A stretch of DNA of 64,000 bases, taken from positions 86,614,001-86,678,000 of the forward strand of contig NW_025963779.1 in assembly GCF_023055435.1 (NCBI RefSeq), read 5' to 3'. The notes under the pieces were generated by a model, which did not search any database, had not been told where the DNA came from, and saw only the letters and a list, made by a program, of their open reading frames with translations. The DNA comes from Haliotis rufescens (Eukaryota). A program made the position numbers and the translations under genes. Of the stretch, positions 1 to 64,000 are shown one piece after another. Within the stretch, counting starts at the first letter, position 1. Each line of letters starts with the position of its first letter.

Positions 1-362
1 AATGTAAGGAATATAACAAAAGGAGAGATACATTCGTTTAGGGCGTAATCGAGAAACACGATTAAAATAATGTAAACACATTTTTCTTAATGCAATGCCT
101 ATGGCCAATGTGTTTGCCAACTGTGGACTAGAAATAGTGATATAATAGCGTGTCAAATTATCATATTGAATGAAAGCTGAAGAAAGATTTGAAAGCATGC
201 TGAACGGAAAGGCCCGAAAGTCATACCTCATTGATGTTTGAGCATAAACAAGATAAGCATGATTTCGTTTATTATTGGGAAATATCTGCTGTAGGTAATT
301 GTCTCAAACGCTGATTCTCTACCTCAATGTAATGTTCTTCAAGGTCGACTTGTTTCCTAGAG

Positions 363-682
363 GTGAGTGAAGTGAAATTGAGTTTAACGTCGCGTCCAAG
401 ATTATAATGTGTGTGGCTGCTTGGACTAGTCCGGACTGATGCCGATTTATAGTGCTAGCTCACAGAGATACCACGCCGCAGTTTAACATGCATACCCCAC
501 TCAGACACAGCATACTGATTCCGCATCGAACAGTCCTTCTTTTAGCCTCTTAATGCCGAGCGCCAGACAGGGTAACAACAAGTACCATCTTTTAACGACT
601 TTCAATATAACGCGGCCGGGGATCGAACCTCGGAACCTCCGCTCTCCGGGCGGACGCTCTACCACTAGACCACGGAGGCGGT
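363..682 (-). mobile_element. tRNA-derived SINE with Meta/MESC-like central domain
   Basis: Minus strand reads ACCGCCTCCGTGGTCTAGTGGTAGAGCG (A box) ... GGTTCGATCCCC (B box), then GTTAAAAGATGGTACTTGTTG...TGGCGCTCGGCATTAAGAG (Meta-domain-like, from memory), ending in a CACTCAC tail. Confidence 0.75.
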
Positions 683-935
683 CTGTTTCCTTGGCATTAC
701 CGGTTCGGCATGATCTGCCTACCCTTTCCGCTAACAGTTGTCCATTCATATTATTTTCAAAACCATTTTGCACACCAAAATGGAATCTGTTACGGCAGAT
801 GATCTAGACTGGTTATTCTCTTGCATTGACATTTACTTATTGTCCTCGTCTAAAAACAAATATAAATCACACAGCTAATTGAACAGGACATGTGACACGT
901 CGACAGTTGTATATTTTTTCTCCCTCTCCTTCCAG

Positions 936-1041
936 TTTCAAATGTCTCCAGCCTATCGACCCCATTGTGTTGGACGTATGTCAGGAAGAAAACAAGCTCT
1001 CCAAGGTCGTCGCTATCTCCATGTCCAGTAGCAAGCAACAT
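936..1041 (+). CDS. Internal coding exon of mucin-like membrane protein gene (FKCLQPIDPIVLDVCQEENKLSKVVAISMSSSKQH)
   Basis: Strong acceptor ttttttctccctctccttccag, donor CAT|gtgagt, open frame, and a phase-0 end that matches the next exon. Confidence 0.65.
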
Positions 1042-1446
1042 GTGAGTTGAGCAAATCTGACATTAATTTAATCATTACCACGTGTGTCCGTCCACCAGAT
1101 AGAAGGTCCCATTGTTTGTCACCATTGATCAGAGACTTGGTCTTGGGTTCTGTTACATCCCCGGTGTTAGGATGTGTGCTATGCTGGAGAAAGGAAACAG
1201 GATTGACCGTGTCATAGTTACAGTAGTTGACACGTCGTGCGTGATGATGACGATCATGATGTTTGCCCAGAGTTGTATTGATTACTTTAGTAAATTAGTT
1301 CATGTTGACACACTGGGACACCGAGACCATGGAACAGAACCAGTAAAGTGCTTATCAACATACATTAAACATGTATACATTTCAAAACATGATAGATATT
1401 GGTGCTGCGATGACTTCTGATAATGTCTGTAGATTACTTTTGTCTT

Positions 1447-1590
1447 GCGTTCGCTCGTCACGCCGAAGACCCGGGTTCTATTCACGACATGGGTACAACG
1501 TGTGACACCCATTTCTGGTGTCCCCCGCCGTGATATTGCTGGAATATTGCTAAAAGCTGCGTAAAATCAAACTTACCTATTCACTCACTT
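1447..1590 (+). mobile_element. 5'-truncated tRNA-derived SINE (family of 12497-12660), intronic
   Basis: gcgttcgctcgtcacgccgaagacccggg...gatattgctggaatattgctaaaagc...cactcac, matching the full-length copies. Confidence 0.8.
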
Positions 1591-1620
1591 TTGTATGATA
1601 ATATCTAGAGTGCTCAAGTT

Positions 1621-2046
1621 CACCCTATAACGTTTGACACTTAACCAATTGCATAGCTCGTTGAGATAATATTGCAATTTTAGAAATATTAGAATCAGAA
1701 GACGTTTGCCCTATAACGATTGACACTTAACCAATTGCATTGCTCGTTGAGATAATATTGCAATTTTAGAAATCTTAGAATAAGAAGACGTTCGCCCTAT
1801 AACAATTGACACTTAACCAATTGCATTGCTCGTTGAGATAATATTGCAATTTTAGAAATCTTAGAATCAGAAGACGTTCGCCCTATAACAATTGACACTT
1901 AACCAATTGCATTTCTCGTTGAGATAATATTGCAATTTTAGAAATCTTAGAATCAGAAGACGTTCGCCCTGTAACGATTGGCACTTAACCAATTGCATTG
2001 CTCGTTGAGATAATATTGCAATTTTAGAAATCTTAAAATCAGAAGT
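1621..2046. repeat. 86-bp tandem repeat, about 5 copies, intronic
   Basis: ccct(a/g)taac recurs at 1623, 1709, 1795, 1881 and 1967. Confidence 0.95.
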
Positions 2047-2267
2047 ATGCACCAAGTTGAACACGATGACTGGTTGTGCGGGCATGCAGTTTGGGGAGAC
2101 TGTCCAAACCTCTTTGCAGGTGCAACATTATTTCAAGAATAGGGGAAAAACAATTTATACAATCATAAAAAGTCTATTGTCCTTGTTTTAGATATTAATA
2201 AGTTATATGTCTAACATGGTCCACCATTGTTTGCTTCCACTGTACACGTATGTTGACGATGTTGCAG

Positions 2268-2416
2268 GGGGGTAGCCTATCGGTGGAGTTGTCACTGGTG
2301 GTACATGACGATGACGTTGCCGAGGTCTTGGACGTGTTTCAAGTTCACTCAAGTCTCCAGTCCACCAGCGAGGGGGTCACGAGACTCGAGGCTATTGGCA
2401 GAGACAGACAGACCAG
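2268..2416 (+). CDS. Internal coding exon of mucin-like membrane protein gene (GGSLSVELSLVVHDDDVAEVLDVFQVHSSLQSTSEGVTRLEAIGRDRQT)
   Basis: Acceptor gttgcag| and donor AG|gtgatt; open frame; phase-2 end (AG) joins G at 2679 in frame with the long ORF. Confidence 0.7.
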
Positions 2417-2678
2417 GTGATTACGATAAGGGTGATAAATTAAAGGGGAGGGGTGGTGCAAGGAGGGGCTATACTCAACGATGTCATCGTAATAAAAGAT
2501 TTGTGTCTGTGTGTAATGATAATTGGTTTCACACCTTTCAAAATGCAAATAATGCAGACCCATATGTTGGTGTTTGGGGGATAAATTGTAAGGAAGCAAA
2601 ATGGGTAATGTAAAGGTCATAATTTATGAAACATAATGTAAACACATTATTGTTAAAGGATATTATTTTTCTTTCCAG

Positions 2679-4755
2679 GATCCAAATTGCCCTTCACCGA
2701 ACCTGTATCTCACCTAGCATGATGGTTCTAGACCGGTCTAGGAGAGAAAACAAACTGGGTAATGGACCTGTTCAGATCAGTATCACAGACCGCTTGTCGA
2801 GTAGTTCAGCGAGAGAAGAGAGTATCTTCTCCGGAGAAGGCGAGCAGTGGACTTCATCTTTGGACGACCTTGTGAAGGACTCTCTCCATCGGCTCCAGGA
2901 GCGGATGACAGACGCAATGAATTCGGTTTCTTCCAGCATTGCTACGGCTTCTGATACTCCAGGATCTACCTCTGTGCAGACGGAAACGGAAACACAAGCG
3001 ACGACGCCTTCGACTTCACCAACATCTACTGAATATGCAACAATGTCAAAAACACAAACAGTTTCGGATGCAACAACTACATCGACACCATATACAACCA
3101 CTGAGACTACCCGAGTTTCATCAGCCCCACCCACAAAGAAGACTGCTGAAGTTGAGAGGGATATAGAACCCAAACCAGTCAATAGAAAGCCAGGTTTAAT
3201 GGAAGATGAGGAATTTAAATGGGCAGCTGATGAACAAGAACCTCGTGTCATAAAACAGATAAATGATCAGGATTTTCTTGATCAGCTTTTGGACTCTCTC
3301 CGTGACGGTGCCAATGTTAATCCTGTCAGAGGCCCTCCTACACCTCTATCTTTCTCTAAACCGCATGTTCCAACAACTACTTTGTCGACAACAACTACTG
3401 TCCCACCACCAGTGCCTACAAGAACTACGCCTGGCGTTTCGTCTTCAGTAAAAACACCATCAGCTCGAGGAGTAGACTTCAACCCATGGTCAGAAATAAT
3501 CAACCCAAAATCAACCAACGGCACCGATGGAAGTCCAAGTGATGAGAAAGTAAAGTTAAATATCGGTGTGGGTGATGGCGAGACAAACGATGATCTGAAC
3601 CCTCTTGTAGGTGTGCCAACAGGGAAGCCAGTGGTAAACGCAGATGATGCAGCGACGAGTTCAATTACTCTACCACGTCCAAGCCCAACTACAGCATCAA
3701 CAACATCGACAACAGCGACAACATCTGCAACCACAACTCCAGATTTGACAAGTAGTGGGTTGCAAGAAACATTCTCATCAAAGACGACAGACTCCACAAC
3801 AAGGGCCGGGACGACAAACCGTTTCGTACCAGACAACCCACCAATCGCTAGAGTGACAAAACAAGCACCAAAAGAAGAAATTTCTCCGAGAACCCCTGAC
3901 ACAACTACAGTGGTATCAACATCTACGGCATCAACACCCGCAGGTGAAACCGTGTCGCCAGTCACTACATCTAATAACAAACTTAGAGAGTTGAAGTTGA
4001 TAGACACAACAACCGACTCTGGGAACACTCGTAACGATGTCATCAGGGCAGGGACAACAACTGACAAATCTATAGGCACAACACAAACCCCTACGTCTAC
4101 GACCCTAGAAGCATCATCATCATCATCATCATCAACAACAAGAACAACTACTACACCAACCACAACACCGACTACGACAACTATTACAACGACAGAGGCA
4201 ACAACGGCAAAGAAATCAGCCACTACATCGACTACACGGTCAACTACTCCAACACCAAGTACGACTGCAACAACAACAACAACAACAACAATTAACCCGA
4301 GTCCATCCACTCGCAACAATAAACCTAATCCTCCATCAACAGCTACCGCAACGACAACTTCCACCACCCCAACCACCACAACGATTAACGTCACAAAAAC
4401 GTCACCAGCTTTGAAAGCAACTACACCTGTGTCACCTGGAATCAATTCCTCGTCAACATCAACACAGGCACCGCCCAGCACTACTACCGTGATAACAACT
4501 CCTTTTGAAGATCTGTCATCAGGACACACGCCAGGCCCACTGCTAGCTACCAGCAGTGAGTCCAAAGCTGGAGGACTTTCTGTTTCCGTTTCGGGAGATC
4601 CGGAAAATGACGACACTTTCTGGCCTGTCGTGGCAGCACTGGTGATTGGGATACCGTCGATCATCGTGTTTGGAATAGCTATAACTGTTATACATAAAAG
4701 GAGGTTAGGCCACCCTACTCGTTTTAGATCACAGTCCACGTACCCATCGCTTTAG
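2679..4755 (+). CDS. Terminal exon: Thr/Ser/Pro-rich mucin-like ectodomain, one transmembrane helix, short cytoplasmic tail
   Basis: 709-codon ORF with an internal acceptor tatttttctttccag at 2678; long T/S/P runs; hydrophobic FWPVVAALVIGIPSIIVFGIAITVI followed by the stop-transfer HKRR; tail ends SQSTYPSL*. Confidence 0.88.
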
Positions 4756-5825
4756 TGCGCACGTCACGCTTCACCCCAGCACCCACAAGTCAAGGTAGGC
4801 ATGCGCAGTGAGCATATCCTGTGCAGTGACCTTGACTTTCACTCCCTTTACATAATGCATTACCACTATATAGCAACCAGTATTAGTATTCACCTGACTA
4901 ACAGCATGTATTGTACCCCCATGTATCATGTATAGATCTCTGCACTTGCACTGCATGCAGTAGGTCACCCAGTTCTGTAGAGGAAGTTATATGTTTTAAC
5001 TACCCGGCGTCGTACAATGCACACATACTGTATCAGCCAGTTGCACATATGACTTTAAAGGGGAGTTGGCTCCAGCTTTCTGGCATTCCCAGCAACTTTG
5101 ATTCAAGTTTCTTAAACACCCTTCGTCTGTTGCTAGTTTTTGTCATTTGGTAACAGTTAGTAAGTGTCCAAATTACCCAGAGACAATGTCAAAGTGTCAT
5201 ACATGGTATTAGTTATTGCGTCTAGAACTAGACTGAAAATGGACACAAGACAGTGAAGCATAGTCTCCTTTTAAATATGACCGGGGAAGACTATTGTCTA
5301 GTTTCAGTCTATGTTTAGAGTCAGTACATTGAGTCAACTGTAACATTGCATCTGTGTTATAAGAATGGCGTGAATCAACACCTGCTTGGTGTCCCAAGTG
5401 ACTAGAGCTTCCCTGTTTCCGTTGTCGCGATACATTTATGTAAATTAAAATAGAATTCCCATACTTTAGCTCGTAAAAACACATTTGACATATGGAACAC
5501 TGACTGTCTTTTCGACTACCTAGTTCAGGAACAAAGTTGAAAAAAACCAAAGAATTCAAAAGGTAGTTAATGTTAACCTGAGTCATCCGCTTTTCCTTTT
5601 GACTCCTGGATAATTCCGATAGAAAAACATAACATGTAAACTCTGTCGCCATCAGTCAGCGTCTAAATGCAAGACCTCAGGACGACCTCGAGGTATGTCC
5701 TGTTGACGTGGCTTGGCAGCCCTGTGCACTCGTCAAGACGGTTATCTTATGTAAGCTATAAACATCGCAAGTACCCTCACAACGACCCTAGAATGTGTTC
5801 GTGTGATGTCATGTCTTGACGGCTC

Positions 5826-5828
<3 letters not shown>

Positions 5829-5913
<85 letters not shown>
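5829..5913. repeat. (GA)n microsatellite
   Basis: Perfect GA run of about 42 units. Confidence 0.99.
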
Positions 5914-5916
<3 letters not shown>

Positions 5917-6717
5917 GACACTAATGAGGTACAAATCTTGTATTAACACAACCTATCGTCTTCTGAGAACAAAGCCTCGGGTCACGTGATAAAGTCATTT
6001 CATTGTGTGAGAAGTTTTCAGATAGCCACAGGTTAGGATGTGAAGATTTGGCACGTTCGTACGGTTTAACCTCATTGTGTGTACACACTGCAGTGCGCCT
6101 CGTTACAATGCATGGCTGTTCGCACAAAGGATACAACATCTCAGAAACAATGTGTTACATGTGTACCTCAGTACTGAACGGGAAATTGCTTAAATATCTT
6201 AAATATATTGCCAGTCACAAGGTGAACCTGTGAAGCTCGCACTCTCTCAAAAACATGTAAAATTGAATTAGATAGCTTGACGCTGAAATATTACTTGTCA
6301 GTTTTACGAGAACATAATTTAATATAAAGATATGTGTGATTATATAATTAAAAGAATGTTGGTAATGAAACGAAAGTAAACCCGGGCAGCGGGCACTCAC
6401 TTAAAACAAGTACACTCTAATTGGATAGATAACTGCTGAAGTACTTATTGCCACTGCCATGTTTCAGGTTGCATAATGAAAACATTTAAAAATAGAATTA
6501 AAAAGACTGTCAGTATTAAAATTCGAACGTATAAAGCGAAAGTATACCTCCAAACTTCGTGCTTATTTTAAGTGAATAAGCTAGCTTAATTTTAAAAAGT
6601 AATAATAGTGTTGTTTTTCATTATGAGAACATGTTTTGAAAATCATGTTTGTACGAACCACCAGTTGAACCACCAGTTGAATACATCAAGAACTATTTTA
6701 TGTTAACTACGAGTGAG

Positions 6718-6779
6718 TGAGTGAGTGAGTGAATATTGCTTAACGCCGCATCAGCAATTTTGCAGCTATTCGCGGCGAG
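6718..6779 (-). mobile_element. Severely 5'-truncated SINE 3' end with 14-bp TSD
   Basis: taactacgagtgag at 6704-6717 and 6780-6793 flanks a shared SINE 3' module plus an (ACTC)n tail. Confidence 0.7.
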
Positions 6780-6791
6780 TAACTACGAGTG

Positions 6792-6994
6792 AGACGCGTT
6801 GTGACAAGTGCCGTAGAGGTAGACGCGTTGTGACAAGTGCCGTAGAGGTAGACGCGTTTTGACAAATGCCATAGAGGTAGACACGTTTTGACAAGTGTCG
6901 TAGAGGTAGACGCGTTTTGACAAGTGCCGTAGAGGTAGACACGTTTTGACAAGTGCCGTAGAGGTAGACACGTTTTGACAAGTGCCGTAGAGGT
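6792..6994. repeat. 29-bp minisatellite, about 7 copies
   Basis: Unit gtagacgcgttttgacaagtgccgtagag. Confidence 0.95.
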
Positions 6995-7389
6995 ATGGTA
7001 GATTACAGCAGGTTACTAATTATACGATATACCTATTGCAGTCCGTAACTGAGTTTCTAGTTTTGAACGAGTATGCAGCTTATTGGATTAAGCAGCGTTT
7101 GAAATGAGCTTTCAATGAACAGCTTTAAAAAATAAAATACAACCCATATTTACACTCAATGCAAATACCCTGATCAGTATTCGATATAGTGAGGTAAGTG
7201 TCATATTGAATATACAAAGTTTATGAATAATCATAATAGTAGGTTGCTACTTATGTACACTAGCGACTGCCTGCTACTATGTCCGTGCTAATAGTTTTAT
7301 TTTGCTTTCTTTCAGGAAAATCGACACCAGCCGAGCATTTTATTTAGGCGGGCACCACCACCGGCATTCAATTGATGTTTGACATTCTC

Positions 7390-7568
7390 CGATAAGCCAA
7401 GAGCGTTCTGAAAGCTATGTGTGATTCCAAACACGAAATTCTCAAAATTTTAAATAATTTTGATATTTTTATACTTTGGTGTGTAAATGGTGTATGTAAT
7501 ATTGTTGTTGTGTTGTGATGTCTGAACGGTCAGTGTGCATGTAAATTCAAAACGCTTTTGGCTTATCG
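7390..7568. mobile_element. MITE-like element with imperfect ~23-bp terminal inverted repeats
   Basis: cgataagccaagagcgttctgaa ... ttcaaaacgcttttggcttatcg. Confidence 0.55.
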
Positions 7569-7928
7569 TGTCGTCGTCCTAAATCTGCTCAATGAAGAAG
7601 CTGGCCTGGTGCTTGAGCTGGCATCAGGCCCGGCACGCTAGTATTGTCCTATCTTATCAAGCAACAGTCCTGGTGTTAGGATCTCAGTAACGGTGGCGCC
7701 AGGTACGACTGGAGGGCAAAACATTCGTACAGTGAGATTTGTTGCATGTTTGTTATGCCAATGTATAATTATTTTTTTCTTGTGGTGCATACGTGCAGTT
7801 TGTTGTAAGTTGATACATTATACTGTCGTGATTGTCAAGACCCAGGCTCATGGCCCGCCCTCGCTATACAGCCTTAGAACATGAAGCCATGCCGTCCAAC
7901 GGCTAATGGAGCCTAGATTAGATTGTGC

Positions 7929-8603
7929 CCCTGTATACAGCTCCTACAACCTGGAGCAAGTTGCCACTCCCCCTATATACAGCTCCTACAACCTGGAGCA
8001 GGTTGCCACTCCCCCTTTATACAGCTCCTACAACCTGGAGCAGGTTGCCACTCTCCCTATATACAGCTCCTACAACCTGGAGCAGGTTGCCACTCCCCCA
8101 TTATACAGCTCCTACAACCTGGAGCAGGTTGCCACTCCCCCTTTATACAGCTCCTACAACCTGGAGCAGGTTGCCACTCCCCCTTTATACAGCTCCTACA
8201 ACCTGGAGCAGGTTCCCACTCCCCCTTTATACAGCTCCTACAACCTGGAGCAGGTAGCCACTCCCCCTTTATACAGCTCCTACAACCTGGAGCAGGTTCC
8301 CATTCCCCCTTTATACAGCTCCTACAACCTGGAGCAGGTAGCCACTCCCCCTATATACAGCTCCTACAACCTGGAGCAGGTTGCCTCTCCCCCTTTATAC
8401 AGCTCCTACAACCTGGAGCAGGTTGCCACTCCCCCTTTATACAGCTCCTACAACCTGGAGCAGGTTGCCACTCCCCCTATATTCAGCTCCTACAACCTGG
8501 AGCAGGTTGCCACTCCCCCTTTATACAGCTCCTACAACCTGGAGCAGGTTGCCACTCCCCCTATATACAGCTCCTACAACCTGGAGCAGGTTGCCACTCC
8601 CCC
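7929..8603. repeat. 42-bp minisatellite, about 16 copies
   Basis: Unit ctcctacaacctggagcaggttgccactccccctttatacag. Confidence 0.97.
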
Positions 8604-8794
8604 TTACACGATTTTATACGACCCAGGCGACCAAAACGTCTTCACCGCCCACAGAACCTATCAGTAATGATTTCCGTATTCTCCTTTTAGATTGGCCGTA
8701 GAATGGTATGGTTGTCCAGACTGTTGTCCCCTTTCAACCATCAGTGTAACCTGGACCAGAATATCCCATGATTTCTGTGCTATACCGCTCATCG

Positions 8795-9105
8795 AACCTA
8801 GATCCAGGCTGCACCCCCTCTCCCTTCACCCCTCATAGAGCTTAGATCAAGGCTGCATCCCCTTCACCCCTCATAGAGCCTAGATCAAGGCTGCACCCCC
8901 CTTCATCCCTCATTGAGCCTAGATCCAGGATGCACCCCCCCCCCCCCCCCCCCCCTTCACCCCTCATAGAGCCTTGATTCAGGCTGCACCCCATTCTCCT
9001 CTCCAATTCACCCTCATAGAGCCTAGATCCAGGTTGCACCCCATTCTCCTCCCCCTTCACCCCTCATTGAGCCTAGATACATGCTGCACCCCCTCCCCCT
9101 TCAGC
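8795..9105. repeat. ~41-bp C-rich minisatellite with poly-C tract (copies at 26405-27025 and 43620-43880)
   Basis: Unit catagagcctagatccaggctgcaccccctctcccttcacccct. Confidence 0.9.
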
Positions 9106-9475
9106 CCTCAGATATACATACAAACGTCAAAAGAAGTAGACGTTCGAAGTAAAACGTGAGCTTGATCCTGTGCTGAGATCACGAGGGTCGGAACTTGGCG
9201 GACACCTGACAGGAAGTACAATCTCAGTCCTGTACCACAATGCTCTGCTTCCTGCTAGTGATGACGTCACGTACATCAAGTCACCTCACTGTAGCAGAGC
9301 TCTACGAATTGTAGATTAGAAACGGCTTCTTTCAGTAGACTAATCGGATTTACGCTTAACTCAGCTTTGCAAAAGCAGGCTAGACGTATATGATTTGTTC
9401 TTGTCTATTTATTTCACCTTTCGTTGTGTAAATACCATCTACGTCATTCTATGTATATGTACATAATACGCGCGT

Positions 9476-9554
9476 ATGTGTGTGCGTGTGTGTGCGTGTG
9501 CGTGTGTGTGTGCATGTGCGTGTGTGCGTGTGTGCGTGTGTGTGCGTGTGTGTA
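9476..9554. repeat. Imperfect (TG)n/(TGCG)n microsatellite (also about 27390, 44250, 60150)
   Basis: Seen directly. Confidence 0.9.
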
Positions 9555-9909
9555 CATCATGTTAATAGACATTTGTATATTAATAATCCGTCACTGTAAA
9601 TATATATTTCCGGACAGATCAAATTGGTAAATTGAAAGTCATGAAGCTGTCATACCAACCTCCTTGACAATGATGGCTGCATAGCTAAACAACAGGTTAT
9701 ATTATCAAGATTATTTTTCACGTGACTGTGTTCAGTAGTGTTGAAACGATTCATCGACTCATCAATTCATCCCGATATCAAAACCAACGCTACGATACAC
9801 AACAAGTTACGGTTGGGTGTTTAAACGGGAAATATTCAATATATAACTGTTTTACACACTTCTCATATTCTACAAGCTGACCGACACACTTGTTTTCTAT
9901 TTATAGACC

Positions 9910-10062
9910 GGGGCAGTGGGGTAGCCTAGTGGCTGAAGCGTAAGATCGTCACGCCGAAGTCCTGGGGCTCGATTTGCCACATGGGTACAGTGTGTGAATT
10001 CCATGCCAGGTGTGATATTGCTGGAATATTCCTAAAAGCGGCGTAAAACCATACCCACTCAC
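9910..10062 (+). mobile_element. tRNA-derived SINE, older diverged copy (orthologous copies 27821-27974, 44618-44771, 60579-60735)
   Basis: A-box-like tagcctagtgg, degenerate B box, and the 3' module gatattgctggaatatt...cggcgtaaaac + cactcact. Confidence 0.8.
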
Positions 10063-11236
10063 TACCATGCAGTTTGGGGCTGCATTGGGATTATCATGGA
10101 TTCGCTGCTGTATCAAACTAGCACTCCGTGCGTACAGCTTTACTCTGGAGTTGTGTAAACGGGTACGGATTGTGACGTCAGTGAATCGTTCCAGCTCCTC
10201 TATTCACTTAATGTAAACGCCTTCCTACTTTCATGCTTTTCTCCCCAAAATTAGAGGTAGTCATCAAGTCATTTTAAAAGGTTAGAAGACCTAACTTTGC
10301 ATGAGTCCTAAATACTTCACAAATGAATTGTCCTTCTTCACACATAATCGGCACGACATCTTGTTTAAACGTATCTCGCATTACAACAATCAAACTAGTA
10401 ATCGTATTTTCCTTGTGTCTTGTTATATAAAGTTTACACTCAAATCGTTGATGACTACCTTTAAGCAGTGAAGCCGTGAAGCCGTGAAGCCGTGATATAA
10501 CTGAAATACTGTTTAGTCGGCTCGTTCACTGTAATTAATAGTTTGTCATTGTAAACATGTACATAGTGATGTATCTGGTACATGTACGTACGCTTCATCC
10601 ATTTGTACATAATGTTCTGTGTATATAACATCATGTCTTCATCGTTCTAATAATCGAATAAAACAATATCAATATAACCGTTCGTGTGTTTGTATATATT
10701 TATCTGAAATATCGGCATGTAGGTATTGTCGCATATCACTTATCCAAGGTTGTATTTATTTACCAAATGAAAAGTGGTTATGAATTTTTCACACATTGTT
10801 TATGGGCAGGCTATCATATTCATACAAAAATAACATTATTTCGTGGGTACAGAAATTGATTTGTTTGCATGTGATAGAGATACAATCATAATCACATCTA
10901 AGGTGTTGACGTTTAAATTAGAATTAAAATGTGAAACAAAATCCCCACTCTTATTGCATGGTCATGATATTATGCTATAGGCGGGAAAGATAGATCCATA
11001 TGACCATCACCATCACTTATTTTGCTATTTTGTTTAAAAATCCGGATTGATTTCAACGTTATGGAAATATGTGGGCATGTATATTATTAACCATTTTGCT
11101 CAGCTTGGCCCATAGAGAGAGTCTGGTCAGTAAGACTTTATATTTTCATTAAATCGTGTTTGAAAACGTGTAGTTTGGAAAGATGTGGGGTCCGTCTCTA
11201 CATATGAAGTTGACAGTGACAACCAGGACTAGGTGT

Positions 11237-11716
11237 TGAGTGAGTGAGTGAGTGAGTGAGTTAGTGGGTGGGCTGGTGAGTGGGTGAGTGAGTGGGTGGG
11301 CTGGTGAGTGAGTGAGTGGGTGGGCTGGTGAGTGAGTGAATGAGTGAGTGGGTAGGCTGGTGAGTGAGTGAGTGAGTGAGTGGGTGGGCTGGTGAGTGAG
11401 TTAGTTAGTGAATGAGTGATGCAGGTCGTAGATGTCCATTGCCGTGGTGAAACCCACGAGCATGAGTATCGTGTCGACAAACCTAGAAACCTAATCAGGG
11501 CGAATCGGGGTGTGCAACCAGTGATCAAAGGTTTCTCGAAGGCCTCTGCACAGCGAATTGGCCTATGAGCACGGGTATGGTGCTGACAAACCTAGAAACA
11601 TAATCGGGGCGATCCGGGATTCGAACCCACAATCATAAGTCTCTGGCGTGCCCAAGGAACGCAACTCTGCACAGCGAATCGCGGCGCCTTAGACGACTGG
11701 GCCGCCCGTGCCCCCT
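11237..11716 (-). mobile_element. Composite V-SINE-like copies with a tail expanded into a (GAGT)/(GGGTGGGCTGGT) repeat
   Basis: Head on minus strand GGCCCAGTCGTCTAAGGCG...GGTTCGAATCCC; homologous to the intact copy at 61832-62114. Related blocks at 29145-29315, 45105-45492 and 62205-62640. Confidence 0.7.
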
Positions 11717-12154
11717 ATAGGGCATTTAGAGTGTAGTGTGATAGATTATGGTTCAACATCGAGTGACATGTTCCCCGATGATGATGAATGTCTCTGTAAA
11801 TTATTTTTTAAATGCGTTCAGAAGAAACTCAAGATAACTCATACCTTATTTATTACACTAATATATGAAGGTCGGTTATTATAATCTACGAAACAATACA
11901 GTGTAGTACAACATGTATTTGGGTGACTGTGAACAGTACAAACCGCTACGAGCGTGGGGAAATGCACGGAACGCCAGCATGAGTCTTGTTCTGTGCATAA
12001 AACATAAGATTGTGTAGTGAGCGTGTTCTTGCTGCACCTGTGCAAGGGTTTTCTCTTCTTGTTGGTGGAGTGGTCGAGTGACAACTTCTCTTCCTTGTAC
12101 ACAGTTCTTGTGAAATATTAAAAACTCTTTTTTTATTACGAGTTATTGTCTTGT

Positions 12155-12392
12155 GAGTGAGCAATGTTTTACGCCCTTGAGCGGTATTTCATTTACTTCA
12201 CGGCGTGCCAGCTTTATGTGGGAGGAAAGCCCAGTTGATGACTGTTACTAATTGGGTGAAACCCACCAACTCGGGTATGGAGCTCGCACACCCAGAAACA
12301 TGATCACGGTCCATTTTGGGTTCCAACCCACGATCTTGTTTCTGACAGAACCCTGCCTAGCGCCTCAGACGACTGGGTCACCCGTACCACCT
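12155..12392 (-). mobile_element. Diverged V-SINE-like element (orthologues 29788-31170, split by a LINE, and 63036-63275)
   Basis: tRNA-like head GACCCAGTCGTCTGAGGCG...GGGTTGGAACCC; GTGGGTTTC...GGGCTTTCCTCCCAC core. Confidence 0.65.
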
Positions 12393-12496
12393 GTCTGACA
12401 TGACGAGGGAGGGGAACGGAGGGCATTTGAAAAATGCAGGTTGTGTGATAGTTTTGACATTGGAGATGAATTCCCCTTTATTTTCAGATGAAAATA

Positions 12497-12660
12497 GGGG
12501 CGGTCGGGTGGCATAGTGGTTAAAGCGTTCGCTCGTCACGCCGAAGACGGGTTCGATTCCCACCATGGGTACAATGTGTGAAGCCCATTTCTGGTGTCCC
12601 CCGCCGTGATATTACTGGAATATTGCTAAAAGTGGCGTAAAACCATACTCACTCACTCCC
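12497..12660 (+). mobile_element. tRNA(Asp-like)-derived SINE (orthologues 31276-31440, 46027-46111 partial, 63380-63531)
   Basis: ggggcggtcgggtggcatagtggttaaagcg...gtcacg...gggttcgattccc; (ACTC)n tail; TSD-like tcaaatgtaaata. Confidence 0.85.
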
Positions 12661-13393
12661 TCAAATGTAAATATTTCAATGAACATAGGGACATGTACAT
12701 CCAAAACCAAACATGTTACAACTCCAGCAATTATTTAACTGCCATAAGATATCTGTCCAAAACAAACTATGTAAATTTGTAAACATTATAACCAAAGTTG
12801 TAAAAACTCCCGATTAACCCCTGTCCACCGCAATGTAAAATACTGTTTGTACCTTACATGCCGATGGGCTCGGCCTGAGAAAAAAGTGCTGTTCTGTTTT
12901 GTTCTGGTATTCTGGGTCTCTTTCTGTCATCCATATTTCGTCAACTCCGGCTGAATGATATCACCAGTTGTACTTCTTACAGCGCGGATATCTTCCCTAA
13001 CCTATACAAACCGAACACCTATGTATTAGTAGTTGTGTGAAAATTGATTTGTATAATTTTAACACGAACATTTTTTACAACTATCAAATGAGGAAATAGA
13101 TTTCAATCTGTTTACGGCTGCTGGAGCAAGCAAACCAGTGGTTGATAGTGTGAGAGTCAAACTGCAAATGAACAACAACAGGCAGATTTAAGCCTCGCAA
13201 CGTTTTCCTATCGTTTGTAATTTGTTGGTCAAATCCAATTTTCAAGGGACCATTTTCTTTTGCCGAGCAGTTCACACAAATCAATAACAGCAGTCAGTTT
13301 CACGTGGGATCAAAGACGATCTGAGCTTTAGTTCAGCCCAGGGTTGTCCAAGGTCTATTATAGTTAAAAATCTCCAGTCCATTTACACAGGTG

Positions 13394-13722
13394 TTTCACG
13401 CCGCACTTAGCAATATTCCAGCTATTTGACGGCGGTCTGTAAATAATCGAGTCTGGACCATACAATCCAGTGATTGGCATCATGAGCATCGATCCACGCA
13501 ATTTGGATACGATGACATGCATCAACCAAGTCAGCGAGTCTGACCAGCAATCCTGTTAGTCGCCTCTTACGACAAGCTCGTCACCATATGGCTGAAATTA
13601 TGCCGAAGTGACGTTAAATTTTAACCCACTCACTCACTCACTCACTCTCACAACAAGCAAAGTCGCTTTTTACGGCAGGCATGGGTTGCTGAAGACCCAT
13701 TCTAACCCGTACCTTCACGGGT
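13394..13722 (-). mobile_element. Short retroposon with GCTTGTCGTAAGAGGCGACTAA motif, interrupted by another SINE 3' fragment (orthologues 32457-32778, 47145-47472)
   Basis: Homologous to 20345-20710; shares the 3' module gctggaatattgct...gcggcgt. Confidence 0.7.
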
Positions 13723-13854
13723 CTGTTTCGAAGAGAAATATAAAGCCAGTTTTAATATAACAGAATCATCTTGTACAAACAGCCAACGTAACAGCTACGT
13801 GTGGACTCGGTATGTATGTTATCAATGTGGACAACAACCCACGCATGGCTTGGG

Positions 13855-13864
13855 CTATTTATAA
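13855..13864. promoter_or_regulatory. CTATTTATAA: MEF2-type / minus-strand TATA-like motif upstream of BTB-A (CTATTTATAG at 17573-17582 upstream of BTB-B)
   Basis: Motif conserved in all six BTB upstream regions; fits YTAWWWWTAR and reads TATAAATA on the minus strand. Confidence 0.3.
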
Positions 13865-14296
13865 CCACCCCGTTCTCGTGTCCTCACACTCAAACATGTT
13901 ACAGTCGATTCATTGAGTAATGAATGGAACACAAGTTTTTTGTTAAAAAAAGTAAATGCATACATTAACAACGATGTTTGTTTCATTGGAATACTACTTT
14001 TGACTTACTACTTATTCCACAAGTCAAACGTTGTTTGCACGCAGAGATCGATTTAGCGCCTGACTCATATCAAGAGCACATAACTCTACACAATATTCGC
14101 AAGTGTTGATTCAATTATTCGGTAGAGCTCCTGCTAGCTGTACAAAGCCAGTGTTCCCTCCGTTGGATTTAGCAACGTTGTCTTATATTAAAATATATAA
14201 TACACCAAGCCGTTTACAGGTTAACCATATCTAAACAAGAACTGATTGAAATAGGAAGCTGAAAGCTCAACGTGTATAGTACGTCGGCGATGAAGA

Positions 14297-14380
14297 CTAC
14301 GTTGTGCCTACGTTGTGTCGACGTTGTGCCTACGTTGTTTCGACGTTGTGCCTACGTTGTGTCGACGTTGTACCTACGTG
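14297..14380. repeat. 11-bp tandem repeat gttgtg(cctac/tcgac) at the putative BTB-A first exon (also 33378-33472, 48075-48146)
   Basis: Seen directly; copy number differs among units. Confidence 0.85.
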
Positions 14381-14475
14381 CTACGCTGTAGTCTCGGTGA
14401 CTGCCCACCCGCTGACTGACAGTACTCGGAGGGCCTCCCTGCCGAAGAGACACAAGGTAGACGACAGAACACACA
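14381..14475 (+). other. Putative non-coding first exon of BTB-A (donor |gtgagt at 14476); homologous exon for BTB-B ends at 17813
   Basis: Conserved gtgagtataacatgacag donor in A and B upstream regions; acceptor ctttctcattacag a few nt before the ATG. The exon start is approximate. Confidence 0.5.
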
Positions 14476-15452
14476 GTGAGTATAACATGACAGTTGACCA
14501 ACACCATGTGACAGTGGACAATACTGTTCACTGCCGGAGACGATTCTCGATTTTATCTGGGTGTATATTCTTTACACAGCCCACTGTCGTGTCTCACAGT
14601 TCACAGTTACTTTGTATGAAAACACTACAGTCTGTATCTCCATGTACGTTTATAGTAGCTGTCACTTCAGTGTGTGAAATCACAGGGGCATGTAATACAC
14701 TCGATTGTCACTGACAGTAGCTCACAAGGTATCGCAGGCCATTTATGTTCTAATGCATAGTAAACGTTACAGCTACACCGTCTTCCCGAGTCAAGGAAGT
14801 TAACTGACTATAAAAGTCCAGTTTCCACCCTCGCCGAACTAGGCTGAAATTATGGATTATTTTGGTCTATTGCAGGATTTGTAAAGCAAGTGTACCGCCA
14901 AATCGGCGTCAACAGATATTTTCCAATTTTTTTCAAGTTTTTTAATCAAGGCACTCATGCCATTTGATGCACTTCGCGAAGTAAGACCCGTTTTATCACA
15001 ATAAATTTTGATTATCGGTCAGATCATCTCGACTGCACGCCGTCCTTTTGCATGAAGCAAACGCAAGTGATATGAGAGGTGGAATATGATTGGTCAATAG
15101 GAGGGACATAGAAGGATCGATACTTGTAATAGCCACTGGTGGCGCAACGATCGAGTCCAGAAATGCCAGTCTAGTTCGGCGCGGGTAGGCTTTTACAGTC
15201 AGTTGACACCTTGCTTCGGGAAGAAGCAGCTACACATGCACTGTGTATAAAATGTAAATGTACAAAAAAAACCAAACTGTTATTTGGTGATTATTTCAAA
15301 GAACTTACGTTTTGTCAAGCATTGAATAATTCGTCGTGGATAGGGTCTTGGGGAAAGTCTGAAGTCATCGCTATGCTTTGTTTCACCACAAGAACACGGA
15401 GCTGTGCATAAGAAATTTTCAAATGTTTCTAAACTTTCTCATTACAGCGGCC

Positions 15453-16247
15453 ATGGAAAAGTCAATGAACATGTTTTCCGAGGCATGCCTGACCAGTGAT
15501 GTGGCGCTTGTAGTCGAGGGTAAAAAGCTGCACGTGAACAAAACAGTACTTTCGATTGCATCTCCAGTCTTTGAAAAAATGTTCTTTGGGGAATTCAAAG
15601 AGAAAACCTTATTAGAAGTTCCCCTACCCGAGAAGACATACGACGACATGGTAGAGCTGCTTCTGTGCATTTACCCATCGACCACCCATCCGATCACAGC
15701 AGACAACATTGACGCACTACTTCCATTAGCGGAGGAATACCTTTTGACGTCACTAAAACAACGCTGTCGCACGTTTGTCACAACCTACCTGAAACTAAAT
15801 GTGAAAACTCTATCTAAGTCTCAGCTGGTACATTTCATGCATCTAGCAGACAAATATGACTTTGATGATGTCCTTGAGGATTGTCTGACCCAGGCTGTGT
15901 ACATTGAATACAGTGATGTCAATGGGCTACAAAACCAGGAGGGGTTCCAAGATCTCTGCGACAAGACAGCTGTCCAGTTCTTTAAGCGACGATTGGTGTT
16001 GGTGGAGGGACTTGTCAGACCGGTTTTGGAGAGCTCCACCACTGCTTCCGGGAACCTCCAAGAGGACTTCCAGACTATCATCAGCGGCAAGTGTAACGAG
16101 TTCTCCCACCGCCATGCAAGGCACGAATGTCGAGAATGTAAGGCTGTGTGTTGCGGGCGATGTCGGAAGCTCGGCACTGAAGCGATGGAAGATTTAGCTC
16201 ACGTTATCAAGAATATGCTGCCTGCTTTCAAAGAGTCTGAAAAGTGA
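15453..16247 (+). CDS. BTB/POZ domain protein type A, copy 1 (264 aa), C-terminal Cys/His cluster
   Basis: SDVALVVEGKKLHVNKTVLSIASPVFEKMFFGEFKE BTB signature; BACK-like helices; gccATGG Kozak context after a splice acceptor; AATAAA at 16331. Confidence 0.92.
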   Translation: MEKSMNMFSEACLTSDVALVVEGKKLHVNKTVLSIASPVFEKMFFGEFKEKTLLEVPLPEKTYDDMVELLLCIYPSTTHPITADNIDALLPLAEEYLLTSLKQRCRTFVTTYLKLNVKTLSKSQLVHFMHLADKYDFDDVLEDCLTQAVYIEYSDVNGLQNQEGFQDLCDKTAVQFFKRRLVLVEGLVRPVLESSTTASGNLQEDFQTIISGKCNEFSHRHARHECRECKAVCCGRCRKLGTEAMEDLAHVIKNMLPAFKESEK

Positions 16248-16910
16248 TCGTTTTACAAGTCAGACGTACATTTTGATCTTAGGATACGGACATTCACCGA
16301 ACAATTGAGAATGTCAGTAATGAATTGGAGAATAAATCATGTATCGCCTCATCAATAGCACAAAAGCAAAATCAAGGCGACCTGTAAATAAACGAGACCT
16401 GGCCAACCATTGGCTTAACACCGATCCATAGTTTCCATGTACATACTCAAACAGTTGACACCGGATCCTCATTTAAGTCGTCTTTTACACCAATCCTGTT
16501 TATTTGGGACGTCCACAACGAGGACTTTGTTAAAGACAAATTGTGGGACACGTGAATGTTGTTAATCCTCGTGTATTGTCATCGTGCATAATCATCAGTT
16601 TGACGGCAGTATGTTTTATTTAGTCCTATACGATGTTTTGAGAACTTTATGTTTGATACACGCGTGAATCATATTATACATGTATGCATCTGAAAAAGAA
16701 ATAGGTGTTCTTGTTTTTGTAATATGCCAGGTCAAATGTTGAAATGCTAGCTGTCTTCTAAGCTTCAGCACCATTACCTTCAGGAACGTTCAGTCTTATA
16801 TTGTACTGTGTACGTGAAATAACAGGACGGCAGTAGTATGTAGGCAGTACTTTGGATCTGCGTACACGACTTGTGCCACTACGTCGGTGGCATCACATTG
16901 AATTATACTA

Positions 16911-17132
16911 CACTGCCGGGCAAAAGAAAGTATACTTATGGTTGATGGTGGCTTAATTGAAAAAACAAGAACTGGTTATTCGATAGTGATGTATTTGAAA
17001 CGGGTATCACAGTTGTGTTTTGGGCCTTAAGTTTGCAGTGTTTCGGCGACTGTTTTCAGCCTAGTAACGTTTTGATAACGTTTGTAATATTTCGGCAAAA
17101 TCCATTTTGCAGGTGTCTTTTGCCCGGCAGTT
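16911..17132. mobile_element. Tc1/mariner-type MITE (orthologues 36007-36228, 50681-50902)
   Basis: TIRs cactgccgggcaaaaga / tcttttgcccggcagtt, with TA on both sides. Confidence 0.8.
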
Positions 17133-17921
17133 TACACTAAGCAATAACAACAGTTTAGTTTCACGTTGTGTCAGAGACCATGTGAGCTATGCTTCAGCCC
17201 AGGGATGTCATGCAACTAAGTCCTCCGGTCCACATACATATGCCAGAGTTTTACAAATTCGCATAAATCTTGATTTTTAGCAGTTCATATCTCTTGTAAA
17301 TAGAATGTTTGACATATAATTATCAAACGTCAGCGTCAAAGAATAGTCAGCGTCGATTGTCTGAGGAAACAGATTCCTTTGGGCGTAAAAAGCAAAATCG
17401 GTGTGAAAATGATATGAATGGATCACTGTAAATCAGTGATGGCACCAGGTGTTCATGATATGAACAGTTTTACTGTGACAGAATCATCTTGTTCAAACAG
17501 CCGACGCTACAGCTTCGCAAGGACTCTTTGTGTATGTAATGTATATGTACAAAAAACACCTCACGACATTGGCTATTTATAGCGACCTCGTACTAGTGTT
17601 GTCATGCTTAAACCTGTATAAACACGTGACACTATCGACGAACGTACTCTTTAAGTGCATACATTCAAGAGCAGATAACTCTGAACATTATTCGCCACAG
17701 TTTTGATGCAAATTCCACTTCCTGCTGTAAAGTGCCTGGTGTCTGCGTTGTGGTCTGTGGCCTTGGTGACTGCCTACTCGCCACCCTGCTCAAGAGATAC
17801 AAGGTTGACGATAGTGAGTATAACATGACAGTGGCCTGGCACCATGTGACTAGTGTACAATACTGTTCACTGCCGGAGACGCTTCCTCAGTTTTATCCGG
17901 AAGTATATTCTATTGTTTTGA

Positions 17922-18091
17922 GGGGCGGTCGGGTAACCTAGTGGTTAAAGCGTTCGCTCGTCACGCCGTAGACCCTGGTTCGATTCCCGACAAGGGTACA
18001 ATGTGTGAAGCCCATTTCTGTTGTCTCCTGCCGTGATATTGCTGGAATATTGCTTAAAGCGACGTAAAACCATACTCACTCACTCACTCAC
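17922..18091 (+). mobile_element. tRNA-derived SINE in the BTB-B intron (orthologues 37086-37231, 51621-51789)
   Basis: A and B boxes, (ACTC)n tail, TSD tctattgttt. Confidence 0.85.
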
Positions 18092-19197
18092 TCTATTGTT
18101 TCGACACCCTGGCGGTTTTTATGAATAAACGGATTCGGATTCTCGTATGCTGTGTATTCTCAGAAAAAACACCATCGGTGGTACATGAGTATACATTACA
18201 ATACAGTTCCTAAGGCCTAAATAACATACAAGTAGGGATCCTAGACGATTGCGTAATGTTGCCGTCTGATGAAAAAAAAGAAAACTACTATTAGATCTAC
18301 CATTAAAAAAGGGTTTGATTCTAAACAAAGTATCAAAATATACACACATTACGGGAAAAAATAGTTTCACAGGTGTGAATTAACTGTTAATTGAATAAAA
18401 CTATTATATCTGTCTGTGACAGCTGGCTTATTCACTCACCTAAAAAAACAACGAAAACACATTTAAGTACCGAACTAATGCAGTTAATATTTTCATAAAA
18501 TATGTTTTCACCTCAGTATACAATAAGAAATAGTATGAATAATGATAAAGTATTTAAGAATAATGAAAAAACACCAGACTCTGCCCAAACAAGTAAATGG
18601 TCCACCAGTGTGTGGAGCTCATGGGCGTCTGCTACACCAAAATATGATATTTCCTTACAACTATTAATAAATGACTTGGTCTTCATGATATAGCTACCCC
18701 AGAGAATAGTATTTAGAGTTATATCCCCTCACTTTCTTGACAACTTGTTTTTCAGCAGTACATAGTTATTGCCTGACGCCGAACATGCAGTCATGCGACA
18801 ACTCCGAAGTAGATGTCTTGATCAATTTGAGAATGTGCTTTACGAATCTTGACCCCCATAATATAAAGCTCAAAGTGTGCTAAGAATACAAATTATGAAA
18901 GGTAATACGTCAAATTGTGTGCATCTGTTCAAAAGCCGAAGACAATATTAGCGGGAAGACATGATTAATAAACAAAAGTCTGTTTTTCGTGTGCAACTCA
19001 ATGCCAACAAACCACTTTTTACCAATATTCAGTCACATTACCTGTCGAGATGAGTGTATTTGGCCAAAGCTGAAACGTCAAAAAAACACGAAAAGGAAAT
19101 TAACTGTCCAAAAACCAACTCTCAGTGGCGCGTATGTGATCGCATGACACCGTCGTCTCATGCTCCTAATATAGAATTTCTTATTACAGAAGCGGTC

Positions 19198-19827
19198 ATG
19201 GAAAATTCTGAGAACATGTTTTCCGAGGAATCCCTGACAAGTGATGTGGCGCTTGTAGTCGAGGACCAAAAGCTGCACGTGAACAAAACGGTACTTTCGC
19301 TTGCATCTCCAGTCTTTGAAAAAATGTTCTTTGGGGAGTTCAAAGAGAAAACCTTATTAGAAGTTCCGCTACCCGGGAAGACATACGACGACATGGTAGA
19401 GCTGCTACTGTGCATCTACCCATCGACCGCCAATCCGGTCACAGTAGACAACATTGACGCACTACTTCCACTAGCGGAGGAATATGCAATGATGTCTCTA
19501 ATGCAACGCTGTCGCAGGTTTGTAAAGACCTACCTGAAACTACACGTGCGAACTTTATCCAAGTCTCAGCTGGTACATTTCATGCATCTAGCAGACCAAT
19601 ATGACTTTGATGATGTCCTTGAGGATTGTCTAGCTCGGGCTGTGCACATTGAATACAGTGGCACTAATGGGCTACAACACCAGGAGGAGTTCCAAGATCT
19701 CAGTGACAAGGCGGCTGTCCAGTTCTTTAAGCGGCGATTGGTGTTGATGGAGGGACCTGACAGACCGGTGGTGGCAAAAGCCGCCCCTACTGCGTTTATG
19801 AGATACCCAAAACCAGTAGTGAATTGA
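19198..19827 (+). CDS. BTB/POZ protein type B, copy 1 (209 aa), lacking the Cys/His tail
   Basis: BTB signature; ATG after the acceptor tttcttattacag; C-terminus replaced relative to B2. Confidence 0.85.
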   Translation: MENSENMFSEESLTSDVALVVEDQKLHVNKTVLSLASPVFEKMFFGEFKEKTLLEVPLPGKTYDDMVELLLCIYPSTANPVTVDNIDALLPLAEEYAMMSLMQRCRRFVKTYLKLHVRTLSKSQLVHFMHLADQYDFDDVLEDCLARAVHIEYSGTNGLQHQEEFQDLSDKAAVQFFKRRLVLMEGPDRPVVAKAAPTAFMRYPKPVVN

Positions 19828-20344
19828 TGAATGAAGTGTGTTTCGCTGCAGTCAGTAGCATAATAGCTATATCAAGGCGACCTGTAAATAATCGAGTCCT
19901 GGACATGCTCAAACAGTAGACACCGGATCTTAATTTAACTCGTCTCTAACAACAATCCTGTGTTACTAGGCACATACATAAGGAGGCATTAAAGACAAAT
20001 TGTATACAACTATATAAGAGGTTCTTTGACAATAGGTCTGAGTGAAACTGTTGACATCGAATATGTTTCAGTTCTCTGTTGCTTATGTATATTAAAAGTT
20101 ATTTCACAGAACGTCTAATCACAAGGATCACAATGTATGTTAGAACCAATTTCCCTTCATCAAGTTTTTTTTTATCTAAGTTACAATCACTTTGCCTTCT
20201 CATGTTCAAGATTTTCACAAAGTAAAGGGTAAAATTATGTGTTGTTTGATTGTTTATTTGTCGTATCTCTGCCTTACTTCAAAACGTCTTTACGTTGATA
20301 GATGGGACAAGAAAGGATTTCAGAGAAACTTAGCCTTATTTTTT

Positions 20345-20710
20345 TGTTTTGTTTGTTGTTTAACGCCGGACTCAGCAATAGTCCAGCTATATGACGGCGG
20401 TCTGTAAATAATCGAGTCAGGACCAGACAATCCAAGGATTGATATCATGAGTATCGATCCACGCAATTGGGATACGATGACATGCATCAACCAAGTCAGC
20501 GAGCCTGACCACCCGATCTCGTTAGTCGCCTCTTACGACAAGCATAATCGCCTGTTACGGAAAGCATGGGTTGCTGAAGACCTATTCGAACTCGGATCTT
20601 CACGGGGTGAGACAAGCATGGGCTGCTGAAGACCTATTCGAACTCGGATCTTCACGGGGTGAGACAAGCATGGGTTGCTGAAGACCTATTCTTCCCCAGA
20701 TCTTCACGTG
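20345..20710 (-). mobile_element. Short retroposon with three tandem 52-bp 5' head repeats and (AAAC)n tail (orthologue 54036-54405; truncated 39735-39832)
   Basis: aagcatggg recurs at 20562, 20614 and 20666. Confidence 0.7.
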
Positions 20711-20754
20711 TTCCTTCTATAATAAGCTGGCTTATGACCAGACCCCGATTTCTC

Positions 20755-23700
20755 CATAAATTAATTCCATAAACCAGAGGATGCAATGTGTTGATAGCAT
20801 TGACAGTAAATTAACTATGATTGACAATAAGCTGACATCTCTCGACATTACAATGATAGAGACAACACTTCGCGTTGATAAGCTTGAAGCCTGTGTGAGA
20901 GAGACTGCATCAGAAAACAAAAAGCTGAAACAACAGGTACGGGAGCACGCTCTATGAGAGATAATCTACTCTTTCACGGGATCCCGAAAATGCCTGGAGA
21001 AGAACCTAAAGAGGTAATTAAATGTTTCTTAAAGAAAGAAATGAAGTGTGACACAGACATTCACCTCTTACGTGTACATAGGATTGGCCCTCACTTATCT
21101 AACAGACCACGTACTATAGTGGCAAAATTTGCAAATCCAGACGAACGGTGGGAAATCCTGACTAACACAAGACAGCTGAGAGAAACGCAATTCGGTGTTA
21201 GTGAACAATTTCCTCAAGAGATTGTGCAGAGACGAAGAGATCTACTCCCCATTTTCAAGGAAGCAAGGAGGCGTGGTTTGAAGTCTAACCTCACTGTAGA
21301 CAGACTGTATATAGACGGGAGACGTGTGTACCCAGGAGACGACCCGTTTATAGATCTCACCCCACGAGGCCCTCCCCCCAGCAGGAGATCATACGCGAGT
21401 GGCGTCGGTCGGTCAGACAACAGACAACCAAACAAGATGGCCAGGACTGAGGACACGGGAGAAAACAGGCCGCGGTAGGAGAATAACGGAGGTCAGCAAA
21501 TACGTGAGTCGCCTAACAGTGAAAACGTAACTTCCCACGAGAAACTTAAGATACTGTCTCTTAATGTGTGTGGTATTAGGACAAAGATGTTGAACCCCGA
21601 TTTTGTGAACGATGTGTCCAGATACGATATACTGTGTCTGACTGAAACTAAAACGTGTGATTTAGATGCTGTGAACATCCCAGGATTCTCAGTTCATATG
21701 AATAACAGAACTAACGCACTGAACACACGTGTGTCTGGCGGGATCATTGTAGCCATCAAAGAGACACTATTTGACATGTCAAGGTGAGCGTCATCGAAAA
21801 GATACATGATATTGTTTTATGGTGTAAGATACCAAGTGATTACCTGCATGTTAACGATGACCTTATCCTAGGAACTGTCTATATACCACCAGAGCAAAGT
21901 AGATTTCATTCACCGGAAATATTTACTACACTAGAAAATGATATCATTCGTATGTCAAACTGCTCACAGTACATGTGTATTGTTGGTGATATGAATTGTC
22001 GTACTAAAAATCTTCCGGATTTTATCATTTTGGACGAATTTTTATGTGACAATGATATTACTGACGAGGAATTATTGTTTTCAAATGTACAACTTCTAGT
22101 TGACAACGGTGTAAAATTAGATAGAATATCAATGGATACTGAAACAAACTGTAACGGGTATAAACTCCTAGATTTATGTAAAAATAACCGGCTGTATATT
22201 GTGAATGGAAGATTAGGCAAAGACAAGGGTATTGGTAAACTGACATGCAGAAATGCCAGTGTTGTCGATTATTGTATTGCATCAGCAGAAACATTCCCAT
22301 TATTAATAGATTTTGAGGTGCAGGAGTTTGACCCGATCTCGTCCGATGCACACTGTGGCTTATCGTTAACGTTAGATTGTACAGCACAACTGTCTCCAGT
22401 TATAGATGATGACAAAGATGTACATGTACAAAAAGTTGTAAAAAGATGGGTTCCTGATAAAAGTGAAACATTTTTATGTATCGATAAGGTTGCCATTACC
22501 CATCAGTGTACAGAATTAGATGCATGTAAAGACCAAATAGAGCCAAATGACATTAACCAAATTGTAAATAAACTCTCTCAGACGCTGGTTACTGCGGCTG
22601 AAACTACTCTAGGTACTGTAAGAAATTCTAGACACTCTGTACATAAGCACAAGCATAAACCCTGGTTTGATGAAAAATGTAAATCATCACGTAGATTTTA
22701 CCACAAGCGTAAACGTATATATGGAAGGACTAAAGACAGTAATAGCAAAGCTATGTACATTTCAGCTAGTAGAGCTTATAGTAAAACCCTATAGAAGGCA
22801 TTTAAGACATATCAAAACAAATGTGTCCAACAACTGAGGGAATGTAAGGATAGTAACCCTAAGAATTTTTGGGAAATTTTAAAATCATTTGAACCAAAGA
22901 AAACAGCAGAAATAATCAGTATTGACAAATTTTTCGAATTTTTTAAAGACCTTAATCAAAGTTCTGATGATAATGACGATGTTTTTGCCAATAACACATA
23001 TTATGATAATCATGATGATATCTTAGATTGTAGGATTACAGAAGAAGAAATTATGTCAGCTGTCCGTGCATTGAAGAACAATAAGGCTTGTGGGTTGGAT
23101 GGTATTTACAATGAGTACATTAAAAGCTCTATTCAAGTTATGATGCCGGTTTACGTGAGTTTTTTAACCTCGTTTTTGACACTGGAGTTTTACCTGAAGC
23201 TTGGCTTGTTGGCAAAATAAAACCAATCTACAAAAACAAAGGAAACCAAGCTGACCCAGACAATTACAGAGGTATTTCTATCCTAAGCTGTTTAGGTAAA
23301 TTGTTCACTACACTATTGAATAATCGTTTACAAGCTTACTCAGTTCAGACTAATCTGATAAGCGAAGCGCAAGCAGGATTAAGGAAAAAATACTCAACAA
23401 TTGACAATATGTTTATTCTTAAAGCTCTCATTGATATCTATAGAAATCTTAATAAGAAGTTGTATTGTGTTTTCGTCGATTTTAGCAAAGCTTTCGATAC
23501 AGTATGGAGGTGTGGTCTGTGGACAAAAATGATAAAGTCTAATATCAAAGGAAAATGTTTTAATGTCATATATAATATGTATCAAAATATCAAATCTTGT
23601 GTTTCACATAATAACAAGGTGTCAGGTTTCTTCCCATGTCAAACTGGTGTAAGACAAGGTGAAAATTTGTCACCTTTCCTGTTTGCTTTGTACCTTAATG

Positions 23701-25064
23701 ACCTTGAACAATTTTTATCTGAAAATGACTTTGAAGGACTGCATAATGTAAATAACCTTTTAATAGATTCACTTGAACTGTACATAAAACTTTTTATCAT
23801 TCTGTATGCCGATGATACTGTTTTAATGGCCGAAAGCCCAGAAGATTTAAGAAAGTGTCTCACTATATTTGAAGAATATTGTACTATCTGGAAACTTAAA
23901 GTCAATGTTGACAAATCGAAAGTTGTTATTTTTGCCAAGCGCTCCACAAATAGAGTCAGTTTTATGTTAAATGACTCGATTCTTCATGTTGTTAAAGAAT
24001 ATGTTTACCTTGGTATTTTATTTACAAACACTGGTAGATTCTGTAGGGCACTAAAGAGACTGACAGATCAGGCATCTAGAGCAATGTACGCTGTATTTCG
24101 TAAAATTAGAATATTAGAAATTCCTATTGACTGTCAACTGAAATTATTTGATTAACTTGTTCAGCCTGTATTGTTATATGGATCTGAGGTGTGGGGTTTT
24201 GAAAATGCTGTTTTCATTGAACGTGTACATCTTAAATTTTGTAAATATATTCTCAAGTTAAAACAGTCAACACCCGATTACATGGTATATGGTGAACTAG
24301 GGAGGTATCCTCTCAGCATTTTCATTAAGATAAGAATGATTTCATATTGGTGCAAGCTAACATCATCACAAACTAGCCTTTCTAGTATAGTATATAAACT
24401 TATGTTTCAAGTGTCCATTGCAAATCCAGATTACCATTTCCCACTATTAAAAGAAGTAAAATGCATTCTTCAAAATATAGGCTTTAATTACATTTGGCTG
24501 TCTCAAACCTTTATTAGTGCCGCATGGTTGAAACAAAATGTGAAACATGTTCTCATTGATAATTTTCTGCAAAGATGGCGAGAATCAAAGGAAAATTCAT
24601 CTAAAGGTTACTATTATAACATGTTTAAAGAGTTACCATCTCTAGAACCTTATTTACTAGAACTACCAATCACCCAACGCATCTCTCTTGCTCGTTTTAG
24701 AACAGCAAATCATAGATTACCTATTGAAACAGGAAGATGGTATAATATTGTGAGAGAGGAAAGAAAATGTACATTGTGTAAAATTTTTATATGTGATGAA
24801 ATGCACTTTTTATTAGAATATCCAAAACTCTCAGAAATTAGAAACAAGTTTTTGCCTCAGTACTACTGTATGTATCCTTCTGCCGTAAAATTCTCCCATT
24901 TGATGTCCATTACTTATAAGCCAATTCTATTAAAACTGGCAAGTTATATAAGATCATGTATGGAAATGTTCCACTGAAATGTTTTCTTCATTGTATCTAA
25001 TTCCTGTGTCCAATTACATCTCTGTATCACTGCCGTTATTTACGAGAATAAACATTATTCATTC
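20755..25064 (+). mobile_element. Non-LTR retrotransposon (LINE; ORF1 + APE-RT ORF2; tentatively RTE-X-like), inactivated
   Basis: ORF1 coiled coil + SMRDNLLFHGIP (RRM-like); APE motifs LSLNVCG, TET, GDMN, DY, SDAH; RT FVDFSKAFD, GVRQGENLSPFLF, YADD; C-terminal RLPIETGRW..C..C..DEMH; AATAAA + (ATTC) tail; stops and frameshifts. Confidence 0.95.
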
Positions 25065-25333
25065 AGCAACAGTCCTGGTGTTAGGATCTCAGTAACGGTG
25101 GCGCCAGGTACGACTGGAGGGCAAAACATTCGTTCAGTGAGATTTGTTGCATGTTTGTTATGCCAATGTATAATTATTTTTTTCTTGTGGTGCATACGTG
25201 CAGTTTGTTGTATGTTGATACAGTATACTGTCGTGATTGTCAAGACCCAGGCTCGTGGCCCGCCCTCGCTATACAGCCTTAGAACATGAAGCCATGCCGT
25301 CCAACGGCTAATGGAGCCTAGATTAGATTGTGC

Positions 25334-26190
25334 CCCTATATACAGCTCCTACTACCTGGAGCAGGTTGCCACTCTCCCTATATACAGCTCCTACTACCTG
25401 GAGCAGGTTGCCACTCCCCCTATATACAGCTCCTACTACCTGGAGCAGGTTGCCACATCCCCTTTATACAGCTCCTACAACCTGTAGCAGGTTGCCACTC
25501 CCCCTTTATACAGCTCCTATAACTTGGAGCAAGTTGCCACTCCCCCTTTATACAGCTCCTATAACTTGGAGCAAGTTGCCACTCCCCCTTTATACAGCTC
25601 CTACAACCTGGAGCAAGTTGCCACTCCCCCTTTATACAGCTCCTACAACCTGGAGCAAGTTGCCACTCCCCCTTTATACAGCTCCTATAACTTGGAGCTG
25701 GTTGCCACTCCCCCTTTATACAGCTCCTACAACCTGGAGCAGGTTGCCACTCCCCCTTTATACAGCTCCTATAACTTGGAGCTGGTTGCCACTCCCCCTT
25801 TATACAGCTCAAAACACCTGGAGCCGGTTTCCACACACCTGTTATACAGCTCCTACTACCTGGAGCAGGTTGCCACTCCCCCTTTATACAGCTCAAAACA
25901 CCTAGAGCCGGTTTCCACACACCCGTTATACAGCTCCTACTACCTGGAGCAGGTTGCCACTCCCCTTTATACAGCTCAAAACACCTAGAGCCGATTTCCA
26001 CATACCCTTTATACAGCTACTACGACTTAGCAGGTTGCCACACCCCCTTTATACAGCTGAAAACACCTAGAGCCGATTTCCACACACCCTTTATACAACT
26101 CCTACTACCTGGATCAGGTTGCCACATCCCCTTTATACAGCTCCTACAACTTGGAGCAGGTTGCCACTCCTCCTTTATAAAGCTCATCCA
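25334..26190. repeat. 42-bp minisatellite, about 20 copies, with variant units
   Basis: Same unit plus the variant ctcaaaacacctagagccg(g/a)tttccacacacc. Confidence 0.96.
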
Positions 26191-29100
26191 ACATAGATCA
26201 GGCTACCCAGGGTTGCCACACACCCTTACACGATTTTATGCGACCCAAACGTCTTCACCGCCCACAGAACCTAACAGTAATGATTTCCGTATTCCCCTTT
26301 TAGATTGGCCGTAGAATGGTATGGTTGTCCAGACTGTTGTCCCCTTTCAACCATCAGTGTAACCTGGACCAGAATATCACAAGATTTCTGCTCTATACCG
26401 CTCATCGAACCTAGATCCTGGCTGCACCTCCTCCCCCTTCACCCCTCGTAGAGCCTAGATCCAGGCTGCACCCCTCTCCCTTCGGCCCTCATAGAGCCTA
26501 GATGCAGGCTGCACCCCCTCTCCCTTCACCCCCTCTCCCTTCACCCCTCATAGAGCCTAGATCTAGGCTGCACCCCCTCTCCCTTCACCCCCTTTCCCTT
26601 CACCCCTCATAGAGCCTAGATCTAGGCTGCACCCTCTCTCCCTTCACCCCTCATAGAGCCTAGATCAAGGCTGCAACCCCTCTCCCTTCATCCCTCATAG
26701 AGCCTAGATCAAGGCTGCACCCCCTCCCCCTTCACCCCTCACAGCCTAGATCAAGGCTGCGCCCCCTCTCCCTCCACCCCTGACAGCTTAGATCAAGGCT
26801 GTACCCCCTCCCCCTTCACCCCTCATAGAGCCTAGATCCAGGCTGCAGCCCCCTTCACCCCTAATAGAGCCTAGATCCAGGTTGCACCCCATTCTCCTCT
26901 CCAATTCACCCTCATAGAGCCTAGATCCAGGTTGAACTCCATCCCCCCCCCCCCCCCCCCCCCCCCCCCTTCACCCCTCTTAGAGCCTAGATACATGCTG
27001 CACCCCCTCCCCCTTCCGCCCTCAGATACACATACAAACGTCAAAAGAAGTAGAGGTTCGAAGTAAAACGTGAGCTTGATCCTGTGCTGAGATCACGAGG
27101 GTCGGAACTTGGCGAACACCTGACAGGAAGTACAATCTCAGCCCTGTACCACAATGCTCTGCTTCCTGCTAGTGATGAGGTCACGTACATGAAGTCACCT
27201 CACTGTAGCAGAGCTCCACGAATTGTAGATTAGAAACGGCTTCTTTCAGTAGACTAATCGGATTTACGCTTAACTCAGCTTTGCAAAAGCAGGTTAGACG
27301 TAGATGATTTGTTCTTGTCTATTTATTTCACCTTTCGTTGTGTAAATACATCTACGTCATTCTATGTATATGTACATAATACGCGCGTATGTGTGTGCGT
27401 GTGTGTGTCTGTGTGTGTGTGCATGTGCGTGTGTGCGTTCATGTGTGCGTGTGTGTACATCATGTTATTAGACATTTGTATAATTATCCGTCAATGTAAA
27501 TATATATTTCCGGACAGATCAAAAAACGTTTTAAATGGTAAATTGAAGGTCATGAAACTGCCATACCAACCCCCTTGACAATGATGGCTGCATAGCGAAA
27601 CAAAAGGTTCTATCATCAAGATAAATAATTTCATGTAACTGTGTTCAGTAGTGTTGAAACGATTCATCGACTCACTAATTCATCCCGATATCAAAACCAA
27701 CGCTACGATACACAACAAGTTACGGGTGGATAATTGAACGGGAAATACTCAATATTTAACTGTTCACACTTCACATATTCTACAAGCTGACCGACACACT
27801 TGTTTTCTATTTTATAGACCGGGGCGGTGGGGTAGCCTAGTGGCTGAAGCGTAAGATCGTCACGCCGAAGTCCTGGGGCTCGATTTGCCACATGGGTACA
27901 GTGTGTGAATTCCATGCCAGGTGTGATATTGCTGGAATATTCCTAAAAGCGGCGTAAAACCATACGCACTCACTTCCATGCAGTTTGGGGCTGCATTGGG
28001 ATTAATAGGGATTCGCTTCTGTATCAAACTAGCACTCCGTGCGTACAGGTTTACTCTGGAGTTGTGTAAAAGGGTACGAATTGCGACGTCAGTGAATCGT
28101 TCCAGCTCCTCTATTCACTTAACGTAAACGCCTTCCTACTTTCATGTTTTTCTCTCCAAAATAAGAGATAGTCATCAAGTCATTTTAAAAGGTTAGAAGA
28201 CCTAACTTTGCAGGGGTCCTAAATACTTCACAAATGAATTGTCCTTCTTCACACATAAGCAGCACGACATCTTGTTTAAACGTATCTCGCATTACAACAA
28301 TCAAACTAGTGTAATCAACGTATTTTCCTTGTGTCTTGTTATATAAAGCTTACACTCAAATCGTTGATGACTACCTTTAAGCAGTGAAGCCGTGAAGCCG
28401 TGAAGCCGTGATATAACTGAAATACTGTTTAGTCGGCTCGTTCACTGTAATTAATAGTTTGTCATTGTAAACATGTACATAGTGATGTATCTGGTACATG
28501 TACGTACGCTTCATCCATTTGTACATAATGTTCTGTGTATATAACATCATGTCTTCATCGTTCTAATAATCGAATAAAACAATATCAATATAATCGTTCG
28601 TGTGTTTGTATATATCTATCTGAAATATCGGCATGTATGTATTGTGTCATATCACTTATCCAAGGTTGTATTTATTTACCAAATGAAAAGTGGTTATGAA
28701 TTTTTCACACATTGTTTATGGGTAGGCTATCATATTGATACAACAATAACATTATTTCGTGGGTACAGAAATTGATTTGTTTGCATGTGATAGAGATACA
28801 ATCATAATCACATCTAAGGTGTTGACGTTTAAATTAAAATTAAAATGTGAAACAAAATCCCCACTCTCATTGCATGATCATGATATTATGCTATAGGCGG
28901 GAAAGATAGATCCATGTGACCATCACCATCACTTATTTTGCTATTTGGTTTAAAATCCGGATTGATTTCAACGTTATGAAAATATGTGGGCATGTATAAC
29001 AGTTTGCTCAGCTGGGCCCACAGAGAGATTCTGGTCAGTAAGACTTTATATTTTCATTAAATCGTGTTTGAAAACGTGTAGTTTGGGAAGATGTGGGGTC

Positions 29101-29957
29101 CGTCTCTACATATGATGTTGACAGTGACAACCAGGACTAGGTGTTGAGTGAGTGAGTGAGTGAGTGGTTGAGTGACCTTTTCGACAATATTTCAGTTATA
29201 TCACGGCGACTCAGCTTAATGTGGGAGGCACACCCGAAGTGATGCAGGTCGTAGATGTTCATTGCCTTGGTCAAACCCACGAACATGAGTATCGTGTCGA
29301 CAAACCTAGAAACCTATAGGGCATTTAGAGTGTAGTGTGATAGATTATGGTTCAACATCGAGTGACATGTTCCCCGATGATAAATGTCTCTGTAAATTAT
29401 TATTTAAATGCGTTCAGAAGAAACTAAAAATAACTCATACCTTATTAATTACACTAATATATGAAGGTCGGTTATAATAATCTACTAAACATAACAGTGT
29501 AGTCTAACATGTATTTGGGTGACTGTGAACAGTACAAACCGCTACGAGCGTGGGGAAATGCATGGAACGCCAGCATGGGTCTTGTTCTGTGCATAAAACA
29601 TAAGATTGTGCAGTGAGCGTGTTCTTGATGCACCTGTGCAAGGGTTTTCTCTTCCTTTTGGTGGGGTGGTCGAGTGACAACTTCTCTCCTTGTACACTGG
29701 TCTTGTGAAATATTAAAAGCTCTTCTTTATTTCGCTTTCCGTATACACAACACTTCCTGACATGAGTGAGGACGAGTTTATGTCTTGTGAGTGAGCAATG
29801 TTTTACGCCCTTGAACTGTGTTTCATTTACTTCACGACGTGCCAGTTTTATGTGGGAGGAAAACCCCAGTTGGTGACTGTTACTAATTGGGTGAAACCCA
29901 CCAACTCGGGCATGGAGCTGGCACACCCAGAAACATGATCAGGGTCCATCTGGGTTC

Positions 29958-31105
29958 AAGTCAGTCAAAGAAGTTTATTGTACAAAAGGCCACCGGCCCA
30001 TATACAAGAAAGAGTTACGCATGTAGATACAATTACATTTGTTACACATTGGGATATACACGTTGTTTGATTAATTCATTTCTTTTGGCTAATGCATGCT
30101 TAATATAAAGAGAAAGATTTAATATATTTGATTCGTTCTTTGTCGTCAGCATAACTACAAAGGCGTTTATCGGTGACATTGCTATTAAATAATCTTTTAT
30201 ATATTTCTTTCGGAGATCATTGTAAAATGGACAGACAAACACAAAATGAATTTCATTTTCTATCTCTAGCTTACACAATGGACACATTCTTTTCATTTTT
30301 TCAATGGACAGTTTTCTTCCTTCATTTACAAATAGGTCTAGCAAACCAAGTCGATATCTAATTAACTGTTTTCTTAAGTTTTCCGTAGTGAGTACTGATA
30401 AATATATTTCTGGTTGAAGTAAAGTCTTGAAAGTTTTGTAATATTCATAACGCGAACTATCCTCTAAAGTGGAGTGCCATTCTTGGTAGAACATATTTAT
30501 AGACCGATTCCGAAATTCATTAAGAAACATATTTACATTTCCAACTGACTGACATAACCATATAAAACCAAAACCATGCGAAAATAAAAGATTTCTTATA
30601 TGCGATGTCCAAGTATTCTTTCCCGTGTTATCTAAATGTAGAAGCATGTTATAAACTAATTTGGGGAGACGTTGTTCATGCATATGAAGAATTTTAAACC
30701 AGTATTTTAAACATCTGATCTGAGAATTAATATATAATGGGTATCTACCACATTCACCATAAACCATGCAATTTGGTGTAGAAGATCCGACACAAAGAAA
30801 CTTTTTACATGCTAATAAATGAACCTTCTCTAAACAGTCATAACGTTGAAATCCCCATACTTCAGAACCATACAATAAAATTGGTTGTATCTGGGTATCA
30901 AAAAGCTTAAAGAAGATATTAGGTGACATCGATCCCACTTTATGAGAAATAGACATTACACTTATTAAAGCTTTCTTTGCACGCAAGGACAAGTCAAGGG
31001 CACATTTTTTCCAATTCAGTGTGTGTGAGAACCAGATTCCTAAATATGTGTAGTGATCTACTATATTGACTAACTGACCATCGAATGACCATCTCTCTTT
31101 CGACG
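29958..31105 (-). mobile_element. 5'-truncated LINE of a second family (3' end of ORF2, 316 codons open)
   Basis: ORF 30042-30992 LLYGSEVWG...VYGECGRYPL...CPLC..ENEIHFVFVCP; AATAAA + TGAC tail; absent from units 1 and 4, and the site is deleted in unit 3. Confidence 0.92.
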
Positions 31106-34100
31106 CACGATCTTGTGTTTCTGACAGAACTCTGCCTAGCGCCTCAGACGACTAGGCCGCTCGTACCACCTGTCTGACATGACGAGGGAGGGTAAAGGAG
31201 GACATTCGAAAAATGCAGGTTGTGGGATAGTTTTGACATTGGAGATGAATTCCACTATATTTTCAAATGTAAATAGGGGCGGTCGGGTAGCCTAGTGGCT
31301 AAAGCGTTCGCTCGTCACGCCGAAGACGGGTTCGATTCCCGCCATGGGTACAATGTGTGAAGCCCATTTCTGGTGTCCCCCGCACTGATATTACTGGAAT
31401 ATTGCTAAAAGTGGCGTAAAACCATACTCACCCACTCACTAAAATGTAAATATTTCAATGAACAAAGGGACATGTACATCCAAAACACTATTTAAAAAGA
31501 CCAAACGTGTTACAACTCCAGCAATTATTTAACTGCCATAAGTTATCATTCCAAAACTAACTATGTAAATTTGTAAACATTATAACGAAATTGTAAAAAC
31601 TCTCGGTTAACCTCTGTCCACCGCAATGTAAAATACTGTTTGTACCTTATGTGCCGATGCGCTCGGCCTGAGAGAAATAAAGTGCTGTTCTGTGGTATTC
31701 GGGAGCACTTTGTGTCCTCCATATTTCGTCAACTCCGGCTGAAGGATATCACAAGTTGTACTTCTTACAGCGCGGATATCTTCCCTCACCTATACAAACC
31801 GAACACCTATATACTGGTAGTTGTGTGAAAATTGATGTGTATAATTTTAACAAGAACATTTTTTACAACTATCAAGTGAGTGAATAGATTTCAATCTGCC
31901 ATCGACTGTTTACGGGGTGCTGGAGCAGGCAAACTAGCGGTTGATAGTGTGAGAGTCAAACTGCACAAACAGGCACCGTGACACTCAGCCTTCCATAAAA
32001 GTGCACATTCTTCCTTGATATCCGCGTACAGTAAGCTACGGTTATAACGAAAGACATTTTAGTTTGTTACAAGCGTAGTTCGTTATAAGAATATACACAG
32101 CATATATATGACAAATGATCGGGACCAAACAATACGTTCGTTATCATTAGTCCCTTTAAGAGCGTGTTCGTTATAGACATAGTTTACAGCAACTGCATCT
32201 ACCTCGTGGACACAAATGGACAACAACAGGCAGATTTAAGCCTCGCAACGTTTTCCTATCGTTTGTAATTTGTTGGTCAAATCCAATTTTCAAGGGACCA
32301 TTTTCTTTTGTCCACCAGTTCACATAAATCAATAACAGTAGTTCAGATTCATGTGGCACCAAAGACGATCTGAGCTTTAGTTCACCCCAGTGGTGTCAAA
32401 GGTAGACTATAGATATAGATTATAGTTAAAAATCCCCGGTCCATATATATAGGAGCTTCACGCCGCACTTAGCAATATTCCAGCTATTTGACGGCGGTCT
32501 GTAAATAATCGAGTCTGGAGCAGACAATCCAGTGATTGGCATCATGATCATCGATCCACGCAATTTGGATACGATGACATGCATCAACCAAGTCAGCGAG
32601 TCTGACCACCCGATCCTGTTAGTCGCCTATTACGACAAGCTCGTCACCACTTGGCTAAAAATAATGCCGATGTGACGTTACATTTTAACACACTCACTCA
32701 CTCTCACAACAAGGAAAGTCGCTTTTTACGGCAGGCATGGGTTGCTGAAGACCCATTCTAACCCGTATCTTCACCGGTATGTTTCGAAGAGAAATATGAA
32801 GCCAGTTTTAATATAACTGAATCATCTTGTTCAAACCGCCAACGTTACAGCTACGTGTGGACTCGGTATGTATGTTATCAATGTGGACAACAACCCACGC
32901 ATGGCGTTGGCTATTTATAACCACCCCGTTCTCGTGTCCTCACACTCTAACATTTTACAGACGATTCATTGAGTATTGAATGGAACACAAGTTTTTTGTT
33001 GAAAAGTAAATGCATATATTAACAACGATGTTTGTTTCATTGGAATAATACTTTTGAAAACATAACACGACTAGTGTTTCTAAACGGCGAGTTGGTTATT
33101 TCACAAGTCAAACGTTGTTTGCACGTAGAGATCGATTTAGCGCCTGACTCATATCAAGAGCACATAACTCTACACAATATTCGCAAGTGTTGATTCAGTT
33201 ATTCGGTAGAGCTCCTGCTAGCTGTACAAAGCCAGTGTTCCCTCCGTTGGATTTAGCAATGGTGTCTTAAATTAAAATATGTAATACATCAAGCCGTTAA
33301 GGTTAACCATATCTAAACAAGAACTGATTGAAATAGGAAGCTGAAAGTACAACGTGTATAGTACGTCGGCGATGAAGACTACGTTGTGACTACGTTGTGT
33401 CGACGTTGTGCCTACGTTGTGCCTACGTTGTGTCGACGTTGTGCCTACGTTGTGTCGACGTTGTGCCCACGTGCTACGCTGTAGTCTCGGTGACTGCCCA
33501 CCCGCTGACTGACAGTACTCGGAGGGCCACCCTGCCGAAGAGACACAAGGTAGACGATAGAACACACAGTGAGTATAACATGACAGTTGACCAACACCAT
33601 GTGACAGTGGACAATACTGTTCACTGCCGGAGACGATTCTCTGTTTTATCCGGGTGTATATTCTTTACACAGCCCACTGTCCTGTCTCACAGTTCACCGT
33701 TACTTTGTATGAAGACACGACAGTCTGTTTCTCCATGTACGTTTATGTCAGCTGTCACTTCAGTGTGTGAAATCACAGGGACATATAATACACTCGATTG
33801 TCACTGACAGTAGTTCACAAGGTATCGGATGCCATTTATGTTCTAATGCATAGTAAACGTTACAGCTACACCATCTTCCCGAGTCAAGGAAGTTAACTGA
33901 CTATAAAAGTCCAGTTTCCACCCTCGCTGAACTAGGCTGGAATTATGGAGTTATATTTTGGTCGATTGCAGGATTTGTAAAGCATGTGTACAGCCAACTC
34001 GGAGTCAACAGGTATTTTCCAAATCTTTTCAAGTTTTTAATCATGGTACTCATGTCATTTGATGCACTTCGCGATGTAAGCCCCGTTTTATCACAATATA

Positions 34101-34546
34101 CATTTGATTATCGATCAGATTATTTCGACTGGCGCCGTCATTTTGTTTGAAGCAAACGCAAGTGATATGAGAGGTGGAATCTGATTGGTTAATAGGAGGG
34201 TTATAGAAGGAACGTAACTCGTAATAGCCACTGGTGGCGCAACGATCGAGAAATGCCACTCTAGTTCGGCGAGGGTAGGTTTTTACAGTCAGTTGACACC
34301 TTGCTTCGGGAGGAAGCAGCTATACATGTACTGTGCATATAAATAAATGTAAATGTACAAAAAACAAACAAACTGTTATTTGGTGATTATTTCAAAGATT
34401 ATTTTGTCAGGCATTGAATAATTCGTCGTGGATAGGGTCTTGGAGAAAGTCTGAAGTCATCGCTATGCTTGTTTCACGACAAGAACACGGAGCTGTGCGA
34501 AAGAAATTTTCAAATGTTTCTAAACTTTCTCATTACAGAAGCGGCC

Positions 34547-35341
34547 ATGGAAAAGTCAAAGAACATGTTTTCCGAGGCATGCCTGACAAGTGATGTGGCG
34601 CTTGTAGTCGAGGGTAAAAAGCTGCACGTGAACAAAACAGTACTTTCGCTTGCGTCACCAGTCTTTGAAAAAATGTTCTTTGGGGAATTCAAAGAGAAAA
34701 CCTTATTAGAAGTTCCCCTACCCGGGAAGACATACGACGACATGGTACAGCTGCTTCTGTGCATTTACCCATCGACCACCAATCCGATCACAGCAGACAA
34801 CATTGACGCACTACTTCCATTAGCGGAGGAATACGTTATGACGTCACTAAAACAACGCTGTCGCACGTTTGTCACGACCTACCTGAAACTAAACGTGAAA
34901 ACTTTATCTAAGTCTCAGCTGGTACATTTCATGCATCTAGCAGACAAATATGACTTTGATGATGTTCTTGAGGATTGTCTGACCCAGGCTGTGTACATTG
35001 AATACAGTGATGTCAATGGGCTACAACACCAGGAGGGGTTCCAAGATCTCTGCGACAAGACAGCTGTCCAGTTCTTTAAGCGACGATTGGTGTTGGTGGA
35101 GGGACTTGTCAGACCGGTTTTGGAGAGCTCCACCACTGCTTCCGGGAACCTCCAAGAGGACTTCCAGACTATCATCAGCGGCAAGTGTAACGAGTTCTCC
35201 CACCGCCATGCCAGGCACGAATGTCGAGAATGTAAGGCTGTGTGTTGCGGGCGATGTCGGAATCTCGGCACTGAAGCGATGGAAGATTTAGCTCACGTTA
35301 TCAAGAATATGCTGCCTGCTTTCAAAGAGTCTGAAATGTGA
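34547..35341 (+). CDS. BTB/POZ protein type A, copy 2 (264 aa)
   Basis: Intact ORF, near-identical to A1. Confidence 0.92.
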   Translation: MEKSKNMFSEACLTSDVALVVEGKKLHVNKTVLSLASPVFEKMFFGEFKEKTLLEVPLPGKTYDDMVQLLLCIYPSTTNPITADNIDALLPLAEEYVMTSLKQRCRTFVTTYLKLNVKTLSKSQLVHFMHLADKYDFDDVLEDCLTQAVYIEYSDVNGLQHQEGFQDLCDKTAVQFFKRRLVLVEGLVRPVLESSTTASGNLQEDFQTIISGKCNEFSHRHARHECRECKAVCCGRCRNLGTEAMEDLAHVIKNMLPAFKESEM

Positions 35342-38297
35342 TCGTTTTACAAGTGAGACGTACATTTTGATCTTAGGATACGGACATTCACCAAAAAATT
35401 GAGAATATCAGTAATGAATTGGAGAATAAATCATGTTTCGCCTCAGTCAATAGCACAAAAGCAAAATCAAGGCCACCTGTAAATAAACGAGACCTGGCCA
35501 ACCATTGGCTTAACACCGATCCATAGTTTCCATGTACATACTCAAACAGTTGACACCGGATCCTCATTTAAGTCGTCTTTTACACCAATCCTGTTTATTT
35601 GGGACGTCCACAACGAGGACTTTGTTAAAGACAAATTGTTGGACACTTGAATGTTGTTAATCCTCGTGTATTGTCATCGTGCATAATCATCAGTTTGACG
35701 GTAGTATGTTTTATATAGTCGTTTACGATGTTTTGAGAACTTAAAGTTTGATACACGCGTGAATCACATTATACATGTATTTAACTGAAAAAAGAAATAG
35801 GTGTTCTTGTTTTTGTAATATGCCAGGTCAAATGTTGAAATGCTAGCTGTCTTCAAAGCTTCAGTACCATTACCTTCTAGAACGTTCAGTCTTATATTGT
35901 AATGTGTACATGAAATAACGGGACGGCAGTAGTATATAGGCAGTACTTTGGATCTGCGTACACGACTTGTGCCACTACGTCGGTGGCATCACATTGAATT
36001 ATACTACACTGCCGGGCAAAAGAAAGTATACTTATGGTTGATGGTGGCTTAATTGAAAAAACAAGAACTGGTTATTCGATAGTGATGTATTTGATACGGG
36101 TATCACAGTTGTGTTTTGGGCCTTACGTTTGCAGTGTTTCGGCGACTGTTTTCAACCTAGTAACGTTTTGATAACGTTTGTAATATTTCGGCAAAATCCA
36201 TTTTGCAAGTGTCTTTTGCCCGGCAGTTTACACTAAGCAATAGCAACAGTTTAGTTTCACGTTGTATCAGAGACCATGTGAGCTATACTTCAGCCCAGGG
36301 ATGTCATGCAACTAAGTCCTCCGGTCCACATACATATGCCAGAGTTTTACAAATTCGGATAAATCTTGATTTTTAGCAGTTCATATCTCTGATAAATAGA
36401 ATGTTTGACATATAAATATCAAACGTCAGCGTCAAAGAATAGGCATCAGGTGTTCATGATATGAACAGTTTTACTGTGACAGAATCATCTTGTTCAAACA
36501 GCCGACGCTACAGCTTCGCAAGGACTCTTTGTGTATGTAATGTATGTGTACAAAAAACACCTCACGACATTGGCTATTTATAGCGACCTCGTACTAGTGT
36601 TGTCATGCTTAAACCTGTATACAGACGAATCACTGGTATTGAATGGGACACACGTGACACTACCGACAAACGTACTCTTTAAATGCATGCATAAACAACG
36701 ATGTTTGATTCATTCTAATAACATTTTTTTAAATGTAAGACGACTGATGTTTTTTTATATGGTGAGCTGGTTATTTCACAACAGTCAAACGTTGCAGGTA
36801 CTCTTTTTTAATAGAAATAGATTCAAGAGCAGATAACTCTGAACATTATTCGCCACAGTTTTGATTCAAATTCAATTTCCTGCTGTAAAGAGAAAGTGCC
36901 TGGTGTCTGCGTTGTGGTCTGTGGCCTTGGTGACTGTCTACTCGCCCCCCTGCTCAAGAGATACAAGGTTGACGATAGTGAGTATAACATGACAGTGGCC
37001 TGGCACCATGTGACTAGTGTACAATACTGTTCACTGCCGGAGACGCTTCCTCAGTTTTATCCGGAAGTATATTCTATTGTTTTGAGGGGCGGTCGGGTAA
37101 CCTAGTGGTTAAAGCGTTCGCTCGTCAAGCCGAAGACACAATGTGTGAAGCCCATTTCTGGTGTCCCCCCGCCGTGATATTGCTGGAATATTGCTAAAAG
37201 CGGTGTAAAACCATACTCACTCACTCACTCACTCTATTGTTTTGACACCCTGGCGGTTTCTATGAATAAACGGATTCGGATTCTCGTATCTCGGATTTTC
37301 TCAGAAAAAAACACAATCGGTGGTACATTAGTATGCATTACAATACAGTTCCTAAAGCCTAGATAACATACAAGTAGGGATCCTAGACGATTGCGTAATG
37401 TTTCCGTCTGATGAATAAAAAGAAAACCACTATTAGATCTACCATTAAAAAAAGGTTTGATTCAAAACAAATGATCAAAATATAGTTTCACAGGTGTTAA
37501 CTGTTAATTGAATAAAACTCACTTATTCACTCACCTAAAAAAACAAAAAAACACACGTTTAAGTACCGAACTAATGCAGTTAATATTTTCATAAAATATG
37601 TTTTCACCTCAGTATACAATAAGAAATAGTTTGAATAATGATAAAGCATTGTTTTAAAAATTATGAAAAAACACCAGACTCTTCCCAAACAAGTAAATGG
37701 TCCACCACTGTGTGGAGCCCATGGGCGTCTGCTACACCCAAATATGATATTTCCTTACAACTATTAATGAATGACTTGGTCTTCATTATATAGCGACCCC
37801 AGAGAATAATATTTAGAGTTATATCCCCTCACTTTCTTGACAACTTATTTTACTGCAGTAAATAGTTATTGCTTGACGCCGAACATGCAGTCATGCGACA
37901 ATTCCGAAATAGATGTCTTGATCAATTTGAGAATGTGCTTTACAAATCTTGACCCTCATGATATAAAGCTCAAAGTGTGCTAAGAATACAAATTATGAAA
38001 GGCAATACGTCAAATTTTTGTGCATCTGTTCAAAAGCCGAAGACAATATTAGCGGGAAGACATGATTAATAAACAAAAGTCCGTTGTCGTGTGCAACTCA
38101 ATGCCAACATACTACATTTTACCAATATTCAGTCACATTACCCGTCGAGATGAGTGTATTTGGCCAAAACTGAAACGTAAAAAAATCACGAAAAGGAAAT
38201 TAACAGTCCAAAAACAAACTCTCAGTGGCGCGTATGTGATCGTATGATACCGTCGTCTCATGCTCCTGATATAGAATTTCTTATTACAGAAGCGGTC

Positions 38298-39089
38298 ATG
38301 GAAAATTCTGAGAACATGTTTTCCGAGGAATCCCTGACAAGTGATGTGGCGCTTGTAGTCGAGGGCCAAAAGCTGCACGTGAACAAAACAGTACTTTCGC
38401 TTGCATCTCCAGTCTTTGAAAATATGTTCTTTGGGGAATTCAAAGAGAAAACCTTATTAGAAGTTCCCCTACCCGGGAAGACATACGACGACATGGTAGA
38501 GCTGTTACTGTGCATCTACCCATCGACCGCCAATCCGGTCACAGCAGACAACATTGACGCACTACTTCCACTAGCGGAGGAATACGTTATGACGTCTCTA
38601 AAACAACGCTGTCGCACGTTTGTCACGACCTACCTGAAACTAAACGTGAAAACTTTATCTAAGTCTCAGCTGGTACATTTCATGCATCTAGCAGACAAAT
38701 ATGACTTTGATGATGTCCTTGAGGATTGTCTAGCTCGGGCTGTGTACATTGAATACAGTGGCACCAATGGGCTACAACACAAGGAGGAGTTCCAAGATCT
38801 CAGTGACGAGGCGGCTGTCCAGTTCTTTAAGCGACGATTGGTGTTGGTGGGGGGACTTGTCAGACCGGTGTTGCAAATAGCCACCAATCCTTCTGGAGAG
38901 CTTCACGATGACTTACAGGCTATCATCGGCGACAGATGTAAATCGGGGGGATACTTTCATAGACAGCATAAATGTGGAGAATGTGAAGCTGCCTGTTGCA
39001 AGGAATGTCGGAAGCTCGGCACTAAAGCTATAAACCATTTGGCTCGTGTTATCCCGGAAATGCTGTCTGCTTTCAAAAAGCCTAAATAG
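38298..39089 (+). CDS. BTB/POZ protein type B, copy 2 (263 aa) with intact, divergent Cys/His tail
   Basis: BTB signature; tail CKSGGYFHRQHKCGECEAACCKEC; AATAAA at 39187. Confidence 0.92.
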   Translation: MENSENMFSEESLTSDVALVVEGQKLHVNKTVLSLASPVFENMFFGEFKEKTLLEVPLPGKTYDDMVELLLCIYPSTANPVTADNIDALLPLAEEYVMTSLKQRCRTFVTTYLKLNVKTLSKSQLVHFMHLADKYDFDDVLEDCLARAVYIEYSGTNGLQHKEEFQDLSDEAAVQFFKRRLVLVGGLVRPVLQIATNPSGELHDDLQAIIGDRCKSGGYFHRQHKCGECEAACCKECRKLGTKAINHLARVIPEMLSAFKKPK

Positions 39090-40309
39090 CTGGCGTAAAT
39101 CAGAGATTTTGATCAATTGTTATTTTGGATATAGACATTTACGTTAGTGACACGCCCCAAAAGAGAATATCAGTAGTGAATTGGCGAATAAAGTGTGTTT
39201 CGCTTCAGTCAGTAGCATAATAGCTATATCAAGGCGACCTGTAAATAATCGAGTCCTAGACATGCTCAAACAGTAGACACCGGATCTTAATTTAACTCGT
39301 TTCTAACAACAATCCTGTGTTACTAGGGACATACACAAGGAGGTATTAAAGACAAATTGTATACAACTATATAAGTGGTTCTTTGACAAAAGGTCTGAGT
39401 GAAACTGTTGACATCGAATATGTTCCACTTCTCTGTTGCTTATGTATATTAAAAGTTATTTCACAGAACGTCTAATCACAATGATCACAATGTATGTTAG
39501 AACCAATTTCCATTCATCAAGTTTTTTTTCTATTTCAACCCATCGTAGCTTGATATGGCTGAGTAAGTTACAATCACTTTGCCTTCTCATGTTCAAGATT
39601 TTCACAAAGTAAAGGGTAACATTATGTTTTGTTTGTTTGTTTGTTTGTCGTATCTCTGCCTTCCTTCAAAACGTCTTTACGTTGATAGATGGGACAAGAA
39701 AGGATTTCAGAGAAACTTAGCCTTATTTTTTTGTTTTATTTGTTGTTTAACGCCAGACTCAGCTATAGTCCAGCAATATGACGGCGGTCTGTAAATAATC
39801 GAGTCAGGACCAGACAATCCAGTGATTGATATCCTTCTATAATAAGCTGGATTATGACCAGGCCCCGATTTCTCGAAGCAAACTTAAGTTCAAAACTGAC
39901 TTAATTCTTGAGTTTTTACTCAAATTTGAGAAACCTCAGCAAAATGCATTTCTGGCTTATCGTGTCGTCGTCCTAAATCTGCTCAATGAACAAGCTGAGC
40001 TGGCATCAGGCCCGGCACGCTAGTATTGTCCTATCTAATCAAGCAACACTCCTGGTGTTAGGATCTCAGTAACGGTGGCGCCAGGTACGACTGGAGGGCA
40101 AAACATTCGTACTATGAGATTTGTTGCATGTTTGTTATGCCAATGTATAATTAATTTTTTCTTGTGGTGCATACGTGCAGTTTGTTGTATGTTGATACAT
40201 TATACTGTCGTGATTGTCTAGACCCAGGCTCCTGGTCCGCCCTCGCTATACAGCCTTAGAACATGAAGCCATGCCGTCCAACGGTTAATGGAGCCTAGAT
40301 TAGATTGTG

Positions 40310-43300
40310 CCCCTGTATACAGCTCCTACTACCTGGAGCAAGTTGCCACTCACCCTATATACAGCTCCTACAACCCGGAGCAGGTTTCCGCTCCCCCTTT
40401 ATACAGCTCCTACAACCTGGAGCAGGTTGCCACTCCCCCTTTATACAGCTCCTACAACCTTGAGCAGGTTGCCACTCCCCCTTTATACAGCTCAAAACAC
40501 CTAGAGCCGATTTCCACACACCCGTTGTACAGCTCCTACAGGAGCCTAGATTAGATTGTGCCCCTGTATACAGCTCCTACTACCTGGAGCAGGTTGCCAC
40601 TCCCCCTATATACAGCTCCTACAACCCGGAGCAGGTTGCCACTCCCCCTTTATACAGCTCCTACAACCCGGAGCAGGTTTCCGCTCCCCCTTTATACAGC
40701 TCCTACAACCTGGAGCAGGTTGCCGCTCCCCCTTTATACAGCTCCTACAACCTGGAGAAGGTTGCCACTCCCTCTTTATACAGCTCCTACAACTTGGAGC
40801 AGGTTGCCACTCCCCCTATATACAGCTCCTACAACCTGGAGCAGGTTGCCGCTCCCCCTTTATACAGCTCCTACAACCTGGAGCAGGTTGCCGCCCCCCC
40901 TTTATACAGCTCCTACAACCTGGAGCAGGTTGCCACTCCCCCTTTATACAGCTCCTACAACCTGGAGAAGGTTGCCACTCCCCCTTTATACAGCTCCTAC
41001 TACCTGGAGCAGGTTGCCACTCCCCCTATATACAGCTCCTACAACCCGGAGCAGGTTTCCGCTCCCCCTTTATACAGCTCCTACAACCTGGAGCAGGTTG
41101 CCGCTCCCCCTTTATACAGCTCCTACAACCTGGAGCAGGTTGCCACTCCCCCTTTATACAGCTCAAAACACCTAGAGCCGATTTCCACACACCCGTTGTA
41201 CAGCTCCTACAACCTGGAGCAGGTTGCCGCTCCCCCTTTATACAGCTCCTACAACCTGGAGCAGGTTGCCACTCCCCCTTTATACAGCTCAAAACACCTA
41301 GAGCCGATTTCCACGCACCCTTTATACAGCTCCTACAACCTGGAGCAGGTTGCCACTCCCTCTTTATACAGCTCCTACAACCTGGAGAAGGTTGCCACTC
41401 CCTCTTTATACAGCTCCTACAACCCGGAGCAGGTTGCCACTCCCCCTATATACAGCTCCTACAACCTGGAGCAGGTTGCCGCTCCCCCTTTATACAGCTC
41501 CTACAACCTGGAGCAGGTTGCCGCTCCCCCTTTATACAGCTCCTACAACCTGGAGCAGGTTGCCACTCCCCCTTTATACAGCTCCTACAACCTGGAGAAG
41601 GTTGCCACTCCCCCTTTATACAGCTCCTACTGCCTGGAGCAGGTTGTCACTCCCCCTTTATACAGCTCAAAACACCTAGAGCCGATTTCCACACACCCTT
41701 TATACAGCTCCTACAACCTGGAGAAGGTTGCCACTCCCCCTTTATACAGCTCAAAACACCTAGAGCCGATTTCCACACACCCTTTATACAGCTCCTACAA
41801 CCTGGAGCAGGTTGCCACTCCCCCTTTATACAGCTCCTACTGCCTGGAGCAGGTTGTCACTCCCCCTTTATACAGCTCAAAACACCTAGAGCCGATTTCC
41901 ACACACCCTTTATACAGCTCCTACAACCTGGAGAAGGTTGCCACTCCCCCTTTATACAGCTCCTACTGCCTGGAGCAGGTTGCCACTCCCCCTTTATACA
42001 GCTCCTACAACTTGGAGCAGGTTGCCACTCCCCCTTTATACAGCTCCTACAACCTGGAGCAGGTTGCCACTCCCCCTTTATACAGCTCAAAACACCTAGA
42101 GCCGATTTCCACGCACCCTTTATACAGCTCCTACAACCTGGAGCAGGTTGCCACTCCCCCTTTATACAGCTCCTACAACCTGGAGCAGGTTGCCACTCCC
42201 CCTTTATACAGCTCCTACTGCCTGGAGCAGGTTGTCACTCCCCCTTTATACAGCTCAAAACACCTAGAGCCGATTTCCACACACCCTTTATACAGCTCCT
42301 ACAACCTGGAGAAGGTTGCCACTCCCTCTTTATACAGCTCCTACAACCTGGAGAAGGTTGCCACTCCCTCTTTATACAGCTCCTACAACTTGGAGCAGGT
42401 TGCCACTCCCCCTATATACAGCTCCTACAACCTGGAGCAGGTTGCCGCTCCCCCTTTATACAGCTCCTACAACCTGGAGCAGGTTGCCACTCCCCCTTTA
42501 TACAGCTCCTACAACCTGGAGAAGGTTGCCACTCCCCCTTTATACAGCTCCTACTGCCTGGAGCAGGTTGTCACTCCCCCTTTATACAGCTCAAAACACC
42601 TAGAGCCGATTTCCACACACCCTTTATACAGCTCCTACAACCTGGAGAAGGTTGCCACTCCCCCTTTATACAGCTCCTACTGCCTGGAGCAGGTTGTCAC
42701 TCCCCCTTTATACAGCTCAAAACACCTAGAGCCGATTTCCACACACCCTTTATACAGCTCCTACAACCTGGAGCAGGTTGCCACTCCCCCTTTATACAGC
42801 TCCTACTGCCTGGAGCAGGTTGTCACTCCCCCTTTATACAGCTCAAAACACCTAGAGCCGATTTCCACACACCCTTTATACAGCTCCTACAACCTGGAGA
42901 AGGTTGCCACTCCCCCTTTATACAGCTCCTACTGCCTGGAGCAGGTTGCCACTCCCCCTTTATACAGCTCCTACAACTTGGAGCAGGTTGCCACTCCCCC
43001 TTTATACAGCTCCTACAACATGGAGCAAGTTGCCACTCCCCCTTTATACAGCTCAAAACACCTAGAGCCGATTTCCACGCACCCTTTATACAGCTCCTAC
43101 AACCTGGAGCAGGTTGCCACTCCCTCTTTATACAGCTCCTACAACCTGGAGAAGGTTGCCACTCCCCCTTTATACAGCTCCTACTGCCTGGAGCAGGTTG
43201 TCACTCCCCCTTTATACAGCTCAAAACACCTAGAGCCGATTTCCACACACCCTTTATACAGCTCCTACAACCTGGAGCAGGTTGCCACTCCCTCTTTATA

Positions 43301-43390
43301 CAGCTCCTACAACCTGGAGAAGGTTGCCACTCCCTCTTTATACAGCTCCTACAACCTGGAGCAGGTTGCCACTCCTTTATAAAGCTCATC
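40310..43390. repeat. 42-bp minisatellite, about 73 copies, with higher-order structure
   Basis: Same unit; the variant pattern recurs at a 966-bp offset. Confidence 0.97.
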
Positions 43391-43678
43391 CAACATAGAT
43401 CAGGCGACCCAGGGTTGCCACACCCGGCCCCTTACATGATTTTATGCGACCCAGGCGACCAAACGTCTTCACCGCCCCCAGAACCTAATAGTAATGATTT
43501 CCGTATTCTCCTTTTAGATTGGCCGTAGAATGGTATGGTTGCCCAAACTGTTGTCCCCTTTCAACCATCAGTCTAACCTTGACCAGAATATCCCTCGATT
43601 TCCGCTCTATACCGCTCATCGAACCTAGATCCAGGCTCTGCACCCCTTCACCCCTAATAGAGCCTACATCCAGGCTGT

Positions 43679-43710
<32 letters not shown>

Positions 43711-46704
43711 CCCCCTTCACCCTCGCTAGAACCTAGATCCAGGCTGCACCCCATTCTCATTCGAATTCACCCTCATAGAGCCTAGATCAAGGTTGCACCC
43801 CATTCTCCCCACCCCCCACCCCCACCCTTCACCCCTCATAGAGCCTAGATACATGCTGCACCCCCTCCCTCTTCAGCCCTCAGATACACATACAAACGTC
43901 AAAAGAAGTAGAGGTTCGAAGTAAAACGTTAGCTTGACCCTGTGCTGAGATCACGAGGGTCGGAACATGGCGGACACCTGACAGGAAGTACAATCTCAGC
44001 CCTGTACCACAATGCTCTGCTTCCTGCTAGTGATGACCTCACGTACATCAAGTCACCTCACTGTAGCAGAGCTCCACGAATTGTAGATTAGAAACGGCTT
44101 CTTTCAGTAGACTAATCGGATTTACGCTTAACTCAGCTTTGCAAAAGCTGGCTAGACGTAGATGATTTGTTCTTGTCTATTTATTTCACCTTTCGTTGTG
44201 TAAATACCATCTACGTCATTCTATGTATATGTACATAATACGCGCGTATGTGTGTGCGTGTGTGTGTGTGCATGTGCGTGTGTGCGTGTGTGTACATCAT
44301 GTTAATAGACATTTGTATCATTATCCGTCAATGTAAATATATATTTCCGGACAGATCAAAAAACTTTTTAAATGGTAAATTAAGTCATGAAGCTGTCATA
44401 CCCACCTCCTTAACAATGATGGCTGCAAAGCGAAACAACAGGTTCTATTATTAAGATTCATCGACTCACCAATTCATCCCGATATCAAAAACAACGCTAC
44501 GATACACAACAAGCTACGGGTGGGTAATTGAATGGGGAAATATTCAATATTTAACTGTTTTACACACTTCACATATTCTACAAGCTTACAGACACACTTG
44601 TTTTCTATTTATAGACCGGGGCGGTGGAGTAGCCTAGTGGCTGAAGCGTAAGATCGTAACGCCGAAGTCCTGGGGCTCGATTTGCCGCGTGGGTACAGTG
44701 TGTGAATTCCATGCCAGGTGTGATATTGCTGGAATATTCCTAAAAGCGGCGTAAAACCATACGCACTCACTACCAGCTGTTGACGTGTAAATTAAAATTA
44801 ATAATGTGAAACAAAATTCCCACACTAATTTCATGGTTGTGATATTATGCTATAGGCGGGAAAGATAGATCCATATGACCATCACCATCACTTATTTTGC
44901 TATTTGGTTAAAAAAAACGGATTGATTTCAACGTTATGAAAATATGTGGGCATGTATAACCATTTTGCTCAGCTTGGCCCATAGAGAGATTCTGGTCAGT
45001 AAGACTTTTTATTTTCATTAAATCGTGTTTGAAAACGTGTAGTTTGGGAAGATGTGGGGTCCGCCTCTACATATGATGTTGACAGTGACAACCAGGACTA
45101 GGTGTTGAGTGAGTGAGTGAGTGAGTGGTTGAGTGACCTTTTCGACAATATTTGAGTTATATCACGGCGACTCAGCTTAATGTGGGAGGCACATCCGAAG
45201 TGATGCAGGTCGTAGATGTTCATTGCCTTGGTCAAACCCACGAACATGAGTATCGTGTCGACAAACCTAGAAACCTAATCAGGGCGGATCGGGGTGTGCA
45301 ACCAGTGATCAAAGGTTTCTCGAAGGCCTCTGCACAGCGAATTGGCCTATGATCACAGGTATGGTGCTGAGAAACCTAGAAACATAATCGGGACGATCCG
45401 GGATTCGAACCCACAATCATAAGTCTCTGGTGTGCGCAAGGGACGCAACTCTGCACAGCGAATCGCGGCGCCTTAGACGACTGGGCCACCCAAGGGCATT
45501 TAGGGTGTAGTGTGATAGATTATGGTTCAACATCGAGTGACATGTTCCCCGATGATGATGAATGTCTCTGTAAATTATTATTTAAAAACTAAAGATAACT
45601 CATACCTTATTAATTAAACTAATATATGAAGGTCGGTTATTATAATCTACTAAACAATACAGTGTAGTCCAACATGTAATTGGGTGACTGTGAACAGTAC
45701 AAACCGCTACGAGCGTGGGGAAATGCATGGAACGCATGGGTCTTGCTCTGTGCATAAAACACAAGATTGTGCAGTGAGCGTGTTCTTGCTGCACCTGTGA
45801 AAGGGTTTTCTCTTCTTGTTGGTGGTGTGGTCGAGTGACAACTTCTCTTCCTTGTACACTGTTCTTGTGAAATATTAAAAACTCTTCTTTATTTCGCTTT
45901 CCGTATACACAACACTTCCTGACATGAGTGAGAACGAGTTATTGTCTTGTGAGTGAGCAGTGTTTTACGCCCTTGAACGGTTTTTCATTTACTTCACAGC
46001 GTGCAAGCTTTATGTGGGAGAAACCCGCGTGAAGCCCATTTCTGGTGTCCCCCGCCCTGATATTACTGGAATATTGGCGTAAAACCATACTCACTCACTC
46101 ACTCACTCACTCAAATGTAAATATTTCAATGAACAAAGGGACATGTACATCCAAAACACTATTTAAAAAGACCAAACGTGTTACAACTCCAGCAATTATT
46201 TAACTGCCATAAGTTATTATTCCAAAACTAACTATGTAAATTTGTAAACATTATAACGAAATTGTAAAAACTCTCGGTTAACCTCTGTCCACCGCAATGT
46301 AAAATACTGATTGTACCTTATGTGCCGATGGGCTCGGCCTGAGAGAAAAGTGCTGTTCTGTTTTGTTCTGGTATTCTGGAGCTCTTTGTGTCCTCCATAT
46401 TTCGTCAACTCCGGCTGAATGATATCACCAGTTGAACTTCTTACAGCGCGGATATCTTCCCTCACCTATACAAACCGAACACCTATATACCAGTAGTTGT
46501 GTGAAAATTGATGTGTATAATTTTAACAAGAACATTTTGTACAACTATTAAGTGAGTGAATAGATTTCAAACTGTCATCGACTGTTTACGGGGTGCTGGA
46601 GCAAGCAAACCAGTGGTTGATAGTGTGAGACTCAAACTGCACAAACAGGCACCGTGACACTCAGCCTTCCATAAAAGTGCACATTCTTCCTTGATTTCCG
46701 CGTA

Positions 46705-46877
46705 CAGTAAACTACGGGCATAACGAAATCAAAGGGGCCAGAAATTTTAGTTCGTTATAAGCGTAGTTCGTTATAAGAATATACACAGCATATATATGAC
46801 AAATGATCGGGACCAAACAATGCGTTCGTTATCATTAGTTCTTTAAAGAGCGTGTTCGTTATAAACATAGTTTACAG
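46705..46877. mobile_element. pogo/Tc1-like MITE (orthologue 32029-32189; region deleted in unit 1)
   Basis: TA|cagtaaactacgggcataacgaa ... ttcgttataaacatagtttacag|TA. Confidence 0.65.
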
Positions 46878-49221
46878 TAACTGCATCTATCTGGTGGACA
46901 CAAATGGACAACAACAGGCAGATTTAAGCCTTGCAACGTTTTCCTATCGTTTGTAATTTGTTGGTCAAATCCAATTTTCAAGGGACCATTTTCTTTTGTC
47001 CAGCAGATCACATAATTCAATAACAGTAGTTCAGATTCATGTGGCACCAAAGACGATCTGAGCTTTAGTTCACCCCAGTGGTGTCAAAGGTAGACTATAG
47101 ATATAGATTATAGTTAAAAATCCCCGGTCCATATACATAGGAGTTTCACGCCGCACTAAGCAATATTTCAGCTATTTGACGGCGGTCTGTAAATAATCGA
47201 GTCTGGAGCAGACAATCCAGTGATTGGCATCATGATCATCGATCCACGCAATTTGGATAGTTTTACGATGACATGCATCAACCAAGTCAGCGAGTCTGAC
47301 CACCCGATCCTGTTAGTCGCCTCTTACGACAAGCTCGTCACCACTTGGCTAAAAATAATGCCAATGTGACGTTACATTTTAACACACTCACTCACTCTCA
47401 CAACAAGGAAAGTCGCTTTTTACGGCAGGCATGGGTTGCTGAAGATCAATTCAAACCCGTATCTTCACCGGTATGTTTCGAAGAGAAATATAAAGCCAGT
47501 TTTAATATAACAGAATCATCTTGTTCAAACAGCCAACGTTACAGCTACGTGTGGACTCGGTATGTATGTTATCAATGTGGACAACAAGCCCCGCCTGGCG
47601 TGGGCTATTTATAACCACCCCGTTCTCGTGTCCTCACACTCAAACATTTTACAGACGATTCATTGAGTAATGAATGGAACACAAGTTTTTTGTTAAAAAG
47701 TAAATGCATACATTAACAACGATGTTTGTTTCATTGGAATAATACTTTTGAAAACATAACACGACTAGTGTTTCTAAACGGCGAGTTGGTTATTTCACAA
47801 ATCAAACGTTGTTTGCACGTAGAGATCGATTTAGCGCCTGACTCATATCAAGAGCACATAACTCTACACAATATTCGCAAGTGTTGATTCAATTATTCGG
47901 TAGAGCTCCTGCTAGCTGTACAAAGCCAGTGTTCCCTCCGTTGGATTTAGCAATGTTGTCTTATATTAAAATATATAATACACCAAGCCGTTTACAGGTT
48001 AACCATATCTAAACAAGAACTGATTGAAATAGGACGCTGAAAGGGCAACGTGTATAGTACGTCGGCGATGAAGACTACGTTGTGCCTACGTTGTGTCGAC
48101 GTTGTGCCTACGTTGTGCCGACGTTGTGTCGACGTTGTGCCCACGTGCTACGCTGTAGTCTCGGTGACTGCCCACCCGCTGACTGACAGTACACGGAGGG
48201 CCACCCTGCCGAAGAGACACAAGGTAGACGATAGAACACACAGTGAGTATAACATGACAGTTGACCAACACCATGTGACAGTGGACAATACTGTTCACTG
48301 CCGGAGACGTTTCTCGGTTTTATCCGGGTGTATATTCTTTACACAGGCCACTGTCGTGTCTCACAGTTCACAGTTACTTTGTATGAAGACACTACAGTCT
48401 GTATCTCCATGTACGTTTATGTCAGCTGTCACTTCAGTGTGTGAAATCACAGGGACATATAATACACTCGATTGTCACTGACAGTAGCTCACAAGGTATC
48501 GCAGGCCATTTATGTTCTAATGCATAGTAAACGTTACAGCTACACCATCTTCCCGAGTCAAGGAAGTTAACTGACTATAAAAGTCCAGTTTCCACCCTCG
48601 CCGAACTAGGCTGAAATTATGGATTATTTTGGTCTATTGCAGGATTTGTAAAGCAAGTGTACCGCCAAATCGGCGTCAACAGATATTTTCCAAATTTTTT
48701 CAAGTTTTTTAATCAAGGCACTCATGCCATTTGATGCACTTCGCGAAGTAAGACCCGTTTTATCACAATAAATTTTGATTATCGGTCAGATCATCTCGAC
48801 TGCACGCCGTCATTTTGCATGAAGCAAACGCAGGTGATATGAGAGGTGGAATATGATTGGTCAATAGGAGGGACATAGAAGGATCGAGACTTGTAATAGC
48901 CACTGGTGGCGCAACGATCGAGTCTAGAAATGCCAGTCTAGTTCGGCGCGGGTAGGCTTTTACAGTCAGTTGACACCTTGCTTCGGGAAGAAGCAGCTAC
49001 ACATGTACTGTGTATATAATGTAAAATGTACAAAAAACAAACAAACTGTTATTTGGTGATTATTTCAAAGAACTTACGTTTTGTCAAGCATTGAATAATT
49101 CGTCGTGGATAGGGTCTTGGGGAAAGTCTGAAGTCATCGCTATGCTTTGTTTCACCACAAGAACATGGAGCTGTGCAAAAGAAATTTTCAAATGTTTCTA
49201 AACTTTCTCATTACAGCGGCC

Positions 49222-50013
49222 ATGGAAAAGTCAATGAACATGTTTTCCGAGGCATGCCTAACCAGTGATGTGGCGCTTGTAGTCGAGGGTAAAAAGCTGC
49301 ACGTGAACAAAACAGTACTTTCGATTGCATCTCCAGTCTTTGAAAAAATGTTCTTTGGGGAATTCAAAGAGAAAACCTTATTAGAAGTTCCGCTACCCGA
49401 GAAGACATACGACGACATGGTAGAGCTGCTTCTGTGCATTTACCCATCGACCACCAATCCGATCACAGCAGACAACATTGACGCACTACTTCCATTAGCG
49501 GAGGAATACCTTATGACGTCACTAAAACAACGCTGTCGCACGTTTGTCACAACCTACCTGAAACTAAACGTGAAAACTCTATCTAAGTCTCAGCTGGTAC
49601 ATTTCATGCATCTAGCAGACAAATATGACTTTAATGATGTTCTTGAGGATTGTCTGACCCAGGCTGTGTACATTGAATACAGTGATGTCAATGGGCTACA
49701 ACACCAGGAGGGGTTCCAAGATCTCTGCGACAAGACAGCTGTCCAGTTCTTTAAGCGACGATTGGTGTTGGTGGAGGGACTTGTCAGACCGGTTTTGGAG
49801 AGCTCCACCACTGCTTCCGGGAACCTCCAAGAGGACTTCCAGACTATCATCAGCGGCAAGTGTAACGAGTTCTCCCACCGCCATGCAAGGCACGAATGTC
49901 GAGAATGTAAGGCTGTGTGTTGCGGGCGATGTCGGAAGCTCGGCACTGAAGCGATGGAAGATTTAGCTCACGTTATCAAGAATATGCTGCCTGCTTTCAA
50001 AGAGTCTGAATAG
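49222..50013 (+). CDS. BTB/POZ protein type A, copy 3 (263 aa)
   Basis: Intact ORF, near-identical to A1. Confidence 0.92.
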   Translation: MEKSMNMFSEACLTSDVALVVEGKKLHVNKTVLSIASPVFEKMFFGEFKEKTLLEVPLPEKTYDDMVELLLCIYPSTTNPITADNIDALLPLAEEYLMTSLKQRCRTFVTTYLKLNVKTLSKSQLVHFMHLADKYDFNDVLEDCLTQAVYIEYSDVNGLQHQEGFQDLCDKTAVQFFKRRLVLVEGLVRPVLESSTTASGNLQEDFQTIISGKCNEFSHRHARHECRECKAVCCGRCRKLGTEAMEDLAHVIKNMLPAFKESE

Positions 50014-52893
50014 TGATCGTTTTACAAGTCAGACGTACATTTTGATCTTAGGATACGGACATTCACCAAACAATTGAGAATGTCAGTAATGAATTGGAGA
50101 ATAAATCATTTTTCATCTCAGTCAATAGCACAAAAGCAAAATCAAGGCGACCTGTAAATAAACGAGACCTGGCCAACCATTGGCTTAACACCGATCCATA
50201 GTTTCCATGTACATACTCAAACAGTTGACACCGGATCCTCATTTAAGTCGTCTTTTACACCAATCCTGTTTATTTGGGACGTCCACAACGAGGACTTTGT
50301 TAAAGACAAATTGTGGGACACGTGAATGTTGTTAATCCACGTGTATTGTCATCGTGCATAATCATCAGTTTGACGGCAGTATGTTTTATAGAGTCGTTTA
50401 CGATGTTTTGAGAACCCTATGTTTGATACACGCGTGAATCACATTATACATGTATTTAACTGAAAAAGAAATAGATGTTCTTGTGTTTGTAATATGCCAG
50501 GTCAAATGTTGAAATGCTAGCTGTCTTCAAAGCTTCAGCACCATTACCTTCAGGAACGTTCAGTCTTATATTATAATGTGTACATGAAATAACAGGTAAA
50601 TAACAGTATATAGGCAGTACTTTGGATCTGCGTACACGACTTGTGCCACTACGTCGGTGGCATCACATTGAATTATACTACACTGCCGGGCAAAAGAAAG
50701 TATACTTATGGTTGATGGTGGCTTAATTGAAAAAACAAGAACTGGTTATTCGATAGTGATGTATTTGATACGGGTATCATAGTTGTGTTTTGGGCCTTAA
50801 GTTTGCAGTGTTTCGGCGACTGTTTTCAACCTAGTAACGTTTTGATAACGTTTGTAATATTTCGGCAAAATCCATTTTGCAAGTGTCTTTTGCCCGGCAG
50901 TTTACACTAAGCAATAACAACAGTTTAGTTTCACGTTGTATCAGAGACCATGTGAGCTATACTTCAGCCCAGGGATGTCATGCAATTAAGTCCTCAGGTC
51001 CACATACATATGCCAGAGTTTTACAAATTCGGATAAATCTTGATTTTTAGCAGTTCATATCTCTGATAAATAGAATGTTTGACATATAAATATCAAACGT
51101 CAGCGTCAAAGAATAGGCATCAGGTGTTCATGATATGAACAGTTTTACTGTGACAGAATCATCTTGTTCAAACAGCCGACGCTACAGCTTCGCAAGGACT
51201 CTTTGTGTATGTAATCTATATGTAACAACAAACACCTCACGACATTGGCTATTTATAGCGACCTCGTAATAGTGTTGTCATGCTTAAACCTGTGTACAGA
51301 CGAATCAATTGGTATTGAATGGGACACATGTGACACTATCGACGAACGTACTCTTTAAATGCATACATTCAAGAGCAGATAAGTCTGAACATTAGTCGCC
51401 ACAGTTTTGATGCAAATTCAATTTCCTGCTGTGCCTGGTGTCTGCGTTGTGGTCTGTGGCCTTGGTGACTGCCTACTCGCCACCCTGCTCAAGAGATACA
51501 AGGTTGACGATAGTGAGTATAACATGACAGTGGCCTGGTACCACGTGACTAGTGTACAATACTGTTCACTGCCGGAGACGCTTCCTCGGTTTTATTCGGA
51601 AGTATATTCTATTGTTTTGAGGGGCGGTCGGGTAACCTAGTGGTTAAAGCGTTCCTCGTCCCGCCGAAGACCCGGGTTCGATTCCCGACATGGGTACAAT
51701 GTGTGAAGCCCATTTCTGTTGTCTCCTGCCGTGATATTGCTGGAATATTGCTAAAAGCGACGTAAAACCATACTCAGTCACTCCTTCACTCTATTGTTTC
51801 GACACCCTGGCGGTTTCTATGTATAAACGGATTCGGATTCTCGTATGCTGTGTATTATCAGAAAAAACACCATCGGTGGTACATGAGTATACATTACAAT
51901 ACAGTTCCTAAGGCTTAGATAACATACAAGTAGGGATCCTAGACGATTGCGTAATGTTGCCGTCTGATGAATAAAAAGAAAACTACTATTAGATCTACCA
52001 TTAAAAAAGGTTTGATTCTAAACAAAGTATCAAAATATACACACACTACGGGAAAAATTAGTTTCACAGGTGTGAATTAACTGTTAATTGAATAAAACTG
52101 TTATATCTGTCTGTGACAGCTGGCTTATTCACTCACCTAAAAAAACAACGAAAACACATTTAAGTACCGAACTAATGCAGTTAATATTTTCATAAAATAT
52201 ATTTTCACCTCAGTATACAATAAGAAATAGTTTGAATAATGACAAAGTATTTAAGAATAATGAAAAAACACCAGACTCTGCCCAAACAAGTAAATGGTCC
52301 ACCAGTGTGTGGAGCTTATGGGCGTCTGCTACACCAAAATATGATATTTCCTTACAACTATTAATGAATGACTTGGTCTTCATGATATAGCTACCCCAGA
52401 GAATAGTGTTTAGAGTTATATCCCCTCACTTTCTTGACAACTTATTTTATAGCAGTAAATAGTTATTGCTTGACGCCGAACATGCAGTCATGCGACAATT
52501 CCGAAATAGATGTCTTGATCAATTTGAGAATGTGCTTTACGAATCTTGACCCTCATAATATAAAGCTCAAAGTGTGCTAAGAATACAAATTATGAAAGGT
52601 AATACGTCAAATTGTGTGCATCTGTTCAAAAGCCGAAGACAATATTAGCGGGAAGACATGATTAATAAACAAAAGTCTGTTGTCGTGTGCAACTCAATGC
52701 CAACAAACCACTTTTTACCAATATTCAGTCACATTACCTGTCGAGATGAGTGTATTTGGCCAAAGCTGAAACGTCAAAAAATCACGAAAAGGAAATTAAC
52801 TGTCCAAAAACCAACTCTCGGTGGCGCGTATGTGATCGTATGAGACCGTCGTCTCATGCTCCTAATATAGAATTTCTTATTACAGAAGCGGTC

Positions 52894-53523
52894 ATGGAAA
52901 ATTCTGAGAACATGTTTTCCGAGGTATCCCTGACAAGTGATGTGGCGCTTGTAGTCGAGGACCAAAAGCTGCACGTGAACAAAACAGTACTTTCGCTTGC
53001 ATCTCCAGTCTTTGAAAAAATGTTTTTTGGGAAGTTCAAAAAGAAAACCTCATTAGAAGTTCCGCTACCCGGGAAGACATACGACGACATTGTAGAGCTG
53101 CTACTGTGCATCTACCCATCGACCGTCAATCCGGTCACAGTAGACAACATTGACGCACTACTTCCACTGGCGGAGGAATATGCAATGATGTCTCTAATAC
53201 AACGCTGTCGCAGGTTTGTAAAGACCTACCTGAAACTACACGTGCGAACTTTATCCAAGTCTCGGCTGGTACATTTCATGCATCTAGCAGACCGATATGA
53301 CTTTGATGATGTCCTTGAGGATTGTCTGGCTCGGGCTGTGCACATTGAATACAGTGGCACTAATGGGCTACAACACAAGGAGGAGTTCCAAGATCTCAGT
53401 GACAAGGCGGCTGTCCAGTTCTTTAAGCGGCGATTGGTGTTGGTGGAGGGACTTGACAGACCGGTGGTGGCAAAAGCCCCTACTACGTTTATGAGATACC
53501 CAAAACCAGTAGTGAATTGGTGA
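52894..53523 (+). CDS. BTB/POZ protein type B, copy 3 (209 aa), lacking the Cys/His tail
   Basis: Same C-terminal replacement as B1; extra substitutions (GEFKEK to GKFKKK). Confidence 0.82.
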   Translation: MENSENMFSEVSLTSDVALVVEDQKLHVNKTVLSLASPVFEKMFFGKFKKKTSLEVPLPGKTYDDIVELLLCIYPSTVNPVTVDNIDALLPLAEEYAMMSLIQRCRRFVKTYLKLHVRTLSKSRLVHFMHLADRYDFDDVLEDCLARAVHIEYSGTNGLQHKEEFQDLSDKAAVQFFKRRLVLVEGLDRPVVAKAPTTFMRYPKPVVNW

Positions 53524-54448
53524 ATGAAGTGTGTTTCGCTGCAGTCAGTAGCATAATAGCTATATCAAGGCGACCTGTAAATAATCGAGTCCTGGACATG
53601 CTCAAACAGTAGACACCGGATCTTAATTTAACTCGTCTCTAACAACAATCCTGTGTTACTAGGCACATACATAAGGAGGCATTAAAGACAAATTGTATAC
53701 AACTATATAAGAGGCTCTTTGACAATAGGTCTGAGTGAAACTGTTGACATCGAATATGTTTCAGTTCTCTGTTGCTTATGTATATTAAAAGTCATTTCAT
53801 AGAACGGTCTAATCACAAGGATCACAATGTATGTTAGAACCAATTTCCCTTCATCAAGTTTTTTTTTATCTAAGTTACAATCACTTTGCCTTCTCATGTT
53901 CAAGATTTTCACAAAGTAAAGGGTAAAATTATGTTTTGTTTGTTTGTTTATTTGTCGTATCTCTGCCTTACTTCAAAACGTCTTTACGTTGATAGATGGG
54001 ACAAGAAAGGATTTCAGAGAAACTTAGCCTTATTTGTTTGTTTTGTTTGTTGTTTAACGCCAGACTCAGCAATAGTCCAGCTATATGACGGCGGTCTGTA
54101 AATAATCGAGTCAGGACCAGACAATCCAAGGATTGATATCATGAGTATCGATCCACGCAATTGGGATACGATGACATGCATCAACCAAGTCAGCGAGCCT
54201 GACCACCCGATCTCGTTAGTCGCCTCTTACGACAAGCATAATCGCCTGTTACGGAAAGCATGGGTTGCTGAAGACCTATTCTACCTCGGATCTTCACGGG
54301 GTGAGACAAGCATGGGCTGCTGAAGACCTATTCTACCTCGGATCTTCACGGGGTGAGACTAGCTTGGGTTGCTGAAGACCTATTCTACCCAAGATCTTCA
54401 CGTGTTCCTTCTATAATAAGCTGGCTTATGACCAGGCCCCGATTTCTC

Positions 54449-57400
54449 CATAAATTAATTCCATAAACCAGAGGATGCAATGTGTTGATAGCATTGACAG
54501 TAAATTAACTATGATTGACAATAAGCTGACATCTCTCGACATTACAATGATAGAGACAACACTTCGCGTTGATAAGCTTGAAGCCTGTGTGAGAGAGACT
54601 GCATCAGAAAACAAAAAGCTGAAACAACAGGTACGGGAGCTTACAGAACAGAGTACCGAGGATCGGGACAGGTTGTCGAGAGATGTAGAAGACGTGTTTT
54701 ATGACATAGACTCCATATACCAGGAACAGCGAGACCTGAAAGAATCTGTTATTGACCTGAAAACACGCTCTATGAGAGATAATCTACTCTTTCACGGGAT
54801 CCCGGAAATGCCTGGAGAAGAACCTAAAGAGGTAATTAAATGTTTCTTAAAGAAAGAAATGAAGTGTGACACAGACATTCACCTCTTACGTGTACATAGG
54901 ATTGGCCCTCACTTATCTAACAGACCACGTACTATAGTTGCAAAATTTGCAAATCCAGACGAACGGTGGGAAATCCTGACTAACACAAGACAGCTGAGAG
55001 AAACGCAATTCGGTGCTAGTGAACAATTTCCTCAAGAGATTGTGCAGAGACGAAGAGATCTACTCCCCATTTTCAAGGAAGCAAGGAGGCGTGGTTTGAA
55101 GTCTAACCTCACTGTAGACAGACTGTATATAGACGGGAGACGTGTGTACCCAGGAGACGACCCGTTTATAGATCTCACCCCACGAGGCCCTCCCCCCAGC
55201 AGGAGATCATACGCGAGTGGCGTCGGTCGGTCAGACAACAGACAACCAAACAAGATGGCCAGGACTGAGGACACGGGAGAAAACAGGCCGCGGTAGGAGA
55301 ATAACGGAGGTCAGCAAACCCGTGAGTCGCCTAACAGTGAAAACGTAACTTCCCACGAGAAACTTAAGATACTGTCTCTTAATGTGTGTGGTATTAGGAC
55401 AAAGCTGTTGAACCCCGATTTTGTGAACGATGTGTCCAGATACGATATACTGTGTCTGACTGAAACTAAAACGTGTGATTTAGATGCTGTGAACATCCCA
55501 GGATTCTCAGTTCATATGAATAACAGAACTAACGCACTGAACACACGTGTATCTGGCGGGATCATTGTAGCCATCAAAGAGACACTATTTGACAAGGTGA
55601 GCGTCATCGAAAAGATACATGATATTGTTTTATGGTGTAAGATACCAAGTGATTACCTGCATGTTAACGATGACCTTATCCTAGGAACTGTCTATATACC
55701 ACCAGAGCAAAGTAGATTTCATTCACCGGAAATATTTACAACACTAGAAAATGATATCATTCGTATGTCAAACTGCTCACAGTACATGTGTATTGTTGGT
55801 GATATGAATTGTCGTACTAAAAATCTTCCGGATTTTATCATTTTGGACGAATTTTTATGTGACAATGATATTATTGACGAGGAATTATTGTTTTCAAATG
55901 TACAACTTCTAGTTGACAACGGTGTAAAATTAGATAGAATATCAATGGATACTGAAACAAACTGTAACGGGTATAAACTCCTAGATTTATGTAAAAATAA
56001 CCGGCTGTATATTGTGAATGGAAGATTAGGCAAAGACAAGGGTATTGGTAAACTGACATGCAGAAATGCCAGTGTTGTCGATTATTGTATTGCATCAGCA
56101 GAAACATTCCCATTATTAATAGATTTTGAGGTGCAGGAGTTTGACCCGATCTCGTCCGATGCACACTGTGGCTTATCGTTAACGTAAGATTGTACAGCAC
56201 AACAACTATCTCCAGTTATAGATGATGACAAAGATGTACATGTACATAAAGTTGTAAAAAGATGGGTTCCTGATAAAAGTGAAACATTTTTATGTAATAT
56301 CGATAAGGTTGCCATTACCCATCAGTGTACAGAATTAGATGCATGTAAAGACCAAATAGAGCCAAATGACATTAACCAAATTGTAAATAAACTCTCTCAG
56401 ACGCTGGTTACTGCGGCTGCAACTACTCTAGGTACTGTAAGAAATTCTAGACACTCTGTACATAAGCACAAGCATAAACCCTGGTTTGATGAAAAATGTA
56501 AATCATCACGTAGATTTTACCACAAGCGTAAACGTATATATGGAAGGACTAAAGACAGTAATAGCAAAGCTATGTACATTTCAGCTAGTAGAGCTTATAG
56601 TAAAACCCTAAAGAAGGCATTTAAGACATATCAAAACAAATGTGTCCAACAACTGAGGGAATGTAAGGATAGTAACCGAAAGAATTTTTGGGAAATTTTA
56701 AAATCATTTGAACCAAAGAAAACAGCGGAAATAATCAGTATTGACAAATTTTTCGAATTTTTTAAAGACCTTAATCAAAGTTCTGATGATAATGACGATG
56801 TTTTTGCCAATAACACATATTATGATAATCATGATGATATCTTAGATTGTAGGATTACAGAAGAAGAAATTATGTCAGCTGTCCGTGCATTGAAGAACAA
56901 TAAGGCTTGTGGGTTGGATGGTATTTACAATGAGTACATTAAAAGCTCTATTCATGTTATGATGCCGGTTTACGTGAGTTTTTAACCTCGTTTTTGACGC
57001 TGGAGTTTTACCTGAAGCTTGGCTTGTTGGCAAAATAAAAACAATCTACAAAAACAAAGGAAACCAAGCTGACCCAGACAATTACAGAGGTATTTCTATC
57101 CTAAGCTGTTTAGGTAAATTGTTCACTACACTATTGAATAATCGTTTACAAGCTTACTCAGTTCAGACTAATCTGATGAGCGAAGCGCAAGCAGGATTTA
57201 GGAAAAAAATACTCAACAATTGACAATATGTTTATTCTTAAAGCTCTCATTGATATCTATAGAAATCTTAATAAGAAGTTGTATTGTGTTTTCGTCGATT
57301 TTAGCAAAGCTTTCGATACAGTATGGTGGTGTGGTCTGTGGACAAAAATGATAAAGTCTAATATCAAAGGAAAATGTTTTAATGTCATATATAATATGTA

Positions 57401-58884
57401 TCAAAATATCAAATCTTGTGTTTCACATAATAACAAGGTGTCAGGTTTCATCCCATGTAAAATTGGTGTAAGACAAGGTGAAAATTTGTCACCTTTCCTG
57501 TTTGCTTTGTACCTTAATGACCTTGAACAATTTTTATCTGAAAATGACTTTGAAGGACTGCATAATGTAAATATCCTTTTAATAGATTCACTTGAACTGT
57601 ACGTAAAACTTTTTCTCATTCTGTATGCCGATGATACTGTTTTAATAGCCGAAAGCCCAGAAGATTTAAGAAAGTGTCTCACTATATTTGAAGAATATTG
57701 TACTATCTGGAAACTTAAAGTCAATGTTGACAAAACGAAAGTTGTTATTTTTGCCAAGCGCTCCACAAATAGAGTCAAATTTATGTTAAATGACTCGATT
57801 CTTCATGTTGTTAAAGAATATGTTTACCTTGGTATTTTATTTACAAACACTGGTAGATTCTGTAAGGCACTAAAGAGACTGACAGATCAGGCATCTAGAG
57901 CAATGTACGCTGTATTTCGTAAAATTAGAATATTAGAAATTCCTATTGACTGTCAACTGAAATTATTTGATTAACTTGTTCAGCCAGTATTGTTATATGG
58001 ATCTGAGGTGTGGGGTTTTGAAAATGCTGTTTTTAATTGAACGTGTACATCTTAAATTTTGTAAATATATTCTCAAGTTAAAACAGTCAACACCCGATTA
58101 CATGGTATATGGTGAACTAGGGAGGTATCCTCTCAGCATTTTCATTAAGATAAGAATGATTTCATATTGGTGCAAGCTAACATCATCACAAACTAGCCTT
58201 TCTAGTATAGTATATAAACTTATGTTTCAAATGTCCATTGCAAATCCAGATTACCATTTCCCACTATTAAAAGAAGTAAAATGCATTCTTCAAAATATAG
58301 GCTTTAATTACATTTGGCTGTCTCAAACCTTTATTAGTGCCGCATGGTTGAAACAAAATGTGAAACATGTTCTCATTGATAATTTTCTGCAAAGATGGCG
58401 AGAATCAAAGGAAAATTCATCTAAAGGTTACTATTATAACATGTTTAAAGAGTTACCGTCTCTAGAACCTTATTTACTAGAACTACCAATCACCCTACGC
58501 ATCTCTCTTGCTCGTTTTAGAACAGCAAATCATAGATTACCTATTGAAACAGGAAGATGGTATAATATTGTGAGAGAGGAAAGAAAATGTACATTGTGTA
58601 AAATTTTTATATGTGATGAAATGCACTTTTTATTAGAATATCCAAAACTCTCAGAAATTAGAAACAAGTTTTTGCCTCAATACTACTGTATGTATCCTTC
58701 TGCCGTAAAATTCTCCCATTGGATGTCCATTACTTATAAGCCAATTCTATTAAAACTGGCAAGTTATATAAGATCATGTATGGAAATGTTCCACTGACAT
58801 GTTTTCTTCATTGTATCTAATTCCTGTGTCCAATTACATCTCTGTATCACTGCCTTGATTTACGAGAATAAACATCATTCATTC
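54449..58884 (+). mobile_element. LINE, duplicate of 20755-25064, with a more complete ORF1 (54475-55296); inactivated
   Basis: Same junctions and shared lesions as copy 1. Confidence 0.95.
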
Positions 58885-59151
58885 AGCAACAGTCCTGGTG
58901 TTAGGATCTCAGTAACGGTGGCACCAGGCACGACTGGAGGGCAAAACATTCGTACAATGAGATTTTTTGCATGTTTGTTTTGCCAATGTATAATTACTGT
59001 TTCTTGTGGTGCATACGTGCAGTTTGTTGTATGTTGATACAGTATACTGTCGTGATTGTCTAGACCCAGGCTCGTGGCCCGCCCTCGCTATACAGCCTTA
59101 GAACATGAAGCCATGCTGTCCAACGGCTAATGGAGCCTAGATTAGATTGTG

Positions 59152-59762
59152 CCCCTGTATACAGCTCCTACTACCTGGAGCAGGTTGCCACTCCCCCTAT
59201 ATACAGCTCCTACTACCTGGAGCAGGTTGCCACACCCCCTTTATACAGCTCCTACAACCTGGAGCAGGTTGCCACTCCCCATTTATACAGCTCCTACAAC
59301 CTGGAGCAAGTTGCCACTACCCCTTTATACAGCTCCTATAACTTGGAGCAGGTTGCGACTCCCCCTTTATACAGATCCTACTACCTGGAGCAGGTTGCCA
59401 CTCCCCCTTTATACAGCTCCTATAACTTGGAGCAGGTTGCGACTCCCCCTTTATACAGCTCAAAACACCTAGAGCCGGTTTCCACACACCTGTTATACAG
59501 CTCCTACTACCTGGAGCAGGTTGCCACTCCCCCTTTATACAGCTCCTATAACTTGGAGCAGGTTGCGACTCCCCCTTTACACAGCTCAAAACACCTAGAG
59601 CCGGTTTCCACACACCTGTTATACAGCTCCTACTACCTGGAGCAGGTTGCCACTCCCCCTTTATACAGCTCCTATAACTTGGAGCAGGTTGCGACTCCCC
59701 CTTTATACAGCTCAAAACACATAGAGCCGGTTTCCACACACCTGTTATACAGCTCCTACTAC
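59152..59762. repeat. 42-bp minisatellite, about 14 copies, 3' end deleted
   Basis: Same unit, fused directly to ccctcccgcttccgccctcagatac. Confidence 0.95.
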
Positions 59763-61831
59763 CCCTCCCGCTTCCGCCCTCAGATACACATACAAACGTC
59801 AAAAGAAGTAGAGGTTCGAAGTAAAACGTGAGCTTGATGCTGTGCTGAGATCACGAGGGTCGAAACATGGCGAACACCTGACAGGAAGTACAATCTCAGC
59901 CCTGTACCACAATGCTCTGCTTCCTGCTAGTGATGACGTCTCGTACATCAAGTCGCCTCACTGTAGCAGAGCTCCACGAATTGTAGATTAGAAACGGCTT
60001 CTTTCAGTAGACTAATCGGATTTACGCTTAACTCAGCTTTGCAAAAGCAGGCTAGACGTAGATGATTTATTCTTGTCTATTTATTTCACCTTTCGTTGTG
60101 TAAATACCATCTACGTCATTCTATGTATATGTACATAATACGCGCGTATGTGTGTGCGTGTGTGTGTCTGTGTGTGTGTGCATGTGCATGTGCATGTGTG
60201 CGTGTATGTGTGCGTGTGTGTACATCATGTTAATAGACATTTGTATAATTATCCGTCAATGTAAATATATATTTCCGGACAGATCAAAAAACGTTTTAAA
60301 TGGTAAATTGAAAGTCATGAAACTGCCATACCAACCCCCTTGACAATGATGGCTGCATAGCGAAACAAAAGGTTCTATTATCAAGATAAATAATTCCATG
60401 TAACTGTGTTCAGTAGTGTTGAAACGATTCATCGACTCACCAATTCATCCCGATATCAAAACCAACGCTACGATACACAACAAGTTACGGGTGGGTGTTT
60501 GAACGGGAAATATTCAATATTAAACACTTCACATATTCTCCAAGCTGACCGACACCCTTTTTTTCTATTTTATAGACCGGGGCGGTGGGGTAGCCCAGTG
60601 GCTGAAGCGTAAGATCGTCACGCCGAAGTCTTGGGGTTCGATTTGCCACATGGGTACAGTGTGTGAATTCCATGCCAGGTGTTCTCCGCTGTTATATTGC
60701 TGGAATATTGAAAAAAGCGGCGTAATACGCACTTACCATCATGCAGTTTGGGGCTGCATTGGGATTATCAGGGATTCGTTTCTGTATCAAACTAGCACTC
60801 CGTGCGTACAGGTTTACTCTGGAGTTGTGTAAAAGGGTACGAAGTGTGACGTTAGTGAATCGTTCCAGCTCTTCTATTAACTTAACGTAAACGCCTTCCT
60901 ACTTTCATGTTTTTCTCCCCAAAATTAGAGGTAGTCATCGAGTCATTTTAAAAGGTTAGAAGACCTAAATTTGCATGAGTCCTAAATACTTCACAAATGA
61001 ATTGTCCTTCTTCACACATAATCAGCACGACATCTTGTTTAAACGTATCTCGCATTACAACAATCAAACTAGTAATCGTATTTTCCTTGTGTCTTGTTAT
61101 ATAAAGCTTACACTCAAATCGTTGATGACTACCTTTAAGCAGTGAAGCCGTGAAGCCGTGAAGCCGTGATATAACTGAAATACTGTTTAGTCGGCTGGTT
61201 CACTGTAATTAATAGTTTGTCATTGTATACATGTACATAGTGATGTATCTGGTACATGTACGTACGCTTCATCCATTTGTACATAATGTTCCGTGTATAT
61301 AACATCATGTCTTCATCGTTCTAATAATCGAATAAAACAATATCAATATAATCGTTCGTGTGTTTGTATATATCTATCTGAAGTATCGGCATGTAGGTAT
61401 TGTGGCATATCACTTATCCAAGGTTGTATTTATTTACCAAATGAAAAGTGGTTATGAATTTTTCACACATTGTTTATGGGCAGGCTATCATATTGATACA
61501 ACAATAACATTATTTCGTGGGTACAGAAATTGATTTGTTTGCATGTGATAGAGATACAATCATAATCACATCTAAGGTGTTGACGTTGAAATTAAGATTA
61601 AAAATGTGAAACAAAATCCCCACACTCATTTCATAGTCATGATATTATGCTATAGGCGGGAAAGATAGATCCATATGACCATCACCATCACTTATTTTGC
61701 TATTTTGTTTTAAAATCCGGATTGATTTCAACGTTATGAAAATGTGTGGGCATGTATAACATTTTGCTCAGCTGGGCCCACAGAGAGATTCTGGTCAGTA
61801 AGACTTTATATTTTCATTAAATCGTGTTTGA

Positions 61832-62114
61832 GTGAGTGAGTGAGTGAGTTGGGTTTAACGCCGCTTTTAACAGTATTCCAGTCATATCGCGGCGTGTCAG
61901 CTTAATGTGGGAGGAAAGCCCGAAGTGATGCAGGTCTCAGACGTTTACCACTTCGGTGAAACCCACGAGCACGGGTATGGTGCTGACAAACCTAGAAACA
62001 TAATCGGGGCGAACCGGGATTCGAACCCACAATCATAGGTTTCTGGCGTGTCCAGGGACGCAACTCTGCACAGCGAATCGCGGCGCCTTAGACGACTGGG
62101 CCACCCGTGCCCCC
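61832..62114 (-). mobile_element. Full-length young V-SINE-like element with 13-bp TSD
   Basis: aaatcgtgtttga at 61819-61831 and 62115-62127; A box TGGCCCAGTCGTCTAAGG, B box GGTTCGAATCCC; (ACTC)n tail; empty site in units 1-3. Confidence 0.9.
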
Positions 62115-64000
62115 AAATCGTGTTTGAAAACGTGTAGTTTGGGAAGATAAGCCATGTGGGGTCCGTCTCTACATATGAAGTTGACAGTGACAACCAGGAC
62201 AAGGTGTTGAGTGAGTTAGTGGGTGGGCTGGTGAGTGGGTGAGTGAGTGAGTGAGTGAGTGAGTGAGTGGGTGGGCTGGTGAGTGAGTGGGTTCGGCTGG
62301 TGAGTGAGTGAGTGGGTGGGCTGGTGAGTGAGTGAGTGGGCGGGCTGGTGAGTGAGAGAGTGGGCTGGTGAGTGAGTGAGTGAATGAGTGAGTGAGGTGT
62401 AAGGACGTTTTCGACAATATTTCAGTGATATCACGGCGACTCAGCTTAATGTGGGAGGTACACCCGAAGTGATGCAGGTCGTAGATGTTCATTGCCTTGG
62501 TCAAACCCACGAACATGAGTATCGTGTCGACAAACCTAGAAACCTAATCATGGCGAATCGGGGTGTGCAACCAGTGATCAAAGGTTTTACGAAGGCCTCT
62601 GCACATCGAATTGGCCTATGATCACGGGTATGGTGCTGTAAATTATTATTTAAATGCGTTCAGAAGAAACTAAAGATAACTCATACCTTATTAATTACAC
62701 TAATATATGAAGGTCGGTTATTATAATCTACTAAACAATACAGTGTAGTCCAACATGTATTTGGGTGACTGTGAACAGTACAAACCGCTACGAGCGTGGG
62801 GAAATGCACGGAACGCCAGCATGGGTCTTGCTCTGTGCATAAAACATAAGATTGTGTAGTGAGCGTGTTCTTGCTGCACCTGTGCAAGGGTTTTCTCTTC
62901 TTGTTGGTGGAGTGGTCGAGTGACAACTTCTCTTCCTTCTACACTGTTCTTGTGAAATATTAAAAACTCTTCTTGTTTTCGCTTTCCGTATACACAACAC
63001 TTCCTGACATGAGAGAGGACGAGTTATTGTCTTGTGAGTGAGCAATGTTTTACGCCCTTGAACGGTATTTCATTTACTTCAGGGCGTGCCAGCTTTATGT
63101 GGGAGAAAACCCCAGGTGATGACTGTTACTAATTGGGTGAAACCCACCAACTCGGGCATGGAGCTGGCACACCCAGAAACATGATCAGGGTCCATTTTGG
63201 GTTCCAACCCACGATCTTATGTTTCTGACAGAACTCTGCCTAGCGCCTCAAACGACTGGGCCGCTCGTAACACCTGTCTGACATGACGAGCGAGGGGAAC
63301 GGAGGACATTCGAAAAATACAGGTTGTGTGATAGTTTTGACATTGGAGATGAATTCCACTATATTTTCAAATGTGAATAGGGGCGGTCGGGTAGCCTAGT
63401 GGCTAAAGCGTTCGCTCGTCACGCCGAAGACCCGGGTTCAATTCCCGACATGAGTGCTATGTGTGAAGCCCATATCTGGTGTCTGATATTGCTAAAAGCG
63501 GCGTTAAACCATACTCACTCACTCACTCACTCAAATGTAAATATTTCAATGAACAAAGGGACATGTACATCCCAAAACACTATTTAAAAAGGCCAAATAT
63601 GTTACAACTCCAGCAATTATTTGTCATAAGATATCTGTCCAAAACAAACTATGTAAATTTATTAACATTATAATGAAAATTGTAAAAAACTCCCAGTTAA
63701 CCTCTGTCCACCGCAATGTAAAATACTGTTTGTACCTTGTATGCCGATGCGCTCGGCCTGAGAGAAATAAAGTGCTGTTCTGTGGTATTCTGGAGCACTT
63801 TGTGTCCTCCATATTTCGTCAACTCCGGCTGAATGATATCACAAGTTGTACTTCTTACAGCGCGGATATCTTCCCTCACCTATACAAACCGAACACCTAT
63901 ATACCAGTAGTTGTGTGAAAATTGATGTGTATAATTTTAACACGAACATTTTGTACAACTATCAAGTGAGGGAATAGATTTTAATCTGTCATCGACTGTT

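Follow-up and report, generated by a model that had tools for sequence, protein, structure and literature searches.

How did a tandem array of paired BTB genes in Haliotis rufescens come to combine similar N-terminal halves with C-terminal Cys/His tails that are conserved in one partner and divergent or deleted in the other? The window analyzed here, a stretch of 64,000 nucleotides of contig NW_025963779.1, contains six BTB reading frames in the order A-B, A-B, A-B, all on the + strand, with start codons at 15453, 19198, 34547, 38298, 49222 and 52894, as the original prediction had it. This six-gene array is real but incomplete: it extends to the right of the window to 12 BTB genes, arranged as six tandem A-B units on one chromosome, three of them inside the window. 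The repeating unit is a segmental duplication of 15-19 kb, which carries a minisatellite and, in units with a tail-less B gene, a LINE (behind B1, B3, B4 and B5; none behind B2 or B6). The features of the window are as follows.

7548..64000, + strand: tandem segmental array, continuing to about window position 108,950; units start near 7548, 25065, 40042 and 58885
7928..8605, unstranded: 42-bp minisatellite, found near each unit start (also 25333-26192, 40310-43375 and 59152-59763)
14433..14475, + strand: A1 upstream exon, 3' part, placed through its homology to the B exon and followed by a donor GT at 14476; the A2 and A3 counterparts end near 33568 and 48242
15453..16247, + strand: A1 coding exon, 264 aa, with BTB-BACK followed by a Cys/His tail of the A type
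17732..17813, + strand: B1 upstream exon, 3' part, to which the RefSeq protein N-terminus maps; the intron is 17814-19189; the B2 and B3 counterparts end near 36977 and 51512
19198..19827, + strand: B1 coding exon, 209 aa, with an intact BTB-BACK but the tail deleted (junction near 19790)
20446..25065, + strand: broken LINE-type retrotransposon behind tail-less B1 (RVT_1, E = 1.8e-38); second copy behind B3 (54140-58885)
34547..35341, + strand: A2 coding exon, 264 aa
38298..39089, + strand: B2 coding exon, 263 aa, complete B-type tail
49222..50013, + strand: A3 coding exon, 263 aa
52894..53523, + strand: B3 coding exon, 209 aa, with the tail deleted and F-K-K in place of F-K-E at the phi-x-E motif

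Although the genes had been described as having a single coding exon, and each does have one main coding exon, there is an upstream exon too, with a matching donor site in 11 of the 12 genes; RefSeq models of B3 and B5 splice it in frame. The array genes are already annotated in RefSeq, where they go by 'BTB and MATH domain-containing protein 36/38-like'. The MATH part of this name is a carry-over, because the domain is absent: none was found in the 22 proteins and four window copies scanned, and the BTB domain begins at about residue 6. A contig from a putative RNA run spans 34574-35342 of A2 with 27 differences. A literature search, with most subscription journals outside its coverage, found no paper on this array or its tail.

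Sequence and predicted structure indicate that the array proteins are likely to be small BTB-BACK adaptors of Cullin-3 ubiquitin ligases. Pfam BTB matches were obtained in all four window copies scanned (E about 1e-23); these copies and B6 score 84-87 bits against BTB/POZ (PF00651), well above the gathering cut-off of 20.5. The top sequence match is SPOP (E = 1.4e-18), and the top Foldseek matches are Cul3 adaptors. Residues 6-190 of the predicted model align to SPOP 192-367 (Z 14.0, rmsd 3.4, 170 aligned) and to KLHL3 47-207 (Z 13.2), with a BTB domain followed by 3-box/BACK helices; Pfam BACK families remain below cut-off in the profile scan by sequence alone. The phi-x-E motif F48-K49-E50, in the alpha3/beta4 loop, is present in 10 of the 12 copies, B3 and B5, which both read F-K-K, having lost the predicted Cul3-binding glutamate, which is kept in 26 of 34 aligned relatives. 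The spacing M43..F48-K49-E50 is the same as that of M78..M83-S84-E85 in KLHL3, where the E85A substitution disrupts Cul3 binding according to PMC3616122. In the array proteins the BTB core is preceded by no more than about 14 residues, and the dimerisation arm that is usual there may therefore be short.

The tail comprises the 70 residues after BTB-BACK, in a helix-Cys/His-helix arrangement: a predicted long helix (170-197) runs into it and another (235-260) closes it. The tail sequences quoted originally are exact and the ligand pattern is indeed common to A and B2, but the proposed spacing C-x4/6-H-x-H is wrong; the gap-free alignment of A and B2 gives C-x6-H-x2-H-x-C-x2-C-x3-C-C-x2-C. B6 carries a two-residue insertion, and all ligand positions are retained in B2 and B6 at a loop identity of 58%. 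The tail is predicted to be a zinc-binding, zinc-stapled helical hairpin, and it likely picks the substrate. The model is poor in the Cys/His loop (block pLDDT 39-50) and fold searches are dominated by the BTB part, so that a search of the tail against known zinc-finger folds carries little meaning. In the ESM Atlas, residues 170-264 of A2 gave no usable match and a related fragment gave only matches of 0.90-0.91 to BTB/BACK or unnamed clusters, neither of which is evidence of novelty. No Pfam family matches the tail at cut-off in the profile scan. A FYVE finger (PF01363) was considered and rejected: its scores reach 15-17 bits where the cut-off is 27.8, and the match covers 27-31 of 67 profile positions, within 13-46 at most.

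The module was presented as lineage-specific, which is not supported: gastropod and bivalve relatives share the C..H..CxxC core, namely other abalone paralogues, Gigantopelta and a conserved bivalve gene. The longer eight-ligand form occurs, among the matches, only in this Haliotis clade. An exon-by-exon search, which could miss one, found no close counterpart of the bivalve gene in this genome (best 31% identity). Many relatives have no tail at all.

The BTB/BACK halves of A and B had been called nearly identical. In the comparison of A2 with B2 and B6, amino acid identity is 87-92% over residues 1-111 and 78-87% over residues 112-190. Synonymous divergence between A and B is 0.11-0.15 in BTB-BACK versus 0.40-0.45 in the tail (Fisher P 0.001 and 0.009), a step that speaks for gene conversion within the BTB half. 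In the 147 bases of codons 96-144 there are 2 differences between A2 and B2 and 11 between B2 and B6; the longest run identical between A2 and B2 is 119 nt (P = 0.008, pairwise test), and codons 101-140 of B2, identical to A2, are a likely conversion tract. The pairwise test took the place of a run-length test in B2, whose lack of significance (P = 0.25) is due to confounding by changes found only in the tail-less lineage. Unrooted protein trees of BTB and tail show no topological conflict (p-AU 0.39); the case for conversion thus lies in the DNA evidence alone. Divergence between A and B remains high through the 3' UTR, forming a step, not an isolated peak.

The tails had been described as divergent, with an excess of amino acid change as the expectation. 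The excess applies to the B lineage only; purifying selection on the A tails is strong, with 0-3 differences in 216 nt (15 pairs, six copies) versus mostly about 4-6% in the 3' flank, and they are 81% and 78% identical to those of H. rubra and H. asinina, respectively. Measured against these two species, 31 changes are unique to B and one is unique to A. Tail deletion, also predicted, occurred in B1 and B3, so that only B2 among the three B copies of the window (two of six overall) is tailed; B1, B3, B4 and B5 share a single deletion of about 250 nt.

The explanation that we moderately favor is a birth-and-death array of likely Cullin-3 adaptors, in which the predicted zinc-stapled tail likely picks the substrate and is conserved in A but fast-changing or deleted in B. 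An old A/B duplication was followed by amplification as the 15-19 kb unit. Conversion would keep the ligase-binding halves of A and B alike and end near codon 190, where the domain does. The near-invariant A tails, conserved across species, may recognize a stable target, and positive selection, for which there is moderate support, would diversify the B tails, as expected of a surface that has to recognize a target which keeps shifting. One deletion took the tail off the ancestor of four B copies, which now may drift, two of them without the predicted Cul3-binding glutamate.

Alternatively, B may be a redundant duplicate under relaxed selection, with A sufficing, the B tails drifting, and the deletion, LINE insertion and motif loss all being stages of decay; this we consider unlikely, though well short of negligible. 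Four of the six B copies are tail-less and have pN at the intron rate (B1-B3, 0.028 and 0.028), but the coding divergence of B1-B4 is below that rate (P = 0.01), so not every tail-less pair appears neutral. B2 and B6, the only intact B tails, both from a single assembly, have a BTB pN (0.048) equal to the non-coding rate, and the A-B tail dN/dS is 0.87; however, both copies retain the frame and all eight ligands after a dS of about 0.4 from A. Their tails differ at 21 of 72 residues versus 8.5 in simulations (P = 0.0002), about 2.5 times the neutral expectation; pN is 0.146 versus 0.053 in non-coding DNA (P = 3e-5), and pS (0.073) is not raised (P = 0.32). The resulting dN/dS of 2.1 does not reach significance when set against synonymous sites (Fisher P = 0.34), but the excess over non-coding DNA survives most versions of the test. 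It shrinks after removal of indel-adjacent codons, pN falling to 0.109 (P = 0.008 versus all non-coding DNA, P = 0.08 versus the 3' flank alone), and simulation at a local rate of 0.09 gives P = 0.03. One non-coding patch is equally divergent, 7 of 1778 overlapping windows matching the 28 differences of the tail (the top one starts at 39338), and neither H. rubra nor H. asinina yielded a B-type tail. Relaxation is also countered by putative RNA contigs that cover the B2 tail, with 0 differences over 38715-38942 and 38913-39033.

It is distinctly unlikely that the copy number is partly an assembly artefact, with an uncollapsed haplotype inflating an array of fewer than 12 genes: units 3 and 5 are 98.9% identical over 17.3 kb and A3 and A5 show 0 differences in 570 nt, but the remaining units are 2-10% apart with numerous indels and private insertions, and H. 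rubra likewise has 2-3 copies on a single contig. Such an artefact touches the gene count and leaves the pattern unaffected. Less likely still is a tail serving as a structural, oligomerisation or localisation module (a helical hairpin or FYVE-like membrane finger) instead of a substrate site, since its extension of the long helix and its closing helix, the weak FYVE matches in four of five tailed close homologues scanned (E 0.006-0.02) and in A1, and the many relatives without a tail are set against FYVE scores that are below cut-off, partial and lacking in B2, and against 13 of 21 B2-B6 residue differences that alter charge, which would fit a binding surface better than a scaffold.

If the favored birth-and-death reading is true, the Cullin-3 adaptors of molluscs would have in this tail a small recognition module of the Cys/His kind, outside the families tested. 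The array also offers a natural experiment: near-shared ligase-binding halves carry a frozen, fast or absent tail, which allows a direct test of substrate recognition by swapping tails. In an abalone that is farmed and prone to disease, an adaptor under positive selection and variable in copy number would be a candidate for a resistance locus. In the least probable proposal, an undescribed mollusc zinc hairpin would be a Cullin-3 substrate module, B in North Pacific abalone would race a changing target (for example, a pathogen protein) while conversion matches its ligase half to A, and the amplified tail-less copies would be expressed dominant-negative decoys that tune the ligase.

Among known systems, the array proteins share with the Cul3 adaptors SPOP, KLHL and KBTBD the BTB plus 3-box/BACK fold (6-190) and the phi-x-E motif, but their coding exon has neither MATH nor Kelch, and the tail, a predicted Cys/His hairpin of about 70 residues, starts where SPOP ends. 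The FYVE motif is defined as R(R/K)HHCR over an eight-cysteine domain; the array motif reads ARHECR, and the A-type tail is alike in spacing (F-S-x4-R-H-x-C-R-x-C-x4-C-x2-C) but lacks the flanking CxxC pairs. In expanded adaptor families, the half that binds the ligase is reportedly conserved and the substrate half fast (Thomas 2006). The sequence matches include BTB-only proteins of 176-182 aa from Caenorhabditis. Low paralogue divergence under conversion and high divergence at a candidate functional region form the Teshima-Innan signature, as given in PMC2588116; the array likewise combines the two, but as a step, and a peak with converted sequence on both sides would be stronger evidence. 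Tandem birth and death among ubiquitin-ligase adaptors is, as a general pattern, already known from nematodes and plants: PMC1866355 and PMC4091423 describe local tandem expansion and birth-death turnover of MATH-BTB and F-box adaptors in nematodes and grasses. The abalone array is likewise tandemly expanded with birth-death turnover, but it has no MATH domain and its variable module is C-terminal.

All six BTB reading frames of the original prediction were found in the window in A-B order, and an own-genome search returned 12 close copies (A1-A6 and B1-B6) on the contig, including six further ones to the right. They form an array of six units, which ends near window position 108,950 in the neighbouring stretches examined; the units are segmental duplications of 15-19 kb, each with a 42-bp minisatellite near its start. 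One protein encoded on this 94,228,061-base contig is listed by NCBI as Haliotis rufescens 'BTB and MATH domain-containing protein 36-like'; thus, the genes are already annotated, although a Pfam scan found no MATH domain. For 11 of the 12 genes, a further exon with a GT donor lies upstream; it is spliced in frame by the RefSeq models of two B copies. Two upstream blocks (window 13747-14571 and 17465-17911), 73-82% alike between A and B, probably represent promoter and first exon; the remaining intron does not align. Other features of the window are:

1618-2045, tandem repeat of 86 bp, 5 copies, outside the array
2623-4752, + strand, Thr/Ser/Pro-rich open frame of 710 codons with a C-terminal transmembrane-like segment and a short tail
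6792-6995, tandem repeat of 29 bp, 7 copies, outside the array
29957-31103, - strand, 3' fragment of a second LINE, in unit 2 only
40464-43525, + strand, 42-bp minisatellite, 73 copies, with two open frames of 972 and 992 codons

The 2623-4752 frame, with no Pfam match and one copy within the 164 kb examined, is probably the terminal exon of a gene for a mucin-like membrane protein. The frames at 40464-43525 are open because the repeat unit contains no stops, and could mislead gene prediction. Related local BTB clusters lie elsewhere in the genome (L013-L017, L023 and L024 on contigs C24 and C388; L020-L021 on C46; L025-L030 on C79); their genes variously have differing Cys/His tails, naturally lack a tail or contain stops. 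Contig C388 is short, looks similar to the C24 cluster and is possibly a haplotig.

AlphaFold2 models of B2 and A2 (mean pLDDT 79.8 and 79.5) both contain a confident BTB and helical region, followed by a helix (202-211), a low-confidence Cys/His loop and a helix (235-260). Residues 6-190 align structurally with SPOP 192-367 (Z 14.0, rmsd 3.4, 170 aligned), with KBTBD2, KLHL26 and KLHL3 tying as matches; Foldseek and a PDB sequence search are in agreement. As the alignment ends at residue 190, the tail begins at the point corresponding to the end of SPOP, and the entire BTB-BACK is retained in tail-less copies. The stretch M43..F48-K49-E50 aligns to M-E-E of SPOP and has the spacing of the phi-x-E motif of KLHL3, in which the change E85A is reported to disrupt Cul3 binding (PMC3616122). 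We infer that the array proteins bind Cul3.

A and B2 align without gaps in the tail as C-x6-H-x2-H-x-C-x2-C-x3-C-C-x2-C, so that the predicted ligand pattern is indeed shared, but with this spacing instead of C-x4/6-H-x-H. For the tail, Pfam gave only sub-threshold FYVE matches; its ligand pattern suggests zinc binding. A post-BTB-half profile searched against 1.84 billion representatives retrieved 25 relatives; 10 were looked up, and the 9 that are named are all molluscs. Among 34 sequences picked for bearing a Cys tail, C214 occurs in 34, H224 in 31, and C234 and C237 in 33 each; C226 and C229 occur in 6 of these, within the Haliotis clade only. In a redundant set of 83 BACK-profile-scoring proteins unselected for the tail, 44 carry a loose tail pattern and many of the remainder have no tail. 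A lineage-specific module is not supported: scallops, oysters and an ark clam have a well-conserved BTB-BACK gene with a short four-ligand form (P0051, P0053, P0066-P0072), a cleaner target for the structure of the module. An H. cracherodii protein (P0004) has a third tail type, ~55% identical to A as well as B, and an A-like BTB, whose 5-residue gap possibly stems from faulty annotation or assembly.

A-B synonymous divergence is 0.11-0.15 in codons 1-190 versus 0.40-0.45 in codons 191-262 (Fisher P 0.001 and 0.009), and the 3' UTRs differ by roughly 13-50% per 60-base window. Over codons 96-144 (147 bases), A2 and B2 show 2 differences and an identical run of 119 nt (P = 0.008), versus 11 differences between B2 and B6. 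The low divergence and the near-identical tract support putative gene conversion in the BTB-BACK part. However, unrooted BTB-BACK and tail protein trees are compatible (p-AU 0.39), which counts against conversion as the sole cause of the predicted homogenisation.

The tails were expected to diverge fast, which does not hold for A: all 15 pairs differ at 0-3 of 216 bases, versus ~4-6% in the 3' flanks of 14 of the 15. A tails are 81% identical to an H. rubra protein and 78% to an H. asinina protein; a preprint (10.64898/2026.01.03.697505) places the H. iris-H. rufescens split at ~40 Ma, with a calibration of >84.9 Ma for H. iris-H. rubra. If H. rubra and H. asinina are a valid reference, B2 has 31 tail changes of its own and A2 has 1. 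The intact B2 and B6 tails are separated by 24.5 non-synonymous and 3.5 synonymous changes (dN/dS 2.1, P = 0.34). The non-synonymous rate, 14.6%, is raised over the 5.3% of 1940 non-coding sites (P = 3e-5), and the synonymous rate shows no increase over the same sites (P = 0.32). Neutral simulation gave 8.5 expected amino-acid differences versus 21 seen (P = 0.0002; P = 0.03 at a rate of 0.09). Without codons 215-223 the rate is 10.9% (P = 0.008; P = 0.08 versus the 3' flank alone), and the divergence of this tail is equalled in 7 of 1778 overlapping non-coding windows. These two caveats temper the excess, making positive selection on B tails a moderately supported reading.

Full-length copies comprise all six A genes plus B2 and B6. 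The other four, B1, B3, B4 and B5, have a single deletion of ~250 nt in common, from ~codon 199 into the 3' UTR, and the same broken LINE lies behind each of them but not behind B2 and B6. These four group together in the intron tree (support 100/99); thus, the deletion had a single origin and was then amplified. In B3 and B5 the F-K-E motif position reads F-K-K. Of five pairs involving tail-less copies, three diverge at close to the intron rate, whereas B1-B4 lies below it (P = 0.01) and B3-B6 marginally above (P = 0.05). Units 3 and 5, with 98.9% identity across 17.3 kb, may reflect a recent duplication or else an uncollapsed haplotype.

Among 24 listed runs, none of those containing the stretch has an RNA record; expression was read from contigs of four runs of one study, whose RNA nature is guessed. 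In these putative RNA runs, contigs cover the B2 exon and 3' UTR, including three pieces from one sequence set (X1) with 0 differences, and a single 771-nt contig covers the A2 exon. None of the four covers repeat-free bins such as 33558-33851, 35616-35909 and 36498-36791. Two contigs that match from 39143 and 39171 onward, close to the deletion junction, with 97-106 unmatched letters ahead of the match, hint at possible tail-less transcripts.

By fold and motif the array belongs to the BTB-BACK proteins, and not to the MATH-BTB or FYVE families. The published signature of neofunctionalisation under gene conversion is a local divergence peak (PMC2588116), whereas A-B divergence in the array forms a step. 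A literature search at title and record level found neither array nor tail described. Nematodes and plants are reported to have unstable, tandemly expanded families of ubiquitin-ligase adaptors, for which indirect evidence has led to the hypothesis of a defence role (PMC1866355; PMC4091423). The abalone array works like these expanded families.
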